A stretch of DNA of 64,000 bases, taken from the NCBI GenBank assembly GCA_039630575.1, contig JBCNUW010000001.1:96659-160658 (forward strand), in the 5' to 3' direction. Numbering within the stretch: the stretch's first letter is position 1; every line of letters begins with the position of its first letter. Under the pieces are notes generated by a model, which worked only from the letters and a program-made list of their open reading frames with translations, had not been told where the DNA came from and did not search any database. This document shows positions 1-64,000 of this stretch, piece after piece. This DNA comes from Candidatus Hydrothermales bacterium. GTDB lineage: Bacteria > Hydrothermota > Hydrothermia > Hydrothermales > JAJRUZ01. Both the position numbers and the translations under genes were made by a program.

Positions 1-192
1 ACTGGAGAGGGTATCGAAGAAAAACATTTACCTAGGATATTTGAAAGATTTTATGTTGGCTCAAGGGAAAAAGCTGGTTTTGGACTCGGTTTATCAATAG
101 TTAAACATATAATTAATTTACACAATGGTAAAATTAGTGTAGAAAGTCAAAAAGGTAAGGGAACAAAATTTATAATTGAATTACCTATTTAA
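1..192 (+). CDS. phoR: C-terminal end of sensor histidine kinase (PhoR-like), partial
   Basis: Frame 1 reads [18 protein letters not shown]...[38 protein letters not shown], an HATPase_c end with G1/F/G2 boxes. It lies directly upstream of the pst genes. Confidence 0.75.
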
Positions 193-227
193 CAAAAATT
201 TAACAAAAATTTAACAAAAATTTAAAA
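189..227 (+). promoter_or_regulatory. Pho box array (TTAACA-N5 direct repeats)
   Basis: TTAACA at 189, 200 and 211 and TTAAAA at 222, with exact 11-bp period, upstream of pstC. Matches Bacillus-type PhoP boxes TT(A/T/C)ACA. Confidence 0.75.
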
Positions 228-249
228 AAGAGATTTTAAATTTAATTAA

Positions 250-1134
250 ATGGGTAAAAGGATTCAAGAAGAGATAATAAAAAGTATCTTTTTTATATTT
301 GCTCTAATTTCTGTATTTACAACTTTTGGTATTATATTTGTTTTACTTTTCGAGACTATACAATTTTTTAAAGAGGTTTCAATTATAAGATTTTTAACTG
401 AAAAGGAATGGACACCACTATTTGCAGTTAAAAAATTTGGTATATGGCCTCTTTTATCTGGTACATTTTTAACGTCTTTAATAGCTATTCTTATTTCTTT
501 TCCAATGGGTCTTTCCATAGCAATCTTTGTAAGTGAGTATATGCCATTTAAATTAAAAGCAATTATTAAACCTATTATTGAGATTCTTGCTAGTATACCC
601 ACGGTGGTATATGGTTATTTTGCTCTTTTATTTGTCACACCACTTTTGAAGAAAATAATACCTTCAATTTCTGGGTTTAATGCACTTTCTCCTGGTATTG
701 TGCTTGGAATTATGATAATACCAACAGTTGCATCCATAAGTGAAGACTCACTTTCTTTAATTCCGAGAAGTTTGAGAGAGGCATCCTATGCGCTTGGTGC
801 AACTAAACTTGAGACAGTGTTTAAAGTTGTTTTACCTGCTGCCTCTTCTGGAATTTTATCAGCAGTAATTCTTGGATTTTCCAGAGCAATAGGTGAAACA
901 ATGATAGTAACAATAGCAGCAGGACAAAGACCTATACTGACACTTAACCCTCTTATTCCAATTGAAACAATAACTGCTTATATTGTACAGGTTTCTCTTG
1001 GAGATACGCCTACAGGATCTTTGGAATATAAAACAATATTTGCAGTTGGTATGGTTTTATTTTCTATAACTTTTACTTTCAACATTATAAGTCATAATTT
1101 AAGGATGAAGTTTATAAAATCCTTTAAATTATGA
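250..1134 (+). CDS. pstC: Phosphate ABC transporter permease PstC
   Basis: [12 protein letters not shown] and [13 protein letters not shown] motifs; operon context. Confidence 0.95.
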
Positions 1135-2000
1135 AAGATGTTAAAGAGTTAATTTTTAAGAGAAAAAAAAGGGAGAAATTATTTATTGTTCTGTCACTTT
1201 TCTTTATAACCTTTGCATTAATGTCACTTTTGCTTTTAATAGTTAGTATTTTAGTTGATGGTTACTCTGTTATAAGTATTAAGTTTTTGACGAGTTACCC
1301 TTCAAGAAAGCCTGAAGAAGCTGGGATATTATCAGCTCTAGTTGGCTCAGTTTACGTTCTTGTTATTATGATTTTATTTATTGTTCCAATTGGAATTGGA
1401 GCAGCTATATATTTAGAGGAATTTGCTCCCAAAAATACCCTTACACATTTTATAGAGATAAACATTGTGAACCTTGCAGGTGTTCCCTCCATTATATATG
1501 GACTTCTTGGACTTGAGATTTTTGTAAGGTTTTTTGGTCTTGGAAGGTCTATACTTGCTGGATCTTTAACACTTTCTCTTTTGGTATTACCTAGTGTTAT
1601 AATTGCTACTCGAGAAGCGATAAAACTTGTTCCCTACTCAATAAGAGAAGCTAGTTTGGCTTTAGGTGCTACCAAATGGCAGACAGTGCGACATCAAGTT
1701 CTACCAGTTGCTTTACCGGGAATTCTTACTGGTATAATACTTGCTGTTTCAAGAGCTATAGGAGAGACAGCTCCACTTATAACAATTGGAGCTCTTACAT
1801 ATATTGCTTTTTTACCTACAACACCACTTTCACCCTTTACTGTGCTCCCTATTCAAATATTTAACTGGATTTCAAGACCGCAAAAAATGTTTCATAAAAA
1901 TGCTGCTGGAGCAATAATCATTTTACTTTTTTTAACATTTATGTTAAACTTAACAGCAATAATTTTAAGAAATTATTATAAAAGTAAATATAGACTATAA
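1131..2000 (+). CDS. pstA: Phosphate ABC transporter permease PstA
   Basis: [14 protein letters not shown] and [10 protein letters not shown] motifs. Confidence 0.95.
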
Positions 2001-2002
2001 AA

Positions 2003-2755
2003 ATGGCAGTGATAAAAACAGAAAATTTGAATGTTTATTTTGGTGAAAATCATGTTTTAAAAAACATAAATATAGAAATACCTGAAAAGAAAATAACAGC
2101 TATAATGGGACCCTCAGGTTGTGGAAAATCAACCCTTTTGAGATGTTTTAACAGAATGAACGATCTTATTGATAACTTCGTTTTGCAGGGTAAAGTTATA
2201 TTTAATGGAAAAAATATTTATGAAAATAGTACTGAACCTTCAGAAATAAGAACAAAGATTGGTATGGTTTTTCAGAAACCAAATCCTTTTCCAAAATCAA
2301 TTTATGAGAATGTTGCCTTTGGACCAAAAATTTTAGGTATAAAGGATAAATCAAAACTTGATTATATAGTAGAGGAGTCTTTGAAAAAAGCTTACCTTTG
2401 GGAAGAGGTAAAGGATAAACTTAGAGAAAATGCTTTAAATCTCTCAGGAGGTCAACAGCAGAGATTATGTATAGCAAGAGCATTGGCAGTTGGACCGGAA
2501 GTTCTGTTACTTGATGAGCCAACATCTGCACTTGATCCTGTTGCATCAAAGAAAATAGAGGAATTACTTGAGGAATTAAAAAAGAACTTAACTATAGTGA
2601 TTGTTACTCACAACCCATCTCAAGCATCAAGAATTTCTGATTATACAGCTTTTTTATATTTAGGAGAGCTGATAGAATTTAATACAACAGACAAAATTTT
2701 TACTATTCCTAAACATCCAAAAACACAGGAATATTTAAGTGGAAAATTTGGATAA
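2003..2755 (+). CDS. pstB: Phosphate ABC transporter ATPase PstB
   Basis: [43 protein letters not shown]. Confidence 0.97.
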
Positions 2756-2772
2756 AATAGGAGAAATAGAAA

Positions 2773-3426
2773 ATGTTTGAGGAAAAACTAAATGAATTAA
2801 AAAGAGAAATAATAAATTATGCTTTCCTTGTAGAAAGGATGATTGAAAAAAGTATAAACGGACTTCTTGAAAAAAAGGAAGAGCTTTTAAGAGAAGTAAT
2901 TGAAAGAGATGAAATTGAGGCAAATGATTTTGAAATCAAAATTGATGAGCTTGCTATTACTACTATAGCAAAATACGAACCTAAAGGTAAGGATCTTAGG
3001 GAAGTTCTTATGATACTTAAAATAAACAACGACCTTGAAAGAATGGCAGACCATGCTGTGAATATTTGTGAAAGCGCTTTATTTTTAATCGAAAGACCAA
3101 AGGTAAAACCCTTTACAGAAATAAATAAAATAGCTAACGAAACAATAAAGATGTTAAAAGACAGTATAGACTCTTTTATAGAAGAAAACACTAAAAAAGC
3201 AAAAAGTGTTTGTGAAAGAGATTATATTGTTGACGATTTAAATAGCTCCATATCTAAAGAGTTAATCTCATATATGATGTGTGATCCAGGAGCAATAGAA
3301 AGATGTATGCATATAATGAGAATCTCAAATAATATTGAGAGAATAGCAGATCTATCAACTAATATTAGTGAGGATGTAATCTTTATGGTTGAAGGTAAAG
3401 TTATAAAACATCATAGGGAAGAATAA
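2773..3426 (+). CDS. phoU: Phosphate signalling protein PhoU
   Basis: Duplicated DLERMADHAVNI / NIERIADLSTNI motifs. Confidence 0.95.
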   Translation: MFEEKLNELKREIINYAFLVERMIEKSINGLLEKKEELLREVIERDEIEANDFEIKIDELAITTIAKYEPKGKDLREVLMILKINNDLERMADHAVNICESALFLIERPKVKPFTEINKIANETIKMLKDSIDSFIEENTKKAKSVCERDYIVDDLNSSISKELISYMMCDPGAIERCMHIMRISNNIERIADLSTNISEDVIFMVEGKVIKHHREE

Positions 3427-3427
3427 C

Positions 3428-3456
3428 TTGAAAATTAAATTATAAAATCTTATAAT
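3428..3456 (+). promoter_or_regulatory. sigma70-type promoter
   Basis: TTGAAA-17 bp-TATAAT upstream of the 3511 gene. Confidence 0.7.
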
Positions 3457-3469
3457 TAAAATAAAATTT

Positions 3470-3482
3470 GGGTTCAATTCCC
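3470..3482 (+). promoter_or_regulatory. T-arm-like leader hairpin, copy 1
   Basis: GGG-TTCAATT-CCC, 28 nt before ATG 3511. Confidence 0.6.
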
Positions 3483-3510
3483 CTTAAAAAAATTATAAAG
3501 GAGTAATATT

Positions 3511-3780
3511 ATGAGGAAATTTTTGTTGCTAATCCCAATTTTTGGGATATTCCTTGTTTCCTGTCAGCTTCCACCTGAAATAAAAGAATTACCGGAAAAG
3601 ATGAACGAGTTTAAAACTAAAGTAGAGGAACTTGAGGGTAAGGTTTCTGATCTTGAGTCTAAAATTGAGGAGCTAAAAACAAAGATAGAAGAGATGGAAA
3701 AGGCAAAATCACAACCTGAAGTTAAAAAGGAAAGCAGCGGAACACAAACACCTAAAGTTCCACCCATAAGAAAAAAATAA
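3511..3780 (+). CDS. Small coiled-coil lipoprotein
   Basis: Lipobox-like LVSC, heptad repeats VEELEGKVSDLESKIEELKTKIEEM, AGGAG RBS. Confidence 0.75.
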   Translation: MRKFLLLIPIFGIFLVSCQLPPEIKELPEKMNEFKTKVEELEGKVSDLESKIEELKTKIEEMEKAKSQPEVKKESSGTQTPKVPPIRKK

Positions 3781-3792
3781 AGAGGTTTTAAG

Positions 3793-4569
3793 ATGAAAAA
3801 AATTTTATTAATTTCAGGTTTGTTTTTAATACTTTTAGTTTTTATAGGTTGTCCTGAAGATGAAGAATTGCCAACACCTAATGCAAGAATTGCAAGCATT
3901 TTAGAGCAGGGTGAAGGAATAAGACTCGAATGGGATCCTGTTGAAGGTGCTGATGGTTACAGAGTTAGAGTTGACGACGAATTGAAGTATGAAGGAACAA
4001 GTACATATTTTGAGTGGAAAACACCTGCATTAAAAATAGAAGTTTATGCCTATGCTGGGGATAAGGAATCTACCCCAAGAGTTTTTGACTTCACACCTGT
4101 TTCAAGAACTTCTCAAGAATTATGGGAAAGAAGCGCAGCTGGTAACAGTGGCTATGGCTGGAATGCAGATGGAACAGGTTCAAGCTACTCTTTGGGAGAT
4201 GCTGCAAATCATTCAAGAATAGATTTTTATTTGGATGACTTTACTGCTGGGACTGTAGACGTTTCAAATATTTACTTGGTAAGTCCTCATCACGGGGGAT
4301 TTAACGATACTGAAACAGGTTTTGCTGTTGAAACAGGTGGAACAGGTAATATAGCACCAGCTCCTGGAACCTATGATACTCCCAGACCACAAAGTCCAAT
4401 AGTATCTGGAGGAACTTACTTTTTATGGATAGATCACAGTAATAACGAGTGGACTAGTGATGATAATTTTGTTAAAATAAAGATAATTTCTATAGGCAAT
4501 GATGGAAAGGTTGTATTTGACTATTGGTTCCAGAAACAAGGTGGACTTCGCTGGCTAAAGACAAATTAA
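3793..4569 (+). CDS. Lipoprotein, FnIII-like N-domain plus possible HmuY-like C-domain
   Basis: FIGC lipobox; IRLEWDPVEGADGYRV (FnIII-like); FVKIKIISI...VVFDYWFQ end resembles HmuY-like folds. Confidence 0.55.
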   Translation: MKKILLISGLFLILLVFIGCPEDEELPTPNARIASILEQGEGIRLEWDPVEGADGYRVRVDDELKYEGTSTYFEWKTPALKIEVYAYAGDKESTPRVFDFTPVSRTSQELWERSAAGNSGYGWNADGTGSSYSLGDAANHSRIDFYLDDFTAGTVDVSNIYLVSPHHGGFNDTETGFAVETGGTGNIAPAPGTYDTPRPQSPIVSGGTYFLWIDHSNNEWTSDDNFVKIKIISIGNDGKVVFDYWFQKQGGLRWLKTN

Positions 4570-4592
4570 ATTAAATTAAATTAAATTAAATT
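4563..4592. repeat. (AAATT)6 microsatellite
   Basis: Six perfect pentamer copies spanning the stop codon, before the terminator. Confidence 0.8.
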
Positions 4593-4593
4593 T

Positions 4594-4622
4594 CCCCCCC
4601 AATATTTGGGGGGGTTTTTTTT
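4594..4622 (+). terminator. Rho-independent terminator
   Basis: CCCCCCCAA-TAT-TTGGGGGGG followed by T8. Confidence 0.85.
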
Positions 4623-4666
4623 ATAATAAGTTGAATATAAAATTAAATTTTTCCTAACATAAACTC

Positions 4667-5677
4667 ATGAGAAAAACTTTATCAATTATTTCTTTTTTAT
4701 TTTTGTTTTGTGTAAAAGAGCCTCACGAAGTAGGATGGTTCTTAACATTTAAAATACCTGGAAAAATGAAAAAGACTACTGTAAAAGAGGAAGTTCAAAA
4801 AAGCGATAAGTATAGAGTGATTGCAGATTCAGTTTTTAATGTTCAAAAGAAAATTCATTCAAATTTGAACTATTCTGGTTATGCTATTATAACTAGTGAT
4901 ACATTAAGGAGATTATTACCAAAGTTTATTGATACAACGCAAAGTGAATTTGGATCCTTAATTTTTCTTATTTATGGCGGGGCAAAGTATAAAGGAAATG
5001 TAATTACATCACCTTGCACATTAAAAACAAAAATAATTTCCTATTTTTGGAACGATAATATTGATACCTTTGGGATTTTTAAAATTGACAGCATGAAAAC
5101 TTCTGTTACTGGAAACTTTAAAATAACACACAGAATACCTTTTAACGATTTTCCTGCTGGACCCCATCTTTTTATAATTATTCCACAGATTTTAACAGGT
5201 AGTGCAAATTTTGATACAATTGAAACCTTCAAAGAGGGTCTTTTTGGAGCTAAAGTTTTAGGAGATAATATCATAACATTCTTGGACACAATAAAAAATG
5301 AAAGTGAAGACTTGAGAGAATTAGCAAGGCAAAATAGAATTGAAAAGATTTTCTTACATGCCGATGTTACACATAGCTTTCCTGTGAGGTTTTTTCTATC
5401 TATTATGGTGTTTTCAAACAGCGACACCCTTATGCCTATCAATAATCTTCCTTTTAAAAGCGCACCTAAAAACCAAGAGGGTGTATCAACTGATAGTACT
5501 AAATTTTCCATTGAAATAGATCTTTCTAAAGATGTTGTAGATCTATCAAAAGATTCTTTAATATTTTATAAAGCTTTTGCAATTGTAGACAGTCAGGGTA
5601 ATGCTTATATAAAACCTGAGGATTTCATAAAATTAAAAGGATATCTCGGAGTAAAACTCTATACATTGGAGCGATAA
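4667..5677 (+). CDS. Hypothetical exported/lipoprotein, beta-rich
   Basis: 336 aa ORF with N-terminal hydrophobic stretch ending FLFC; coupled to the OmpA-domain gene. Confidence 0.6.
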   Translation: MRKTLSIISFLFLFCVKEPHEVGWFLTFKIPGKMKKTTVKEEVQKSDKYRVIADSVFNVQKKIHSNLNYSGYAIITSDTLRRLLPKFIDTTQSEFGSLIFLIYGGAKYKGNVITSPCTLKTKIISYFWNDNIDTFGIFKIDSMKTSVTGNFKITHRIPFNDFPAGPHLFIIIPQILTGSANFDTIETFKEGLFGAKVLGDNIITFLDTIKNESEDLRELARQNRIEKIFLHADVTHSFPVRFFLSIMVFSNSDTLMPINNLPFKSAPKNQEGVSTDSTKFSIEIDLSKDVVDLSKDSLIFYKAFAIVDSQGNAYIKPEDFIKLKGYLGVKLYTLER

Positions 5678-5679
5678 AC

Positions 5680-8022
5680 ATGATTAAATTAGTTTTGTTT
5701 TTATATCCCCTCTATTTTACTCCTGGGGAAAATTTTTTCCCAAGTTATCCATTTGCGAGTCAGAATATTTACTTTAATCCAGCCCTTATAGGTTCCGAAT
5801 TTAACCCAAGTTTTACCTTTTCCTTTTTATCAACCAACCTTGCTCTTACAAATAATGGATTATCTATATCACTATACAACGATATTATGTCTGCTCATGG
5901 TGATTCTATTACAAAATCTTTAAAAGAGAGCTTCTTTAAAAACATCGGGTCCTCATGGAAAACAAATCACCTTTCATATTTTTCACCCTTTTCATTTTCT
6001 TTAGGAAGATTTGCTTTTGGTTTAAGGGCTATCCAGGGTTTAATTTTGATGTTACCCGAACCATGGCTAAGGATTCTACTCTACGGAAATGAGCTCGATA
6101 AAACCTATTTTGCAAACAAAGACAATACTGCATTTCAAGTTTTAAACTTAATTGAAACAAGAATAGGTTCCGGTTATGGTATTTTTTTAGATAAAGAGGA
6201 AAAGTACAGGTTAATTTATGGTTTAAATTTTGCCTTCTATATATCAGGACCTTACGTTGAGCTAAATGAAGTTAATGTAAGATTAAATTCTTACTATGAC
6301 GGAATAACTGGGGATGACTATATTAAATTAAAGTTAGACACAACCTTTCTAAACTTTGGATATTCAATAGATTTAGGTTTTGGTTTAGAGTATAAAAAAA
6401 TCCTAAATTTTTCTCTAGGTTTAAACAATATAATATCAAATATAAACTTTTCAAAAGGTATTACCTATATCCACTATGGAAACCTTGACACTTTTTATTT
6501 AGGGGAGGGAATAGATTTTGATACTTTGTATACTGACAAATTAGATACCATACCAGGTGCCTTCAGTGTAAAACTTCCTCTTATTTTGAAATTTTCAACC
6601 TTCTATAGACATCCAGATGATAAGTATAGATTATTTTTAATATGGGAGCAGGGATTCAAATATACAGCATTTTCAACAAAAACACCGAGGATATCTCTTG
6701 GAGGGGAATATTTTGTTCATCCAAGAATACCATTAAGATTTGGTTTTGTTTTTGGAGGCTACGAGGGGTTAAGTCTATCTTTAGGCGCAGGTATAGTAAG
6801 CAGAGAAATTTCCTCAATAAATATTGGAATTTCACAACATAGGGGAATACTATTAGGTTCAAGGGGTATCTCATTCTCATTTTTAACGGAATTTCATTCC
6901 ACATTTAAAGGAAAATTTAAATTTAAAATAATGGATTCTCTTACAAATAAACCTATAGCTAATGCTATACTTAAACTAACAGATAAAAACAATAAAAAAG
7001 TTTTTGAAGGTCAAAGTGATGTAAACGGTGAAATAAGAGGAGAAATTAAAAAAGGCGAATATAAATTTGAAGTCGAAGCTGAGAATTATTACTCTAAGTC
7101 AGGATTTGTGGAAATAAAACAAGGTAGAGAAAAAGAAGAAAAAATTTTACTTAAAACAAGATTTGGTTATCTTACATTATATGTTAAAGATAGAGAGACT
7201 CTTAAGCCATTAGGTAATGTAGATGTTACTGTTCAGTACAAAGAAAAAACAACAAAAGTAAAAACTGATTCATCAGGTATATTAAAGCTTAGACTGGAAA
7301 GAGGAGAGTATAAATTTAAGTTTGAACATCCTGACTATATGGTGAGGACAGAAAGCTACAAGGTTGAATCTGGAGTTCAAAAGGAAGTTGAAGTTTTCTT
7401 AGCAACTCGTTTTGGTACTGTTAAGGGTAAAGTTTACAATGCTCAGACACTTGAACCCCTTAAAGGTCAACTGGAAATTTATCCTGAAGGTAAGGACAGT
7501 GTTATAGAAAAGTTAGAAACAACTTTAGATGGTAGCTATAATGTAAAACTCTCTGAAGGGATATACAAATTCAAAGTAAAAGTTTCAAATTATATTCCTC
7601 AAGAAGCTTATGTTCAAGTAATTGGAGGGAAAGAATCTCTAAAAGACTTTGCTATGCTTAAGGAAAAAATGGTTTTTACTTTTAGAAACATCTATTTTGA
7701 TTTTAATAAGGCTACAATAAGACCTGAATCTTACCCAGTTTTAGATTCTATTGCCCTTATGTTAAAGGATAACCCAACTATAATTGTTGAAATAGGCGGA
7801 CATACAGACGAGAGAGGAACAAGATCCTATAACAAAAATTTAAGTCAGCAAAGAGCCGAATCTGTCAGAAATTACCTTTTTGAAAAACATGGTATAGAGC
7901 TTTTAAGACTCATTCCTTTAGGATACGGAGAAGATTTACCTATTATAAAGAATGCTAAAACAGAGGAAGAGCATCAATTAAACAGAAGAGTAGAATTTAA
8001 AATTTTAGGAGAAAAGAGATGA
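5680..8022 (+). CDS. Outer-membrane barrel plus carboxypeptidase-regulatory-like repeats plus OmpA-C domain
   Basis: C-terminal IYFDFNKATIRPES, GHTD, NLSQQRAESV, NRRVEF (OmpA). Three repeats resembling D..T.KPI.NA. N-terminal NPA motif and amphipathic strands (DUF5723-like, tentative). Confidence 0.8.
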   Translation: MIKLVLFLYPLYFTPGENFFPSYPFASQNIYFNPALIGSEFNPSFTFSFLSTNLALTNNGLSISLYNDIMSAHGDSITKSLKESFFKNIGSSWKTNHLSYFSPFSFSLGRFAFGLRAIQGLILMLPEPWLRILLYGNELDKTYFANKDNTAFQVLNLIETRIGSGYGIFLDKEEKYRLIYGLNFAFYISGPYVELNEVNVRLNSYYDGITGDDYIKLKLDTTFLNFGYSIDLGFGLEYKKILNFSLGLNNIISNINFSKGITYIHYGNLDTFYLGEGIDFDTLYTDKLDTIPGAFSVKLPLILKFSTFYRHPDDKYRLFLIWEQGFKYTAFSTKTPRISLGGEYFVHPRIPLRFGFVFGGYEGLSLSLGAGIVSREISSINIGISQHRGILLGSRGISFSFLTEFHSTFKGKFKFKIMDSLTNKPIANAILKLTDKNNKKVFEGQSDVNGEIRGEIKKGEYKFEVEAENYYSKSGFVEIKQGREKEEKILLKTRFGYLTLYVKDRETLKPLGNVDVTVQYKEKTTKVKTDSSGILKLRLERGEYKFKFEHPDYMVRTESYKVESGVQKEVEVFLATRFGTVKGKVYNAQTLEPLKGQLEIYPEGKDSVIEKLETTLDGSYNVKLSEGIYKFKVKVSNYIPQEAYVQVIGGKESLKDFAMLKEKMVFTFRNIYFDFNKATIRPESYPVLDSIALMLKDNPTIIVEIGGHTDERGTRSYNKNLSQQRAESVRNYLFEKHGIELLRLIPLGYGEDLPIIKNAKTEEEHQLNRRVEFKILGEKR

Positions 8023-10947
8023 TGGGTTAAAAAGGTTATTATTTTCAAAACCCAAGAGATTTTCCCTTTTTTGGATTCTGCTTTTTATATTTTCAAAAAT
8101 ATTAAGGTATCTTTCAAATAAATATTTAATTACTTCGTAGCTATCTATCTTCTTAAAGATCTTTATAAATTTTCTTATAACAATAAGATGTAAAAAAGGA
8201 ATGGGATATTTAAAGATCATTTCAAGAAACTTTTCTAATTCTTCAAAAGTTAGCCTTTTATCTTTTCTAACAAGCTTTAAGGATTGAATATATAGATTTT
8301 GCAATACCAAGTTTTTAGTTAAATCTTCAATTTCAGTTATACTAAAACTATTTATCAAACTTTCATCCTCTGACCCAAGAATAAGTAAAAAAAAGATGTA
8401 AGGGTCTTTTAAATAGGATAAGTTAATATATTTTGTTTCTATTTTATTTCCTTCATATAAAGTTTTAATTGAGTTGAAATAAAAAGAATAAAAAGAGTTA
8501 TAAAATCTCTGTGAAAAGGAAATCCCAATTTTATTGGACAATTTGAATAAATTTTCATTTTTAAAAATTAAACCTAAAAAACACTTTATCTTTTCAGATT
8601 CCATAACATTTTCATGGTTCATTTCCATAAAAGAAGATTTTTCAGCCTCCATTGATGCTTCTAAAGAATCTTCGAAGTTTCCGGTCCAGAATAGAAAGTC
8701 TGACAAATTTATTTTAAATTCTGAGTTAAAATAACCCTTTTTCAAAAGATCTCTTTCAGACCTTTTTAAGTATAAAAGAGCATCAAAAAATTTTCCTTCT
8801 CTCTTTGCGATTTCAGAATAGAGCAAATTTATTTTAGCTAAAGTTACTTCATTCATAACTTTAACATCCTGAAGAAATTTTCTGGCAGACTCAAAAATTC
8901 CCTTTTCAATATAGGATTTAGCTAAACTGAAATTAATTTCGTTCCATCTTGAGTCATTTTTGTCAGTCAAAAGTAAAGCTTTGTGTAAATTCGAAATAGC
9001 CTTTTCAAAATCTTTTGATAAATAAGAGTATATACCCTTAAGATAAAGATATTCTCCCATTTCAAGAGGTCTTATCTTGTGATTTTTTAGTACAACTTCT
9101 TCAATTTTTTCAAATATGAAAAAAGGGATAAAACCTGTGCCCTCCTTTAGGAATTTGTCTAAAGTCTTTAAGGAATATTCCCAAGCTATGTCATATTTTT
9201 TTGCTTTTAGTGATTGTATAAATAAAAAGTATGGATTATTTTCAGCCCAATCTGTATATTTAAGGGTATCTACAATCTCTTCGTGTAATTTGTTTTTAAT
9301 AGTGTCAGGTATAGAGTTATAAATAACTTCTCTAAGAAGAGGATTAATGAAATGTATAGTATTATTTTCTATTCTTAAAATATCCTTAGAAATAAGACCA
9401 ACTAAGCTTTTTTCTATTTTTTCTGAAAAATGTTTCGAAAGTGGAGAATCTAAATCTAACTCTACTATCAAGCTCAATATTTCAAGTAAATCTTTTTCAT
9501 ATATTGTTAATTCGTTAACTTGTGAAAGGGCAAAGCTCATTAGAGATAAAGGAAGCTCTTCTTTTCCTTCAAGATCTTTACCTTTCAACTTTAAACTTTT
9601 CAAGTACTGTGCTATAAATAGTGGTATACCACCAGTGATTGTTGCAATTTTATAAATTGTTTCAAACTTAACATTCGGATAATATTTAGAAACTAATTCC
9701 ATTACCTCATCTACATTTAGTGGTTTTAGATCAATCTTATAAATGTTTGTTAAATCTAAATTAACTGGAAGGGTTCTTGCAGTTAAAATTATAAATGTAC
9801 TATCAAGTTTATTTTTGATAAAGTTAATTAACTCAATCGAAAATGAATCAGCCCTATCTATGTCATCGAAAATTATAATTAACTTTCCTCTTTTTTTTGT
9901 TATTATTCTTAAAAAATCTAAAAAAAGATACTTTATTCTTTCACTTATATCTTTTTCTTCAGATGTTGAAGTTAATACATCCAAAAAAAATTCTATATAT
10001 CTTTTCAGAAATTTAAACTCTTCCTTACTCATTGAATTTACAAGAAAAGTTTTTAATGGATAAAATGGTTCATCTGTATAAACTTCACACCCCCTTAGTT
10101 TTATTATGAAATTTTTTTCCTTTAAATTTTTAACATAATTATCAAGAAAAAAGGTTTTCCCAACTCCTGCCTCACCTGTTAAAATAACAGATCTACTCTT
10201 TCCGGATTCTAAATCCTTTAAAAATTTATCAAATAACTCCTTTGCATCTTTTCTCTCAACAAAAGGAACATCAAAAATTCCAGGTTCATACATCTTGCTT
10301 CCTGAAATCAATGTATAAATTTCCATTTTTTCTGTCTTTCCTTTTAACCTAATATTGCCCAAATATTCAAATTCAAAAAATTCAAGTGAAGCTTCATATA
10401 TATCAAAAGAAACATATTTTTTATTTCCAAGATTAGTAGAGAGTCTTTGAGCAGTGTTAACACAGTCACCAAGCGCAGTCAAAGACATTCCTTCTCCAGG
10501 TTCAACTTCACCAAAAAAAGACCATCCAGAAGATATACCAATTCCGTAATCACACATTTCAGAAAGCTCACTTTTAATTAAATTTTCTATCTTAAAGGAA
10601 AAGTTTAAAACTTTAAAAACTAAATCTCTTTCGAATTCGTTATGACCAAAGATAAAAAGACCACCTTCATGAAAATTAAACTTTTCCAAAAAAGCGTCAT
10701 AGGATCTGGCTAATCTTTCTACTTCGTATAAAAAATTTGTAAATTTGTAAACTAAATTTAAATCTATTTTAACTTTCCATTTTAAAGTTACAAAAAGAGA
10801 AATAATATATTTTTTTCTTAAAATAAACGGGATTTTTGTTGGTCTTGTATCTTTAAGTTTTTGTCCACAATTAGTACAAAAATTGTATGAGTTTTTTAAA
10901 TTTACATTACATCTCTTACACTGAACTATTTCTATAGTACCATGCAT
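8005..10947 (-). CDS. Zn-ribbon / class III cyclase-like / STAND NTPase / TPR protein
   Basis: CKRC..CTNC; GIGISSG..TALGDCVNTAQRL..LKGK; Walker A GEAGVGKT, Walker B IIIFDD, GGIPLF; helical repeats at the C-terminus. Confidence 0.85.
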   Translation of the reverse strand: MHGTIEIVQCKRCNVNLKNSYNFCTNCGQKLKDTRPTKIPFILRKKYIISLFVTLKWKVKIDLNLVYKFTNFLYEVERLARSYDAFLEKFNFHEGGLFIFGHNEFERDLVFKVLNFSFKIENLIKSELSEMCDYGIGISSGWSFFGEVEPGEGMSLTALGDCVNTAQRLSTNLGNKKYVSFDIYEASLEFFEFEYLGNIRLKGKTEKMEIYTLISGSKMYEPGIFDVPFVERKDAKELFDKFLKDLESGKSRSVILTGEAGVGKTFFLDNYVKNLKEKNFIIKLRGCEVYTDEPFYPLKTFLVNSMSKEEFKFLKRYIEFFLDVLTSTSEEKDISERIKYLFLDFLRIITKKRGKLIIIFDDIDRADSFSIELINFIKNKLDSTFIILTARTLPVNLDLTNIYKIDLKPLNVDEVMELVSKYYPNVKFETIYKIATITGGIPLFIAQYLKSLKLKGKDLEGKEELPLSLMSFALSQVNELTIYEKDLLEILSLIVELDLDSPLSKHFSEKIEKSLVGLISKDILRIENNTIHFINPLLREVIYNSIPDTIKNKLHEEIVDTLKYTDWAENNPYFLFIQSLKAKKYDIAWEYSLKTLDKFLKEGTGFIPFFIFEKIEEVVLKNHKIRPLEMGEYLYLKGIYSYLSKDFEKAISNLHKALLLTDKNDSRWNEINFSLAKSYIEKGIFESARKFLQDVKVMNEVTLAKINLLYSEIAKREGKFFDALLYLKRSERDLLKKGYFNSEFKINLSDFLFWTGNFEDSLEASMEAEKSSFMEMNHENVMESEKIKCFLGLIFKNENLFKLSNKIGISFSQRFYNSFYSFYFNSIKTLYEGNKIETKYINLSYLKDPYIFFLLILGSEDESLINSFSITEIEDLTKNLVLQNLYIQSLKLVRKDKRLTFEELEKFLEMIFKYPIPFLHLIVIRKFIKIFKKIDSYEVIKYLFERYLNIFENIKSRIQKRENLLGFENNNLFNPSSLFS

Positions 10948-10950
10948 GTT

Positions 10951-13185
10951 TTAAAGTCTACGCATAGCCATAGAGGCAGCAAGTTTAACTTGTCCATCTG
11001 GATCATTTAAAAGTTTTTTCAAAAATTCCATAACCTTTTCAGACTTATGCCTTGATAAAATTCTAACAACTTCAACTCTTATCTCAGATGGAAACTTTGG
11101 TTTTTTTAAGAAAGTTTTGTCAAAAAGAATTTTTTCAATTATTGGATAAGCTTTATCAGGTATGTGTTTGATCAAAAAATTTATTGAAGGTATGATAAAT
11201 TCTCTTGATTCATCTTTATCAAGGGTATTTTTAATAAATTGATAAATTAAATCAACACTTTTAAATGTCCCAATTTTTAAAAGAGTTCTCAAACATTCAA
11301 GTTTTACATCCTTATTCTGTGTTTCCAAATAGACTTCTAATATATCATCTTCAACAGATGAAACATTATATTTTGTAAAGGTCTTTAGCACCTCTAATTT
11401 TGTACTGTCTTCTCCCATTTTCAATATTTTAATTAAAAGAGGTATACCTTCCTCATCTTTAACTTCTCCTAGAATAATTGCTACATCACGAAGATTTACA
11501 AATGATTTACTTTCAAGATCTCTATAAAATTCCCTTCTATACTCAGCTGGAAAATGAGACAGAATTTTAGCTATCCTCTTTTTTATTGTAATATTTTCCA
11601 TTTCAGGAAAAATCTCCTTAAGAGCTACAAATCCCTCTTTTCCCGCAGATAAAAATGCTTCTTCTATTTCCTTCTCTGTCTCATCATCCCATAATTGAGT
11701 TAAAAGTACTCTTGTTGAAAATTGAGTACCAATTTTCCCAAGTGCCCTTATAGCAACTTTTTTCTTTGATCCCGAATCTAATAAATCTCTAAATGCCTTC
11801 TGTATATCTTCAACAATCAATAAAAGATCTTTTTCTTTAGCAACCATAACAATCTTTTCTAGTCCTTCAATATATGAGAAAATCACAGCAGGATGTTCCT
11901 CTTCAAAAACTTTTATTTTCATTAAATTTATTATTTTTTCAACAGATCCTAGCTTTTCGGCTCTTAAAAAAGTAATTGCAAAAGAAATTAAAGCATCAAT
12001 TGCAGAAATCCTTTCATTTTCATTCTCATTTGTGAGTTTTTCTATAATGGGCTGAAGGAAAGATTCCATCTCTGAAGCAGCTATTCCACCTTCAAGCTCT
12101 CTTTCTAAAAACTTCAATTTTTTCTCTCCTGTTATTACAAGCTTTTTTTCTCTTGCTATCCTTTCAAGTAATTCAGTTTCTTTGTCTTCATGTGATTTTT
12201 TAGTTGTTGTATAAATTTTTCTTTTTTGGAGTATGTCCTTTAACATATCTGGCAACTCGCTTTCTCCTTCCTTTAATCCCGAAAAAAGCAATACAAGTTC
12301 TCTATCATCCATTTCATCAAGAATTTTTCTTATTGACTCCGCTATCTCTCTATACTTTTCAGATTCCTCTATAAACCTTATTTTAAGAGCTGGAGATAAA
12401 ATTTTTAGTATATGTGTAATAACAAGAGAAAAATTATGTGAACCATCTTCTCCGTATTTTTCTATTAAATAGTGAGCAACAATTTTTAAAGCTGAAATTA
12501 AGTCCTTAACCTTTAAACTATCAAATTCTTTTTTTAAATTTAGACCCATCATATCTAAAAAAATATCTTTTACTAACTCCTCCTTTTCAATATCTTGTAA
12601 CTTATTATATTCTCTTAAAAAACCGTCAAATTTATCTTGAACCTCTTTACTTAATATTTTCTCTTCTTCTTTTTTAATTTCCGAAACAACTTTAGATAAA
12701 TGATCCTTTTCTTCTAAAGTCAAATCTAATTTTAATTCTCTTTCTGTAGAACTTAATTTGAACTTTACCTCATTTAATCTAATCCTTTCAACATTTCTCT
12801 GCAGAAGTAGTTCAGATGGGTCTTTAACCTCTAAGAACTTTTTTAAAGGTAAAGTAAAAATTTCAAAGAAAATTCTTAGATCATCCTGAATTACATCCCT
12901 GTCAATCGAAATACTTTCAATTTTAAGTCTAAAGAAATGTTTCGCCATAGATTGAATAGCTGGAATTTTGCTTATATCAATCCTTGTATCTTCAAAAAGT
13001 ATGATATTTTCAAAGAAATAAACGGATATTGTGTTATACTTTAATGGGAATTTTTTAATTATCTCGAGAACCTGCTCAGCTGCTTTATTGAAAGCAGGGT
13101 GCCCTGCTGGGTACATCTTTGAATATGTTAACCCTACTCCTATCTGTTTTAAAAGTTCAATTACTAAGGATTCTATCTGTAACAT
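10951..13185 (-). CDS. HEAT-repeat protein with N-terminal YPxGHP domain
   Basis: MYPAGHP near the N-terminus; HEAT-like repeats (AIRALGKIG, AIILGEVKDEEGIPLLIKIL, LLNDPDGQVKLAASMAM). Confidence 0.75.
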   Translation of the reverse strand: MLQIESLVIELLKQIGVGLTYSKMYPAGHPAFNKAAEQVLEIIKKFPLKYNTISVYFFENIILFEDTRIDISKIPAIQSMAKHFFRLKIESISIDRDVIQDDLRIFFEIFTLPLKKFLEVKDPSELLLQRNVERIRLNEVKFKLSSTERELKLDLTLEEKDHLSKVVSEIKKEEEKILSKEVQDKFDGFLREYNKLQDIEKEELVKDIFLDMMGLNLKKEFDSLKVKDLISALKIVAHYLIEKYGEDGSHNFSLVITHILKILSPALKIRFIEESEKYREIAESIRKILDEMDDRELVLLFSGLKEGESELPDMLKDILQKRKIYTTTKKSHEDKETELLERIAREKKLVITGEKKLKFLERELEGGIAASEMESFLQPIIEKLTNENENERISAIDALISFAITFLRAEKLGSVEKIINLMKIKVFEEEHPAVIFSYIEGLEKIVMVAKEKDLLLIVEDIQKAFRDLLDSGSKKKVAIRALGKIGTQFSTRVLLTQLWDDETEKEIEEAFLSAGKEGFVALKEIFPEMENITIKKRIAKILSHFPAEYRREFYRDLESKSFVNLRDVAIILGEVKDEEGIPLLIKILKMGEDSTKLEVLKTFTKYNVSSVEDDILEVYLETQNKDVKLECLRTLLKIGTFKSVDLIYQFIKNTLDKDESREFIIPSINFLIKHIPDKAYPIIEKILFDKTFLKKPKFPSEIRVEVVRILSRHKSEKVMEFLKKLLNDPDGQVKLAASMAMRRL

Positions 13186-13792
13186 TTAAAGTTTCCTCCT
13201 TTAAAAGATAAAAATCTATATTTTGAACTACTTTTTTCTCATATAAGTTTTTTGGAAAAACTTTCTCAATTTCACCAAGTAAAACTATCTCATCTTTACT
13301 TATTAATGATTTTAAATAATTAATCATACTAATCAATTCAGAAGAGATAATTATATAGGATTTTTCTCCTAATCTTAGAGGATAAACAAGGCATCTCTCA
13401 TATATACCTATCATCTTCATTCTAATATCTTTTCTTATAACATCTGAATTAAAAAATTCTCTAACATCAATCAAAAAATTTATAAATTCATTAATATCGA
13501 GACTTTTACCAAGTCCAAATATAATCTCAATTTCATCACCTATGTATTGATTTACATAACCTCCATTTTTTTCAGCTATCATTTTTAAATTTGAAAATAA
13601 AAGAGAAAGATTAGATCTTAATTCAAAAAGTTCAATTCTCTCAGTTAAATTGGTAAAACCTATAATATCCATCCTGAAAACAAGAACATCTACTTCTATA
13701 GGTCCTTTCTTGATATAAAATCCGCAACTCTGACAAAAATTTCCATTACTATCAATTCGAGAACCACACTTTAGACAAATCTCACTTAGCAT
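13157..13792 (-). CDS. Zn-ribbon plus class III nucleotide cyclase half-domain
   Basis: CLKC..CQSC; FRMDIIGFT (D42) and YIGDEI (D86); C-terminal half degenerate. Confidence 0.75.
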   Translation of the reverse strand: MLSEICLKCGSRIDSNGNFCQSCGFYIKKGPIEVDVLVFRMDIIGFTNLTERIELFELRSNLSLLFSNLKMIAEKNGGYVNQYIGDEIEIIFGLGKSLDINEFINFLIDVREFFNSDVIRKDIRMKMIGIYERCLVYPLRLGEKSYIIISSELISMINYLKSLISKDEIVLLGEIEKVFPKNLYEKKVVQNIDFYLLKEETLNVTDRILSN

Positions 13793-13900
13793 TTTTACTA
13801 TATTTTAAAGATTTTGCTTTAAAAATTCAACTCCTTTTGAAGAAAGGTTCAAAAACAAAATAAAAAATTAAAAAAAGGAAAATAATAATATAGAAGAGTT

Positions 13901-15772
13901 TCATTTTTCACCTCTTTTTGAAATAATAGCTATTAAACCACCAACAAAAATTAAAAAAGTTCCAATCCAAACAAGTTGAATTAGAGGATTGTAAAAAAAT
14001 TGAACATAAACAGTTTTATCTTCCTCCCAACCTTGTATTACAGCGTAAATATCACCATATAAAAGAGGTAAAACATCCATCTCTGCTGAGGGTTGTTCCC
14101 AGTTATGATAAAACCTTAAAGCAGGATAAAGCTCTCCCTCTAATTTACCTTTATTTTTTATTAAGAATTTACCTTTAACTTCGTCATAATTATGTCCAGA
14201 ACCGAAAGTAAGTCCCTCATATTCTATTTCAAAATTTTTGAATTTTACTTTTTCACCTGTTTTAAATTTCATTTCTTTTTGTTCCTTAAATCCATAAGAG
14301 GATATTATGCCTATTGCTGATATAACTATTCCTAAATGAATTAAAAAGGGACCTGTTTTACTTATTAAAAATTTTACTTTATTTATTTCTTTAAAATAGT
14401 AATACAAATTTGATAAAAAGGCGAAGGAGGATAAACCGTAGCCAAGCACAGCTCCAGGATGACGGGAAATTTTAATAAAAACAATAGAAGAAATAATTAC
14501 GCTTATAAGTAAGGAGAGAAAAAGAAAAATCCTTGATGGATTTTTATAAGTGTAAATGAAAATACCAAGAAGCAAAAGGATTAAAAGAAAAAAAGGACCA
14601 GTTGATTTAACAAAAAATAAAGACGAAACAGTTATTTTTTGACCTGTGAAGAGCTCTGAAATTATAGGAAAAAATGTGCCGAATAGTGTTATCAGAGCGA
14701 TTGCTATAAGAGAAAAAACAAATATCAAAATAAAGCCTTCTAATCCCAAAAAATTAAACCTTTCACTCTCTTTTGAAAATTTATTCTTGAATTTAATAAC
14801 AGCTAAAATTAGAAAAGAAAGATTTATAAAAACAAAAGCTCCAAAATAAGGTCCTATTTCACTTTCAGCAAAGGCATGAACAGAAGATAAAACTCCGCTC
14901 CTTGTGATATAAGTTCCTGTTAAAACAAGCACAAAAGTTATTATAATTAAGGAAAGATTCCATAACTTTAAAGTACTTTTTGTTTCTTGAATAAAAAGAG
15001 TATGAACAAAAGCTGTAGATGTTAACCATGGTAAAAAGGAGGCATTTTCTACAGGATCCCATGCCCAGTAACCTCCCCAACCAAGCTCAATATAGGCCCA
15101 CCTACCTCCAACTACAATTCCAATTGATAAAAATAGCCACGAAATTAACGTCCATTTTCTAATCTCCAAACCCCAATCCTTTCGTTCGCCTTTTATAAAA
15201 ATAGCAACAGCATAGCCTAAAGGTATTGCAAAACCCACATATCCTAGATAAATTGCAACAGGGTGAACTAACATCCACACATTTTGAAGAAGTGGATTTA
15301 AACCCTTACCATCAGGAGGAGAAAAAGGAAGTGTTTTAAAAGGATTGGTAAAAAAGAGAGTTATAAATATAAAGAAAAGGTTTATTATAGAAATTACAGC
15401 ATAAGAAATAATTCTGTGGAAATTTTCATTTTTGACTGAAAACATGTAAACAAGAAAGTATATAGATAGTATCAAAATCCAAAAGAGCATAGAACCATCC
15501 ATACCAGCCCAGAAGGCTGAGAATTTATAAATAAAAGGCAAGTTTCTTGATGTATAATTTGCTACATATAAGACTCTAAAATCAGAAGATAAAAGAAGAT
15601 ACCAAAGGATAATAGAGGAGAGAATTACAAATATTGATCCTAAAACAACAGCTCTTTTTCCAGCTTCAACAAATACATTATCCTTTTTTATAAAAAAATA
15701 AATAAATAAAAATGAGGATAACAAAAAACAAATAAAAGAACCAGTTAATGCAGAGTATCCAAGATCTGCCAT
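13901..15772 (-). CDS. ccmF: Cytochrome c heme lyase CcmF/NrfE
   Basis: WGGYWAWDPVENAS (WWD domain), GLNPLLQN..HP, TRSGVLSSVHAFA. Confidence 0.93.
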   Translation of the reverse strand: MADLGYSALTGSFICFLLSSFLFIYFFIKKDNVFVEAGKRAVVLGSIFVILSSIILWYLLLSSDFRVLYVANYTSRNLPFIYKFSAFWAGMDGSMLFWILILSIYFLVYMFSVKNENFHRIISYAVISIINLFFIFITLFFTNPFKTLPFSPPDGKGLNPLLQNVWMLVHPVAIYLGYVGFAIPLGYAVAIFIKGERKDWGLEIRKWTLISWLFLSIGIVVGGRWAYIELGWGGYWAWDPVENASFLPWLTSTAFVHTLFIQETKSTLKLWNLSLIIITFVLVLTGTYITRSGVLSSVHAFAESEIGPYFGAFVFINLSFLILAVIKFKNKFSKESERFNFLGLEGFILIFVFSLIAIALITLFGTFFPIISELFTGQKITVSSLFFVKSTGPFFLLILLLLGIFIYTYKNPSRIFLFLSLLISVIISSIVFIKISRHPGAVLGYGLSSFAFLSNLYYYFKEINKVKFLISKTGPFLIHLGIVISAIGIISSYGFKEQKEMKFKTGEKVKFKNFEIEYEGLTFGSGHNYDEVKGKFLIKNKGKLEGELYPALRFYHNWEQPSAEMDVLPLLYGDIYAVIQGWEEDKTVYVQFFYNPLIQLVWIGTFLIFVGGLIAIISKRGEK

Positions 15773-15824
15773 AAATTAATTATAAATTCTTTTTAGAATT
15801 AAATTCAATATAAAAAAATATAAT

Positions 15825-16790
15825 TTAAAAATTTTCAGCTATGTAACTTTCTGCCATCATGGCAGCAATTGCTCCATCAGATGATGCTGTTACAGCCTGT
15901 CTTAAGGAAGTTGATCTTACATCACCTGCTGCATAGATACCCGGTATATCTGTTTCCATTTTTTGGTTTGTTATCACTCCCTTTCTTTCATCAAGTTTTG
16001 TTAAACCTTCTAAAATTTCAGAGTTAGGAGAAAGTCCAATAAAAATAAAAACTGCCTGGCAGGGTAGTTCTCTTACTTCGTTTGTTTTAAGGTTTCGTAA
16101 AACTACTCCTTCTACTTTTTTTTCTCCTTTGATTTCTTCTACAACTGTATCTAATATAAAATTAATTTTTGGATTATTTTTTGCCCTTTCAACATAAATT
16201 TTTTGAGCCCTAAACTTATCTCTTCTGTGAACTATATAAACTTTTTTTCCAAATCTTGTTAAGAATAAACCTTCGGTAATAGCTGAGTCACCGCCACCAA
16301 CAACTACTATTTCTTTATCTTTAAAAAATGGACCATCACAAACAGCACAATTTGAAACACCTTTTCCCATCAGTTCATTTTCCCCCTTTACCCCAAGTTT
16401 TTTATGATGAGCTCCTGTGGCAACTATAACAGCCTTTGAAATCCATTCTCCTCCATCTGTTATCACCTTTTTAAAACCCTTATCGAGAAGTTCTATTTTT
16501 ATAGCTCTTTCCCTAACTATTTTAGTACCAAAATTTTCTGCATGTTTTTTTAAAAGGTTTATAAGATCATTTGCTTTTATCCCATCAGGAAAACCGGGAT
16601 AATCCTCTATATATTCAGTTAGAGAAAGTTGTCCCCCGATCACATCTTTTTCCAAAATTACAGTATCTAATAAAGCTCTTGAAGAATACATACCTGCAGT
16701 TAAACCAGCTGGACCTGCTCCTATTATAATGACATCTACTTCCCTCTTTTTAATCTCCTCAAAACTTTCCCCGAACTTTATTTCTATCAT
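15825..16790 (-). CDS. trxB: Thioredoxin reductase
   Basis: GAGPAG, CAVCDG, VGGGDSA, GIYAAGD. Confidence 0.95.
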   Translation of the reverse strand: MIEIKFGESFEEIKKREVDVIIIGAGPAGLTAGMYSSRALLDTVILEKDVIGGQLSLTEYIEDYPGFPDGIKANDLINLLKKHAENFGTKIVRERAIKIELLDKGFKKVITDGGEWISKAVIVATGAHHKKLGVKGENELMGKGVSNCAVCDGPFFKDKEIVVVGGGDSAITEGLFLTRFGKKVYIVHRRDKFRAQKIYVERAKNNPKINFILDTVVEEIKGEKKVEGVVLRNLKTNEVRELPCQAVFIFIGLSPNSEILEGLTKLDERKGVITNQKMETDIPGIYAAGDVRSTSLRQAVTASSDGAIAAMMAESYIAENF

Positions 16791-16793
16791 CCT

Positions 16794-17789
16794 TTAACCT
16801 CCTTTGATTTGAAAAGGATACTTAGTATAGGGATCAAAGAATTCATTTTTAACTTTTTTGTTTTTAAATAAATAATAAGCTCTCACCCCTATCATAACTG
16901 CGTTGTCACCACAAAATTCTTTTTCAGGGAGTAAAACTTCACCAAGGTTTTCCCTCAGAAGCGTTCTTAGCCTATTATTTACTGCTACTCCTCCTACAAC
17001 TGAAACTCTTAGATCTTTAATATCTAAAAGAATTATCGCTTCCTTCAATTTATCTAAAAGATGTGTAAAGACAGTTTCTTGAAAAGATGCTGCAATATGA
17101 GGTTTTAAATTCTCAAATTCATTTTCTCCTATTTTTTCAATAAATCTTATAAGAGAGGTTTTCAAACCACTGAAGCTGAATGTAAAAGGCTTAGTCTGGG
17201 GTAGAGGAAATTTAAAAAAGTTTTTATCACCCCTTTCAGCAAGTTCTTCAAGTCTTTTCGCTCCAGGATATTTAAAACCAAAGAGCCTTGCAGCCTTATC
17301 AAGACACTCACCACCAGCATCATCAAGTGTTCCCCCAAGATAAACAATTTCATCTATATCCTTTATTAAAAAAAGCTCTGTATGTCCACCTGAAACAAGA
17401 AGGGATAGAACGGGAAATTCAAGTTCCTTATTTATGAATATAGAAAATAAGTGACCTTCAAGGTGATCAACTCCATAAAAAGGAATTGATAAAGAATTAG
17501 CAATAGACTTTCCAAATACAAACCCTACCAGTAAAGATCCAATTAAACCTGGTCCTTGAGTAGCAGTAACAATATTAACATCCTTTAAGTCTATCTCGGC
17601 AACTTCAAGTGCAAGCTTTAATGAAGGCACTATTATTTCCATATGTGTCCTTGATGAAAATTCAGGCATTACACCACCAAAATCTATTCCTGAAATATGA
17701 GACGAGAGAATATGGGACTTTACTTTTTTATTTTCTAACACTGCTACAGAGGTTTCATCACAAGAGGTTTCAAAAGAAAGAATAAACAT
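16794..17789 (-). CDS. tsaD: tRNA t6A transferase subunit TsaD
   Basis: ETSCDET, GPGL, HLEGH, VSGGHT, TLDDA.GE..DK, FSFSGLKT, DNAVMI. Confidence 0.95.
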   Translation of the reverse strand: MFILSFETSCDETSVAVLENKKVKSHILSSHISGIDFGGVMPEFSSRTHMEIIVPSLKLALEVAEIDLKDVNIVTATQGPGLIGSLLVGFVFGKSIANSLSIPFYGVDHLEGHLFSIFINKELEFPVLSLLVSGGHTELFLIKDIDEIVYLGGTLDDAGGECLDKAARLFGFKYPGAKRLEELAERGDKNFFKFPLPQTKPFTFSFSGLKTSLIRFIEKIGENEFENLKPHIAASFQETVFTHLLDKLKEAIILLDIKDLRVSVVGGVAVNNRLRTLLRENLGEVLLPEKEFCGDNAVMIGVRAYYLFKNKKVKNEFFDPYTKYPFQIKGG

Positions 17790-17844
17790 TTATAAATATA
17801 AATCTTAAATTTTGAAAAATCAATACTTATAGTATAATTAATTC

Positions 17845-18804
<960 letters not shown>

Positions 18805-18805
18805 A

Positions 18806-20994
<2,189 letters not shown>

Positions 20995-20998
20995 AATA

Positions 20999-21024
20999 AA
21001 AAGGGGGGATTTTATCCCCCCTTT
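20999..21024. terminator. Bidirectional intrinsic terminator between gyrB and pilin
   Basis: G-run/C-run hairpin with a short loop, flanked by A and T tracts, between convergent genes. Confidence 0.8.
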
Positions 21025-21048
21025 GTCTCAGCAAGATTTTATAAAATA

Positions 21049-21627
21049 TTACTGACCTGATGTAAGAACTATTGGAATATTTCTCTTAGAACCAAAACCA
21101 CCGATTGCATAACCTGAAGCTGCTTGTCCTGCTGCAGGTGTCCATTGTGCCGGGTTGTTTGGGTCAAGATCATATGAACCATACTGAATCATTCCAGCAT
21201 TAGCAGCATTGTAAGCTGGGTCAAAAACACCATTTCTATCGTTATCAACACCTCCAGGACCACTTTGAAAAGCATTTGTAGCAGCTCTAACAGGATTGTG
21301 AAAATCTACAGGCAGCAAAATTGGTCCAGTGGTAGTAGGCCTAAGACCAGATGCAGCTCCAGCCACTGATGTATTGTCACCCACTGGAGGGAGTCCTACA
21401 GCTTGCCTTGCTTGATCAACAGTAATAGCAAAATTTTGTGGATAAAATCCTTCTGTAGAGGTTGAGAATGCTTCTGCAGCTGTTTGTGAAGTTTTCATAT
21501 TACTCTGAACAGAAGCATCTTTTGCCTTTCCTACCATAGCAATGAAGTTGGGTATAGCTATAGCAGCAAGAATACCAATGATTACTACTACGATGAGTAG
21601 CTCTATTAAGGTAAAGCCTTTCTTCAT
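21049..21627 (-). CDS. Type IV major pilin-like protein
   Basis: MKKG|FTLIELLIVVVIIGILAAIAIPNF class III signal peptide; strong GGAGG RBS; own promoter and terminator. Confidence 0.88.
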   Translation of the reverse strand: MKKGFTLIELLIVVVIIGILAAIAIPNFIAMVGKAKDASVQSNMKTSQTAAEAFSTSTEGFYPQNFAITVDQARQAVGLPPVGDNTSVAGAASGLRPTTTGPILLPVDFHNPVRAATNAFQSGPGGVDNDRNGVFDPAYNAANAGMIQYGSYDLDPNNPAQWTPAAGQAASGYAIGGFGSKRNIPIVLTSGQ

Positions 21628-21654
21628 TTTATTTTACCTCCCTTAATTTACTTT

Positions 21655-21667
21655 GGGATTTGAACCC
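21655..21667 (-). promoter_or_regulatory. T-arm-like leader hairpin, copy 2
   Basis: Minus strand GGG-TTCAAAT-CCC, 27 nt before the pilin ATG. Confidence 0.6.
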
Positions 21668-21694
21668 TATATTCAACTTTTTTTAATTTTTTAT

Positions 21695-21710
21695 AGCAAA
21701 GTTTGTTCCA
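21695..21710 (-). promoter_or_regulatory. sigma54 -24/-12 promoter of pilin
   Basis: Minus strand TGGAACAAACTTTGCT versus consensus TGGCACGN4TTGCW, with exact GG-N10-GC spacing. Confidence 0.75.
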
Positions 21711-21786
21711 CAATCTTGATAATTGATTTTTAAGGAATTTTAGCTTTTCCATTTTGAAATTTGCAAATTTTATTTGCATTTTGCAA

Positions 21787-22608
21787 TTATTTTTTAGGTA
21801 TTAAGGATGCTATGCTATCTCCCTTTATAAAGTAAATCCCACCAAAGGGATGGTGAGGTATACTGTTTAAATATCCTTTTTCTAAAAGTTCTTTTAAATT
21901 CTTTGGTTTATAATTTTCTCTTTTAATAAACTCTTTGAGAATTTTTGTCAAATCTCTCATATGTATTTTCATTATTGTTCTTTTAATATAGTCCTCAGCG
22001 ATTCTTTTTTCAACATCACTTTTAGCTTTTTCGTACATATAAATCCAAAGTTTTAAAGCTGTTTCAAGATCTTTTAATTTTTTATAATAAGTAAAGGCGT
22101 AGAATCTAAAACATATATCAGGTGGATTATCCTTTAAGGTAGAAATTCTAAAAAAGGTAGCTGCTTTTTTGTAATCTTTGAAAAAAACATAATTTAAAAA
22201 ACCCATCCAAAAAGGGTATTCCCATCTCTCAGGATTCTTATACATTGCTTTCATTAGGAGAGCTTCTGATTTTTCTCTATCACCTACATCACTTGCAAGA
22301 TTTACAGACCCAAATGTGTAGGCATGTAAAAATTTTTCATCAAGATCAGTAATTATATCAACAATTGAAAACATATAAGGAAATTTTCTATCAGTTTGGA
22401 GATGATGTCCATAATACTGAATAAACTGTAACCAGTAGAAATCAGAAAGGGTGTTTCTATGATCTAAGGCAAGATATTTCAAAATTTCTCCTTTTGGAAG
22501 ATACAATATCTCTTTTGCCTTTTCTTTTATTTCTCTCAACTCTTCAATTCTATAAGATAAATTTATGATCAAAAGGATTAAAAGAAAGGTATAGGTAAAT
22601 ATTTTCAT
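21787..22608 (-). CDS. Pilus-associated TPR-like protein (PilG/XapA-like)
   Basis: SDFYWLQFIQYYG, ITDLDEKF..AY.FG, NPERWEYPF; lies between ABC genes and pilin. Confidence 0.6.
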   Translation of the reverse strand: MKIFTYTFLLILLIINLSYRIEELREIKEKAKEILYLPKGEILKYLALDHRNTLSDFYWLQFIQYYGHHLQTDRKFPYMFSIVDIITDLDEKFLHAYTFGSVNLASDVGDREKSEALLMKAMYKNPERWEYPFWMGFLNYVFFKDYKKAATFFRISTLKDNPPDICFRFYAFTYYKKLKDLETALKLWIYMYEKAKSDVEKRIAEDYIKRTIMKIHMRDLTKILKEFIKRENYKPKNLKELLEKGYLNSIPHHPFGGIYFIKGDSIASLIPKK

Positions 22609-23372
22609 TTAAATTCTTTTCTTTCAAAAATTATTGTTGAAAGGTAAATTAGGAAAATTATGTAAACTAAACCATAAAAACTTGAGAAAATAAAATATTC
22701 CTTTCCTGGAATTCCCTCATAAACTATCTTGTTTTTAATATTGAAATGTTCAAAATTTGGCAAGATATAATAAAAGGTATAACTTAAAAACTTTAAAAGA
22801 GGGTACTTTGTAATTTCTGCAAAAAGTTTTAACGATTCAATTAGGTGCCCAATGATATAAAATAAAAAGCCAATAAATGCTGAAAAAAGAACACCTGTAA
22901 AAGTTGAAAAGAAAATTAAAAGACTAATGATAACAGAAATCTCATAAATAAATGGATAAAGTGCCACAAACATATTAAAATCGAAACGTTTATCGTTTAG
23001 CAATATAAGAAGTTGATGAAAAAATTCCATAAAAAATACATTAACTAAAACAACAGATAAAAGACCAAAGAATTTTCCTATAATTATTTCCCTTCTTCTA
23101 ACAGGTGTTGTTATGACAAGATAGATTGTTCTTTTATCCATCTCTTTATGGAGTAGAGTAGAGCCAGTTATTATTACAAGAAGAATATTAAAGAAAGTTA
23201 TAGCAGAAAGACCAAAATCCCTTAATATTTTTGACTGTTCTCCAACTGAAAGAGGATAAAGGAAAAAGGTTACAAATAACATTGTAAATCCAAAAAAAAC
23301 TATTATAAAAAATATTTTTTGTCTTGTTAATTCTTTAAAAGTGTTTTTTGATATTACAAAAATACCCTTCAT
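22605..23372 (-). CDS. ABC-2 permease (PilI/XapB-like)
   Basis: NTFKE..R, KEMDKRTIY..ITTPVRR.E.IIGKFFG, ILPNF, IFERKEF. Confidence 0.8.
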   Translation of the reverse strand: MKGIFVISKNTFKELTRQKIFFIIVFFGFTMLFVTFFLYPLSVGEQSKILRDFGLSAITFFNILLVIITGSTLLHKEMDKRTIYLVITTPVRRREIIIGKFFGLLSVVLVNVFFMEFFHQLLILLNDKRFDFNMFVALYPFIYEISVIISLLIFFSTFTGVLFSAFIGFLFYIIGHLIESLKLFAEITKYPLLKFLSYTFYYILPNFEHFNIKNKIVYEGIPGKEYFIFSSFYGLVYIIFLIYLSTIIFERKEFK

Positions 23373-24277
23373 TTTTTCTTTAAAGTTTCAACAAACCATT
23401 CCTCAAGAGTATAAACTAAAGGGTTTATCCTTATTATTTTAACCTTTTTACCACTATGAAAAATCTTCTTTAAAATATCCTCAATTTCACTTTCATTAAC
23501 TTTTAAGATATATTCATCGCCTCTTTTTTCTAAATTAAAATCTCCATAATTTTCATCAGTAAAATTTTTCAACACTATCTCATAACTTTTAATCCTTTCT
23601 CTTAATATCTCTTCAAGAGTTCCTTCCTTTACTATAGTGCCGTTAAAAATTAGAAAGACCCTATCACAAATTTCCTCAGCATCAGAGAGAATGTGGGAAG
23701 AAAAAAATACAGTTCTTCCAAAAAGTTTTTGCTCATAAATTAAATTTTTTATCTCTCTCCTACCAATAGGATCAAGACCAGTTAAAGGCTCATCTAAAAT
23801 TAAAAGCTCTGGATCCCTTATTAAAACATTAGCTATACCAATCCTCTGAAGCATTCCCCTTGAATAAGTTCTTATACTTTTCTTTCCATGATCCTTTAAC
23901 CCGACCTTTTCAAGTAGCTTTTCAATATTGCTTTTCAATTTTTTTTTCTCTATTCCGTAAAGTTCCCCTGTAAATTCGAGAAATTCATAACCAGAAAGAT
24001 GATCATAAAAATAGGGCTGTTCAGGCAAAAAACCCATCCTTCTACGAACTTCCTCTTTGTCTGGAGTTAATCCAAAAATTTTTACAATTCCCTCATCAAA
24101 GTTTAAAAGGTTAGTTAAAATTTTAATAGTTGTAGTTTTACCAGCACCGTTTGGACCTAAAAAACCTACTATTTCACCTTTTTTAACATTAAAGGAAAGT
24201 GAATTTAAAATTTTTCTTCTTTTAAAACCTGATGAAAAGTATTTTGACAAGTTTTCAACATATATAACATTTCCCAT
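23369..24277 (-). CDS. ABC transporter ATPase (PilH/XapD-like)
   Basis: GPNGAGKTT, YSRGMLQR, LDEP..GLDPIGR, SSHIL. Start moved to ATG 24277. Confidence 0.88.
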   Translation of the reverse strand: MGNVIYVENLSKYFSSGFKRRKILNSLSFNVKKGEIVGFLGPNGAGKTTTIKILTNLLNFDEGIVKIFGLTPDKEEVRRRMGFLPEQPYFYDHLSGYEFLEFTGELYGIEKKKLKSNIEKLLEKVGLKDHGKKSIRTYSRGMLQRIGIANVLIRDPELLILDEPLTGLDPIGRREIKNLIYEQKLFGRTVFFSSHILSDAEEICDRVFLIFNGTIVKEGTLEEILRERIKSYEIVLKNFTDENYGDFNLEKRGDEYILKVNESEIEDILKKIFHSGKKVKIIRINPLVYTLEEWFVETLKKK

Positions 24278-24279
24278 TT

Positions 24280-24798
24280 TTAGGGTAAAATTAGATCTAA
24301 AGGTTTTTTGGCTCCAAAAGCACAAATAGTATACCGTACAGCAACTTCACCCTCTGATGTGGTTGATCCGTCATCTTTGTAACCTGTATAGTAAATACAC
24401 CCACTTGGAGGAATAGCTGGAGGCCCTACAGGCAAATTGTCAATTGCTTTCACATCAGGTTTAAAAGGATTCCTAAAACTTAAATGGGGCAAAAGTAGAG
24501 CCTTTTCAGAGAATGGCGGAATTCTTCTTCCATCTGCAATTGACTTTTCACCTTCCGGATCATCTGATAACTCAGGATTCACGTCTTTTACTTTTGTATC
24601 AATACCACCTGGATAGTGGCCTTTGGTAATTGTAGCGTAGATCTCAACTACAGTATGAAGTGTATGCATGTTTAATTTTAATGATGCCTCCTTAGCATTA
24701 TTAACTACTCTAATATAATTAACAACTCCTATGGCTGAAAGTATACCGATTAGAGTAACAACAATTAAAAGCTCAATCAATGTAAAGGCAAATTTCAT
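24280..24798 (-). CDS. Second type IV pilin-like protein, paralog of 21049-21627
   Basis: MKFA|FTLIELL; shares AK.AS...NM.T, G.YP, LLP..F.NP and Y.I..FG.K blocks with the other pilin. Confidence 0.85.
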   Translation of the reverse strand: MKFAFTLIELLIVVTLIGILSAIGVVNYIRVVNNAKEASLKLNMHTLHTVVEIYATITKGHYPGGIDTKVKDVNPELSDDPEGEKSIADGRRIPPFSEKALLLPHLSFRNPFKPDVKAIDNLPVGPPAIPPSGCIYYTGYKDDGSTTSEGEVAVRYTICAFGAKKPLDLILP

Positions 24799-24829
24799 AA
24801 ATTAATTTTATGAATTAGAAAATGTAAAT

Positions 24830-26128
24830 TCAATCATAAATATTTGTAGAAACCATAACAGAATAAAAGGGAACGGGATCATAGTTTTCAAAATAAAAGA
24901 AGTTCCCCTTTAACGGATTACTATAAGAAAAAGAAATTAAAAAAGAGGAGTAAAATTTACCCTCCAAGATAATTTTTAAAAGGTAGTTTCTATCAAAAGA
25001 GTCAAAGCTTTTAATCAAATACAAAAAATAATTTTTCTCTTTGTTTTTAAAAATAAAAAATTTTAAGGAAATCGAGTAAATTTCTTTGTAAAAATCTCTA
25101 TTCCTTAACATTTTAAATTTTATAAAAAATCTCAAAAAATCAAAAAAATATAATGTATCACAGGTAAAAATTGAGAAAAAGTTTCCTGAGAGTAATTTAG
25201 GCATCTTAAATGGGTAACTTAGATAAAGATGATTTTCAGAATTAAAATATTCAAAAAGTAATAGAAAGCTACTTTTTTTATATTTAAAACTTAGATCAAA
25301 CTTTAAACCATTTCTTTTCATATTTTTTTTATCATCAAAATAATCTGTTAAAGAATCAAAACAAAAAGGAAATAAAGGCTTTTCAATAAAGTAAGAAAAT
25401 TTAAAGTGTTTAAATTTTAAACCACTTTCAAAAGTAAATCTTTTATTTTTTGATTCACTACCTATCTCAATATCAGTGAAATTGAAAAAAAGAGAGGTTT
25501 CAATCTTTAAATTATTAAAGTTTTTTTTATCCTTTGTTAGAAGAAATTTATAATTTGAAAAAGTTATTGAATAGAAAAAATGATTTAAGTTGTTACGGAA
25601 ATTTATTCCATATTTTAATTTTCTTCTCTTCGAATTTTCCTGGGAGTAAAAAATAGAAAAAGAGAGGGGGTTAAAAGTAAATTCAAATTTTTCTAACTTT
25701 TGAAAATTGTTAAAGGGATTAGCATCAAAAATTGAATATTCAAAATTTAAAGGAAAAGGGGTTAATCTAAAAAAGAAGTAATAATTATGTTTTGCAAAGT
25801 TATAATACAATTTATTTTTATGGATAGAAATAAAAATAAGGGATTTTAATTTATTTTCAAAAAGTGGAAAAAAGGAAGATACATTATTTTGTTCGGTATT
25901 AAAAGCACTTCTAAAAAGTAAAAATCTAGTAATGACACTTTGAGAATCAATTTCAACAAATTTTTGATGAAGATTTTTGTAATAGTAATTAGGTGAAAAA
26001 TCATTAATTGAATCGGTATAAAAAAAGGGAACAAAAAGGGGATTTAAAATAAAAAGAGGATTACCAGAAAAGAAGTCAGGTTCTTTAAATTCGAGAAAAT
26101 ACAAAAATATTAAAACATGAATACCCAT
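24830..26128 (-). CDS. Hypothetical Phe-rich protein, probable outer-membrane beta-barrel
   Basis: 432 aa ORF with alternating aromatic/polar strands and a short N-terminal hydrophobic stretch. Confidence 0.5.
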   Translation of the reverse strand: MGIHVLIFLYFLEFKEPDFFSGNPLFILNPLFVPFFYTDSINDFSPNYYYKNLHQKFVEIDSQSVITRFLLFRSAFNTEQNNVSSFFPLFENKLKSLIFISIHKNKLYYNFAKHNYYFFFRLTPFPLNFEYSIFDANPFNNFQKLEKFEFTFNPLSFSIFYSQENSKRRKLKYGINFRNNLNHFFYSITFSNYKFLLTKDKKNFNNLKIETSLFFNFTDIEIGSESKNKRFTFESGLKFKHFKFSYFIEKPLFPFCFDSLTDYFDDKKNMKRNGLKFDLSFKYKKSSFLLLFEYFNSENHLYLSYPFKMPKLLSGNFFSIFTCDTLYFFDFLRFFIKFKMLRNRDFYKEIYSISLKFFIFKNKEKNYFLYLIKSFDSFDRNYLLKIILEGKFYSSFLISFSYSNPLKGNFFYFENYDPVPFYSVMVSTNIYD

Positions 26129-26185
26129 CTTTTTATTCCATAAAATTTATTTCAAGTTAACATAAGATATCTTATCTTGACTAAA

Positions 26186-26719
26186 TCAGAAGCCCTTTAC
26201 CAAAACAACAGCATCCTCTCCGTCAATCTCCTTCAACCTTACATCTATTATCTCGTCCCTCGATGTCGGTATCCTCCTACCAACATAATCAGGATGAATT
26301 GGCAACTCCCTATGACCCCTGTCTACCATCACCAATAACTCAACTTTCTTCGGCCTACCATAATCCAACAAAACATCTATCGCACACCTTATCGTCCTAC
26401 CTGTATATATCACATCATCCACTAATATTATCTTTTCATCATCAACTGAAAAAGGTATATTTGTCTCCTTAACCTCTGGCTGCTCATATAACTTCATTAA
26501 ATCATCCCTATAAAAAGTTATATCAACAGTTCCCATCTCAATAACTTTCTTTGTCCTTAACTCAAGATTCTCCTTTAATCGACCAGCAAGATAAACACCC
26601 CTTGTATGAATCCCTATTAACTTAACATCACCCTCTGGATGCCTCTCAAGAATTTCTGAACAAAGCCTCTCTATTATCATTAAAAATTTTTTAGAATCAA
26701 TCAACTTTTTTTGAATCAT
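26186..26719 (-). CDS. pyrR: PyrR attenuator / uracil PRTase
   Basis: GIHTRG, DITFYRDD, LVDDVIYTGRT, DRGHRELPI. Confidence 0.95.
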   Translation of the reverse strand: MIQKKLIDSKKFLMIIERLCSEILERHPEGDVKLIGIHTRGVYLAGRLKENLELRTKKVIEMGTVDITFYRDDLMKLYEQPEVKETNIPFSVDDEKIILVDDVIYTGRTIRCAIDVLLDYGRPKKVELLVMVDRGHRELPIHPDYVGRRIPTSRDEIIDVRLKEIDGEDAVVLVKGF

Positions 26720-28427
26720 CCAAAATCCCCTCCTTTAATTCAATACCCAACTCCTCAAGTTGCTCCCGATAAACTCGAGAAGGACAATTCTCAAGAAGCC
26801 CAACCCCTTGCGCTGTCTTTGGAAAAGCTATTACATCCCTTATACTTTTTTCAAATGACAAAATCATTATTATTCTGTCAAAACCAAGAGCTATACCTCC
26901 ATGAGGAGGCGCACCATAAGAAAGAGACCTCAATAAAAAACCAAACCTATCCTCTACTTCCTCCTCAGTATACCCAAGAAACCTAAAAATTTCCCTCTGC
27001 AACTCAGGATCACTTATTCTTATACTACCTGAACCAATCTCAAAACCATTTAAAACAAGATCATACGACCTTGCTCTTGCCTTCATTGGCTCCATATACC
27101 AGAAATCATCCTTTGGCATTGTAAATGGATGATGTGCCGATACAAAACATCCGTGCTCGTCCTTCTCAAATAGAGGAAAATCAGTAATCCATAAAAACTT
27201 AAATTCTTTTTTTTCATCCTCATTCTTTTTTATCTCTTCTATAACCTTTTCTCTTAACTTTTCACATAAACTTTTTATAATTTCATCCTCTCCACCAATT
27301 ACAAACCTTGTTCCCTCTCTCTTAAAACTTTCTATACTCAAAAGCTTCTTTAAAGTTCCTCTTATTTCACTTCCCTCTAAAATACCCCACATAAAAACCG
27401 ATTGTCCCTCTCTTTTAATCTCTTGAGCTAAATTATCTATAAACTTTCTTGAAAATTTAAATGGAAAAAAGATACTTTTAATATTTTTATAATTTTTAAA
27501 AACTTCTACCTGTCCAAGAATATCTTTATAATCTTCAAATTTATAATCAAACCTTAAATCAGGTTTATCCGTACCGTATAAATTTAAAACATTTTCATAA
27601 GTCATTCTATCAAAGGGTATTTTTAATTCAATTTTAAAAATTTCTTTAAATACTTGATAAAAAATTCTTTCTACACAATTAAATATATCTTCTTCAGTAA
27701 CAAAAGCCATTTCAATATCGAGTTGAGTAAACTCTGGTTGTCTGTCCTTTCTAAAATCTTCGTCTCTAAAGCATCTTGCAAATTGAAAATATCTATCAAA
27801 TTGAGAGACCATTAGAATTTGTTTATACATTTGAGGTGATTGAGTCAGTGCATAGAATTTACCTTTATGAATTCTTGAAGGAACAAGAAAATCCCTTGCA
27901 CCTTCTGGTGTACTCTTGGAAAGATAAGGAGTTTCAACCTCAATAAAACCCATTTCAATTAATGTTTTTGTAATTATGTATTTAACATTACTCCTTAATT
28001 TAAAAACTTCTTTCTTTTTTTCACTCCTTAAATCTAAAAACCTATAGAAAAGTTTTGTTTCTTCAAAAACTTCTTTTTCCTCATCTGGTAAAAAGGGGAG
28101 TGTTTTGGACTTTGAAAAAACCTCGATCTCCTTTGCTAAAACCTCAATCTCTCCTGTTTTCATTTCTGGATTTTTATCTTTCTCTGGTCTTTCTCTTACC
28201 AACCCATTGACTTTTAAAGTTGAATAAAGAGATAAACTTTTTACCTTATTTTTCAGTTCCTCGTTTTCTATCACAACCTGAACTTCCCCCTCCCTATCCT
28301 CAAGGACAAAAAATAGAATTTTTCCAATATCTCTCTTTCTTTTAAGCCACCCACAAAGGTTAACCTCTTTGCCTAAATAACCAATATTTAAATCACCACA
28401 AAAACAACTTCTCAATTCAGTTCTCAT
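26697..28427 (-). CDS. aspS: Aspartyl-tRNA synthetase (probably discriminating type)
   Basis: STPEGARDFLVPSR, QSPQ, RCFRDED.R.DRQPEFTQLD, APPHGG. RDIG and PEK are seen instead of the RDHG/PEG of non-discriminating enzymes. Confidence 0.95.
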   Translation of the reverse strand: MRTELRSCFCGDLNIGYLGKEVNLCGWLKRKRDIGKILFFVLEDREGEVQVVIENEELKNKVKSLSLYSTLKVNGLVRERPEKDKNPEMKTGEIEVLAKEIEVFSKSKTLPFLPDEEKEVFEETKLFYRFLDLRSEKKKEVFKLRSNVKYIITKTLIEMGFIEVETPYLSKSTPEGARDFLVPSRIHKGKFYALTQSPQMYKQILMVSQFDRYFQFARCFRDEDFRKDRQPEFTQLDIEMAFVTEEDIFNCVERIFYQVFKEIFKIELKIPFDRMTYENVLNLYGTDKPDLRFDYKFEDYKDILGQVEVFKNYKNIKSIFFPFKFSRKFIDNLAQEIKREGQSVFMWGILEGSEIRGTLKKLLSIESFKREGTRFVIGGEDEIIKSLCEKLREKVIEEIKKNEDEKKEFKFLWITDFPLFEKDEHGCFVSAHHPFTMPKDDFWYMEPMKARARSYDLVLNGFEIGSGSIRISDPELQREIFRFLGYTEEEVEDRFGFLLRSLSYGAPPHGGIALGFDRIIMILSFEKSIRDVIAFPKTAQGVGLLENCPSRVYREQLEELGIELKEGILDDSKKVD

Positions 28428-29514
28428 TTCTTCTCCATATCAGGTAAATATCTGATTTAAAAACCTTATAATATTTAAGCTTAAAACCTTCTAAAAAATT
28501 ATCTAATTTTAAATCCTTAAGTGGTGAAATCCCGTCTCCAGCAATTTTACCAGAGCACGAAATATGTATTTCATCGAAAAGTTTCTCCTTTAAAAAAGAG
28601 GATAAGACAGTGCTTCCACCTTCAACTAAAAGAGAAACTACATTCATTTCGTAAAGTTTCTTAACAAAATTACTTAAATTTACTCTATTTTTACCCTTTA
28701 TTTTAAGAATAAAATCTGAGTAATTACCTTCATAATCTTCTGAGACAACTAAAATACCTTTTTCCTCTTTAAAGAATTCGCTTTCAAAATGTTCAAATTT
28801 ATCCTTACCCCATATTATAAATCTAAAGGGCTTTCTAAATGAAAATACGTTTCTTGGTGTTAATTTTGGGTTATCCTTTAAGAAAGTTCCTTTTCCTACA
28901 AGAATTGCATCGTAATTTCCCCTCAGATAGTGAACAAATTCTCTTTCCTCTTCACTTGATATCCATTTTGAAGTCCCATCCTTTAGGGCAATTTTCCCAT
29001 CGATTGTCATGGCAAACTTTAGTGTTATATAGGGTCTTTTTTTTATCTTATATGTAAGATAGAACCTATTTATTTCCTCACACTCTTCTTTAAGCACTCC
29101 TAATCTAATTTTTATATTATTTTTTTTTAGATATTCAATCCCTTTTCCATTCACTCTCTCATCTGGATCGATACACCCTATAATAACTTCTTTAATTTTT
29201 TTTTCAACAATATATGTAGCACAAGGTGGTGTTCTTCCGTAGTGAATACAGGGTTCAAGATTTATATACAAAGTGGCACCGTCAATTTCTGGAGGCATAT
29301 AATCAAGAGCCATCCTTTCAGCATGTTTAGTTCCAGGACCCATATGGTAACCAATAGATAAAATCCTTTTGTCTTTAACAACAAGAGCCCCCACCATTGG
29401 ATTAGGTGATACTCTTCCCTCTCCCAACTTAGCCAATTCTAAAACTTTGCTCATATAATATTCATCTTCGTTTAAAAGAAACTTTTCTTGGTTTTTAAAA
29501 TCAAAAATATTCAC
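28417..29514 (-). CDS. ribD: Riboflavin biosynthesis deaminase/reductase RibD
   Basis: SPNPMVG, HAE, LEPC.HYGRTPPC, DGKIA, SKWIS, VEGG. Confidence 0.95.
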   Translation of the reverse strand: MNIFDFKNQEKFLLNEDEYYMSKVLELAKLGEGRVSPNPMVGALVVKDKRILSIGYHMGPGTKHAERMALDYMPPEIDGATLYINLEPCIHYGRTPPCATYIVEKKIKEVIIGCIDPDERVNGKGIEYLKKNNIKIRLGVLKEECEEINRFYLTYKIKKRPYITLKFAMTIDGKIALKDGTSKWISSEEEREFVHYLRGNYDAILVGKGTFLKDNPKLTPRNVFSFRKPFRFIIWGKDKFEHFESEFFKEEKGILVVSEDYEGNYSDFILKIKGKNRVNLSNFVKKLYEMNVVSLLVEGGSTVLSSFLKEKLFDEIHISCSGKIAGDGISPLKDLKLDNFLEGFKLKYYKVFKSDIYLIWRRNEN

Positions 29515-29526
29515 ATTTTATAAAGC

Positions 29527-31644
29527 TTAAAACCTAATTGTAAGAGGAACCCAAACAGCCATAGGATTTCCAAACTGGTCTTTAGCAGGTTCAAAAATAT
29601 AGCCCTTTGCCGCCTCTACTGCTGAGTTATCAAGAAAATCATATCCGCTACTTTTTAAAATCTTAACATCTTTTACCTTGCCATTCTCATCTACCAAAAC
29701 TCTCAAAAGAACACTGCCTCTTGCTCCTAACTTCCTCGCTATATCTGGATATGTTGGTTTAACCTCCTGCTTTACAACAGGTAAAACAGTAGGAATAGCC
29801 TGTTGAGGAGGTGGAGCCTCCTCCGGTTTTTCTTTCTCTTCAATTGGAGCTAAAGGTTCCTCTTCAACTGGTTTTTCAGAAACTGGAGGTTCTTCTTTCT
29901 TTACTGCCTCTTCTGCAATCCTTTTCTGTAAAATTTCTTCAGCTGTTATTTCAGGTTTAGGAACTACTTGAGGTTTTGGTTCCTCAGGTTTAATAGCTAC
30001 TGTCTCAGTTTTTCTTATTTTTTCTTCTTCAAAGGTAATTTCTTCTTTAGTTCCTACTTCCTCTTCTTTTTTAACAATTTCAAAACTTACTCTCTCTACT
30101 CTTTCTTGAGTAGGGATCCAAACTATGTCAAGGTTGGAAACAACCAGTTCAAGTGGGAAATTATCTATGTTTTTAACTCTATTAGAGAAAGCAAAAATCT
30201 CCTGAGGAACTACTAAGGGTGTAACTGGTAAATCCTCTAATAAAATTTTTTGAACAAGTCTTAACATTTTTTTAGCATTTTTTCTATTTAAGGTCATCAT
30301 TGATGAATTTAAAAGAGAATCAACTTTCTTGTTACTGTAACCCATAAAATTAAAGATTCCATCCGTGCTGAAAAGTGGGCTTATATCAGCCTTTTCATTT
30401 AAAGGGTAAGAGAGAATAAAAATATCAAAATCAAAATTAATCAATTTTGATATGAATGAGAAAGGATCAAGTGGCAAAAGATTAACTTTTATAAGTTCTG
30501 TTTTTTCTAGGTCATTTTTTATAATTTCTGTAATTTTTTCATATATTTTTTGAGTATTATCGTAAATCAGATTTATTACAAAAGGTTTTCTTTTTGTGTA
30601 TCCCATCTGATTCAAAATAGAAACTGTTTCATCCAAGTTAGCTCTTTTTAAATCTATTAGGTTGCTATCATAAGCCCAAATTGAAGGTGGAATTATTGAT
30701 TTAGCTTTTAACCCATAACCTTTAAAAACACTTTTTATAATATCATCAACATTTATTAAACCTGAAATTTTAGACCTTAATTCAATATTATCAAAGGGTT
30801 TTCTTTTTGTATTCCATCCAACAAAAATTACTCTATTTGACTCGTAATTTTTAATTTTGCCATTTTTATAATCTCTTAATCCATCCATAATCACTTCTGG
30901 AATAAGTGAAAAACCTACATCCACAATATCCATTTTTAGCGCTTCAGCTACATCAAAAGGTGTGGGATATATTTTAAAAACTATTTTATCTAAGTAGCCT
31001 GTTTTTTCAAAATATTCATCAAACTTTTCAAGAGTGAGAAAATCGCCCCTTTTGTATTCGGTGACTCTGTATGGACCGTTACCAACAGGTTTATAAAAAA
31101 ATTCAGAATTTCTTATATCTTCCACATCCTTAAGTATATGTTCAGGTAAGGGATATATTTCACAGTCAATGAGCTGAGAGGAATATGTATTTGTAAACTC
31201 TATTTTTAAAACATGATCAGACAATTTTTCTATTTTTCTAATAAATTGAAAGTTTGCTCTCAAAAGTGAAGTTGAACCTGGAGAAGTTATGACCTTATAG
31301 GAAAATATAAAATCTGCTGCAGTAACTGGTTTTCCATCATGCCACTTTGCGTCTTTTCTTAAATAAAAGGTTATAGTTTTTAAATCTTCAGAAAATTCCC
31401 ATTCACTTGCAATTCCTGGATAAACCCTGTTTTTTTCAACTCTTATTAGTGGACAAAAGATTAGATCGAATATTGAATTATCCTGTCTTGGTGAAGGGAA
31501 AATGGGTATTAAGGACTCGAAATCCTGCACAATTCCTATTCCCAAAACTCCTCCTTTTTCCGGATTTTTTGGAATTTCCCTTCCTAATCTAACACAGAAG
31601 TTAATATAAAAAATGGTAAAAATTAAAAAAATAAACCTTAACAT
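29527..31644 (-). CDS. Family 5 solute-binding lipoprotein fused to TonB C-terminal domain
   Basis: LRKDAKWHDGKPVTAAD and PVGNGPY (SBP5); Glu/Pro/Lys linker; PTYPDIARKLGARGSV..VDENGKV..SSG...LD.SAVEA...FEPA (TonB_C). Confidence 0.85.
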   Translation of the reverse strand: MLRFIFLIFTIFYINFCVRLGREIPKNPEKGGVLGIGIVQDFESLIPIFPSPRQDNSIFDLIFCPLIRVEKNRVYPGIASEWEFSEDLKTITFYLRKDAKWHDGKPVTAADFIFSYKVITSPGSTSLLRANFQFIRKIEKLSDHVLKIEFTNTYSSQLIDCEIYPLPEHILKDVEDIRNSEFFYKPVGNGPYRVTEYKRGDFLTLEKFDEYFEKTGYLDKIVFKIYPTPFDVAEALKMDIVDVGFSLIPEVIMDGLRDYKNGKIKNYESNRVIFVGWNTKRKPFDNIELRSKISGLINVDDIIKSVFKGYGLKAKSIIPPSIWAYDSNLIDLKRANLDETVSILNQMGYTKRKPFVINLIYDNTQKIYEKITEIIKNDLEKTELIKVNLLPLDPFSFISKLINFDFDIFILSYPLNEKADISPLFSTDGIFNFMGYSNKKVDSLLNSSMMTLNRKNAKKMLRLVQKILLEDLPVTPLVVPQEIFAFSNRVKNIDNFPLELVVSNLDIVWIPTQERVERVSFEIVKKEEEVGTKEEITFEEEKIRKTETVAIKPEEPKPQVVPKPEITAEEILQKRIAEEAVKKEEPPVSEKPVEEEPLAPIEEKEKPEEAPPPQQAIPTVLPVVKQEVKPTYPDIARKLGARGSVLLRVLVDENGKVKDVKILKSSGYDFLDNSAVEAAKGYIFEPAKDQFGNPMAVWVPLTIRF

Positions 31645-31661
31645 AATTAACCTCCTTTTTA

Positions 31662-32420
31662 TTATTTTAAAGTAAAAATATTATAATTTGTAAAATTTAA
31701 AGGGTCTACAGGAAAACCTCTATCCCATAATTCAAAATGTAAGTGTGGTCCAGTGCTTCTTCCTGTATTTCCTACTTTACCTAAAATTTCTCCTCTTTTA
31801 ACCCACTCACCTTTTCTAACTGTTATTTCTTTTAAATGTCCATAAAAAGTTTTTATGCCATTTTTATGATCAACCCATAAATAAAGTCCAAAATCTTCAT
31901 CAATACCTTTTTCTTTAACAATTCCTTCAAGGGGCGATTTCACTGGTGTCCCAAGAGGAGCTACAATATCAACACCTGGATGGATAGGAGAAAAGAAATT
32001 ACTTATTAGTCCTTTAACAGGAAGATCAAAATAAAAAGTTAACCCTTTAAATTCCCTTTTACTTAAATCATAACTAAATGTATCTTCTAATTTTAAAACC
32101 TCTTTTAAAACTTTTTCTGGTTTTAAAAGATTTTCAAGCTGACTCGAAAAGGCAACAAATTTTTGAAGTTTTTTCTCGATTTCTATTATTTTTTTCTCTT
32201 GATGTTTTGCCTTTTGTACCTCATACTCAAGTAATTTCATCTTAGTAAAATTACTAAACATCCAAATTGAAAAAATCAATGAAAAAATTAGAAAAGAAAA
32301 AATAAAAAATAAAAAACCTCTTAAAAAATTAAGAATTAAAGGAGATAAATAAATTTGTCTTACTTTAGATGATCCCTCAGGTATAATTTTTAAAAATAAC
32401 CCTTTTTCCCTTTTCCTCAA
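31662..32420 (-). CDS. M23 family peptidase
   Basis: HPGVDI, YGHL, VGNTGRSTGPHLHFE; N-terminal TM plus coiled coil. Confidence 0.9.
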   Translation of the reverse strand: MRKREKGLFLKIIPEGSSKVRQIYLSPLILNFLRGFLFFIFSFLIFSLIFSIWMFSNFTKMKLLEYEVQKAKHQEKKIIEIEKKLQKFVAFSSQLENLLKPEKVLKEVLKLEDTFSYDLSKREFKGLTFYFDLPVKGLISNFFSPIHPGVDIVAPLGTPVKSPLEGIVKEKGIDEDFGLYLWVDHKNGIKTFYGHLKEITVRKGEWVKRGEILGKVGNTGRSTGPHLHFELWDRGFPVDPLNFTNYNIFTLK

Positions 32421-33406
32421 TTTGACGGGGGTTCCTCAATTATTGCGTTTATGAGTTTATATACCTCTTCCAAATCACTTCTTAGAATAAGAGAAGAAGG
32501 TGAGTGAGAGTATCTTACCGGTATTGTTATTGTAATTGTAGGAATACCACCTCTTGCGGTTTGTATAGAAAAAGCATCTGTTACACCATAGCTTCCGGCA
32601 TCTCTCTGAACCTTGATACCTCTTTTTTTTGCAAGATTCTCAAGATAACTGATAAGCTTTAAAGGAAATACAGTCCTTGAATCCATCACCCTGATTCCAG
32701 CACCACCTCCTAATTTAAAAGACCTCTCTGGTTCTGTATAGGTATCTCCAGTTGTCGATACATCCACTGTAAAAACAAAATCTGTTTCAATATATTCAGA
32801 AAAAACTCTCGCACCTCTCAAACCCAATTCCTCCTGTACATTAAAAACAAAATATAGGTCTCTTTCAAAACTTTCATTTTCTAAGAGTAAATTCACAAGT
32901 ACACTCACACCTGCTCTATTATCAAGATTTCTCGCAATTATTTTGTTATCTTGAATAACAAAACTTGAATATATAACTGCGGGTTCCCCTATTGAAACAG
33001 CTTTAAGAGCCTCCTCTTTTGATTCACATCCTATATCAATAATTATTTCTTCAAAACTATTTACATCCTGTTTTTTCCAGTTTTTTCCGTTAAATACCCC
33101 AACAACACCGCTTTTAAATATAACCATATGTCCTGTGTATAGGTGAGGGTAGACAGTTCCTACAGGTGAACACTTTAAAAATCCCCTCTTATCAGCATCA
33201 ACACAAACTATTCCTATTTCATCAATATGAGCTGAAAAAGTAATAGTAGGTTTCTTTCCTTTATTGTAAATTACCAAATTTCCAAACCTATCCTCTTTTA
33301 TGTCAAATTTCTTTCCTTTGAGAAACTCTTTAATTTTCTCCTTTACTTCTCCTTCAAAACCCGACGGTCCGAAAACTTCACATAATTCCCTTAAAATCCT
33401 CTCCAT
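32417..33406 (-). CDS. M42 family aminopeptidase
   Basis: GPSGFE, AHIDE, LDNR, QEELG, VD, RYSHS. Confidence 0.88.
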   Translation of the reverse strand: MERILRELCEVFGPSGFEGEVKEKIKEFLKGKKFDIKEDRFGNLVIYNKGKKPTITFSAHIDEIGIVCVDADKRGFLKCSPVGTVYPHLYTGHMVIFKSGVVGVFNGKNWKKQDVNSFEEIIIDIGCESKEEALKAVSIGEPAVIYSSFVIQDNKIIARNLDNRAGVSVLVNLLLENESFERDLYFVFNVQEELGLRGARVFSEYIETDFVFTVDVSTTGDTYTEPERSFKLGGGAGIRVMDSRTVFPLKLISYLENLAKKRGIKVQRDAGSYGVTDAFSIQTARGGIPTITITIPVRYSHSPSSLILRSDLEEVYKLINAIIEEPPSN

Positions 33407-34403
33407 ACATCTCCTCCATAATTTTTAAAAGTAATTTCTTAGTGTTATAGAGATCTTCTTTAAAAATTAAAGAAGCCTTTGAATGAATGTATCTACAGGG
33501 AATAGCCATCACCAGAGTCTTTACACCTCTATTTGTCAAAGAAACTGGTCCACCGTCTGTCGAGCCAGTAAAGGGGATTTTCCATTGAAATTTTATGTTA
33601 TTTTTAAAGGCAGCCCTTTCAACATAATTTATTAAAACTTCATTTACTATTAGAGATTTATCCATTTTGGTTATTACAGGGCCATATCCCAACTTAGGGT
33701 AATACTCCTCCTCAGGGTGATAAGGTTCAAAAGCAAAAGTACCCTCGATAATAAAAGCAAGATCAAAATTTCTTCTTGATGATGAAACTCTTGCTCCTAA
33801 TAAACCTGTCTCCTCTTGAACTGTAAAAACAAAATTTGTATCAAAAGGTATCTCTTCATCAAGAATTAAAGAAAGCACCAGAGCTGTTCCTGCTCGGTTG
33901 TCAAAAGATTTTCCTTTATAAACTTCCTTTCCAATCTCCTCGAATTTTGTCATAAAAACACCTTCTTCACCTATGTCAACTCTACTCTTTGCTTCTTCGC
34001 TTGAATAGGCTCCTATATCTATTACGAGATTTTTGAAACTGTATTCAATCTGCTTTTTTCTATGAGGAGGAAGACTTATAACTATACCTTTAGTACCATT
34101 TAAGAAAATAATTTCATTACCAGGTAAAATCTCCGCATCTAAGCCACCTATTGGTCTAAACTTAAGGTAGCCATCAGAGGTATATCCTGTTACTATAACA
34201 CCTACTTCATCAATATGAGCCATTACACAAACGTTTAATTTGATTTCCGCTTTTCCTCTTTTAAACACATAGAGGTTCCCAAAAAAATCTTCTTCATAAA
34301 AAATTCCTTTTTCTTCGAGTTTTGATTTAATATAGTCCTTTACCTCATCTTCTCTTCCTGAGGGTCCTTTAAGTTCTGATAATTCTTTTAAATATTCTAT
34401 CAT
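33378..34403 (-). CDS. M42 family aminopeptidase
   Basis: GPSGRE, AHIDE, FDNR, QEETG, IEGT, RYIHS. Confidence 0.88.
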   Translation of the reverse strand: MIEYLKELSELKGPSGREDEVKDYIKSKLEEKGIFYEEDFFGNLYVFKRGKAEIKLNVCVMAHIDEVGVIVTGYTSDGYLKFRPIGGLDAEILPGNEIIFLNGTKGIVISLPPHRKKQIEYSFKNLVIDIGAYSSEEAKSRVDIGEEGVFMTKFEEIGKEVYKGKSFDNRAGTALVLSLILDEEIPFDTNFVFTVQEETGLLGARVSSSRRNFDLAFIIEGTFAFEPYHPEEEYYPKLGYGPVITKMDKSLIVNEVLINYVERAAFKNNIKFQWKIPFTGSTDGGPVSLTNRGVKTLVMAIPCRYIHSKASLIFKEDLYNTKKLLLKIMEEMYGEDFKGIM

Positions 34404-37279
34404 TTTATTCCCATGGAGTTTTTGAGAGAGTCTATTTTATTCTTTACAAAATCAGGCAAATTTTTGATTCTTTCAACAAGTTTAAGAACATTTTTAAAGT
34501 TAACAGTATCTTTTTTTAAGTAATAGAGAGTAAGAAGATCCAAAACCAAAAAAGGATCAGCATACCTAAGGCTTAAAGCTTTGTTAAAGTTTTCTTCAGC
34601 CTTATCTAACTGTCCCATTCCAAGATAACTTTCACCCATTACTCTAAAGATTTCTGGGAATTGGGCTTCTTTTAAAGCGTCTTGTGCCTTAATTAAAGCC
34701 TTTTCAAACATACCAGCACGATTATATAGATCTGCTAATGTTAATTTTACAGCTAACCAAGCCCTTTTTTCGTCTGGTTCATCTCCCTTTATATCTCCCT
34801 CAAAAAGCTCAGAAAACTCAAATTCTTTTATTGCCTTTTCTAAATCACCTACAGACTGATAATAAAGTCCAAGAACTATTGCTAAGGATCTATACTGAGC
34901 AAGTAGCCTATCGTGTGTTAAATCCTTAAAAACACTTTCATCCTTTTTTCCATTTTTTATTATTCCCCTATATCTAAATTTTTTATGCAAATATTCCTCA
35001 GTTTTTTTAACATCCATCCCAGTTCCAAAAGGAGAATTTATTTCCTGTTTTATTGGTGTTACTCTGTATACCATTCCTTCAAGTAAAAGGTAGTCTGTAT
35101 AGTCTTTGTATGCTTTTCTCTCACAAGTCATCGAAAAAAATAAAGGTGGGGTAGGATTTTTATTTTTACCCTTTTCTAAAACTTCTCTCATAAATTCTTC
35201 ACCACTTAGAAGAAATATTTCAGGTATTTGGACTCCAGTTGGTAAGGTTTTTGTCTTTGTATCCTTGCCAAATTCATAGCCAAAAACTCCAGCAATTATA
35301 TCTCTTATCATAATATCTCTTATTAAAACTATCCCTCTTTCTGTCCTAAAAGGAACAAGTTTTTTTATCTCATCATCTGAAAAATGAATTGGAACCCCCC
35401 ATCTTTTGAGTTGTATGTTATACCAATCTGTATTCAAAAGAGAAAGATTAGCAACGATCACATTTTTTTTGTATCCAAATATATTCTGTAAAGCCCATAG
35501 GGGAAAAGTATCATTGTCACCATTTGTAAAAACTATTCCACCATCATCAACACAAGAAAGAAGATTGTAAGAATAATCCTCTGCTATATAATTTGAACTT
35601 CTATCGACCTTATGATAAAAGGCGCTAATTTGCCATATGGGTATTAAAAGCGAAAAAATTATAAAAATATACCTAAAATAAGGTAGAAATTTTTCTTTTA
35701 AATTTTCAAAGGTTAACCTGATAACTTCAAAGAATCCAAAACCAGCATATAGGCCAAAAATGAAGTAGCCTGGAATAAAAAAATAATCTCTGTCTCTCAC
35801 TTCTGTAGGAATTGAGCCCAAAAGCTGTAGAAAATTTTGATTATTTGGATCGAAAATTGAAATAACTTCTCTAATTCTTGGAGAAAACAGAATTTTTGGA
35901 AACTGTTTAATAAAATCAAGAAAAGTTATGAGGGTAGAAGGATAATTTAAATTAAGTTGAACAATAAGTCCAAAAGTGCCCATTATAAGGGCACCTCCAA
36001 ATAAAACAAAACTTTTAATATCAGAGTATAGATGAGCTATTATTCCTAAAATTCCTAAAATTACAATAAGAGGTATAAATTGGAAAGAAAAGTAATACAA
36101 AAATCCCCAGATCTGGTCTATAAAAGCCCAAAATTGATTATAAACAGGAACTGAGATAAATTCTCCCTCTCTTACATTACTTGTTCTTCGTGGGAAAACA
36201 TTCATAGGTTCGTACTGCTTTCTAGACAAAACATCCCAAAAAGCTTGCCAGGTTTTAGGCTCTACTTGATTTATTGGAATATCAAACCTAGATCTTATCA
36301 GAAGATAAGCCTCAGGAGTGACTCCTAAAAGAATCATTAAAAGTGTGAATCCCCTTGCATCTATGTAAAGTTTTACATAGAGGAAAAATATAATAAATGT
36401 TAAAAGTGCTGAAATAAAAATTAATATTTTCCAGTGATTAAATATGGAAATAAAAGAAATAAGTGCTAAAATAAAGTAAATTAGATCAAAAGAGTTAAAA
36501 AGAAACTTTCTGTTGTGTTTTTCCCATAAACTTAAATAGGTTAAAGTATAACCTAAAAATAAAAAAACTATTAAAGCTCTAAAACTAAAAGGTTCATAAG
36601 TCGCTCTTAATGCACCTATAAAAAGAAAGAGGAAACCTAAGGAAGAAAAAAATTGTACATTTAAAATTTCTTCTTTCTTAACGAAAATTATAAACAAAAT
36701 CAAAACAGGTACTATAATTAATGACAAAAGATGTATACCTGAACTTAAAGATAGAAAATAAAAGGCAGTAATTATATACCTTAAAGAATCCTTCTTATCC
36801 TTTCTTTCCCACCATGTATATAGAAAGTAAACTGAAAGGATTATAAAAAATGTTGAAGGCATGTAAGTTTCTGCTTCAATACTACTCCACCAAGTTGTAA
36901 AAGCAAAAGGTGCACATATTGATCCCATGAAGGCTGAAAATTGAATTAAAATATCAGGAACTTTCTTGGAGACTCTGTTTAAAATCTTATATAAAAGCAA
37001 ATAACCTAATGCAGATGAAAAAGCACCAGAGAGAATAGAGATAAGTGTGATTTTTTGAACTGTATTTAAAAATGGTACAGGAAGTAAAGCAAAAAACCTT
37101 CCAACAATAACATAAAGAGGTGTTCCCGGAGGATGAGGAATACCTAAAATATAGGAAGTTGCTAAAAATTCTCCTACATCCCAGAAAACAATTGTGGGAG
37201 CTGTTGTTTTAAGGTAAATTAAAAAAGTAATTAAAAAAGAAAAGAAGAAAAATACCTTAGTTAATTTCCTACTTTCCAT
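34400..37279 (-). CDS. DUF2723 / TMEM260-like membrane glycosyltransferase with C-terminal TPR
   Basis: TAPT..FWDVGEF....LGIPHPPGTP, EAETY, EVRDRDYFF, FTNGDNDTFPLW, NLSLLNTDW. Start moved to ATG 37279. Confidence 0.85.
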   Translation of the reverse strand: MESRKLTKVFFFFSFLITFLIYLKTTAPTIVFWDVGEFLATSYILGIPHPPGTPLYVIVGRFFALLPVPFLNTVQKITLISILSGAFSSALGYLLLYKILNRVSKKVPDILIQFSAFMGSICAPFAFTTWWSSIEAETYMPSTFFIILSVYFLYTWWERKDKKDSLRYIITAFYFLSLSSGIHLLSLIIVPVLILFIIFVKKEEILNVQFFSSLGFLFLFIGALRATYEPFSFRALIVFLFLGYTLTYLSLWEKHNRKFLFNSFDLIYFILALISFISIFNHWKILIFISALLTFIIFFLYVKLYIDARGFTLLMILLGVTPEAYLLIRSRFDIPINQVEPKTWQAFWDVLSRKQYEPMNVFPRRTSNVREGEFISVPVYNQFWAFIDQIWGFLYYFSFQFIPLIVILGILGIIAHLYSDIKSFVLFGGALIMGTFGLIVQLNLNYPSTLITFLDFIKQFPKILFSPRIREVISIFDPNNQNFLQLLGSIPTEVRDRDYFFIPGYFIFGLYAGFGFFEVIRLTFENLKEKFLPYFRYIFIIFSLLIPIWQISAFYHKVDRSSNYIAEDYSYNLLSCVDDGGIVFTNGDNDTFPLWALQNIFGYKKNVIVANLSLLNTDWYNIQLKRWGVPIHFSDDEIKKLVPFRTERGIVLIRDIMIRDIIAGVFGYEFGKDTKTKTLPTGVQIPEIFLLSGEEFMREVLEKGKNKNPTPPLFFSMTCERKAYKDYTDYLLLEGMVYRVTPIKQEINSPFGTGMDVKKTEEYLHKKFRYRGIIKNGKKDESVFKDLTHDRLLAQYRSLAIVLGLYYQSVGDLEKAIKEFEFSELFEGDIKGDEPDEKRAWLAVKLTLADLYNRAGMFEKALIKAQDALKEAQFPEIFRVMGESYLGMGQLDKAEENFNKALSLRYADPFLVLDLLTLYYLKKDTVNFKNVLKLVERIKNLPDFVKNKIDSLKNSMGIK

Positions 37280-39923
37280 AATGTTCTTCCATTTCACCTT
37301 CTTCTTCAATCTGTGCGTGGGCAGCAGCTATTCTTGCTATAGGTACTCTAAAAGGTGAACAGGAAACATAATCAAGACCTATTTTATGACAGAATTTAAT
37401 TGACTCGGGGTCACCACCGTGTTCTCCACATATTCCAATTTTTAAGTTAGGGTTAGACTTTCTTCCCTTTTTAACAGCAGTTTTCATTAAATCACCGACT
37501 CCTTTTTGATCAATTGTTTTAAAAGGATCATCTTTTAAAATTCCTTTTTCAATGTAGTAGTGAAGGAATTTACCAATATCGTCTCTTGAAAAACCATAGA
37601 CTGTTTGAGTGAGATCATTTGTTCCAAAAGAGAAGAACTCTGCTACTTTTGCTATCTCACCTGCTGTTACACATGCTCTTGGCAGCTCTATCATCGTTCC
37701 AACTTTATAATCAATTTTTATACCCTCCTTTTCCATAACTTCCTTTGCTACCCTATCGACTATCTCCTTCTGTAAATCTAGTTCATCCTTTATTCCCACG
37801 AGGGGTATCATAATCTCTGGAATTGCTTTTATTCCCTCTTTTATAGCCTTTGTAGCAGCCTCAAAAATTGCTCTTGCCTGCATTTCTGTGATCTCTGGAT
37901 ATGTAATTCCGAGTCTACATCCTCTATGACCAAGCATCGGGTTCATTTCTTTAAGAGTTTCTGTAATCTTTTTAATCTCCTCTACACTTTTTCCTGTTCT
38001 TTGGGATAATTTCTTCATTGATTCCTCATCTTTTGGTAAAAATTCATGAAGGGGTGGATCAAGAGTTCTAATTGTCACAGGATAACCATCCATTTCTTTA
38101 AAAATTAAATAAAAATCTTCTCTTTGAAGAGGCAAAAGTTTTTGAAGAGCTTTCCTCCTCTCCTCTTCTGTTTCTGCAAGGATCATTTCTTGCATTATAT
38201 ATATTCTTTCCCCCTCAAAAAACATGTGTTCAGTTCTACATAAACCAATACCTTGAGCTCCAAATTCCCTTGCTTTTCTTGCATCTTGGGGTGTATCGGC
38301 GTTGGCTCTAACACCTAACTTCCTCACTCTGTCTGCAAAGTTCAGTAGTTCTGTAAACTCTGGGAATATTTCCGGTTGGATCAATTCAGCTTTCCCAACA
38401 TAGACCTTACCTGTATTACCATCAATACTTATAAAATCACCTTCATTTAAAATCTTCCCATTAACTTCTAAAATTTTTTTATGCTCATCTATATGAAGCA
38501 TTTCACAACCAACAACACAAGGTTTTCCCATCCCTCTTGCCACTACAGCAGCATGGGAGGTCATTCCTCCTCTTGCTGTTAAAATACCCTTTGCTTTTAC
38601 CATACCATGAATATCATCAGGAGAGGTTTCAAGTCTTACAAGTATTACAGGCTCACCCATTTCAGCTCTTTTAAGTGCCTCATCTGCTGTAAAATAAATT
38701 TTTCCAACTGCTGCACCAGGAGATGCCGGAAGACCAACTGCTATAGGTGTATTTCTTTTCTCAAAGTCATTAGAAATCTGTGGATGTAAGAGTTTTTCTA
38801 TATCCTCAGATGAAACCCTTTTGAGTGCGGTTTTCTCATCAATTATTCCCTCCTTTACCATACTTACAGCAATTTTAACAGCTGCCTTTGGAGTCCTCTT
38901 TCCAACCCTTGTTTGTAGAAAGTAAACCTTTCCTCTTTCTACTGTAAATTCCATATCCTGGATATCTTTATAGTGTCTTTCAAGTTTTTCAAAAATATTT
39001 ACTAGTTGCTCATAAATTGTTGGATTCTTTAACTTTAATTCCGAAAGAGGTAAAGGAGTCCTAATTCCAGCTACTACATCCTCACCTTGAGCATTGAATA
39101 GAAACTCACCGAAAACTTCCTTTTCTCCTGTTGAAGGGTTCCTTGAAAAGGCAACCCCTGTTCCTGAATCTTCTCCCATGTTCCCAAAAACCATAGCCTG
39201 AACATTACAGGCTGTTCCCCAACTGTCTGGAATTTTATAAATTCTTCTATACTCAACTGCTCTTTTGTTATTCCAAGATTCAAACACTGCTATTATAGCC
39301 TTCCATAACTGTTCTTTTGGATCTTGAGGAAATTCAATATTTTTCTCATTTCTAACAATATCTTTAAATTTTTCTATAATTTCCTTTAAATCATTCTCAT
39401 CTAATTCATAATCATATTTAATACCCTTCTCTTTCTTTTTATGCTCAAGCACTTCTTCAAACTTCCTTCTCTCAATACCTAACACAATATCTGAAAACAT
39501 CATTATGAATCTTCGGTAAGAATCATAGGCAAATCTAAAATTACCTGTTACGTTTCCAAGACCCAAAACAGTTTGGTCATTCAGCCCTAGATTCAAAACC
39601 GTATCCATCATTCCAGGCATAGAAGCTCTGGCTCCTGATCTTACAGATACAAGAAGTGGGTTTTTAGGGTCTCCAAACTTTTTGCCGGTTCTTTCTTCAA
39701 GTAACTTAAGAGCTTTTTCTACTTCTTTTATAAGTCCTTTAGGTAAAGTTTTCTTTTTAAAATAATATACACAAGCTTCAGTTGAAATAGTAAAACCAGG
39801 TGGAACATTTATACCTATTCTTGCCATCTCATGAAGATTTGCCCCCTTCCCTCCTAATAGATCTTTCATGTTTGCATTACCCTCAGCCTTATTTTCCCCA
39901 AAAGAGTAAACATATTTTTTCAT
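37269..39923 (-). CDS. ppdK: Pyruvate, phosphate dikinase
   Basis: LLGGKGANL, SVRSGA..SMPGMMDT, GGMTSHAAVVARG, GIGLCRTEHMF, SFGTNDLTQ, CGEHGG. Confidence 0.98.
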   Translation of the reverse strand: MKKYVYSFGENKAEGNANMKDLLGGKGANLHEMARIGINVPPGFTISTEACVYYFKKKTLPKGLIKEVEKALKLLEERTGKKFGDPKNPLLVSVRSGARASMPGMMDTVLNLGLNDQTVLGLGNVTGNFRFAYDSYRRFIMMFSDIVLGIERRKFEEVLEHKKKEKGIKYDYELDENDLKEIIEKFKDIVRNEKNIEFPQDPKEQLWKAIIAVFESWNNKRAVEYRRIYKIPDSWGTACNVQAMVFGNMGEDSGTGVAFSRNPSTGEKEVFGEFLFNAQGEDVVAGIRTPLPLSELKLKNPTIYEQLVNIFEKLERHYKDIQDMEFTVERGKVYFLQTRVGKRTPKAAVKIAVSMVKEGIIDEKTALKRVSSEDIEKLLHPQISNDFEKRNTPIAVGLPASPGAAVGKIYFTADEALKRAEMGEPVILVRLETSPDDIHGMVKAKGILTARGGMTSHAAVVARGMGKPCVVGCEMLHIDEHKKILEVNGKILNEGDFISIDGNTGKVYVGKAELIQPEIFPEFTELLNFADRVRKLGVRANADTPQDARKAREFGAQGIGLCRTEHMFFEGERIYIMQEMILAETEEERRKALQKLLPLQREDFYLIFKEMDGYPVTIRTLDPPLHEFLPKDEESMKKLSQRTGKSVEEIKKITETLKEMNPMLGHRGCRLGITYPEITEMQARAIFEAATKAIKEGIKAIPEIMIPLVGIKDELDLQKEIVDRVAKEVMEKEGIKIDYKVGTMIELPRACVTAGEIAKVAEFFSFGTNDLTQTVYGFSRDDIGKFLHYYIEKGILKDDPFKTIDQKGVGDLMKTAVKKGRKSNPNLKIGICGEHGGDPESIKFCHKIGLDYVSCSPFRVPIARIAAAHAQIEEEGEMEEHYGK

Positions 39924-39952
39924 CTTAAATAAATTTTTATATAAAATTTATG

Positions 39953-39965
39953 AGGAATTGAACCC
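39953..39965 (-). promoter_or_regulatory. T-arm-like leader hairpin, copy 3
   Basis: Minus strand GGG-TTCAATT-CCT, 29 nt before the ppdK ATG. Confidence 0.55.
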
Positions 39966-40016
39966 TATTACTTAAACTTATTACTCAAAAATTAAAGTTA
40001 ATTTTAAAATGATTTA

Positions 40017-40889
40017 TTAAATAAATTCAAATCTATTTTTCCCTTTTTTCTTAGCTTTTAAAAGTGCTTTGTCCGCTCTGTTTATAAAGTATTCAAAATT
40101 ATCTATGTTATCACAAAGTGTGATCCCAATTGACACAGTGATCTTTTTTCCTATTTCCTTTTCTGATTTGTTACTTATTCTAAAAAGCAGATCTTCTGCA
40201 ATTTTTATAACTTCATTTTTTGTAATATCAGGTAAAACTATAAGGAACTCCTCACCTCCCCACCTCACAACAAATCCCCTGTCCTCTAATTCTCTTAAAA
40301 TTTTAGAAATAAAAACTATTAACATATCACCTGTTTCGTGTCCGTAGACATCGTTAAACTTTTTAAAATTGTCAATATCCAAAAGGAAAATATAACTTTC
40401 CCTTGCCTTTTTAAGTAAATTTTTTATTACTTGGTAAAAGGCTCTTCTGTTGTGAAGTCCAGACAATTCATCCTTTAAAGCAATTTCTTCAAGTTTTAAA
40501 ATTTTTTCTCTATCATCCTTTGTTAAAAGGGAAAGTCTTTTAGCAATATTCAACAATTCTCTTGTACTTTCATCAACCCCAAAATCTTCAGTGGTCAATA
40601 TAATATTATAAATTCCTACACTGATCTCATCACCTATATTTAACTTCTCTTTTTTTATTCTATGACCATTTAAAAAAGTACCGTTTTTACTTCCCATATC
40701 TTCTATGAAAAGATCATCATCTTCAATAAAAATTTTAAAATGCCTCCTTGAAACAAGATTATCATCAAGGACTAAATCATTTTCAGGGCTTCTTCCTACT
40801 AAAATTTCAATCTTTTTTATAGTAAACACTCGTAGGATCTCATTTCCCTTTTTTACGACTAAATTTAAATTTTTTTTATCCTTTAACAA
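40017..40889 (-). CDS. FHA-domain diguanylate cyclase
   Basis: VGR, VSRRH, DMGSKNGT (FHA); DIDNFKKFNDVYGH..GD, RWGGEEF (GGDEF). Confidence 0.9.
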   Translation of the reverse strand: MLKDKKNLNLVVKKGNEILRVFTIKKIEILVGRSPENDLVLDDNLVSRRHFKIFIEDDDLFIEDMGSKNGTFLNGHRIKKEKLNIGDEISVGIYNIILTTEDFGVDESTRELLNIAKRLSLLTKDDREKILKLEEIALKDELSGLHNRRAFYQVIKNLLKKARESYIFLLDIDNFKKFNDVYGHETGDMLIVFISKILRELEDRGFVVRWGGEEFLIVLPDITKNEVIKIAEDLLFRISNKSEKEIGKKITVSIGITLCDNIDNFEYFINRADKALLKAKKKGKNRFEFI

Positions 40890-42333
40890 CTCCTAAAGGT
40901 GTCAATTTTGCTACTTTTTTCGATATCTGTGCTCTATGCACCACATCTACCACAAGATCAAGATTTTTATATGCATCTGGTATCTCTTCTTCCATAGTAT
41001 CCCTTGAAGCAGCCCTTACTCTTACTCCAACTTTTAAAAGTTCACCTTGTATATCTCTGCCTTTGGCAGCTTTTATCGCAGCTGCTCTTGAGAGAACTCT
41101 TCCAGCACCATGACAAGTAGAACCGAAAGACTTCTCCATAGCTTTTTGTGTACCAACAAGTATGTATGAACCTGTTCCCATACTTCCTGGGATCAAAACA
41201 GGTTGCCCAACATCTTTATAAACCCCTGGAATTTCTGGATGACCAGGAGGAAATGCTCTTGTAGCTCCCTTCCTATGTACCCAAACCCATCTCTCTTTTC
41301 CTTCAACTGTATGTTTTTCCCTTTTTGCAATATTATGGGCAACATCATATATCATATCTATACCAAGTTCAATAGAACTTTTTCCCAAAACTTTCTCAAA
41401 ACTCTCCCTTACCCAATGAGTAATCATTTGTCTATTACACCATGCAAAATTTGCTGCTGCATTCATAGCTTTAATATAGTCTTGAGCCTCCCTGGAGGTA
41501 ATCGGTGCACATGCAAGCTGATTATCAGGAAGTTCTATTCTATATTTTTTCATTGCACCCATCATGATTCTAATAAAATCGTCGGCAATTTGATGTCCGA
41601 ATCCTCTTGAACCACAATGTATCATGATGCAAATTTGACCTAAAAATAAATTCATCTTTTTTGCTGTCTCCTCATCAAAAATTTTATCAACTACCTGTAA
41701 CTCAAGGAAATGATTACCTGAACCAAGTGTACCCAATTGAGGCATCCCTCTTTCTCTTGCTTTATTAGATACAGGCTCTGTTCCTGCTCCATCTAAAGAA
41801 CCATAAGACTCTGTTCTTTTCAGATCCTCTTCTGTTCCAAATCCTTTCTTAACAGCCCATTTTGCTCCCTGAATCATCACATCCTCTAAATCTCTTTCAC
41901 TTATTCTTATTTTCCCTTTTGCTCCTACACCTGATGGAATATTGTAAAATAAAGCATCTAACAATTTGTCAATATACTTTATAACTTCCTCTTTTTTTAA
42001 GTTTGTCCTTAAAACTCTTACACCACAGTTTATATCATAGCCTACACCACCTGGTGAGATTACCCCTTCTTTTTCATCCATTGCAGCAACACCACCAATA
42101 GGGAATCCGTACCCCCAGTGTATATCTGGCATAGCAAGAGAAGCTTTAATAATACCTGGTAAAAAAGCAACGTTTGCTACCTGTTCAGGTGCTTTATCTT
42201 GAATAATACTTTCCATAAGCTCTTTTGTTGCAAAAATTATACCAGGAACCCTCATACCTTTTTTATAAGTTTTTGGTATTTCAAAAGTTACCTCATCAAT
42301 TTGATTTAAAGGTCCATTCCATACTTCAGACAT
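40876..42333 (-). CDS. rtcB: RNA ligase RtcB
   Basis: MPDIHWGYGFPIG, GYDINCG, GSGNHF, HRKGATRA, PGSMG, HGAGR. Confidence 0.96.
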   Translation of the reverse strand: MSEVWNGPLNQIDEVTFEIPKTYKKGMRVPGIIFATKELMESIIQDKAPEQVANVAFLPGIIKASLAMPDIHWGYGFPIGGVAAMDEKEGVISPGGVGYDINCGVRVLRTNLKKEEVIKYIDKLLDALFYNIPSGVGAKGKIRISERDLEDVMIQGAKWAVKKGFGTEEDLKRTESYGSLDGAGTEPVSNKARERGMPQLGTLGSGNHFLELQVVDKIFDEETAKKMNLFLGQICIMIHCGSRGFGHQIADDFIRIMMGAMKKYRIELPDNQLACAPITSREAQDYIKAMNAAANFAWCNRQMITHWVRESFEKVLGKSSIELGIDMIYDVAHNIAKREKHTVEGKERWVWVHRKGATRAFPPGHPEIPGVYKDVGQPVLIPGSMGTGSYILVGTQKAMEKSFGSTCHGAGRVLSRAAAIKAAKGRDIQGELLKVGVRVRAASRDTMEEEIPDAYKNLDLVVDVVHRAQISKKVAKLTPLGVVKG

Positions 42334-42366
42334 GTTTTACCTCCTTTGTTAAAAACTTATTATAAT

Positions 42367-43200
42367 CTATAATCTTGAAATTTTTAAAAGATAGTCAACA
42401 AATTCTTTTTCAAGTTCTTTATAATATGGAAAAACTTTAATACTAATTTTATTTATTGACTTTACAGGTTTAAGCTCAGTAGATGTACCAGTTAAAAAAA
42501 CACCGTCTGCTTCAAATAAATCCCAGATCATAACCTTATTTTCAAAAACTAAGTATCCCTTATTTTTCAAAAACTCAATAAATCTTTTCCTTGTAACACC
42601 TGGTAAAATTCCATTTAAAGAAGGTGTAAAAAAAACTTTGTCTTTGATATAAAAAATATTTGTAGAGGAACCCTCTTTTACAGATCCATCCTCATCAAAA
42701 AATAATGCCTCATCAAAGCCCTTTTGCTTAGCAAAGTATTTCACCATTACGTTTGGCAGTAAATTTGTAGTTTTCAAGTGAGCCCATTTCCATCTTATTT
42801 CAGGAAATAAAATTATATTAAAATACTCAGGAATATGAGGAATATCTTGGCAAAAAACAACATAATTTGGTTTGGGTCTCTCTTTTACAAAATGTTCCCT
42901 TTCAACAGAACCTCCTGTAACCTGAATGTAAACAATACATTCCCTTTTTCCATATTGATTTGCAACATTCAAACAAATTTTTTTCCATTCATCCTTTTTT
43001 AAAGGATTCTCTATTCTTAGTTCACTTAACCCTTTTTCCAATCTATCAATATGATCATCAAAACAGATAAGAATCCTGTCACAAAACCTTATCACTTCAT
43101 AAACTGATTCACCAAAATTGAAACCCCTATCCTTTAGTAAATTATAGTAAACCTTAGATTTTACAAACCTACCGTTATAGAAAATTAACTTATTATCCAT
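42367..43200 (-). CDS. Class IV PLP aminotransferase (D-amino acid transaminase-like)
   Basis: DRGFNFGESVYE, H..RL, KTTNLLPN, EGSSTN, ILPGVTR. Confidence 0.85.
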   Translation of the reverse strand: MDNKLIFYNGRFVKSKVYYNLLKDRGFNFGESVYEVIRFCDRILICFDDHIDRLEKGLSELRIENPLKKDEWKKICLNVANQYGKRECIVYIQVTGGSVEREHFVKERPKPNYVVFCQDIPHIPEYFNIILFPEIRWKWAHLKTTNLLPNVMVKYFAKQKGFDEALFFDEDGSVKEGSSTNIFYIKDKVFFTPSLNGILPGVTRKRFIEFLKNKGYLVFENKVMIWDLFEADGVFLTGTSTELKPVKSINKISIKVFPYYKELEKEFVDYLLKISRL

Positions 43201-43979
43201 AAGGGATTTATCGGTATTGAGCCTTTACCTAACTCAACAGAGTTCTTTATTGCACCATAAATGAACTCTTTAGCTTTTTTTATTGAGTCTAAAACATCGT
43301 AACCTAAAGCAAGATTTGCCGCAATACTTGCAGAAAAACTACAACCAGCTCCATGAAATTTTTTATTAACCATTACCTTTTCACTTTCCATAAGTACAAA
43401 GTCTTTACCATCATATACAACATCTATTGCCTTCTCTCCAAAATGTCCACCCTTTATTACAACGTATGATGGACCAAAATCTTTGATGATCTTAGCAGCT
43501 TTTTTTGCATCGTCGATACTTTCAACTTTAAAACCAGTAAAATTTTCTGCCTCATAACTGTTTGGAGTTACTACTAAAGCTAGTGGAAAAAGAGAATCAA
43601 GAAGTAGCTTTTTTGCTTCCTCTAAAAGCAATCTTTCACCTGAGCCTGCAAACACAACGGGATCTAAAACGTAATTTTTTAGTTTAAAAAAATTTATCCT
43701 ATCAGCAACAACCTCTATTATTTCTTTTGAATAAAGCATACCAGTTTTAAAAGCACTTATCTTGAAATCTTCACAAACCATATCGATCTGATCCCTTACA
43801 ACATTTGGGCTAACCATCTGAATTGATTTTACTCCCTTTGTATTCTGGGAAGTAATTGCAGTAATAACTGAAAGACCAAAAGTTCTGTGAACAGCAAAAG
43901 TTTTAAGATCAACTTGAATGCCAGCACCACCTCCACTATCACTTCCAGCGATAGTTAGGACACAGGGAAACTTATTCAA
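43185..43979 (-). CDS. thiD: HMP/HMP-P kinase ThiD
   Basis: IAGSDSGGGAGIQ, KTGML, LDPV, TPN..EA, KGGH, HGAGC. Confidence 0.93.
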   Translation of the reverse strand: MNKFPCVLTIAGSDSGGGAGIQVDLKTFAVHRTFGLSVITAITSQNTKGVKSIQMVSPNVVRDQIDMVCEDFKISAFKTGMLYSKEIIEVVADRINFFKLKNYVLDPVVFAGSGERLLLEEAKKLLLDSLFPLALVVTPNSYEAENFTGFKVESIDDAKKAAKIIKDFGPSYVVIKGGHFGEKAIDVVYDGKDFVLMESEKVMVNKKFHGAGCSFSASIAANLALGYDVLDSIKKAKEFIYGAIKNSVELGKGSIPINPLWIIS

Positions 43980-44574
43980 AGTTTATTTCCCTTTCTTCAG
44001 TTATTATACCTTTATATAGAAAGGAAATTTGTCTCAATAAAACATAATAGTCAAACTCATTTATTGCTGAAATTGCGTCCTTAGGAACAAAAATTTTATA
44101 GCCATGTAAAGCTGCTGACCCGGCTGTATGTAGTACACATATATTAGCCACAGTTCCTGTTATAACAAGATTTTTAATGTTATTTATTCTTAAAAGATGA
44201 TCAAATGGTGTACCAAAAAAAGCATCGTATCTAAGTTTTCTTATTACATAATCACCCTTCTGTGGTTTTAATTCCTCAATTATATCGGATCCCCATGAAT
44301 CCTTAACAGCGTGTTTTCCCCAAATTGGAAATTCAATATCTTCCTCTTCATGATAATCCTGTGTAAAAAAAATTTTAACATTACTTTTTCTTGCCTTACT
44401 TATTAAATTTTTAATGATAGGAACAGTTTTTTTAGCATCTGGCACAAATAGTGCACCTTTTTCATTAACAAAATCATTTTGCATATCCACTATAACTAAG
44501 GCACTTTCTTTTGAACTTAAAGTTACCTTTTTTTCGTAAAGGATCTCCGGTATTAAAACTTCTTTTTTATTCAT
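43972..44574 (-). CDS. Isochorismatase/nicotinamidase-family cysteine hydrolase
   Basis: VDMQNDF, RKLRYDAF, GTVANICV (D-K-C triad). Confidence 0.9.
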   Translation of the reverse strand: MNKKEVLIPEILYEKKVTLSSKESALVIVDMQNDFVNEKGALFVPDAKKTVPIIKNLISKARKSNVKIFFTQDYHEEEDIEFPIWGKHAVKDSWGSDIIEELKPQKGDYVIRKLRYDAFFGTPFDHLLRINNIKNLVITGTVANICVLHTAGSAALHGYKIFVPKDAISAINEFDYYVLLRQISFLYKGIITEEREINFE

Positions 44575-44591
44575 TTTAAAGATAAAATAAA

Positions 44592-44604
44592 AGGATTTGA
44601 ACCA
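44592..44604 (-). promoter_or_regulatory. T-arm-like leader element, copy 4 (weaker stem)
   Basis: Minus strand TGG-TTCAAAT-CCT, 17 nt before ATG 44574. Confidence 0.45.
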
Positions 44605-44647
44605 CTAAAATTATTCTCCCTATAAATATTTTCCTAAATTCTAAAAA

Positions 44648-44845
44648 CTATTTCTTCAATAAGCCTTCTATGGGCTTTAAAAATTGCTCAACTGTAATGT
44701 AGGGATTTACCCTAAGAGCTTTTTCTATAATTTTTTTTCTTTCTTCCTCACTTTCAGCTTTTAAATATTTTTCTCTTAATTTTTTAATTTTCCATTTACG
44801 ATGCCTTTTTCGATTAAGTTCGGTTTCTCTTAGTCTTCCTTTCAT
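44648..44845 (-). CDS. Small basic protein (DUF6800-like, tentative)
   Basis: 65 aa, RETELNRKRHRKWKIKKLR..Y; TTGAAA-17-TATAAT promoter ending 6 nt before the ATG. Confidence 0.65.
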   Translation of the reverse strand: MKGRLRETELNRKRHRKWKIKKLREKYLKAESEEERKKIIEKALRVNPYITVEQFLKPIEGLLKK

Positions 44846-44888
44846 AGTATAATTATAAATAGAAAATTATAAAATTTCAACTTTAAAA

Positions 44889-46928
44889 TTAAATTTTCTT
44901 TTTTAGAAAGGGGGAATATTTAAGGTGTTTATCACATTCTTTTTTAGGTTCTTTTCCTTCTATATAAATTTCATCTCTTTTTTTTGGACAAAATTTCCCT
45001 GCAAGTTTACCAGTTTCTGTGCAAATTGTCCTATAAATAATACCATGTGGTTTCTTAAAGTCAAGAGTGTCAGGTATCATAAAAATTTCATTTGCTTTTT
45101 TCATAAAGTTAGCCCATATCGGAAGAGCTAAAACAGCTCCAGTTGCTTTATCAAAAAGTGTCATAACTGTATCAAGTCCAACCCATACTCCACAAAGGAT
45201 CTTGGGGGTAAAACCAATGAACCAACTGTCCGTATAGTTGTCTGTAGTTCCTGTTTTTCCTGCTGATATACCTCTAAAGCCGTAGTCCCTTGTGTATACG
45301 GCAGTTCCATAAGTAAAAGTAGATTTCATCATATCTACCAAAATGTATACTTCCCTCTCATCAAATACTCTCTCCTCTCTATACTCAGAGCTCTCTAATA
45401 CAAGATCTTCTCCGAGCTTTATTTCTTTAATAATATGCATTTTCTTTCTTTTTCCCAGATTTGCTATTGTCAAGTAGGATTCACACATTTCCCAAAGAGA
45501 AAGAGAGGTTGAACCAAGTGCTATTGAGAGAAAGGGTGGAATGTGATCTTTTATTCCCAATCTATGAGCAAATTCAATGACAGATCCAGGACCAATTCTT
45601 TCAAGTATATTGACAGTGGCAAGATTTCTCGATAGAGCAAGACCGTCTCTTACTGTTATGAATCCTAAAAATTGATCATCAAAATTTCTTGGTTTCCAAG
45701 GTTTACCTGATCCATCATCCTCTATCACGTAGGGTAAATCCTCTATGGGATCTCCAGGAAAGATTCCAGAATGGATAGCTGCTAAATAAATGAAAGGTTT
45801 AAAAGCTGATCCAACTTGTCTTTTAGCTTGTATAGCTCTGTTAAATTGTGACTTTAAAAAGTTTCTTCCTCCAACAAGTGCGAGAACATCACCTGTTTCT
45901 ACATCAACAGCAATTAAAGCAGCTTCAAGTTTTAAAGAATCTGCCTTTTTATATCTTTTTTTATGATAATTTCTTACCCTTTTGTCAAAATCATTTAATA
46001 GTGAATCTATTATATTTTCAGCTATTTCTTGAAGTCTTACATCCATAGCAAGTTTCACATTGACACCTTCTTTGTATAGAAAATCCTCACCATAAAGAGA
46101 ATTTATGTGTTTACGAACCTCTTCGAAGTAGTATCTTCCGATTTGTTTTGATTTTCTGTCCCCTTTAACTTTTTTATCAGGCAAAGGTTCAGAAATTGAA
46201 TTCAAATATGTTTCTTTGTCAATCACACCGTTTTTATAAAGTATTTCTAAAACAAAATCTCTTCTTTTTTTTGAAAGTTCGGGATTTTTTATAGGTGAGT
46301 ATACATTTGCGTTTTTAGGTATTGCAGCCAAAAGTGCAGCTTCTGCCCATGTAACATCATTGGGCAATTTACCAAAAAAGTATTTACAGGCAGCTTTAAC
46401 TCCATATATGCCGTCGCCAAAGTAAATTTGGTTAAGGTATTTCTCTAATATTTCATTTTTTGTGAAATTTTTTTCTAAAATTAAAGCTAAAACTATTTCT
46501 TTAATTTTTCTATCTATAGTTTTTTCAAAAGTTAAAAACATATTCCTGGCAAGTTGCTGAGTTATAGTTGAGGCACCTTGAACATAACTTTTTTCTTTTA
46601 TGTTTATAAAAAAAGCCTTTATTAATCTTATAAAGTCAATTCCAAAATGGCTGTAAAATCTCTTATCTTCAAGAGTTATGAAAGCTTTTTGTATCCTTGG
46701 TGAAATTGAATCAAGTGAGGTGGGCTCCCTTTTCTCAGTAAAAAACTCATAAACTAATTTATTTTCCCTATCATAAACATGTGTTACTCTTGCTGGCTTA
46801 TAAAAGTAAACAAGCTCAAGTGGTGGTAAATCACGTGAAAAGTAGAAAAGAATTGATGCGAAAATTAAGAAAATTAAAATTGAGGAAAGTAAAAGAAAAC
46901 TAATCCATTTCTTTAAAGATAAAATCAT
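44889..46928 (-). CDS. Class A penicillin-binding protein (PBP1A family)
   Basis: EDKRFY.H.G, GASTITQQ, RKIKE; SAFK, SRN, KTGT. Confidence 0.93.
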   Translation of the reverse strand: MILSLKKWISFLLLSSILIFLIFASILFYFSRDLPPLELVYFYKPARVTHVYDRENKLVYEFFTEKREPTSLDSISPRIQKAFITLEDKRFYSHFGIDFIRLIKAFFINIKEKSYVQGASTITQQLARNMFLTFEKTIDRKIKEIVLALILEKNFTKNEILEKYLNQIYFGDGIYGVKAACKYFFGKLPNDVTWAEAALLAAIPKNANVYSPIKNPELSKKRRDFVLEILYKNGVIDKETYLNSISEPLPDKKVKGDRKSKQIGRYYFEEVRKHINSLYGEDFLYKEGVNVKLAMDVRLQEIAENIIDSLLNDFDKRVRNYHKKRYKKADSLKLEAALIAVDVETGDVLALVGGRNFLKSQFNRAIQAKRQVGSAFKPFIYLAAIHSGIFPGDPIEDLPYVIEDDGSGKPWKPRNFDDQFLGFITVRDGLALSRNLATVNILERIGPGSVIEFAHRLGIKDHIPPFLSIALGSTSLSLWEMCESYLTIANLGKRKKMHIIKEIKLGEDLVLESSEYREERVFDEREVYILVDMMKSTFTYGTAVYTRDYGFRGISAGKTGTTDNYTDSWFIGFTPKILCGVWVGLDTVMTLFDKATGAVLALPIWANFMKKANEIFMIPDTLDFKKPHGIIYRTICTETGKLAGKFCPKKRDEIYIEGKEPKKECDKHLKYSPFLKKKI

Positions 46929-48171
46929 AATAGTATCTCCCCCTTTTTATTGTCCATTTTTTTTCTTTTTTTACAAATTCACAGAGCACCTTTTCTATTT
47001 CTTCTATACTTTTTATTTCTACATCTTCAATTTTAACTATGAGGTCCCCTTCTTTTAGACCAATTTTGTCTGCATATTTACCCCTTTTTATATCGTTTAT
47101 GAAAACACCGTTTTTCCCATTTTTTAAATTTATTCCCATTACACTCAAAAAACTCTCAATTTTTGAACCAAGTTTAATATTTGTAACGTTCTTTTTACCA
47201 TTTCTCTCATAAACAAGAAGAACATTTTCATCTTTTCGCAAAAGATCCACTTTTTTCCTAAAATCTGAGTAGTTTTTAACAAGGTCTTTACCTATTTTTA
47301 AAATGATGTCACCTGGCTCTAAACCAGCTCTGTCTGCAGGACCATCTTGAAGAACTGAAGTAATGACAATACCTTTATCTATGGGTTTCACTTCAAGTCC
47401 CAAAAAACCTCTTGGATAATAAGAATACAGCTTCAAGTAGTTTACAACAATTTTTAAAAGATTTGATGGAATTGCAAAACCTATTCCTTCAAAACCTCCT
47501 GATTTTGAAACAATAAAGGTATTCATTCCGATAACTTCACCTCTTGCATTAAGGAGTGGGCCACCTGAATTACCAGGATTAATAGAAGCGTCTGTTTGAA
47601 TCATACCTCTATAAATCCTTTCACCTTCTCCCTTAAAAGTTCTGTTTAAAGCACTTATTACTCCAACAGTAACAGTTGGCTCTACATCTTCCCAGAGATA
47701 CCCAAAAGGGTTTCCCATAGCTATTGCCCATTCTCCTCTTTCAAGTTTATCAGAATCAGCAAAATTAAGATAAGGTAAATTTTTGCCATTTATCTTTAAA
47801 AGAGCAATATCAAGGGAATAATCCTTACCTACAACCTTAGCTATAAAATTTCTTCCGTCTGGTAAGGAAACTACTATACTGTCAGAATTACTAATAACAT
47901 GCTCGTTTGTTAAAATGTAACCATCCTCTGAGATTATAAATCCTGAGCCTTGCGAGGATATTCGTTCTTTATATTCAGGAAACTCAAAAAATTCAAGGAA
48001 ATCTCTGAAAAATGGATCATTAAAAATTGATGGTGCAAGAGAAACATACCTTGTAGTGAAACAGGTTATTGAAACAACAGCATTTTGACATTTTTTTACT
48101 GCATTTATTATTGCATTTTCTCTATCTAAGGCTATTTCCTTTTGAAGAAGTAGTAAAATCGTAAAAATCAT
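46900..48171 (-). CDS. HtrA/DegP serine protease with two PDZ domains
   Basis: [29 protein letters not shown]. Start moved to ATG 48171 (ATGA overlap). Confidence 0.92.
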
Positions 48172-48863
48172 TTTCCTAGTAGGGACTCCCAATCTTCAAG
48201 AAATCTCTTTATACCAATATCTGTTAAGGGATGTTTTAGCATTTTTTCTATAACATCTGGAGGTACTGTAACAATATCTGCACCAAGGGTAAAAGCCTCG
48301 ATAACATGAATAGGATGTCTCACACTAGCAACTAAAAGTTCTGAATCAAAATTATTAAAAGATAAAATTTGGGATAAAATTCTTACAATTTCCATACCCT
48401 CATTTGAAATATCATCGAGTCTTCCAATAAATGGAGAAATGAATCTTGCTCCTGCTTTTAATGACAAAAGACCTTGTGATGGAGAAAATATTAAAGTCAT
48501 ATTTACATCTATACCCTCTGATGTAAGTTTCTTTGTTGCTTTTAAACCCTCCTCTCCGAAGGGTATTTTTATCACTATATTTTTATTAATCTTTGCTAGT
48601 TCTATACCTTCCCTCACCATTCCCTCTTCATCTAAGGCTATAACCTCAGCAGATACAGGACCTTCGACAATTTCACAAATTTTCTCTAAAATTTCTTTAC
48701 TTTTTTCAAAAATCTCTCTTTTATCTTTTGGTTTAAAATCAGGATAGAGCCTTTTAATTTCCTTTGATAAAAGAGTAGGATTAGTTGTAGCTCCTTCAAT
48801 GATACCTAAAGATTTAAACCTTTTAAGTTCATCCAAGTTTGAGGTATCAGCAAAAATCTTCAT
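48168..48863 (-). CDS. tal: Transaldolase (TalC/Fsa family)
   Basis: TTNPTL, VSAEV, KIP, SPFIGR, HPLTD.G. Glu in SAEV and Phe in SPF favour transaldolase over FSA. Confidence 0.88.
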
Positions 48864-50169
48864 CCTTAAGTCTCTCCTCTTTAAAAGGGATAGAACCTTT
48901 TAGTGAAAAAATTCTAATGAAAAAGACTGTAAAAATTAAAGCATTTATAAATGTGGCAAAGCTATTTAAGGAAAGTAAGAAAATTATTTTATTTTTAAAA
49001 TCTATTATAAAAAAAGGTAGTGTTAATATTAAAAGCCAAAGGAGTAGATTCTTAAAAACTATTCCTTCCTTTTTTATTGCAAAAAATACTCTTGAGAAAA
49101 ATCTTGAAAAAAGATAAAAAAGAAGAGATAAAGAAAGAAGCAAAAATTCATCAGTATAAAATTTAAACTTATTCTTTGGAAAAAAAAGATGAAGAAAGGA
49201 CTTACCGATTGATACTATGAAGATTGTAAAAAATACTAAAGAGATAAAAATAAGAATTGAAGAAAGAACGATTGTTCTAAAAAATTTTTTTCTTTTTCCC
49301 TCATAATAGGAACTGGAAATGTGGGGATAAACTGGCACAAAATAGGAATTAAATAGAAGTTTAACAGCCTGAAAGATTGAAATTTCGGCTGTAAAATTAC
49401 CGATTAAATCATCAGCAACATTTTTTAATTTTAAAAGCAAAATAGGGTAACTAAAGTAACTTTGAATGAGTGTATTTGAAAAACCCATTGAGAAAATTCC
49501 CCCTTTTAAAAAATTTAAATTTATCTTAAAGAGAAAACTCCTTTTAAGATAAATTAAATAAAAAAGGAAAAATAAAAAATTAGAAAGTTCAGATAAAATG
49601 TAAACTACTATAAATAAATTAATCCTATCTATCCCCTTAATAAAGTAAAAAAAACCAAAAAGTAAGAAAAATAATCCTTTTAAAATGTTAACTAAACTAA
49701 AGGCATAAAAAAGCCTTTTTCCTATAAGGAAGCCAATCCCTATTGAGGAAAAAATTGAAAAAAAATGAACTAAGAAAGCACCAAATAAGATGAAAAAATC
49801 ATTGTTAAAAAATTTCTTTAATAATAAATCTTTTAGAATTAAGAAAAATAAAATAGAGAGAAGAAATACAAGAGATATATACGTAAAAGATTCATCAACT
49901 AAATCCTTGATTTTTTCACTTTCACCCTTAGCCTTCAATTCGACAATTTTTCTTGAAAGATAGTCTCTAAATCCAGATCCAAGTAAAAAAGAGGTAAAAT
50001 TATAAAAGGAATAGAAAACTCCAAGAATCCCAACACCCTCTGAACCAATTACTTTTCCTGAAAATGACAAAAATAGAAAATAAAAGAAGGATTGTGAAAA
50101 GTGGCCAAAGGTAGTCCAAATTGTTCCACCTATTAAACCCTTTGTAAATAATAATTTTTTTAAAATAAT
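48847..50169 (-). CDS. Wzx/MOP-family flippase-like membrane protein
   Basis: Multi-TM protein. The frame is open upstream of 50070 and encodes the typical first helix. Probable ATT start at 50169 after GGAGG. Confidence 0.7.
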
Positions 50170-50171
50170 TT

Positions 50172-50774
50172 CTAATCCTCCGTACTATATCCCATCGAAA
50201 TACCAAAAAATATATTAAAACCACTTAATGGGTTTGAAATTATAAAATCTGTTAAATCAGGACTATCAAGAAAATAACCTGAAGTGTATATTCCGTCTAC
50301 TCCCAAATAAAACGTAAATATACCAGGTCTTTCACGTGTTAAGTTTACATTAAACTCAATACCAGCTTTTATAACTGGATAAATATAGTTACTGTAATTT
50401 TTTTTACCTACTTCATCTAAGTTTAATTCTTGAAAACTTCCACCAATACCTACTATGGGATAAAAACCAAAAATTTTTGATTTAAGCAAATTTGCTCCAC
50501 CATCTAGAATCCAGGTTTGAAAATAAAACTTATTCAAATTGTTCGGTGAAGAAAATCTATTTTGTTGAAAGTTTAATCTTATAAAACCTTTATCCTTTTT
50601 ATAAAATCCAGCACCAAAAGTATATCCTTGAGAAAAATTTTTTAAAGTTTCACAATTTAAAAGTCTTATTTCATCATTTATGCCCTTTAAATCAAGAAAT
50701 TGAGAATTCGTGTTTAAATATATAGATATGCAAGAATTTAAAAATATCAAAAATAAAAACAATAGAACTTTCAT
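50172..50774 (-). CDS. Lipobox-bearing small beta-barrel-like protein, paralog 2
   Basis: MKVLLFLFLIFLNSC; YPIVGIG and YPVIKAG blocks. Start moved to ATG 50774 (TAATG overlap). Confidence 0.6.
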   Translation of the reverse strand: MKVLLFLFLIFLNSCISIYLNTNSQFLDLKGINDEIRLLNCETLKNFSQGYTFGAGFYKKDKGFIRLNFQQNRFSSPNNLNKFYFQTWILDGGANLLKSKIFGFYPIVGIGGSFQELNLDEVGKKNYSNYIYPVIKAGIEFNVNLTRERPGIFTFYLGVDGIYTSGYFLDSPDLTDFIISNPLSGFNIFFGISMGYSTED

Positions 50775-51418
50775 TATCTTCCTCCCAATATAATAAGTAC
50801 TCCTCCAAGTAAAATTGCCCAAATACCTTCAGGTGGAAAGAATCCAGAATACCCTAAGGTTATAAATGGTCCCTGTAACCACCTTTCAAAAGAAAATTGG
50901 TAACCTGCTGAAAAAATAAATCCAGGAGAAAAATTACTTATTTTTCCCTTTGTTACTTCCTTTATAAATGGGTAGGATATCTGAAGACCCCCTCTTATGA
51001 AAGGATAAAGTAACGTAGTAAAACTTGCATCTTTTAAACCAAATGCTTGCGAGTTAAGTATTCCCAAACCTATACCAACTATGGGATAAACATATGGTCT
51101 TACCTTTTGAAAGGGTAAAATTCCAAAATTAAAAGAACCTTGAAAATAGGTAAATTTTGTCTCAACAGCTTTATAAGTATCAGGAGGACTGTAAAGTTCA
51201 GCTTTGCCTTTCCATGTATATCCTGCTTGAAAGGATGCAGTGATTATGGCATTTTGGTCTCTCGATATAGCATCAAAGGAAAGACCTATCATCGGATCAT
51301 CAGGATAGGGAGCTTTTATACTTTTTAATTCATCCTCTAACATTGGCATATCCCCCTTATAGAGGGAAACAGCACATGACAGTAGATTTAAAAAGAAAAT
51401 TAGCTTTAAATTTTTCAT
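50774..51418 (-). CDS. Lipobox-bearing small beta-barrel-like protein, paralog 1
   Basis: LLSC; YPIVGIG and YPFIRGG blocks; C-terminal hydrophobic helix. Confidence 0.6.
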   Translation of the reverse strand: MKNLKLIFFLNLLSCAVSLYKGDMPMLEDELKSIKAPYPDDPMIGLSFDAISRDQNAIITASFQAGYTWKGKAELYSPPDTYKAVETKFTYFQGSFNFGILPFQKVRPYVYPIVGIGLGILNSQAFGLKDASFTTLLYPFIRGGLQISYPFIKEVTKGKISNFSPGFIFSAGYQFSFERWLQGPFITLGYSGFFPPEGIWAILLGGVLIILGGR

Positions 51419-51440
51419 TTCTCACCCCCATTAAAAAATT

Positions 51441-51456
51441 AGCAAATTTCATACCA
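51441..51456 (-). promoter_or_regulatory. sigma54 -24/-12 promoter
   Basis: Minus strand TGGTATGAAATTTGCT with exact spacing, 22 nt upstream of ATG 51418. Confidence 0.65.
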
Positions 51457-51504
51457 TCTTTATTATAAAAAAATGCACAAATTTTATTCAAAAAATTTAA
51501 AAAT

Positions 51505-52926
51505 CTAATCTATTTTAATAACAACAATCTTTTCATCAACAAAGTCTCTTAATGCATATTTTGGTCCCTCTCTTCCAAGACCCGAACCTTTAACTCCTCC
51601 GTAGGGCATATGATCTACTCTAAAAGATGGTATGTCATTTATTATCACACCACCAACTTCAATTTTTCTTGAGAGTGTTAATGCTCTTTTAAGATTATTA
51701 GTCAAAATTCCACATTGTAGACCATACTCAGAATTGTTAACTTTGAAAACCAGTTCATCCTCTGTTACAAACTCATTACAGACAGCAAGTGGAGCAAAAG
51801 CCTCTTTGGCACAAACATCACAGTCTTCCGGAGCATCAACAATTAAAAGAGGATATAAAAAGGAACCTTCTCTCTTTAATTCTGGTAGAACTTTTGCTCC
51901 TCTTTCGATTGCTCTTCTTACCATTTCTTCTGCTTTTATAGCAGCATCTTCGGAGATCATGGGTCCCATATCAGTATCTTCTTTCAGTTGATCTCCAACT
52001 TTTAAATTTTTTAAAGCCCTTATATAGTCATCGATAAACTTTTCTTTAATTTTTTTTTCAACATAAATTCTTTGAATGGAAATACAGACTTGTCCTGCAA
52101 TTGAATAAGCTCCTTTTAATATTCTGTCGAGTATTACTTTGTAATCAAAATCTGAAAATACACATAAAGCTGAGTTTGAACCAAGTTCAAAAGTCTTTTT
52201 CTTTAATCCAGCAATTTTAGATATTCTCTCTCCAACTTCCTTTGAACCTGTAAAGCTTATATGCCTTATTCTTTGATCTTTGCATAGGTATTCACCTACA
52301 GTTCCACCACCTCCTGTTAGGAATGAGAATCCTTCAGGAGGAAAACCTGCTTCTAAAACAATTTCAGTTATAATTTTTCCAGTCATAGGTGTAAAGCTTG
52401 ACGGTTTAAAGATCACACTACAACCTGCTGCAATGGCTGGAGCAATTTTATGAAGTGCAAGATTAAGTGGAAAATTAAAGGGTGTTATGGCTAGGACAAG
52501 TGGGTCAGGTTCCATAATTGTAAAAGCCATCCTCCCTTTTCCAAATTCAGAAGCATCCATAGGAATATACTCTCCATAGATCCTTTTTGCTTCTTCAGCG
52601 GAAAATGTAACAGTCTCAATTGCTCTTTTTGTTTCAAATCTTGCTTCATTAATTGTTTTCCCTGATTCAAGCGAAATAACTTTTGAAATTTCTTCAAATT
52701 TCTTTTCGATTAAATCTTTGACCTTTAAAAGAATTTTATATCTTTCATAAGATGAAAGTTCTTTTACGAGGCTCCTTTTTTCTACAAGATAAGAGAGTGC
52801 CCTTTCAATCTGCTCATTAGTTGTTTCAGGAAATTCGTATAAAATTTCTTTAGTTCCCTTTTTATAAACAGAAAAAAACTTACTTCCCTCTTGCCATTTT
52901 CCTTCAAAAAAAATTTTCTCTTTCAT
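51505..52926 (-). CDS. NAD(P)-dependent aldehyde dehydrogenase
   Basis: ITPFNFPL, KPS, SFTGS, ELG, GQVCIS, EAFAP, YGGVKGSGLGREG. Start moved to ATG 52926 (AAGGAGG RBS). Confidence 0.93.
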   Translation of the reverse strand: MKEKIFFEGKWQEGSKFFSVYKKGTKEILYEFPETTNEQIERALSYLVEKRSLVKELSSYERYKILLKVKDLIEKKFEEISKVISLESGKTINEARFETKRAIETVTFSAEEAKRIYGEYIPMDASEFGKGRMAFTIMEPDPLVLAITPFNFPLNLALHKIAPAIAAGCSVIFKPSSFTPMTGKIITEIVLEAGFPPEGFSFLTGGGGTVGEYLCKDQRIRHISFTGSKEVGERISKIAGLKKKTFELGSNSALCVFSDFDYKVILDRILKGAYSIAGQVCISIQRIYVEKKIKEKFIDDYIRALKNLKVGDQLKEDTDMGPMISEDAAIKAEEMVRRAIERGAKVLPELKREGSFLYPLLIVDAPEDCDVCAKEAFAPLAVCNEFVTEDELVFKVNNSEYGLQCGILTNNLKRALTLSRKIEVGGVIINDIPSFRVDHMPYGGVKGSGLGREGPKYALRDFVDEKIVVIKID

Positions 52927-52970
52927 ATTTACCTCCTTATGCAAAATAGTTTATAATTTTATGAAAATCT

Positions 52971-54134
52971 ATGGGAAATATAAAAATAGTTTCAGCTGAA
53001 AATGATAGAGATTTAGAACTTTTTATAAAAACTCAAAGTGAAATTTATAAGAGTTTACCACTTGTTGGATATGTAGAACCTTTAAAAGTTTTAGAGATGA
53101 ATCATTTAAATCCAAGAGGTCACAATCCTCTTTTCAAGAAAATGTTTGTAAGGTATTTTATTGCTTTAAAGAATGATAAACCTGTAGGAAGGATTAGTGC
53201 ATATAAGGTTTTTCATAAGGTTTTTGGTATTGACGAAAAGATTACAGGTTTTTTTGGACATTTTGAATCAATTCCTGATAAGGAAGTTGCTTCATTGTTG
53301 CTTGAAAGTGCGCAGAGTTTCCTTAAAAGTTTAAATTGTGAAAAAATAATAGGTCCTGCGAGTTTTGCATATGATGGTGTTTACGGTGTTCAAATCAAAG
53401 GTTTTGAATATCTTCCGATGGTTATGACTCCCTGGAATCCTGAGTACTATTCTGATCTCATTGAAGAATGTGGATATAAGAAAATGATAGATTTTTTGGG
53501 TTGGTTTATCCCTTTATACGTAATCCATCCAAGACTATCTAAAATTGTGAGTGTAGAAGATAGACTCTATAGAGAAAATGGTATAAAAATTAGAAAGGCA
53601 AATTTAAAAAATTTTAAAGAGGAACTTAAGAAGGTAAAGGATATATACAATAGTGCTTGGGAAAACAATTTTGGAACAGTTCCTCTTGAAGAGGAGGATA
53701 TTGAGTACATAGCAGAGAATCTAAAACCTTTAATTGTGAATGATGGGGCATTAATTTCAGAGATAAAAGGTGAACCTGTAGGAGTTGCCATAGGAATTCC
53801 TAATTTTCTTGAAGCGATAAGGGATTTTAAGGGTAATTTAAATCCTCTAAACACAGTTAAACTTTTATGGCGTTTAAACAAATTGCCTTTCTCATCTGGT
53901 ATTCCAAGACTTAAATCGGCAAGACTTTTAATCCTTGGAGTAAAAAAGGAGTATCAAGAGGGTGTAGGTGTTTTGATGGCAGCAAAAATTTTACTTAAGG
54001 GTTATGAGTTTGGTTATAAATACGGAGAAGGCTCTTTAACTTTAGAGAATAATTATGATATTAACAATTTAATAAGAAGGTTAGGAGGCTTGCCTTATAA
54101 GATTTATAGGGTATTTTATAAAGAAATTTCTTAG
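52971..54134 (+). CDS. GNAT-fold protein (YghO-like)
   Basis: VGRISA, GFFGHFE, PWNPEYY, YNSAWENNFG.VP, LGVKKEYQ, YKIYRVF. Confidence 0.75.
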   Translation: MGNIKIVSAENDRDLELFIKTQSEIYKSLPLVGYVEPLKVLEMNHLNPRGHNPLFKKMFVRYFIALKNDKPVGRISAYKVFHKVFGIDEKITGFFGHFESIPDKEVASLLLESAQSFLKSLNCEKIIGPASFAYDGVYGVQIKGFEYLPMVMTPWNPEYYSDLIEECGYKKMIDFLGWFIPLYVIHPRLSKIVSVEDRLYRENGIKIRKANLKNFKEELKKVKDIYNSAWENNFGTVPLEEEDIEYIAENLKPLIVNDGALISEIKGEPVGVAIGIPNFLEAIRDFKGNLNPLNTVKLLWRLNKLPFSSGIPRLKSARLLILGVKKEYQEGVGVLMAAKILLKGYEFGYKYGEGSLTLENNYDINNLIRRLGGLPYKIYRVFYKEIS

Positions 54135-54155
54135 TTTTATCTTATAATTATAAGA

Positions 54156-54422
54156 ATGGGAGAAAAAAATTTCTCATTTTTTGAATGTAAAAGTTGTGGA
54201 ACTCCAGTTGGTACAAGGAAAAATAAAGAACCAAACTTCTGTCCGCTTTGTAGAGGCAAAATGGTAAAAATAGAAACGGAAATAGACTTAAAAATAAAAA
54301 TTTCTTGTCCTGATTGTAAAAATGAATTTTTAGTTGAGGAAAATTTTGTTCCCTATAAATGTGTATTTTGTAATTTTACTTTTACTGTTTCACCTAACCG
54401 TAGATTTGAAGAGAGACTCTAA
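54156..54422 (+). CDS. Small double zinc-ribbon protein
   Basis: Four CxxC motifs (CKSC, CPLC, CPDC, CVFC) in 88 aa. Confidence 0.7.
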   Translation: MGEKNFSFFECKSCGTPVGTRKNKEPNFCPLCRGKMVKIETEIDLKIKISCPDCKNEFLVEENFVPYKCVFCNFTFTVSPNRRFEERL

Positions 54423-55387
54423 TAAAGTGTACTAAAAATTTGTATTCTTGAATTCATTTGTTCAACAACATAAACTTTATTGTTCCTAACAAAAATACCA
54501 GCTGGTAATCTAAATTGACCTGGATCCCAACCGATTCCCTCTATACCAAGATAAACGTTCCCATACTTATCAAAAATCTGAATTCTATGAAGGAAAGCAT
54601 CTGTTACAAAAATAAAACCTTTATCGTCTACTGCTATTCCCTTCGGTCTAACAAAAAAACCTGGAGCATTACCTGATTTTCCAAAAACACTTATGACTTC
54701 TCCCTTAGTGTTTAAAATCTGAACCCTGAAGTTCCCCCACTCGCATACATAAACATTACCATCTCTATCAATGTTAATACCTCTAGGATAAAGAAATTCT
54801 CCTGGTTTGTTTCCCTTTTTACCTAATGTGTACAGAAACTGACCATCAAGATTAAAAACTTGAATTGCCATAATGCTATCATCGATGACATATAACCTAT
54901 TTCTATAATCATCAACTGTAAGATTTACAGGTTTATAAAGACCCTTTTTTATTATTAAAGACCCTTCAAATTCAGGAAACTTGATACCAAAAACAACACC
55001 AGCTCCAGGATCAGCTACATAGATCATATTTTTTGCCTCAGAAAAAGCAATCCCTGTTGGTCTTATGAATCTAAAATTACGCGAACCAAGATACCATTTA
55101 ACAACCTTATTTGTACAGTCAATAAAAACAATAGTAGAAAAACCAGGATCAGCTACCCAAATTCTTTCCTTAGTGTCAACATAAATTCCAAAGGGATACT
55201 TAAAAAGTCTTATTTTTTTTACTCCAAGAATTCTATTTAACATTCTCTTTACTATGTTAGTTTCTCCAACTACATCTTCTTTTGTGAATAGAAATTTTTC
55301 AAATTTTATTTTTGGGTCTTCAGGTGGTGGTGGCCAAAATATATCGCTTTTTATCTGAATAAAAATAAGAAAAATTAGAAAATTCAT
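54419..55387 (-). CDS. NHL-repeat six-bladed beta-propeller
   Basis: WPPPPEDPKI; repeats F..P.GI.VD..G.I.V.D...RIQIF. Confidence 0.9.
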   Translation of the reverse strand: MNFLIFLIFIQIKSDIFWPPPPEDPKIKFEKFLFTKEDVVGETNIVKRMLNRILGVKKIRLFKYPFGIYVDTKERIWVADPGFSTIVFIDCTNKVVKWYLGSRNFRFIRPTGIAFSEAKNMIYVADPGAGVVFGIKFPEFEGSLIIKKGLYKPVNLTVDDYRNRLYVIDDSIMAIQVFNLDGQFLYTLGKKGNKPGEFLYPRGINIDRDGNVYVCEWGNFRVQILNTKGEVISVFGKSGNAPGFFVRPKGIAVDDKGFIFVTDAFLHRIQIFDKYGNVYLGIEGIGWDPGQFRLPAGIFVRNNKVYVVEQMNSRIQIFSTLY

Positions 55388-56016
55388 CTCTTTTCCTCCG
55401 GTTTATGAGGATTGTGACATTCAAAACAATTTTCTTCCTTAAAATGAAAATTATTAAAGTGACATTCCTCACAAAGATCCTCTGATTTTAAAAGTCTATT
55501 TACACCTCTGTGAATTTTATGACAATTTAAACAAGATAAGACAAAATGTTTTGAAAATGAAATAAAAGTAGAAATTTTGAAATGACATTCTTTGCAAAAG
55601 GTTAATTCCTGGTCTCTTAAAAGAAATTTAGAATCTTTCAGATGGGGATCGTGACAAGTGGTACACTTTATTCCCCTTGTTTTGTCAGTTATAAAACTTT
55701 TTCCAACAGGATGATTGTTTTCATAATACTCTATTCCTAAAAATATTTTTGATGTTTCTGATATTTCGTAAAACTTTCCAATATTGGGGAACAGGTATAT
55801 AAGAAAGGTCTTGTTTGTATGACAATTCATACAGTTAAGGGAAATAAAGTCAAAATCTTTAAAAATCTCTCTTAGCTCCTCATGAGGTTGTATTTTAATT
55901 AAAAAAGGTCCTTGGGCATTATGAGAGTTATGACAAACTTCACAGATTCTTTTACCCTCCTCATTCCTGAAGTCATGAACAAATCTTGAAATTATAAAAA
56001 AGATAATTAAGGTCAT
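55384..56016 (-). CDS. Heptaheme cytochrome c with OmcE-like N-terminal module
   Basis: CEVCH, CMNCH, CTTCH, CKECH, CLNCH, CEECH, CFECH. Start moved to ATG 56016. Confidence 0.88.
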   Translation of the reverse strand: MTLIIFFIISRFVHDFRNEEGKRICEVCHNSHNAQGPFLIKIQPHEELREIFKDFDFISLNCMNCHTNKTFLIYLFPNIGKFYEISETSKIFLGIEYYENNHPVGKSFITDKTRGIKCTTCHDPHLKDSKFLLRDQELTFCKECHFKISTFISFSKHFVLSCLNCHKIHRGVNRLLKSEDLCEECHFNNFHFKEENCFECHNPHKPEEKR

Positions 56017-56810
56017 TTCTTGTGACAAACAGTACATACCGGTTTGTTTGGCCATTTTAAGTGATAACCAAATCGTGTTCCATGGGGATCATGGCAGCTA
56101 TTACAGAAGAGGTTACTTTTCTCAGCAGGATGATTAGCAACTGGATGATGATAACTATAGAGCTCCTTTTCATGACATAATGTGCATAAAATTTGTATTC
56201 TATCCTTTAAAAGCTTATTTTCCATTGAAGAGTGTGGATCATGGCATATTCCACATTCAAACATGGCATAAGGACTGTGAAGATAAAAATCATCTTTTAA
56301 TTCGTGACAGTTTACACATAATTTTTCTTCCTCAGGTTCCTCAAAGATCCTTTTATGACATTCACTACAATTTGGATCATCAAAAGGTGGGTGAAATTTT
56401 AGTCCTTTTTCAAATTTTTCTTTGTGACATATAAAACAAGAAAGATCTTCTTTTTTTGATACTCTTTTAAATTCTATATCATGACAAGCTCGACAAATTT
56501 TCTCATTTTCACTCCTATGAAACTTATAGGGCTGAAGTGGAGTTTTGAAATTAAAAGAGGGAAAGAAATAAACTGTAATTATCTTAGATTCAGTTTTTTT
56601 ATTTTTATCATAGTAAAGTATAAATTCATTTTTACCTAATTTAAGTTCTAAGATAAAGTGTTTAATATTATCAGCTGAGAAGGAATCATATAACATTTCA
56701 GGTTTTGAAATCCAGGCTTTGTCTGCATCTACTATTATCCTAACAAATCTACTTTTAATGAAAGAAATTTCCGGTGGAATTAAAAGCGAAAATAAAATAG
56801 AATTAATCAA
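56013..56810 (-). CDS. Octaheme cytochrome c with N-terminal non-heme (Ig-like?) domain
   Basis: CRACH, CFICH, CSECH, CVNCH, CGICH, CTLCH, CNSCH, CTVCH. Probable TTG start at 56810 overlapping the upstream TGA. Confidence 0.88.
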   Translation of the reverse strand: MINSILFSLLIPPEISFIKSRFVRIIVDADKAWISKPEMLYDSFSADNIKHFILELKLGKNEFILYYDKNKKTESKIITVYFFPSFNFKTPLQPYKFHRSENEKICRACHDIEFKRVSKKEDLSCFICHKEKFEKGLKFHPPFDDPNCSECHKRIFEEPEEEKLCVNCHELKDDFYLHSPYAMFECGICHDPHSSMENKLLKDRIQILCTLCHEKELYSYHHPVANHPAEKSNLFCNSCHDPHGTRFGYHLKWPNKPVCTVCHKK

Positions 56811-57691
56811 TATTCTGCTTTTCCGTGACATGCTGGTCCACAAGTTCCCTTTTTTTCAGTTTTTATGAAATCAAAATTTAAGACATAGTTGTAAGGTCCA
56901 AATTTTTTACCACCCTCAACAAGTGCAAAATTTTTTGAAAAGTGAGGGTTATGACAAAAGGAACAAACTATTCCTTTTTCTCTCTTTACATGAACTTTAT
57001 GTAAGTTTTCCTCGCCTCTTTTGAAAGAAGATTTCTCAGAAAAAAGATCTTCCAAATTATGACAATTAAAACATAACTCATACTGAAGATGAGTAAAAAA
57101 TACATAAGGTTTATTTGGATACATTGAGTTTAATAACATGGTGAAATTAGATTGATGAGGATTATGACATGTTATGCAATTTTCAATAGGTGGATGTTTA
57201 TACTTTTTTACTCTATACTGTTCTTCCATTTCCTTATGACAATCAAAACATAGTGAATTAGTTTCCCTTAATAAATATGACCTTTTATCATTTCCATGAA
57301 CATCATGACAACTTTTGCATTTACCATCAACAAAGGGCGCATGAAAACTTAATGCAGTTTTTGATAGTTCCTTATGACAGCTTGAACATAAATATGGTAG
57401 TTTTTCTCTTAGCAAAAAGTTCAAAGGTGATGAGTGAGGGTTGTGACAATGCGTGCATTTGTTATCGTTTGGGGGGTGTTTAAATTTTGATTTATTTTCA
57501 TGACAATTTAGGCAAATACTGTTAATATTTTCAATCTTTTTAAAGGGGTGTTCACCTTCAAGGTTATGGCATAATGAACAATCTTCTTTCACAGGTTGAT
57601 GTAAAACTCTTTCTTCTATCAAAATATCATGACAACCTCTTTCTGTGCAATCCCTTTCTTGTGAGATTAAAAAAATTATTAACATAATCAT
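56807..57691 (-). CDS. Multiheme cytochrome c (9 CxxCH + CX4CH + CX3CH)
   Basis: Paired HxP..CxxCHxPH..LL..LCxxCH repeats; terminal CTERGCH and CGPACH. Confidence 0.9.
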   Translation of the reverse strand: MIMLIIFLISQERDCTERGCHDILIEERVLHQPVKEDCSLCHNLEGEHPFKKIENINSICLNCHENKSKFKHPPNDNKCTHCHNPHSSPLNFLLREKLPYLCSSCHKELSKTALSFHAPFVDGKCKSCHDVHGNDKRSYLLRETNSLCFDCHKEMEEQYRVKKYKHPPIENCITCHNPHQSNFTMLLNSMYPNKPYVFFTHLQYELCFNCHNLEDLFSEKSSFKRGEENLHKVHVKREKGIVCSFCHNPHFSKNFALVEGGKKFGPYNYVLNFDFIKTEKKGTCGPACHGKAEY

Positions 57692-59265
57692 TTTATCTTA
57701 AAATCTCTTTTTAAAAGAAAGTAAAAAACAAAATTGTGCTCCTCTTTTGGGTAAATCAAATAAATATATTCAAAATTTAATTTTAAATTCAAAACGTTAT
57801 AATTCCTTTCAAAACCGACAGTCAAACTGTTTTCGAGCTTATTTCTAAAGTATAACCTCTCCTCTAGAGAAAAAATATTAAATAGTTTTAAAGGAATTTT
57901 AAGTGTAAATTTGAAAAAACTCCTTGTTAATACCAAAAAATCCGTCCTTATATATTCTTGAAAATAAGATAAATTAAGGGGCATTTGCCTAATTTTAAGA
58001 TCAATTCTTGTGCGATATTCAGTCCAAATATTCATCTTACTATTTAAAAAAGAAAAATTCCTATCAAAATTAAAGTTGAGTGTAATAATATATCTTGGTG
58101 AATCGTAAATTAAAGTTAAATTTGTATTAAAACCAAAAATTTTTTGGTTCCTTACAGGCCATTTATCATTGAAAGCTCTATAGTACAAATTATAGAAAAA
58201 TTTTAAAAATCTAAAATTCAAGAAAAAATTTTGCTCAAAAAGACCCCTATTTCCAACCAAATAGCCCCACCCTTTTCCTAACGGATCCTGACTGAAAGAA
58301 AAGGAAATATAAGGAGAAAATGTAAAAAATCTAGGGTAATTTAAAAATTTAAGGTCATATATCTGAGCTACTCTCTCATAAAACCTTGTTCCTCTTGGTA
58401 AAGAACCTGTTTCAAAATCTATAAAGGTACTAGAAATTATTCTATCTGAAAAATACTTCTTAAAACTTGAATTTAAACTTTGAGAGGTGAAAATTTTTGA
58501 TTTTTTAAAAGAGTAGTAAAAATCAAAAATGTAATCAAAATTTTTTAATTTAATATAATTAAAATTTGAGTTAGTGTAGCCATAGTTCTTTCTGAATAAA
58601 TATATTATGTTTAACTTGATTTTCCTATCTTTAGTGTTATTGTTGTAATTAAAATTTACATTTTCAAATCCTTGACCATAATCTGGAAGTTCTTTTTTGT
58701 AATTGAAATAAAAGGAATGTTTTTTTAAGGAAAAACTTGAATTAAAACCGAGGGATTTTAAAGTCAATAAGACTTCCTTATTATACGAATAGAAAAAATT
58801 AAATTTTGGAAAATTACTTAAATTAAGGGACTGCGAGATTGTATAAGTTGATTTTTTTTTAGAAAATAATATTTTATTCTCCCTTTTAAGTTCCTCTGTT
58901 TTAAAAGAGAATCTAAAAGGAAAAGAAGTTTTTGAAAAAATACTAACATCAAGAAAAAAGGGGGATTTTAAAAAAATTTTCTCTTTTTCTTTATCTAAAT
59001 TTTCCTTAAAAACTTGCCAAATAAAGTATGTTCTAAAGTCGAAAGATATAAATTCTCTTTTATACACAAAACCATTTATAATTAAGTTTAAATAATTCTC
59101 ATAATCTTTGTAAAAGGGTTTTGCTAAAGATCTCTCAAATTTACCAAAAGAAAAATATCTCTCTGAAAAGATGCTTAAGTTAAAATTTGTTATCTCAGAA
59201 TTTAAATTTTTTAAAAGAAATAAATGGGGGAGAAGAAATATTCTCCCCCATTTTATCCTAAACAC
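57688..59265 (-). CDS. Probable outer-membrane beta-barrel (porin of cytochrome cluster)
   Basis: About 525 aa of alternating aromatic strands ending FYFLLKRDF; sits between cytochrome genes. Start uncertain. Confidence 0.65.
   Translation of the reverse strand: MFRIKWGRIFLLPHLFLLKNLNSEITNFNLSIFSERYFSFGKFERSLAKPFYKDYENYLNLIINGFVYKREFISFDFRTYFIWQVFKENLDKEKEKIFLKSPFFLDVSIFSKTSFPFRFSFKTEELKRENKILFSKKKSTYTISQSLNLSNFPKFNFFYSYNKEVLLTLKSLGFNSSFSLKKHSFYFNYKKELPDYGQGFENVNFNYNNNTKDRKIKLNIIYLFRKNYGYTNSNFNYIKLKNFDYIFDFYYSFKKSKIFTSQSLNSSFKKYFSDRIISSTFIDFETGSLPRGTRFYERVAQIYDLKFLNYPRFFTFSPYISFSFSQDPLGKGWGYLVGNRGLFEQNFFLNFRFLKFFYNLYYRAFNDKWPVRNQKIFGFNTNLTLIYDSPRYIITLNFNFDRNFSFLNSKMNIWTEYRTRIDLKIRQMPLNLSYFQEYIRTDFLVLTRSFFKFTLKIPLKLFNIFSLEERLYFRNKLENSLTVGFERNYNVLNLKLNFEYIYLIYPKEEHNFVFYFLLKRDFKIK
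59222..59253 (-). terminator. 13-bp hairpin terminator/attenuator after tetraheme gene
   Basis: AAATGGGGGAGAA-6 nt-TTCTCCCCCATTT, followed on the minus strand by ATTTCTTTT. Confidence 0.75.
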
Positions 59266-59292
59266 AATAAAATTTAGAATTTAATTTACTAT

Positions 59293-59925
59293 TTACTTTA
59301 TATGACAATCAAGGCAAATTTGACTGTTTGTGGTGTCACCCCTTAAGAAACTATAGGGGGGTTGAGCAACATCTACATTATGGGGATCATGGCAAGTAGA
59401 GCAAGTCATCACTGAATCAGCACCAGGTTGTATACCTGAAAAATTATAGAGTGGATAACCCCATGTTGAAGGAGGGTTAAATTTAGTAGGCGGCAATCTT
59501 CCCGGTGCCACATCCATATCGACTGGATGAGAGTAAATAAGAGTATCATTTGTTCCACTTGTAACATCAGGAGGATCTTGAACAGCTGCACCAACATTCC
59601 TTGGACCAAATGAGTAAAGTGTCCCAAGATCAGCTCTTGTTTGAGTTCCATCATGACAGGAAAGACAAGCATAACTTATCCAAGAGGCTCTTGTCATTGG
59701 GTCTGTATAGGTTCCGTTATATAGAGCTGAAATAGTGGGTACATAAACCCTATTCCAAAGATAATAAAAATTTTGACTGGGATTAGCATTGTGCGGTGTA
59801 TGGCAGTATATGCAAACTTGTCCTGCATTGGGTCTGTTAAAATCATGCCTACTTCCTACAATTGTTGCATGAAGCCAAATATAAAAGGTTGAAAGAACTA
59901 GAACTACTATAATCATTTTCTTCAT
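59293..59925 (-). CDS. Tetraheme cytochrome c, OmcE-like (candidate nanowire subunit)
   Basis: Sec signal; HDF..QVCIYCHTPHNA..LWNR..ISYACLSCHDG..HPV..PLY..CSTCHDPH..FLR..SQICLDCHIK. Confidence 0.85.
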   Translation of the reverse strand: MKKMIIVVLVLSTFYIWLHATIVGSRHDFNRPNAGQVCIYCHTPHNANPSQNFYYLWNRVYVPTISALYNGTYTDPMTRASWISYACLSCHDGTQTRADLGTLYSFGPRNVGAAVQDPPDVTSGTNDTLIYSHPVDMDVAPGRLPPTKFNPPSTWGYPLYNFSGIQPGADSVMTCSTCHDPHNVDVAQPPYSFLRGDTTNSQICLDCHIK

Positions 59926-59949
59926 AAACTTTACCTCCTAACATATAAA

Positions 59950-59962
59950 GGGACTTGAACCC
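59950..59962 (-). promoter_or_regulatory. T-arm-like leader hairpin, copy 5
   Basis: Minus strand GGG-TTCAAGT-CCC, 24 nt before ATG 59925. Confidence 0.6.
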
Positions 59963-60018
59963 ATTTAAACTTAATACCTTATTTTTAATTTTACCTTGAT
60001 TCATAATTCAAATTCAAT

Positions 60019-60675
60019 TTAAAGAATTATCTTTATAATTGTAACAAAGAGAGAATAAAAAAACCAAAGAAAAAAAGATATGAAAATTCCCTTTTTTCTC
60101 TCAATATCACCGATGTGATGAAGGGCAAGACCATAAAGAAAAGTCGCCCATAATGTAAAAAATCCAGCCTGTTCGAGGAAAATTCTAAAAAAATTTTTCT
60201 CTGATAGGAACAATAAAAAGATAGAAAAATTAAGTTTCACATTAGGATTCCCGGTCAAAAGAGCTATAGGAAAAGCAACAATTGATCCTAAAAGATTTAT
60301 TGCATATATATGAATAGCCGAACTGAAAAAAGCAATAAAATCACCTTTTCCTTTAAAAAGTGTAGAGATTAAAAAAAATATAAATCCCAAAGTAAGAGTT
60401 TGGATAAAAAAACCAAATATACTCGAAAAGATTGTCAAAATATAGAATAAAGGTGAACCCATAAATTCCATGGCACGTTCAATAGCCTCTTCTGGTAGAT
60501 TCCTTTCACTTAATATACTCTCTTTGTTTGGTAAAATTACAAATTGGATATAAAGGAGAGTAATAATTAGAAAAGTAATTAATATTGTAGCAGAGGGTAA
60601 AAGAAGAGGTTTTTTATCCTTTATAGTTTTCAAGGCTTCATTCGGATTATAAAAGATTTTTAAGATTAGATTCAT
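60019..60675 (-). CDS. Yip1-like membrane protein
   Basis: IFYNP.EA...IK.K N-terminus, five TM segments, F.LW..FL...AL. Confidence 0.7.
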   Translation of the reverse strand: MNLILKIFYNPNEALKTIKDKKPLLLPSATILITFLIITLLYIQFVILPNKESILSERNLPEEAIERAMEFMGSPLFYILTIFSSIFGFFIQTLTLGFIFFLISTLFKGKGDFIAFFSSAIHIYAINLLGSIVAFPIALLTGNPNVKLNFSIFLLFLSEKNFFRIFLEQAGFFTLWATFLYGLALHHIGDIERKKGIFISFFLWFFYSLFVTIIKIIL

Positions 60676-60724
60676 TTATTCCTCCTTTTTATTTATAAAA
60701 ATTTTAAAATAAAAGATATAAAAA

Positions 60725-61867
60725 TTAAAGAAAAAGCAAAAGTAAAGAAGCCAAAAATGATAAAAGAGAGCATACTAAAAAAGGTACTTTCGTTCCAAAA
60801 ATTTCCCATAAAATTCCAAACAAAAAAGATGCGAATAAAAGACCAAAACCTTGTACAAAGTAAAAAAGTCCAAATCCAGTTCCCTTTTTATCTTCTGGTA
60901 AAAAACTTGATACCAATGCTCTTTCAACTCCTTCAGTTAAGCCAAAATAGAGTCCATAAAGTATAAAAAAAAATATAAAGGAAGAAAAGGAAATAGAATA
61001 GGCAAATCCTAAATAGGATAAAGAGTAAATTAACCAACCTAAAAGGAGTACTCTCTTTTTTCCAAATTTATCAGCAAAATATCCTGCTGGCAAAGAGCTT
61101 AGAGCTTTAATTAAATTCAGAACGGACCAAAAAAGTGGAATAGTAATCAAAAGAGCACCCTCATTTTTTGCCTTAAGCAGTATAAAAGTATCAGAAGCAT
61201 TTGCTATTGTGAAAATGAAAAAAATAAAAAGAAATAAATAAAACTTAAAAGGCAATTTAAAATAAAAGGAAAGTTTTTTATCTTTAGTTTTTTTAAAGTT
61301 AATTTCTCTTTCTTTTACAAATATCAGTACAAAAAGAACTGAAAAAAGTCCAGGAATAATTGAAAAATAGAAAATCTCCCTTATTGAAAAGTGCGTCAAA
61401 AGTAAAATTGTAAACAGTGGTCCTATAAAGGCGCCCAGATGATCCATAGCTCTTTGAAATGAAAAAGCTTTTCCCGATTCACTTTCAGAGACAGAAAGAG
61501 AAATGAGGGCATCTCTTGGAGCACCTCTTATTCCTTTCCCAAGTCTGTCTAAAAATCTTAAAAAAACTACCTGATATAAATTAACAGAAAAACCAACCAG
61601 TGGTCTTGTAATAGCTGCTAAAAGGTATCCTAAAACTATAATTTTTTTTCTTTCTTTAATTCTGTCTGAGATGTTACCTGAGATAAGTTTAAATAAACTT
61701 GATGTAAGTTCTGAAATTCCTTCAACTACACCTAGCCCCATTGGTCCTTTTTTTAAATTCTCAACAATAAACAAGGGAAGAAGGGGGTGAATAAGTTCAG
61801 ATGCGATATCATTAAAAAGAGAAGTAAGACCAAGAAAAAAAACATTTTTACTTAGCCACTTTTTCAT
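60725..61867 (-). CDS. MFS transporter
   Basis: SLFNDIASE, G.ISDRIKERK, DRLGKGIRGAPRDA, GYFADKFGKK. Confidence 0.9.
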   Translation of the reverse strand: MKKWLSKNVFFLGLTSLFNDIASELIHPLLPLFIVENLKKGPMGLGVVEGISELTSSLFKLISGNISDRIKERKKIIVLGYLLAAITRPLVGFSVNLYQVVFLRFLDRLGKGIRGAPRDALISLSVSESESGKAFSFQRAMDHLGAFIGPLFTILLLTHFSIREIFYFSIIPGLFSVLFVLIFVKEREINFKKTKDKKLSFYFKLPFKFYLFLFIFFIFTIANASDTFILLKAKNEGALLITIPLFWSVLNLIKALSSLPAGYFADKFGKKRVLLLGWLIYSLSYLGFAYSISFSSFIFFFILYGLYFGLTEGVERALVSSFLPEDKKGTGFGLFYFVQGFGLLFASFLFGILWEIFGTKVPFLVCSLLSFLASLLLLFL

Positions 61868-63026
61868 TTTTAAGAACTTTAGTAACTATTATAAAAGATA
61901 TAAAACCGGGAATAATGATTATTCCCCACATTAAAACTGGAATTTTAATAAAAAAATCAAGAATAATTCCACCATAAAAAGGAGCACTTGCCCAACCAAG
62001 ACCTTCAGCGAGACCTAAAAAACCTAGATAAAGATTTTCTTTTCCTTTTTTAGCATAAATTGTTCCAAAGGTTGTTACAATTGGTAAACTTAACATTTCA
62101 CCGGCAGTAAATATAAAAACACATAATGCAAAAAAATAAAAATTTGAAGCAAAAGAAAATAAAAAGTAGCCCAAAATATAGAGTAAAATTCCAAAAATTA
62201 AAGAATTTTTGAAACCTATACTTTCGGATAATTTTGTAAAAAAAATTTGAAGAATAACAACAGAAGCCCCATTTATTGTAAACAAATAACCTATAAGTGT
62301 ATTTGAGAGCCCTTTTTCCTTTGCATAAACTGATAGGGTTGAAATCATCTGCCCTGCTAATGAAAAAAGGAGAAAAATAGAAATAATATAGTAGAAGAAG
62401 ATTTTATCATCCAAAATACTTTTTATCTCTAATAAAAAATTTTTATTAGATAAAACTTCCCCTTTGGGACATTTCACCCCAAACTGAATTAAAGGTAAAA
62501 CAATAAAGGTAAGTAAAGAAGATACAGTAAAAAGTAAAGTATATGAAAAAGAAGCCAAATATCCTCCTATTGCAGGACCAATTGCAAAACCAAGATTAGT
62601 CCCTACTCTTATTATTCCATAAGATGAGGGTCTTTCCTTTTCAGGTAAATAAATTCCTACATATGAGTCTGATCCAAGAGCAAAAAGAGAAAAACCTAAA
62701 GAATTAAGAACAAATCCAAACAGAAATAAAACAGGAGTAACGTTAAATATAATGAAAATAGTAAAAAATAGAAAAGCAAAAAATCTTGACAGAAGACCAA
62801 GAACCATAAGATTTTTACAGCCCAACCTGTCTCCTATGTATCCTGAAGGAACTCTTGAAAAAGCACCTAAAAGAGAACTTAGCCCAACCATAAAACCTAT
62901 TACTTTCATAGGAATTTCCCTTTCACTATAAAGGTATATATTCAAAAAAGGAATAGATACTGAAAATGAAGCAGCAGTGAATGCTCTAGCAATGGAGATA
63001 AAAATCACCTCTCTTTTATTTGACAT
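61848..63026 (-). CDS. MFS transporter
   Basis: GYIGDRLG motif A, NLGFAIGPAIGG, about 12 TM segments. Confidence 0.88.
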   Translation of the reverse strand: MSNKREVIFISIARAFTAASFSVSIPFLNIYLYSEREIPMKVIGFMVGLSSLLGAFSRVPSGYIGDRLGCKNLMVLGLLSRFFAFLFFTIFIIFNVTPVLFLFGFVLNSLGFSLFALGSDSYVGIYLPEKERPSSYGIIRVGTNLGFAIGPAIGGYLASFSYTLLFTVSSLLTFIVLPLIQFGVKCPKGEVLSNKNFLLEIKSILDDKIFFYYIISIFLLFSLAGQMISTLSVYAKEKGLSNTLIGYLFTINGASVVILQIFFTKLSESIGFKNSLIFGILLYILGYFLFSFASNFYFFALCVFIFTAGEMLSLPIVTTFGTIYAKKGKENLYLGFLGLAEGLGWASAPFYGGIILDFFIKIPVLMWGIIIIPGFISFIIVTKVLKNEKVAK

Positions 63027-63067
63027 TTTAAATTTTAGGGGTTATATTAAAATAAGGGAGGTAAAAT

Positions 63068-64000
63068 ATGTTAGCCATCCTAATTATAAGTTTACACTAT
63101 CTTGCAAGTATTGGTTATAAGGGATTAGGAGTTGATTTTTCAATAGTTAATGAGGAAATATGGGTGAGTTTTCCAATAGAGAACAAAGTTTTAAACTATT
63201 CTACATTTCAAGAGTTTTCTATAAATGAACCAACAGTAATTCTTTACAAAAAGCCATTTACTTATGTAGTAAGTAATTTGGAAGATAAACTTTATACTTT
63301 TGAAAACAATTCTCTTTACTACAGTATAAACATACCAGAAGGTGACTATGTATCAGGCTGTCTACATGAGAATCAAATTTATCTTTTAAGTAGAACTCCA
63401 GCAAATATAGTAAAAATAAATGAAAATTTTGTTTTCACAGTTATGCAAGTTCCTTCCTATAAACCAATTGATTTTAAACCCTTTAAGAATGAGTTTTATA
63501 TTCTTGATAGAAAGGCTTCAGCACCAAGTTTAAGAATTTTAAAAATAAATGAAGAGGGTACCATAGTTGGCACACTACTCGACTTACCGGGAGTCTTAGG
63601 GGGAGGTTTTGAAATTGCGGAAATAAATGGAAATAAAATTTTACTTTTAACAAATGCATTGATGGGTAGAATTTATATTTACTTTTTAGATCCATTAATA
63701 AAAATAGATTCATTTGGAAGCTATGGTGATTCAATTTTTGAATTTAAGACACCAACAAAAATCAAGTATATAAATCAAAAAATTTATATTTTAAACCAAA
63801 GAAATTCAAGAATTGATATATATACTTTTGACAATTTTTATACACCAGAAATAATAGTTTTAAAAGAAAATCCATTTGATAACATAAAGGTATCTAAGGA
63901 AGAAATTTTTTTTGATTTAAAGTTACCTGAGGGAAATTATGATCTTAACATATTCTCTATTGATGGAAGAAAAATTTTAGAATTAGACAATTTTATTACA
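63068..64000 (+). CDS. Exported beta-propeller (NHL-like) protein, partial; possible C-terminal sorting/FlgD-like domain
   Basis: Not in the ORF track because it runs off the window end. GGGAGG RBS, MLAILIISLHY..., SFGSYGDSIFEFKTPTKI..IYILNQRNSRIDIY, LNIFSIDGRKI. Confidence 0.65.
   Translation, partial: MLAILIISLHYLASIGYKGLGVDFSIVNEEIWVSFPIENKVLNYSTFQEFSINEPTVILYKKPFTYVVSNLEDKLYTFENNSLYYSINIPEGDYVSGCLHENQIYLLSRTPANIVKINENFVFTVMQVPSYKPIDFKPFKNEFYILDRKASAPSLRILKINEEGTIVGTLLDLPGVLGGGFEIAEINGNKILLLTNALMGRIYIYFLDPLIKIDSFGSYGDSIFEFKTPTKIKYINQKIYILNQRNSRIDIYTFDNFYTPEIIVLKENPFDNIKVSKEEIFFDLKLPEGNYDLNIFSIDGRKILELDNFIT

What the first reader, a model, noticed from the sequence alone, without database searches (positions are those of the whole stretch)
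3470..59962. tRNA T-arm mimic (GGTTCAANTCC) in the 5' leaders of five unrelated genes
Seen: the element occurs at 3470 (+), 21655 (-), 39953 (-), 44592 (-) and 59950 (-). Each copy is intergenic, in the sense orientation of the next gene, and 17-29 nt before its start codon. The genes are a lipoprotein, the major pilin, ppdK, a cysteine hydrolase and the OmcE-like cytochrome. It follows a sigma70 promoter in one case and a sigma54 promoter in another, so it is probably transcribed rather than a promoter box. Known: the sequence equals the tRNA TPsiC arm (G53-UUCRANY-C61) with a 2-3 bp G-C stem. Hand estimate at an assumed ~30% GC gives about 0.05 chance hits on both strands. Inference: a cis RNA element, such as a substrate for T-loop enzymes (TruB, TrmI, TrmFO), a 5' stabiliser, an RNase site or a translation enhancer for abundant proteins.
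Basis: partly seen in the sequence, partly recalled or inferred. Interest (0 to 1): 0.82.

Follow-up and report, generated by a model that had tools for sequence, protein, structure and literature searches.

The report
tRNA T-loop hairpins before start codons
In one family of uncultured hot-spring bacteria, about 140 unrelated genes carry a tiny hairpin that copies the T-loop of tRNA about 20 bases before the start codon, mostly where sister bacteria have a strong ordinary ribosome-binding site, so it is probably an undescribed signal for starting protein synthesis.

Summary
GGTTCAANTCC occurs 5 times in the window against 0.16 expected, each copy 18-30 nt before a start codon and in sense. 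A sixth, variant copy lies at 48887-48897.

It is a genome-wide feature. The 1.89 Mb genome has 113 strict copies outside tRNA genes. With the relaxed motif, 140 of 190 sites lie 10-40 nt before an ORF start.

In leaders without a Shine-Dalgarno (SD) sequence the spacing is tight, at 17-24 nt in 62 of 71. The base pair flanking GG/CC covaries. The variable loop positions match the T-loop rule GUUCNANNC.

35 of 103 copies abut or lie inside the preceding gene of the same operon. Where a promoter is expected, a -10-like box lies just upstream. The motif is therefore read as transcribed and tied to the start codon.

Only this family has it: 31-62 pattern matches per genome against 0-7 elsewhere in the phylum, with one repeat-derived exception.

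Orthologues in a sister family carry a strong SD in 35 of 42 cases, against 139 of 355 for other genes.

Best reading (0.55): an RNA start signal that took over from strong SDs.

The scan reported this element before (e1-7028513, e1-5318325, e1-6981224). My tests agree and add context. No expression data were available.

The parts
3471..3481 (+). Leader T-loop motif copy 1 (GGTTCAATTCC, flanked g...c), 29 nt before the ATG at 3511 of an 89-aa lipoprotein-like ORF
3428..3456 (+). Sigma70-like promoter match TTGAAA-17-TATAAT; its -10 box ends 14 nt before copy 1, so the motif would start near +8 of the transcript
   Evidence: consensus match only
21656..21666 (-). Copy 2 (GGTTCAAATCC, flanked g...c), 28 nt before the ATG of the pilin-like gene 21049-21627, which also has a GGGAGG Shine-Dalgarno
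21696..21710 (-). Sigma54-type -24/-12 match TGGAAC-N5-TTGC, 29 nt upstream of copy 2
   Evidence: only match in the window; 14 of 100 shuffles had at least one
39954..39964 (-). Copy 3 (GGTTCAATTCC), 30 nt before the ATG of pyruvate phosphate dikinase 37269-39923; no Shine-Dalgarno
44593..44603 (-). Copy 4 (GGTTCAAATCC), 18 nt before the ATG of the isochorismatase-family gene 43972-44574; no Shine-Dalgarno
48887..48897 (-). Copy 6, not in the finding: variant GGTTCTATCCC, 23 nt before the ATG of the transaldolase gene 48168-48863. It lies inside the 3' end of the preceding same-strand ORF
59951..59961 (-). Copy 5 (GGTTCAAGTCC, flanked g...c), 25 nt before the ATG of the multihaem cytochrome gene 59293-59925, which has an AGGAGG Shine-Dalgarno

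Best explanation
The motif is a short RNA hairpin in the mRNA leader. It has a 2-3 bp (sometimes 5 bp) stem closed by G-C and a 7-nt loop that follows the tRNA T-loop rule U54 U55 C56 N A58 N Y.

In one family of WOR-3 bacteria it serves as a translation-initiation signal that does not rely on Shine-Dalgarno (SD) pairing. Placed about 20 nt before the AUG, it would help recruit and position the small ribosomal subunit on an otherwise unstructured, A/U-rich leader. During the family's history it took the place of strong SD sequences in about 140 mostly well-conserved, probably highly expressed genes.

Shown here:
- the anatomy of the element;
- the tight spacing to the start codon;
- the covarying flanking pair;
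- the operon-internal positions;
- the restriction to one family;
- the replacement of ancestral strong SDs.

Inferred:
- that the element is transcribed in every case;
- that it acts positively on initiation;
- that a trans-acting reader holds it folded.
For: 1. Genome-wide scale. Of 155 GGTTCRANYCC sites in the genome, 42 lie in the 45 tRNA/tmRNA genes and 113 do not. With the relaxed motif, 190 sites lie outside tRNA-like contexts, and 140 of them have an ORF of at least 50 aa starting 10-40 nt downstream.

2. Spacing. The gap from the motif to the ATG peaks at 17-23 nt in 63 of 113 sites. In the cleaned gene set of 103 of 1492 genes, 62 of 71 SD-less leaders have 17-24 nt, with a median of 20. 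Leaders that also have an SD are looser, with a median of 25. The motif-to-SD distance is not fixed and ranges from 3 to 24 nt. Genus g2 (G005) shows the same geometry, with medians of 22 and 25.

3. Base pairing. The pair flanking GG/CC is Watson-Crick in 63 of 103 copies, against 36.2 in shuffles, and 0 of 5000 shuffles reached it. Both A-T and G-C are used. In G005 the figure is 28 of 34. Orthologous leaders switch A-U to G-C, for example at rplL and gap.

4. Loop rule. An unbiased census of GG-N7-CC sites at 15-30 nt gives loops of the form TTC[A>T>C,G]A[A/T][T>C]. Of loop sizes 5-9, size 7 is the most enriched (7.56 against 1.93 per position). Sizes 8 and 9 are also raised (5.25 and 3.19 against 1.61 and 1.32), which I read, untested, as GGG/CCC offsets of the same motif.

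5. Tied to the start codon, not to a promoter.
- No fixed upstream box exists, and there is no leaderless -10 box.
- 19 copies lie inside the preceding same-strand ORF and 16 lie within -2 to +5 nt of its stop codon. These include the rplL, rpoA and tuf junctions.
- Prevalence is highest at same-strand gaps of 20-100 nt (47 of 174). It is lower for divergent genes (30 of 310) and for gaps of 200 nt or more (7 of 208). These one search counts were made before 15 tRNA-derived calls were removed.
- Where a promoter must exist, 17 of 30 divergent genes have a -10-like hexamer 5-16 nt upstream of the motif. The figure for operon-internal copies is 8 of 35.

6. Replacement of SD.
- In 1.19 Mb of sister-family genome G006, 0 of 1014 genes have a non-tRNA motif.
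- Orthologues of motif genes have an SD of at least 5 nt in 35 of 42 cases, against 139 of 355 for other genes (odds ratio 7.8, p=4e-8).
- Genes with an SD of at least 7 nt in G006 have the motif in G000 in 26 of 87 cases. Genes with an SD below 5 nt have it in 7 of 223.
- infC: the 5 f1 genomes, plus one f1-like contig filed in the f2 bin G010, have the motif and no SD. Four f2 genomes have GGAGG and no motif.
- rpsU is similar.

7. Conservation. G005 orthologues keep the motif in 14 of 17 cases, against 4 of 148 for other genes.

8. Family restriction. f1 genomes have 31-62 pattern matches each. The other 146 genomes of the phylum that were scanned have 0-7, apart from one case explained by a repeat.

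9. The hairpin alone is weak. The median pairing probability is 0.09 at 37 C, which argues for a specific reader.

10. Gene set. It includes tuf, rpsL, rplL, rpoA, frr, infC, efp, dnaK, gap, rho and ftsZ. I named these from their N-termini, not with a family search. Motif genes are more conserved than other genes (58.7% against 50.4% identity to G006, p=0.011).
Against: - There is no expression, 5'-end, ribosome or modification evidence. Transcription and a positive effect on initiation are inferred.
- Within G000 the motif does not exclude SD. An SD of at least 5 nt occurs in 26 of 103 motif genes and 313 of 1389 others (p=0.54). The motif is therefore not simply an alternative to SD inside one genome.
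- About three quarters of all genes have neither signal, so the organism can start translation without either. The motif could boost expression by another route.
- No reader was found.
  - The anti-SD is intact in f1 and f2.
  - 16S rRNA has no family-specific complement to the motif.
  - TruB, a TrmI-like (GCD14) enzyme and a U5-methyltransferase-family enzyme are present in both families, mostly as a single match. G001 gave two matches that abut in one frame, the TrmI-like enzyme was not found in G010 (67% complete), and the U5-methyltransferase was not found in the f3 genome G011.
  - bS21 differs only slightly.
- The gene model is crude. It uses ORFs of at least 100 aa and the first in-frame ATG.
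- The outgroup is one genome, sampled at 57%.
- Kin genomes are not independent samples.
Confidence: 0.55

Rival explanations
1. The element is an RNA hairpin bound by a trans factor, but its main job is not ribosome recruitment. It could mark mRNAs for T-loop modification (pseudouridine by TruB, m5U, m1A). It could protect the 5' end, or define a processing site between cistrons. Or it could be the operator of a global post-transcriptional regulator. The tight spacing would arise because the hairpin must abut the ribosome footprint and leave no naked A/U-rich RNA.
For: - The conserved and variable positions match GUUCNANNC, the consensus for TruB/Pus4. E. coli TruB modifies a 3-bp stem-loop at about 0.3 times the tRNA rate (PMC13492117, passages read).
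- TruB, a TrmI-like enzyme and a U5-methyltransferase-family enzyme are all encoded.
- In promoter-proximal cases the motif lies within about 10 nt of the predicted 5' end.
- 16 copies start right at the upstream stop codon.
- The motif coexists with SD at the background rate.
Against: - The hairpin is predicted to be mostly unfolded on its own, so it is a poor passive stabiliser.
- 19 copies lie inside upstream coding sequence, where ribosomes would unwind them.
- The link with ancestral strong SDs and the loss of those SDs is more directly explained by a start signal.
- The T-loop enzymes are equally present in the sister family that lacks the element.
Confidence: 0.3
2. The motif is a DNA element. 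It would be a promoter box for a family-specific sigma or transcription factor, or an operator, with transcription starting just downstream and very short leaders.
For: - The motif is strictly oriented and lies at a fixed distance from gene starts, as a promoter of very short leaders would.
- It is partly palindromic (GG...CC).
- No RNA data show that it is transcribed.
Against: - The flanking positions covary as base pairs, with both A-T and G-C in use. Independent half-site preferences would not produce this.
- -10-like and -35/-10-like matches are enriched 5-16 nt upstream of the motif, not downstream.
- A sigma54-type site lies upstream of the pilin copy.
- No -10 signal lies between the motif and the ATG.
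- A third of the copies sit at or inside operon junctions such as rplJ-rplL and fusA-tuf.
Confidence: 0.08
3. The copies are remnants of tRNA genes, integration sites or a small mobile repeat, and have no function of their own.
For: The core is identical to the commonest T-arm sequence of the genome's own tRNAs. One unrelated genome of the phylum (G083) does carry a T-arm-like 17-mer as part of a dispersed repeat.
Against: - Nothing beyond 11-13 nt is shared among the copies.
- No tRNA model matches at the window's sites, even at E<=10.
- Position 57 is free, unlike in tRNA.
- The placement relative to start codons is extremely non-random.
- The motif is kept at orthologous genes across genera while the flanks diverge.
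Confidence: 0.02

Closest known systems
tRNA T-arm / T-loop RNA motif (positions 52-62 of tRNA; part of Rfam RF00005)
   Same: The sequence rule is the same: G52 G53 U54 U55 C56 N A58 N Y C61 C62, with a 7-nt loop closed by G-C. The U54 and A58 equivalents are conserved across the strict and relaxed motif classes, where those positions are fixed by definition, and are T in 103 and A in 104 of the 121 GG-N7-CC sites of the unbiased census.
   Different: It stands alone in mRNA leaders, with no D-loop partner, acceptor stem or other tRNA part. The stem is usually only 3 bp. Position 57 may be U or C, where tRNA has a purine (the tRNA rule is recalled; the leader data are).
Shine-Dalgarno ribosome-binding site
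   Same: It is a short, oriented signal at a fixed distance before start codons of many unrelated genes. It occupies the leaders of genes whose sister-family orthologues have a strong SD.
   Different: It is not complementary to the 16S 3' end, which is unchanged. It lies about 20 nt upstream, not 5-10 nt. It carries a structure signal, the covarying pair. It is confined to one family.
T-loop-like sites in eukaryotic mRNAs modified by TRUB1/Pus4 (GUUCNANNC) and TRMT6/61A
   Same: The consensus is the same and the context is a short stem-loop (PMC13492117, passages read; PMC5340967, seen in the search listing only).
   Different: Those sites are scattered, mostly in coding or 3' regions, and are rarely modified. 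Here the motif is placed at one position relative to start codons in about 140 genes of a bacterium. The paper states that TruB 'only targets tRNAs in bacteria'.
Upstream translational enhancers and standby sites of bacterial mRNAs (A/U-rich S1-binding leaders, phage T7 gene 10 epsilon), and SD-poor initiation in Bacteroidota with a sequestered anti-SD
   Same: They are elements upstream of the SD position that raise initiation. SD use is low in this genome, at 23% of genes with an SD of at least 5 nt against 7% at a control position.
   Different: The known enhancers are recalled, not tested here. They are single-stranded or pair with rRNA, and none is a conserved T-loop hairpin. Sequestration of the anti-SD in this lineage was not tested.
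tRNA-mimic operators of single genes (E. coli thrS operator; recalled)
   Same: Part of a tRNA is copied in a leader close to the start codon.
   Different: That element mimics the anticodon arm, is bound by the gene's own product and represses one gene. Here a T-arm mimic serves about 140 unrelated genes.

Membership tests
tRNA gene or tRNA remnant (RF00005) | Cloverleaf, or at least an acceptor/T-arm minihelix, detectable by ARAGORN or the Rfam model | tested here: not met
   ARAGORN finds 0 genes in the window. No Rfam match lies at any of the six sites at gathering score or at E<=10. The flanks are A/T-rich and unrelated to each other.
T-loop structural motif | 7-nt loop closed by a G-C pair, with U at loop position 1 and A at position 5 (the reverse-Hoogsteen partners) | tested here: met
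   Loop size 7 is the most enriched of sizes 5-9. T at loop positions 1 and 2 and A at position 5 are near-invariant. Positions 4, 6 and 7 are free.
T-loop structural motif | Three-dimensional T-loop fold with an intercalating base from a partner | not testable with these tools
   Nearest-neighbour folding predicts that the stem is mostly open. No RNA 3D or complex tool was available.
TruB/Pus4 substrate (GUUCNANNC stem-loop) | Sequence GUUCNANNC in a 7-nt loop on a stem of at least 2-3 bp | tested here: met
   The strict and relaxed motif classes fit it. The consensus and the tolerance for a 3-bp stem come from PMC13492117.
TruB/Pus4 substrate (GUUCNANNC stem-loop) | Pseudouridine actually present at the U55 equivalent | not testable with these tools
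   No RNA or modification data. TruB is encoded as a single copy in f1 and f2 alike.
Shine-Dalgarno sequence | Complementarity to the 3' end of 16S rRNA, 5-10 nt before the start | tested here: not met
   The 16S 3' end is ...GGATCACCTCCTTTC in f1 and f2. The only 16S complement of the motif is the universal GGAATTGA near position 930, which does not fit the commoner A variant. The motif lies 17-24 nt upstream.
Sigma70-type promoter element | Fixed distance to a -10 box or to the transcription start, with no requirement for base pairing | tested here: not met
   No conserved box lies at a fixed distance on either side. -10-like sites lie at a variable 5-16 nt upstream. The flanks covary.
Dispersed repeat (REP/MITE-like) | Shared sequence beyond the core, with copies alignable over tens of bases | tested here: not met
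   Only 11-13 nt are shared. By contrast, the G083 copies share more than 60 nt of flank.

The most novel reading that the evidence does not exclude
The T-loop hairpin is a ribosome-binding site of a new kind. It is read by shape and tertiary contact, not by base pairing with the anti-Shine-Dalgarno. It would dock on the 30S platform near the mRNA exit, or on a tRNA-elbow-binding site such as the L1 stalk. That contact alone would set the start codon about 20 nt downstream. One bacterial family has rewired about 140 genes from SD to this signal, including tuf, infC, rpsL and rpoA.
Probability: 0.4. Interest if true: 0.95.

Novelty: categorically new. Interest (0 to 1): 0.86.

Why it matters
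Start-site selection in bacteria is explained by three things: SD pairing, unstructured A/U-rich leaders bound by S1, and leaderless starts. This element would be a fourth mode, a structured tRNA-like module at a fixed distance from the start codon. It arose recently enough that sister genomes still show the SD state, so the replacement can be followed gene by gene.

If real, it would do several things.
- It would give a natural system for asking how ribosomes can be recruited without rRNA-mRNA pairing.
- It would improve gene-start prediction in this lineage.
- It would show that the T-loop, the most reused RNA tertiary module, has also been adopted by mRNAs on a genome-wide scale.

If the element instead turns out to be a target of TruB, TrmI or a similar enzyme, it would be the first bacterial case of programmed, position-specific T-loop modification of mRNAs.

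Tried and rejected
- **Expression data.** The look-up of sequencing runs listed 3 DNA runs of one study and no RNA holder. Read laying was therefore not used, and nothing can be said about transcription.
- **16S rRNA.** G000 has none assembled. In three f1 and five f2 relatives the 3' end and anti-SD are identical. The only 16S complement of the motif is the universal GGAATTGA near position 930, present in all families (7 of its 8 letters in the f9 outgroup), and it fits only the T variant. It was rejected as a pairing partner.
- **Leaderless-promoter model.** There is no TAnnnT at -12 to -7. Rejected.
- **Motif as a -35 box.** The geometry does not fit the ATG distance (reasoning). Rejected.
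- **Signal-peptide link.** 23 of 118 against 241 of 1374, p=0.61. Rejected.
- **Family-specific T-loop enzyme.** TruB, GCD14 (TrmI-like) and the U5-methyltransferase family are present in f1 and f2, mostly as a single match. G001 gave two abutting matches in one frame, GCD14 was not found in G010 (67% complete), and the U5-methyltransferase was not found in G011 (f3). No lead.
- **bS21.** It is present in all 13 genomes, and the f1 proteins are 4-7 residues longer at the C-terminus. This is too slight to build on.
- **Domain gains in G000 relative to G006 orthologues.** 54 pairs differ by at least 30 aa, mostly because of start-calling differences. None looked translation-related on reading their N-termini; no family search was run on them.
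- **Apparent out-of-family copies.**
  - G010 holds two IF3 genes, 80% and 56% identical to G000's, so it is probably a mixed bin.
  - Most hits in the other out-of-family genomes lie in what read as coding sequence, with no ORF start at the leader spacing; four hits in f7 and f10 genomes have an ATG 18-25 nt downstream and were not followed up.
  - The 18 hits in G083 are 17 copies of one dispersed repeat plus one other.
- **ATG depletion between motif and start.** 4 of 71 against 13.4 expected. This is partly built into my start definition, so I do not use it.
- **Literature.** Searches for 'WOR-3' with 'Shine-Dalgarno' gave 0 papers. Searches for T-loop/tRNA-like/leader/Shine-Dalgarno, T-arm/mimic/translation initiation and WOR-3/Hydrothermales names listed no paper describing such an element. 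I judged this from titles and abstract starts only. One search failed on a term format and was re-sent.

Full report
**Observation**

GGTTCAANTCC occurs five times in the 64-kb window, at 3471 (+), 21656, 39954, 44593 and 59951 (all -). Dinucleotide shuffles give 0.16 on average, and none of 100 reached 5. The window has no tRNA gene. No Rfam family matches at these sites, even at E<=10.

Each copy is in sense of the next ORF and ends 29, 28, 30, 18 and 25 nt before its ATG. Pfam names the downstream genes as a pilin-like protein, pyruvate phosphate dikinase, an isochorismatase-family hydrolase and a multihaem cytochrome. The fifth is a small lipoprotein-like ORF with no family over cut-off. 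A sixth, variant copy (GGTTCTATCCC, 48887-48897, -) lies 23 nt before a transaldolase gene.

A sigma70-like site (11 of 12 matches) ends 14 nt before copy 1. A sigma54-type TGGAAC-N5-TTGC ends 29 nt before the pilin copy. Both are consensus matches only.

**Scale**

The window's genome was laid for scripts (1.886 Mb, 95 contigs, 30.3% G+C). GGTTCRANYCC occurs 155 times in it. 42 sites lie in the 45 tRNA/tmRNA genes found by ARAGORN, and 113 lie outside. Of those 113, 85 have an ATG-initiated ORF of at least 50 aa starting 10-40 nt downstream. Five look like tRNA or tmRNA pieces that ARAGORN missed. Of the other 23, I read eight as leaders of very small genes, of GTG or TTG starts, or of a start that my script missed.

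One-mismatch variants at the right distance show what is tolerated: GGTTCTAWTCC, GGTTCCA..CC, GGTTGAAATCC, GGTTTAATTCC and GGTTCAAAGCC. With this relaxed motif there are 190 sites outside tRNA-like contexts. 140 of them have an ORF start 10-40 nt downstream (128 ATG, 6 GTG, 6 TTG).

Antisense copies show no such placement. The apparent antisense cluster is the same motif read one base off.

**Anatomy**

I used a crude gene model: 1495 non-overlapping ORFs of at least 100 aa, each starting at the first in-frame ATG, of which 1492 have 100 nt of upstream sequence. After I removed 15 calls that were tRNA T-arms, 103 of the 1492 genes carry the motif 12-40 nt upstream.

- **Spacing.** In leaders without an SD the gap to the ATG has a median of 20 nt, and 62 of 71 fall in 17-24 nt. 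In leaders that also have an SD the median is 25 nt and the spread is wider. The distance from the motif to the SD is not fixed and ranges from 3 to 24 nt.
- **Flanking pair.** The position just outside GG/CC is Watson-Crick paired in 63 of 103 copies, against 36.2 expected, and 0 of 5000 shuffles reached that. Both A-T and G-C are used. The next two positions show weaker excesses, 51 against 42.1 and 47 against 36.5.
- **Loop.** A census of every GG-N7-CC site at 15-30 nt from a start, with no assumption about the loop, gives TTC[A>T>C,G]A[A/T][T>C]. Loop size 7 is the most enriched of sizes 5-9. The smaller excesses at sizes 8 and 9 are what GGG/CCC offsets of the same motif would give, which I did not test. 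This is the T-loop rule. It is also the GUUCNANNC consensus of TruB/Pus4 (PMC13492117, passages read). Position 57 is not restricted to a purine as I recall it is in tRNA.
- **Stability.** Nearest-neighbour folding predicts that the G53-C61-equivalent pair forms with a median probability of 0.09 at 37 C, and less at 60-75 C. It exceeds 0.5 in 31 of 103 leaders. The hairpin therefore probably needs a partner to be held folded.
- **Spacer.** The spacer is 87% A+U.

**RNA or DNA, promoter or start codon**

No conserved box lies at a fixed distance upstream or downstream of the motif. There is no leaderless-type -10 box at -12 to -7. -10-like hexamers are enriched at a variable 7-16 nt upstream.

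Divided by context, a -10-like hexamer lies 5-16 nt upstream in 17 of 30 divergently transcribed motif genes. The figure is 8 of 35 for copies that abut the preceding gene, and 136 of 1374 at the equivalent position of non-motif genes (counted before the tRNA clean-up).

In the cleaned set the contexts are as follows.

| Context of the motif copy | Copies |
|---|---|
| Inside the 3' end of the preceding same-strand ORF | 19 |
| Starts within -2 to +5 nt of the preceding stop codon | 16 |
| 6-59 nt after the preceding stop codon | 27 |
| 60 nt or more after the preceding stop codon | 11 |
| Upstream neighbour is divergent | 26 |
| No neighbour called | 4 |

The operon-internal copies include the junctions before rplL, rpoA and tuf. 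I named these genes from their N-termini. Prevalence is highest for same-strand gaps of 20-100 nt (47 of 174). It is low for gaps of 200 nt or more (7 of 208) and for overlapping genes (2 of 441) (before the clean-up).

The constant relation is therefore with the start codon. Where a promoter is needed, it is placed so that the transcript begins just before the hairpin. Together with the covarying pair and the strict orientation, this makes an RNA element far more likely than a DNA box.

**Distribution**

The tRNA-excluding pattern WWNGGTTCWANTCCNWW gives 31-62 matches in each of the six genomes of family f1, which has two genera. It gives 0-6 in 25 other genomes of the same order and class.

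A scan of 151 genomes drawn from the phylum gives the same picture, with 0-7 outside f1 and one genome with 18. Those 18 are 17 identical copies of a longer dispersed repeat plus one other hit, which is a different thing.

The six hits in the f2 genome G010 include three leader-type copies. However, G010 holds two IF3 genes, 80% and 56% identical to G000's, so it is probably a mixed bin.

The nearest named records found with IF3 are titled 'candidate division WOR-3 bacterium'.

**What stood there before**

I fetched the five largest contigs of sister-family genome G006 (1.19 of about 2.1 Mb) and 0.40 Mb of G005, the other f1 genus.

| Genome (family) | Genes examined | Genes with a non-tRNA motif | SD of at least 5 nt at -20 to -4 | Same test at control position |
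|---|---|---|---|---|
| G006 (f2) | 1014 | 0 (all 8 motif calls are tRNA T-arms) | 33% | 7% |
| G005 (f1, genus g2) | 330 | 34 | 33% | 10% |
| G000 (f1, genus g1) | 1492 | 103 | 23% | 7% |

Orthologues were taken as reciprocal best BLASTP hits with at least 70% coverage and aligned N-termini, which gave 397 pairs with G006.

- G006 orthologues of motif genes have an SD of at least 5 nt in 35 of 42 cases, against 139 of 355 for the rest (odds ratio 7.8, p=4e-8). The same 42 genes have such an SD in G000 in only 10 cases.
- Seen from the other side, G006 genes with an SD of at least 7 nt correspond in G000 to the motif in 26 of 87 cases, to an SD only in 37, and to neither in 24. G006 genes with an SD below 5 nt correspond to the motif in 7 of 223 cases.
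- At infC, the five f1 genomes with a match, and one f1-like contig filed in the f2 bin G010, have the motif 21-23 nt before the ATG and no SD. Four f2 genomes have GGAGG and no motif.
- At rpsU, the f2 genomes and the one f4 genome have an 11-nt SD (AAGGAGGTGAT; the one f3 genome examined does not), while all six f1 genomes have the motif plus a shorter SD of 5-7 nt (GGAGG core).
- Within the family, G005 orthologues keep the motif in 14 of 17 cases, against 4 of 148 for non-motif genes. Meanwhile the flanks diverge and the flanking pair switches between A-U and G-C.
- Motif genes are more conserved than others, at 58.7% against 50.4% median identity to G006 (p=0.011).

**Interpretation**

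The most economical reading is an RNA start signal. In one family it took over from strong Shine-Dalgarno sequences at genes that need high expression.

In SD-less leaders the hairpin seems to set the position, hence the tight 17-24 nt. With an SD present the SD sets the position, and the hairpin can sit further away.

I put this reading at 0.55. It rests on comparative and positional evidence only.

Points against it:
- Inside G000 the motif and the SD co-occur at the background rate (26 of 103 against 313 of 1389).
- Most genes have neither signal.
- No reader was identified. The anti-SD is intact. 16S rRNA has no family-specific complement to the motif. TruB, a TrmI-like enzyme and a U5-methyltransferase-family enzyme are present in both families, mostly as a single match. 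bS21 differs only by a few C-terminal residues.

The main rival (0.3) keeps the RNA hairpin and its reader but gives it another primary role: T-loop modification, 5' protection, processing or global regulation. A DNA-level element (0.08) and tRNA or repeat remnants (0.02) are poorly supported. The remaining 0.05 is left for readings I have not thought of.

**Prior art**

Four full-text searches listed no paper describing such an element. I saw titles and abstract starts only, apart from PMC13492117, where I read passages.

This scan has reported the same phenomenon before: once on another piece of this genome (e1-7028513) and twice in other genomes (e1-5318325, e1-6981224). My tests were run independently and agree with those reports. 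They add the following:
- the operon-internal and promoter-proximal contexts;
- the unbiased loop census;
- the predicted weakness of the hairpin;
- the larger orthologue statistics;
- the infC and rpsU series;
- explanations for the two apparent out-of-family cases.

**Limits**

- The gene model is crude.
- There is one outgroup genome, sampled at 57%.
- The genomes are related, so they are not independent samples.
- Gene names outside the window were read from N-termini.
- No RNA run was listed for this organism, so transcription, 5' ends, ribosome binding and modification all remain untested.

Noticed in passing
   Followed up: yes
G010 (loci L131 and the second IF3 match at G010:C2:28167-28712): This f2 genome bin holds two IF3 genes, 80% and 56% identical to G000's, and two 16S matches. 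It is probably a mixture of an f1-like and an f2 organism, which explains its leader-type motif copies.
   Followed up: partly
G083, loci L212-L229: 17 identical copies of TTGGGTTCTAATCCCAA sit inside a dispersed repeat with more than 60 nt of conserved flank. In about seven of the copies an ATG lies about 20 nt downstream of the hairpin, and at least four of these open a similar short reading frame (MKDALRR-like). It is a T-arm-like hairpin in a repeated leader, in a different family of the same phylum. Its nature is unknown.
   Followed up: partly
rpsU leaders, loci L199-L211: The f2 genomes and the one f4 genome have an 11-nt perfect Shine-Dalgarno (AAGGAGGTGAT) before the bS21 gene; the one f3 genome examined does not. 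This is reminiscent of the bS21 autoregulation described in Bacteroidota (recalled). f1 genomes have the T-loop motif plus a shorter SD, and a bS21 that is 4-7 residues longer at the C-terminus.
   Followed up: partly
16S rRNA of f1 relatives (L007, L009, L015), alignment columns 891-913: Family-specific differences in 16S cluster in a hairpin apex that I take to be helix 26 (assignment recalled, not tested). This lies near the mRNA exit. Its two strands, GGGTTCCC and GGGAATCC, contain the two halves of the leader motif. This is probably coincidence.
   Followed up: no
genome-wide, genes with neither motif nor SD: A weak T(-13,-12) A(-11 to -8) T(-7,-6) pattern lies before the ATG of 887 genes. 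It could reflect a subset of leaderless or very short-leader transcripts.
   Followed up: no
window 21696-21710 (-): A sigma54-type -24/-12 match lies upstream of the pilin-like gene, as in other bacteria with PilR-dependent pilin genes (recalled). It is the only such match in the window.
   Followed up: partly
G000 C35:4334 and C83:173: Two contig-end copies of a tmRNA-like 3' end (...GGACGCGGGTTCAATTCCCGCCGCCTCCACC). At least one of them seems to have been missed by ARAGORN; I did not check which, if either, it called. Either the tmRNA gene is split across contig ends or it is duplicated.
   Followed up: no

Follow-up and report, generated by a model that had tools for sequence, protein, structure and literature searches.

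Reciprocal half-sites encoded by two genes of a WOR-3 operon point to a heterodimeric class III adenylyl cyclase with a STAND NTPase domain

Class III cyclases of bacteria are described in PMC9552081 (in part) as homodimers with two productive sites, and the same text places the division into C1 and C2 halves after a duplication and fusion in eukaryotes. In heterodimers such as the mammalian membrane adenylyl cyclases and soluble guanylyl cyclase, each monomer supplies residues that are absent from its partner (PMC2576301, in part). Heterodimeric rhodopsin cyclases are reported from chytrids, and bicarbonate-activated enzymes resembling mammalian soluble adenylyl cyclase (sAC, ADCY10) occur in Chloroflexus (PMC11006738, in part). 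The titles and abstract openings that we searched, in which subscription literature was thinly covered, do not describe any heterodimeric class III cyclase that bacteria naturally encode in two genes; PMC2447327 may treat complementation among degenerate mycobacterial cyclases. Here we compare with these systems a three-gene locus in which the residues of a class III active site are divided between two proteins.

The window analyzed is a stretch of 64,000 nucleotides of contig JBCNUW010000001.1 from a Candidatus Hydrothermales bacterium. As a sequence-only reading of this DNA had reported, three open reading frames lie on its minus strand and encode proteins of 211, 744 and 980 amino acids (Table 1); that reading had taken them for a C1-like protein, a HEAT protein and a C2-like STAND NTPase. 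The first two genes overlap by 29 nt, the second and third are separated by 3 nt, and the 3' end of the third overlaps a convergent OmpA-domain gene by 18 nt. The operon neighbors are housekeeping genes, and inheritance appears to be vertical. The reading frames of the cyclase genes are intact, and an assembly artefact was ruled out by the presence of the same frames in public-run contigs and in orthologues. Contigs from both of two public runs, which belong to one study and may stem from the source sample, span all 30 bins with two single-letter differences and no indels. A promoter and terminator scan gave a signal no stronger than in shuffled sequences, and a search of PADLOC-DB for anti-phage STAND/cyclase systems (Avs, Pycsar) returned marginal, unrelated matches only.

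Table 1. Positions in the window of the three genes and of the domains and residues discussed in the text.
Feature	Position	Strand	Remark
211-aa C1-like gene	13157..13792	-	zinc ribbon and an entire class III cyclase fold including the dimerisation arm; carries only the metal-binding half-site
Double-CxxC zinc ribbon of small protein (C6, C9, C20, C23)	13724..13777	-	invariant in 27/27; DZR match E 4e-4, below Pfam's cut-off
D42, first metal-binding Asp	13667..13669	-	27/27, 20/20, 49/49 (sets overlap)
D86, second metal-binding Asp, then family-specific invariant Glu87	13535..13537	-	conserved across homologue sets
744-aa HEAT gene	10951..13185	-	N-terminal alpha/beta domain, then helical and HEAT repeats
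Unnamed N-terminal domain of HEAT protein (about residues 1-145)	12751..13185	-	shared with HD-domain proteins and GGDEF-STAND-HEAT fusions
980-aa STAND gene	8005..10947	-	zinc ribbon, C2-like cyclase domain, STAND NTPase, degenerate TPR-like tail
Double-CxxC zinc ribbon of STAND protein (C10, C13, C24, C27)	10867..10920	-	conserved to 90% or more across 28 aligned rows
C2-like cyclase domain with K89, T157, N164, R168, K202; without both metal Asp	10303..10818	-	residue alignment
STAND-type NTPase domain (AAA_16, residues 229-377)	9817..10263	-	E 2.8e-14; Walker A and acidic Walker B intact

The AlphaFold model of the small protein comprises a whole cyclase domain (pLDDT 83) in which the dimerisation arm typical of the class III homology domain is present; its best Foldseek match is CyaB of Pseudomonas aeruginosa (E 1.5e-11), and Cya2 and the C1 domain of AC5 match as well. 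The protein aligns to CyaB across the Asp-bearing half, and its D42 and D86, 44 residues apart and already noted as metal-binding Asp residues, fall on the metal Asp pair of that enzyme. The absence of the substrate Lys and of the N-x3-R motif was likewise borne out, with Q82 at the Lys place and Ser and Tyr at the Asn and Arg places, and the Thr at the second base-contact place is also lacking. The 980-aa protein, in turn, has T54 in place of the first metal Asp and H93 in place of the second, and it retains the Lys, Thr, Asn, Arg and Lys (K89, T157, N164, R168 and K202), both as the sequence-only reading had it. A one-residue insertion beside H93 and a Glu at position 94, which were absent from that reading, were also observed. 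Neither protein therefore holds in one chain the full residue set of a homodimeric bacterial cyclase. The zinc ribbon recorded earlier on both halves was found on each, with the cysteines listed in Table 1. By its motifs the 980-aa protein is a STAND NTPase, and Walker A, acidic Walker B and the GxP motif of the helical domain were present in 26 of 26 sequences, while TPR repeats are clear in its relatives and weak in this copy. Because the Walker motifs are intact, the STAND/TPR switch may be expected to control the cyclase.

The searches covered 61 relatives and 251 genomes of the phylum, and 47 loci were read fully or partly. The three-gene module occurs in families throughout the WOR-3 phylum, with the two halves at a median pairwise identity of 25% and 29%. 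Both metal Asp residues were found in all 47 small proteins from genome loci and the Asn/Arg pair in none of them, although in two of them the Arg place is occupied by Lys; a Lys, Arg or His stands on strand beta4 in 47/47. In an overlapping set of 49 database homologues, the Asp and the Gly-Asp-Glu were present in every one and the Asn/Arg motif in none. Among the STAND partners, Thr and Asn were found in 45/45, Arg in 44/45 (the other has Lys) and a basic beta7-beta8 residue in 45/45, so that the half-sites are reciprocal, as in C1/C2-type enzymes, in all 47 small proteins and all 45 partners. In a control set of 37 other WOR-3 cyclase domains, 35 have all six catalytic residues, and set against the Asn/Arg pair in 0 of 47 small proteins, the split exceeds chance. 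These kin are not independent of each other: the split is a single ancestral event, with two loss events only. A scan of a genome collection with the family alignment gave five loci, all five from the WOR-3 group, as are the named database homologues, and a metagenome scan with one protein gave one near-identical locus.

The two halves were also compared with known enzymes by profile. The small-protein profile found its best stretch within human sAC and AC5 in the C1 half and the STAND-partner profile in the C2 half, and both matched CyaB strongly (E 4e-29 and 1e-33, respectively). The comparison with mammalian C1/C2 that had been suggested as a check places the small protein on the C1 side and the STAND domain on the C2 side. 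The gene order is C1-HEAT-STAND in the host's order and STAND-C1-HEAT in the 41 loci of other classes.

The C2 domain (residues 38-222) and the C1 domain (residues 28-202) were modeled together with ATP and two Mg, alongside three controls. The heterodimer model reached an ipSAE of 0.82, while the best of the three controls reached 0.01; the mark applied is one that 116 of 157 solved pairs reach, against 2 of 215 mismatched ones, and these figures hold only roughly for the present case. The runs shared at least 88% of contacts, with a partner pLDDT of at least 86. In the model, the half-sites meet: N164, R168 and K202/G203 are in contact with F46/T47, the neighbors of D42, and T157 is in contact with Y83/G85, the neighbors of D86, as expected from the account of the active site in PMC2576301. 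The score may, on the other hand, be owed to the resemblance of the pair to class III dimers of solved structure, thus reflecting likeness and not binding, and close cousins of a true partner pass this test too. In the mechanism that we propose, the small protein would supply the two metal-holding Asp residues, the phosphate-binding helix and the basic residue on strand beta4, and the C2-like domain would bring the Lys and Thr that contact the base, the Asn and Arg that act in catalysis, and the beta7-beta8 Lys. If the two pair head to tail, one working site and one degenerate pocket would result, and homodimers of either window protein, missing half of the residues, would be expected to be inactive. 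The STAND/TPR switch would expose or orient the C2 domain, so that output would need both a STAND signal and the C1 protein, as in an AND gate. The interface in this scheme is a modeled one, and we infer catalysis by the pair.

The product of the window copy is most likely cAMP, because Lys and Thr (K89 and T157), instead of Glu and Cys, stand at the base-selecting places; this assignment from residues is not secure for the family as a whole. The substrate place of 44 STAND partners holds Lys in 21, Arg in 15 and another residue, including Asp and Glu, in 8, and such variation would suit a heterodimer that forms but is a nucleotide-binding pseudo-enzyme, or one whose product is cGMP or a cyclic pyrimidine; in this view it would sense NTPs and thereby regulate the STAND/HEAT complex. 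The one-residue insertion in the beta2-beta3 loop of every STAND partner and the invariant extra Glu of the C1 proteins point the same way, as does the finding that paralogous HEAT genes often (several of the distant paralogues) precede a GGDEF gene and a gene that is guaA-like by sequence likeness; non-catalytic cyclase folds exist, AdvA being one (bioRxiv 10.64898/2026.04.03.716176, in part). However, the most conserved positions are the transition-state Arg, the Asn and both metal Asp residues, which the chemistry needs and binding alone does not, the window copy has the adenine-type Lys and Thr, and AdvA lacks the arm and the catalytic residues, both of which are kept here. We consider a pseudo-enzyme or a product other than cAMP unlikely. 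The genome encodes five cNMP-binding ORFs and at least three complete cyclases, which could supply cAMP or cross-pair with the proteins described here.

To follow the three genes across genomes, orthologues of the HEAT gene were chosen as anchor regardless of the cyclases (49 matches above 170 bits). Both cyclase genes adjoin the HEAT gene in 46 of the 49, four of the STAND genes at these loci being cut by contig ends or, in G193, by a run of N; G005 has both cyclase genes on broken contigs, and in G002 and on contig G003:C154 the HEAT gene is kept and both cyclases are gone. At G003:C154, what remains of the small gene is a stretch of 20 codons (P0148) ahead of the HEAT gene, and behind the HEAT gene the STAND gene is reduced to its first and last codons, now joined. 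In G002, the region upstream leads directly to the start of the HEAT gene, and behind this gene the two ends of the STAND gene appear to have been brought together, this remnant being shorter and less certain than that of G003:C154. These two lineages each underwent two separate deletions flanking a retained HEAT gene, and we report the co-loss as a count of two events rather than as a statistic. No orthologue of either cyclase was found elsewhere in the G002 genome (95% complete), which retains complete cyclase paralogues, and no assembled locus among the 49 has just one of the two cyclases.

These losses also bear on the exclusiveness of the pairing. The first metal Asp is kept in 3 of 44 STAND partners (G211, G216 and G243, which keep both), and an Asp in register with the second, without its Gly, is present in 31 of 44 by a count made by eye, these partners being outside the host's order. 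Since many partners keep the second-Asp residue and three keep both, some may, by their residues, be active alone. Such counts, together with the complete paralogues in the same genome and the passing of the complex test by close cousins, favor a C1 protein that is a regulatory half-subunit binding complete cyclase-STAND paralogues too, with the STAND partner active as a homodimer in some lineages. The joint deletion that happened twice, with complete paralogues remaining in G002, argues against this, as do the lack of both Asp residues in the window's STAND partner and the lack of one-cyclase loci, and we regard a non-exclusive pairing of this kind as quite improbable.

With regard to origin, the STAND partners form one group among complete zinc-ribbon-cyclase-STAND proteins in two trees (SH-aLRT 94 and 90), and the small proteins form one group in the first tree (SH-aLRT 88), while their group in the second takes in the C1-like member of a second pair. 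Both trees are quick searches that carry long-branch warnings; the first left out fragments, and the second also left out G205, G001, G201, G037, G033, G129, G121, G097 and the 184-aa protein of G006. The pairwise identities measured for one half follow those of the other (correlation 0.93), which reflects shared descent only. The simplest reading would be duplication of a zinc-ribbon-cyclase-STAND-TPR gene, followed by reciprocal loss and truncation of one copy, and duplication is favored over fission of a tandem gene because both halves carry zinc ribbons; no tandem sAC-like relative was seen at 20 WOR-3 loci chosen in part because their long ORFs might encode tandems, and these loci gave 21 single domains, nearly all complete. 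The second reciprocal pair, at G000:C89, consists of a 1120-aa STAND protein without the Gly-Asp and a 559-aa TPR protein with both Asp residues and without Asn/Arg; G003 has this pair too, and G008 and G002 have parts of it. That the two genes are instead decaying or independently repurposed cyclase domains which share an operon and complement each other by coincidence might be argued from the long branches of the copies of the host's order and from the lack of a Pfam cyclase match for the window C2 domain among 25 of the 28 families listed, but with exactly reciprocal catalytic residues invariant at 25-29% identity across many families, intact reading frames, co-deletion and the interface model, this is very improbable and already largely refuted by the conservation. 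For the core of the sequence-only reading, an obligate C1/C2-type heterodimer, support comes from the reciprocal conservation seen throughout the phylum, from co-occurrence, from two independent double deletions and from the complex model, and from residues and model we think it probable that in the host lineage the pair is an obligate heterodimeric class III cyclase with one active site that makes cAMP.

The HEAT protein had been proposed as a scaffold or input for the pair. Its N-terminal domain gives a confident alpha/beta model (pLDDT above 90 over 134 residues) in which Y25, P26, H29 and P30 are invariant; it belongs to no Pfam family, has no Foldseek match at E 0.001, and its atlas feature matches are all below 0.9. 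Its best structural Z is 7.2, over a 51-residue helical hairpin, which indicates neither a known nor a new fold. The domain recurs in a 1220-aa GGDEF-STAND-HEAT protein of the same genome (E 1e-9), in P0030, which has the same architecture, and before the HD domain in P0104. At 20 loci of more distant HEAT paralogues, a class III cyclase stood alongside in none. Since the HEAT gene is retained where both cyclases are lost, its product is not a dedicated subunit, and the case for a dedicated scaffold or input is weakened; the link to cyclase-STAND proteins stands through the GGDEF-STAND-HEAT fusions, and the most likely role of the HEAT protein is that of a partner to cyclase-STAND signaling in general, able to act without this pair.

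An unfused bacterial C1/C2 pair would show that reciprocal loss of half-sites is possible without fusion, and the two proteins offer a small soluble system in which to study how a STAND NTPase controls a cyclase and a candidate natural two-component cAMP switch. The C-terminal region of full-length sAC is poorly understood, and a STAND-cyclase system is relevant to it. The locus also points to an unnamed signaling domain common to HEAT, HD-domain and GGDEF-STAND proteins. More tentatively, WOR-3 may have evolved, independently of animals and possibly twice (with the second pair at G000:C89), an adenylyl cyclase that is an obligate heterodimer of two gene products; in it the STAND switch and the free C1 protein would form an AND gate, a regulatory ligand pocket would lie at the degenerate site, and the HEAT protein, through its undescribed N-terminal domain, would couple cAMP to c-di-GMP signaling; this coupling is proposed because the same domain is found on HD-domain proteins and in GGDEF-STAND fusions. 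We would place this wider scheme below even chances.

Among described systems, the closest in domain order are the bacterial zinc-ribbon-cyclase-STAND-TPR proteins (AAA_16, with a weak TIGR03903 match), such as the complete paralogues G000:C22 and C16, which are arranged as in the 980-aa protein; 35 of the 37 WOR-3 domains of this kind have all six residues and can homodimerise, while the window pair splits these residues over two genes. Both halves find their best match, in sequence and in fold, in P. aeruginosa CyaB (PDB 3R5G), which, unlike the window pair, is homodimeric; each of its chains holds the complete residue set, and a dimer has two sites. The mammalian membrane adenylyl cyclases (C1a/C2a, PDB 1AZS/1CJK) and soluble guanylyl cyclase resemble the modeled pair in having one active and one non-functional site, and the alpha/beta guanylyl cyclase is also a two-gene heterodimer; in contrast to these, the pair is bacterial and soluble, has no membrane anchor or H-NOX domain, and has a STAND NTPase as its regulated domain, and its origin would be independent of theirs. 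In full-length sAC, the catalytic domains are followed by a P-loop and TPR region. Like sAC and the bacterial sAC-like tandem cyclases, the pair divides its catalytic residues between C1 and C2 and has Thr at the second base-contact place, with the small-protein profile falling on sAC C1 (residues 43-198) and the STAND-partner profile on sAC C2 (279-469). A small insertion occurs in both the sAC C2 and the STAND-partner C2 (for sAC, PMC11006738, in part). Unlike sAC, where C1 and C2 stand in tandem in one polypeptide, the halves are encoded by separate genes at every locus read, each with a zinc ribbon and with a HEAT gene in the operon, and both profiles score higher on the homodimeric CyaB than on sAC. 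On residues and model together, the operon would best be read as encoding a split version of the soluble adenylyl cyclase architecture.

In the sister family (loci L032, L033 and L044), the split-cyclase operon continues into cheW, cheA and cheC, together with one TPR and one DUF4388 gene, which suggests a link between the operon and a chemosensory-like system. The HEAT protein encoded by the operon has 879 aa in G001 and G004; in the window and in the relative G002 it lacks about 135 of these, owing to an internal loss behind the N-terminal domain, and in G005 it is divided between two ORFs. The GGDEF-STAND-HEAT fusion has relatives in G005, G003 and protein P0030. HEAT paralogue genes at L105-L114 and L116 are often directly upstream of a gene that we take to be guaA-like, followed in some loci by a GGDEF gene.

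Another reciprocal C1-like/C2-like pair was observed on contig C89 of the window's own genome (G000); the same pair is also present in G003:C251 and, in part, in G008:C63 and G002:C23. The 184-aa cyclase of G006:C4 keeps both Asp without Asn/Arg, and its gene is convergent with a cyclase-STAND gene ended by the contig edge; the two are a possible third pair. In one of the neighbouring genes of G248:C56, the first Asp is replaced by Asn, possibly an early stage of half-site loss. The G138:C62 protein is a candidate guanylyl cyclase. The broken gene of G000:C5, apparently with two tandem cyclase domains, looks like a pseudogene.

Coordinates of the features in the window and in other loci (genome:contig)
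Feature	Locus	Position
Glu87, directly after second metal Asp of 211-aa protein	window	13532-13534
HEAT protein	window	10951-13185
GGDEF-STAND protein, 1220 aa, fused to unnamed domain and HEAT repeats	L091 (G000:C1)	6372-10034
Zinc-ribbon C2-like STAND-TPR protein, 1120 aa	L037 (G000:C89)	5069-8431
C1-like TPR protein, 559 aa; gene overlaps 1120-aa gene	L037 (G000:C89)	8424-10103
C1-like cyclase, 184 aa	L050 (G006:C4)	2545-3099
Two neighbouring cyclase-STAND genes	L139 (G248:C56)	514-4140 and 4199-7813
Cyclase-STAND gene, Glu at substrate place, otherwise complete	L145 (G138:C62)	319-3813
Cyclase-STAND-TPR gene, broken into many short frames	L038 (G000:C5)	about 4300-7800

Glu87 was invariant across all small proteins seen (the 211-aa C1-like protein and its orthologues), and in this residue they differ from typical class III cyclases.

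Follow-up and report, generated by a model that had tools for sequence, protein, structure and literature searches.

A six-gene OmcE-type cluster in a hot-spring WOR-3 bacterium, with a predicted filament subunit, a predicted outer-membrane barrel and candidate filament ends

A six-gene cluster of the omcE type is present in a genome of WOR-3, a largely uncultured bacterial phylum met here in hot springs. Judged from its sequence, the OmcE-family product probably polymerises into a heme-lined extracellular filament, which would be exported or anchored via a predicted outer-membrane barrel and receive electrons from 7-, 8- and 11-heme cytochromes. Clusters uniting OmcE, a barrel and a propeller are already known from five phyla (PMC13712944), and the cluster described here extends that system to WOR-3, which is outside the five listed and is thus the sixth bacterial phylum with a full OmcE cluster. 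An OmcE-type cluster was not found reported for WOR-3 in the literature searched. Its presence suggests respiration onto minerals, sulfur or other cells in this phylum.

The window, by which we mean the whole 64,000-nucleotide stretch analysed, belongs to a 94.7% complete genome of a kind known from hot-spring metagenomes. An earlier note, made from the sequence of the window alone, had surmised an AT-rich, non-Geobacter lineage, and the taxonomy check indeed led to WOR-3, with 30% GC. The co-oriented genes that it described are likewise there, since all six ORFs lie on the minus strand (6/6), the last five overlapping by 4–37 nt and a gap of 27 nt separating omcE from the barrel gene. Its count of 30 heme motifs stands only if one CX4CH and one CX3CH motif are added, as strict CxxCH motifs number 28 (four in the tetraheme, nine in the 11-heme, eight in the 8-heme and seven in the 7-heme protein). 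The window also holds ccmF (13901..15772, minus strand), coding for a CcmF/NrfE heme lyase of system I maturation, while CcmE and a CcmC-like gene are found on other contigs. To call the six genes a complete electron transfer system, as the note did, was too strong, because contig C4 carries the inner-membrane module (cytochrome b and NapC-type multihemes) that would oxidise quinol, and two more genes fall beyond the cluster's coordinates. The omcE gene occurs in 6 of the 272 genomes of the phylum, and an identical six-gene order in four relatives (L001, L018, L019 and L046) favours the filament reading. Upstream Yip1 and MFS genes flank omcE in the window, L001 and L018, and in L019 (Yip1); they were left out of the cluster because they are absent beside omcE in L020, L021 and L046. 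Rfam gave no match within 53000–64000.

The predicted filament subunit (59293..59925, minus strand) is a tetraheme cytochrome c of 210 aa with a signal peptide, assigned by homology and heme motifs. The proposed likeness to OmcE was borne out by sequence search, with phmmer E-values of 2.4e-14 to 7TFS and 1.9e-13 to 9YUQ. A family profile reached the same two proteins at 3.5e-55 and 1.4e-49, with the next match at 2.6e-5; this last was OmcS, over a single short stretch. The alignment spans the full length of both solved OmcE filaments, and all eight heme-ligand histidines are conserved. They include the four spare histidines that had been pointed out (H27, H45, H133 and H182), which are in register with 7TFS and 9YUQ and invariant in 50 of 50 aligned homologues, whereas H19 falls within the signal peptide. 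Conserved distal histidines in register are a criterion used for the OmcE nanowire family (PMC13712944). By homology, one histidine per subunit would ligate a heme of the neighbouring subunit and so build a head-to-tail wire. The mature protein is also poor in lysine and glutamate (K+E fraction 0.011 against a genome median of 0.19), as is a 13-heme protein encoded nearby (0.064), while the other three cytochromes are typical (0.19–0.21), a contrast that speaks for the filament reading.

Some features of this protein count against the filament reading. It is only modestly identical to the OmcEs of known structure, and in a quick tree of 59 OmcE-like proteins (56 of the 119 homologues among the matches listed, plus three) the WOR-3 subfamily sits on a long branch; the family as a whole returned 2721 matches, and two WOR-3 groups are each supported singly in that tree. 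In G087, moreover, the K/E contrast is much weaker (0.05 against 0.08–0.15). An AlphaFold2 monomer predicted with the hemes left out was poor (pLDDT 53), gave no structural match in Foldseek and is uninformative either way.

The DNA around omcE suggests uneven expression within the operon. The gene has a strong ribosome site (AGGAGG), and directly after it a folding scan found a 13-bp G/C hairpin followed by a T-rich tract (59222..59253, minus strand), overlapping the first codons of the barrel ORF. This hairpin was found after omcE in every one of the six genomes (z -2.6 to -5.0) and at none of six control junctions, in favour of the filament reading, and it is likely to be a partial terminator or an mRNA-stabilising stem. 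Together, ribosome site and hairpin could let the cell make much more of the subunit than of the accessory proteins. A sequence scan also located a tRNA T-loop-like leader motif, GGGTTCAAGTCCC, 36 nt before the omcE start (59950..59962, minus strand), which is one of 100 non-tRNA copies in the genome. The sigma-70 promoter scan remained at chance level (38 vs 40.7).

Next in the operon is a 525-aa protein (57688..59265, minus strand; start codon uncertain) whose assignment as an outer-membrane beta-barrel held up in fold prediction. A low-confidence model has about 25 strands, Atlas comparison gave TM 0.77–0.82 to large barrel clusters, and the top fold matches were almost all membrane barrels. 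It is likely to act as a secretion pore or anchor. No Pfam or NCBIfam family matched, Foldseek with the model found nothing at E <= 0.001 (its weaker entries were porins and TonB receptors), and sequence searches found no relatives outside the WOR-3 lineage, which counts against the filament reading. Comparison with five gammaproteobacterial omcE-adjacent barrels gave a weak similarity (hhalign probability 42, E 2.6e-4, 81 columns).

Three accessory cytochromes, each recognised by its heme motifs, follow the barrel on the minus strand. The 11-heme protein (56807..57691) is rich in lysine and glutamate and carries paired-CXXCH repeats, with nine CxxCH motifs, one CX4CH (CTERGCH) and one CX3CH (CGPACH), the last two conserved in 4/5 and 5/5 homologues. 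Its best full-family score is to the DmsE/MtrA decahemes (TIGR03508), at 90 bits, which does not reach the cut-off of 192; it is likely a periplasmic or barrel-associated relay. The 8-heme protein (56013..56843) has a heme-free N-terminal domain of about 100 aa, and its C-terminal unit ends in OmcE-like fashion (HP..CxxCHxxH..CxxCHxK-stop). The 7-heme protein (55384..56016) most likely starts at 56016, which gives 210 aa as in its homologues, rather than at 56055. Its residues 13–146 align to a whole OmcE subunit, three more hemes follow, and its 15 conserved histidines leave one to spare for seven hemes. The 13-heme protein (C1:160772-162706, plus strand, outside the window; 644 aa, with 11 CxxCH, one CX3CH and one CX4CH) was also recognised by heme motifs; it opens with an OmcE-like module, which is followed by a heme-free insert, and its C-terminus is variable. 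Its gene is present in all six omcE genomes and in 8 of 272 overall, in favour of the filament reading; ESM Atlas returned only sub-0.9 leads.

Because the 7-heme and the 13-heme protein both open with a complete OmcE-like module, they are candidates for the anchor and the tip of the filament. Initiation and termination of OmcE filaments are listed as open in PMC13712944, where the operons yielded no candidate for the tip and the only one for the anchor is unlinked. Conceivably, though this is a tentative proposal and rather doubtful as a whole, operons of this type encode their own filament ends, with the 7-heme protein as anchor, cap or terminator and the 13-heme protein, whose module is joined to nine hemes and a variable C-terminus, as a tip or other surface partner served by a type IX-exported propeller. 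The compact operon offers named candidates for the start and stop of OmcE wires; if the proposal holds, they would be the missing parts, and would come from a hot-spring organism whose phylum is not known for extracellular electron transfer. The subunit could itself be of use as a possibly heat-stable nanowire.

Two propellers accompany these genes. The NHL-repeat beta-propeller described at the end of the cluster (54419..55387, minus strand) was upheld by a profile match (E 1.6e-22) and shares 28% identity with the propeller encoded at a gammaproteobacterial omcE locus. The second, a propeller-like protein of 349 aa on the plus strand, runs from 63068 to the window end at 64000 and past it (C1:159726-160775); together with the 13-heme gene, which follows it immediately, it is 3 kb from the cluster, and in two other families both are inside the operon. 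Neither propeller has a cysteine in its first 45 residues, the NHL protein thus being without an N-terminal lipobox Cys, so they are not lipoproteins as in Desulfuromonadia, which counts against the filament reading. By profile match the second ends in a type IX secretion sorting-like domain that falls below the Pfam cut-off (16.8 vs 27) and is not among the genome's 41 TIGR04183 matches; a profile built from 39 of these 41, however, matches its residues 273–347 (E 2.6e-9) and detects 5 of 7 homologues, and the G087 homologue is above the TIGR04183 cut-off. The type IX machinery, searched as PorV and SprA, is present with both above cut-off. The literature search turned up no report connecting type IX secretion with multiheme electron transfer.

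The proposed mechanism starts from the full-length OmcE homologue, with all eight ligand histidines, and the system I maturation genes. Quinol would be oxidised at the inner membrane by the C4 cytochrome b and NapC-type multihemes, counterparts of which adjoin the operon in relatives, and the filament would then receive electrons by way of periplasmic multihemes and the barrel. In L046 and L020 the omcE locus also includes genes for Rieske, cytochrome b and membrane multiheme proteins, which favours this filament reading. In the weakest steps of the scheme, the NHL propeller may assist folding or assembly, the tagged propeller may be exported to the surface by type IX secretion, and the 13-heme protein may form the outer end of the chain, in contact with an insoluble acceptor (Fe/Mn oxide or sulfur) or with a partner cell.

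An MtrAB-type porin-cytochrome conduit could instead account for the barrel, threaded by the 11-heme (or 8-heme) protein, with the tetraheme and 13-heme proteins as surface terminal reductases that are monomers or short oligomers and form no long filament. The barrel is of MtrB size, MtrB shares in the tie for its best fold match (Z 13.3, rmsd 3.1 over 218 residues) and is an Atlas structural neighbour (TM 0.61), and the adjacent 11-heme protein scores best to DmsE/MtrA. That score, however, is far under its cut-off, and the barrel matched none of the MtrB family models. The two members of the tetraheme family with known structures both form filaments, the hairpin suggests that the tetraheme protein is made in large excess, and contig C3 holds a separate cluster of a 12-heme protein, a barrel-like protein and an 8-heme lipoprotein; we regard such a conduit as an improbable account of the operon. 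Conduit and filament roles of the barrel are not mutually exclusive.

Other rivals accept the wire and alter its use. In one, the filament forms but acts chiefly in biofilm scaffolding, adhesion or electron storage, with respiration to solids via the other conduit or pili; this seems more improbable still. A biofilm role has been proposed for OmcE bundles, and the window has two type IV pilin genes. G047, a congener with a 95% complete genome, gave no match to the omcE, 13-heme or 7-heme gene, and Geobacter mutants in which the three filament cytochromes are all missing go on reducing Fe(III) oxide (PMC11077965). Against this, genes for Rieske, cytochrome b and membrane multiheme proteins are physically linked to the operon in G087, G073 and L046, which suggests a respiratory chain. 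The chain might also run inward and draw electrons from reduced minerals or partner cells, a direction put forward for clusters of Desulfovibrio ferrophilus that likewise contain NHL propellers, and heme wires have no intrinsic direction. PMC5815863 ties NHL propellers with outer-membrane cytochromes to electron uptake. No heme-copper oxidase was found in the 94.7% complete genome, however, which also speaks for the outward filament, and the description of WOR-3 as heterotrophs implies that they need an electron sink; an inward chain appears very unlikely. A search over some of the terminal reductases showed one molybdopterin protein, and one NiFe hydrogenase subunit is present as well. As for the outward filament, the only WOR-3 isolate, not known to carry the cluster, reduces neither ferric citrate nor ferrihydrite, which counts against it; the isolate does reduce sulfur. 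Published WOR-3 metabolic surveys make no mention of multiheme cytochromes, and even in Geobacter the physiological role of cytochrome filaments is disputed (PMC11077965, PMC13194489).

Among known systems, the closest are the OmcE clusters of Geobacter sulfurreducens (GSU0618, 7TFS) and Desulfuromonas soudanensis (DSOUD_2954, 9YUQ), with which the WOR-3 cluster shares full-length tetraheme homology, four CxxCH motifs and four distal histidines in register. The adjoining large barrel, propeller and multiheme genes are also shared (PMC13712944), which counts for the filament reading. Unlike the clusters of PMC13712944, the WOR-3 one has three to four multihemes rather than two, and a complete OmcE-like module is built into two of these accessory cytochromes. 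Its propellers are no lipoproteins, one of them ends in a type IX sorting-like domain, and no glycosylation cluster follows the operon. With the osc (omcS companion) operon of G. sulfurreducens (Shen et al. 2025, as presented in PMC13194489 and PMC13712944), it shares a subunit co-encoded with secretion and folding proteins, further multihemes and a porin-like export model, but its subunit is OmcE-type and not the hexaheme OmcS. MtrAB and other porin-cytochrome conduits (PDB 6R2Q) resemble it in fold and in placing a large barrel gene beside a 10-11-heme cytochrome, whereas their family models are not reached and the WOR-3 operon has no MtrC-like lipoprotein. Finally, the second propeller resembles type IX cargo proteins in its C-terminal sorting-like domain, a domain that the cluster's cytochromes, in contrast, do not carry.

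By every sequence and context criterion tested, bar the one that requires lipoprotein propellers, the tetraheme protein encoded by omcE (59293-59925, minus strand) belongs to the OmcE family. Among solved structures searched with phmmer, its sole matches were 7TFS (E 2.4e-14), the G. sulfurreducens OmcE, and 9YUQ (E 1.9e-13), taken as the D. soudanensis OmcE bundle on account of its name, its length and the 16 chains it has; both alignments span the entire mature protein. The resemblance to OmcE that the earlier note had proposed from motif order also held at full length with a 50-homologue profile, which gave E 3.5e-55 and 1.4e-49 to these two structures, with OmcS next at only 2.6e-5. The 50 rows were picked from 120 listed of 2721 matches, as 28 short four-motif proteins and 22 chosen by hand, so the invariance of the Cys residues is partly a selection effect; the four distal His, which were not a selection criterion, are invariant in 50/50. 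With the ligation pattern of OmcS as a model, H45 would be the inter-subunit His donor. Inter-subunit His ligation is stated for OmcE itself in the available text of PMC9473688 and PMC12307469, and filament formation by the WOR-3 protein is likely.

Downstream of omcE lie the genes for a 525-aa barrel protein (57688-59265), the 11-heme (56807-57691), 8-heme (56013-56843) and 7-heme (55384-56055) cytochromes and an NHL propeller (54419-55387), and all six ORFs are on the minus strand, as had been described. The 30 heme motifs once counted are 28 by the CxxCH pattern; the total of 30 is reached only with one CX4CH and one CX3CH, both in the 11-heme protein. GC is about 30% both at the cluster and across the genome (1.89 Mb, 95 contigs, 94.7% complete), and the cluster is therefore not distinct from its host. 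The closest relative of the tetraheme protein among the matches listed (P0002, 83% identity) and that of locus L001 (69%) are both from candidate division WOR-3, and AspS, one of the two markers suggested for placing the window, is 73% identical to the AspS on L001; the AT-rich, non-Geobacter-like lineage claimed earlier is thus upheld. The stretch is present, as DNA only, in two hot-spring metagenome runs of a single study, one of which may be the source sample. Elsewhere in the window (21049-24798), a pair of type IV pilin genes lies with genes for an ABC transporter and a TPR-like protein, a layout that may resemble the Geobacter pilA-xap locus. Many exported proteins, including those at 54419, 56807 and 63068, have seemingly short signal peptides of about 10-14 residues, often without a charged N-region.

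The 525-aa protein has no Pfam or NCBIfam match, and sequence searches found homologues inside its own lineage only. Its neighbours in the ESM Atlas were large outer-membrane barrels, both in feature space (0.95-0.96) and in structure (TM 0.77-0.82; 0.61 for MtrB/PioB). AlphaFold2, run with eight sequences, modelled roughly 25 long strands with low confidence (pTM 0.40), and in a fold search TonB receptors, porins and MtrB all tied at Z of about 13. A profile of the protein matched five gammaproteobacterial omcE-adjacent barrels weakly. The Atlas placement, strands and fold matches therefore agree with the beta-barrel first proposed at 57688, which is a predicted barrel without family assignment. 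Two tandem proteins of about 215 aa at 50172-51418, without Pfam match and kept in genome G048, look like small outer-membrane barrels.

The 7-heme and 13-heme proteins are candidates for the filament ends. Their families aligned to the OmcE profile over 130 columns (probability 99.2) and 129 columns (98.4), respectively; no more than 65 columns aligned for the 8-heme family, the 11-heme family or any of seven further multihemes from this genome. Queried alone, the 13-heme protein gave an alignment of just 37 columns, so its module hinges on the family alignment. In the 7-heme protein, 15 His, invariant in 5/5 homologues, are available for 7 hemes; this is the 2n+1 count that PMC13712944 proposes for an anchor. 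Three points count against the filament-end reading. Four of the five homologues belong to a single family; the His count of the 8-heme protein is ambiguous (15 invariant, up to 18); and because the module is N-terminal in both candidates, simple head-to-tail assembly would place both at the same filament end. Alternatively, one of them may partner the 8-heme protein, which has a C-terminus resembling the end of OmcE. Cytochromes of 550-570 aa with a strong OmcE module, with 11 hemes in the two counted, are encoded at four metagenome loci from other lineages (L050, L063, L066, L075); a stand-alone omcE gene also occurs at three of the four.

The 13-heme gene (C1:160772-162706, plus strand, outside the window) is paired with a second propeller (63068 onward, plus strand), which is divergent from the operon and 3 kb from it. 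The pair keeps the order propeller then cytochrome in 7/7 genomes with upstream DNA assembled, and the cytochrome itself, 35% identical over 442 aa to its counterpart in genome G087, occurs in 8/272 genomes of the phylum, including all 6 omcE carriers. Between two of its heme motifs, residues ~205-295 form a heme-free, Thr/Asn/Trp-rich insert kept in 8/8 homologues, a possible adhesion domain. The last 75 residues of the propeller matched, at E 2.6e-9, a custom profile derived from 39 of the 41 sorting-domain matches in the genome, and 5/7 homologues matched it too; by public cut-offs the domain falls under in the window's genome and over in G087. PorV and SprA are present in the window's genome (contigs C3 and C12), alongside the 41 type IX sorting-domain matches. 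At 80 metagenome loci of 13-heme relatives, many of them short, an OmcE-like gene was found in 16, an NHL gene in 32 and a sorting-domain gene in 11, and the arrangement therefore extends to other lineages.

Single-sequence and profile searches both found omcE in 6/272 genomes: the window's family contributes four of these, and two further families of its class contribute one each. The genomes compared are kin and not independent. The six-gene order is identical at L001, L018, L019 and L046. In G050 and G074 most accessory genes lie on contigs that end before the omcE position, and G047 (same genus, 95% complete) gave no match for the omcE, 13-heme or 7-heme gene. G087 has the order omcE, barrel, propeller, 14-heme, 11-, 8-, 7-heme, NHL, c554-type cytochrome, membrane multiheme, Rieske and cytochrome b, and the operon of G073 opens in the same way. 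At the metagenome locus L046, less than 15 kb of DNA contains the operon together with the divergent propeller/cytochrome pair, Rieske, cytochrome b, 9-heme and 18-heme NapC-type genes. A homologous 18-heme gene, found in 16/272 genomes, lies with cytochrome b-multiheme genes on contig C4 of the window's genome, where an inner-membrane cluster (L041, C4:43498-52508) is likely the quinol-oxidising partner. This cluster encodes a 16-heme-cytochrome b fusion, the 18-heme NapC-type protein, two cytochrome b561 and 9-heme pairs, and a c554-type tetraheme. A possible second porin-cytochrome cluster (L040, C3:835-4546) encodes an 8-heme lipoprotein, a 364-aa barrel-like protein without Pfam match, a 12-heme cytochrome and a small 2-heme lipoprotein.

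An AGGAGG site lies 8 nt upstream of the omcE ATG, and 40 nt past the stop there is a hairpin with a 13-bp G/C stem and a T-rich tail. A strong hairpin of differing sequence occupies this site in 6/6 genomes (z -2.6 to -5.0; without a T-tract in G073) and follows omcE at L046 as well; 0/6 other junctions of the window had one (z -0.8 to +1.4). Together, these signals would fit a major structural subunit produced in excess. A motif like the T-loop of tRNA, GGTTCRANTCC, has 100 copies outside tRNA and tmRNA genes genome-wide (3 in base-shuffled genomes), 61 of them 28-46 nt upstream of a gene-start ATG, as against 1% of random positions. Those in the window are at 59961(-), 44603(-), 39964(-), 21666(-) and 3471(+), and the motif seems to be a promoter or 5'-leader element spread across the lineage. 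T-loop-like motifs reportedly occur upstream of genes in other bacteria; a literature search found no such report.

Literature searches found no report of an omcE cluster in WOR-3. The available text of a survey of 181 WOR-3 genomes (PMC12542636) has 0 mentions of heme, multiheme, nanowire or extracellular electron, and that on a WOR-3 isolate (PMC12285271) describes O2 and S0 respiration, pili and the absence of Fe(III) reduction. The respiratory role of cytochrome filaments is itself disputed in PMC11077965 and PMC13194489. The kind of system is already known: PMC13712944, which takes a barrel and a propeller as the marks of an OmcE cluster, lists such clusters for Thermodesulfobacteriota, Pseudomonadota, Aquificota, Campylobacterota and Nitrospirota. 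Its main text has 0 mentions of 'WOR-3', and it also notes OmcE-like proteins with five hemes in uncultured species from a range of phyla. The WOR-3 propellers differ in not being lipoproteins, and what is new against the described clusters is the phylum, the propeller with a type IX sorting-like domain, the hairpin after omcE and the pair of accessory cytochromes that contain an OmcE module.
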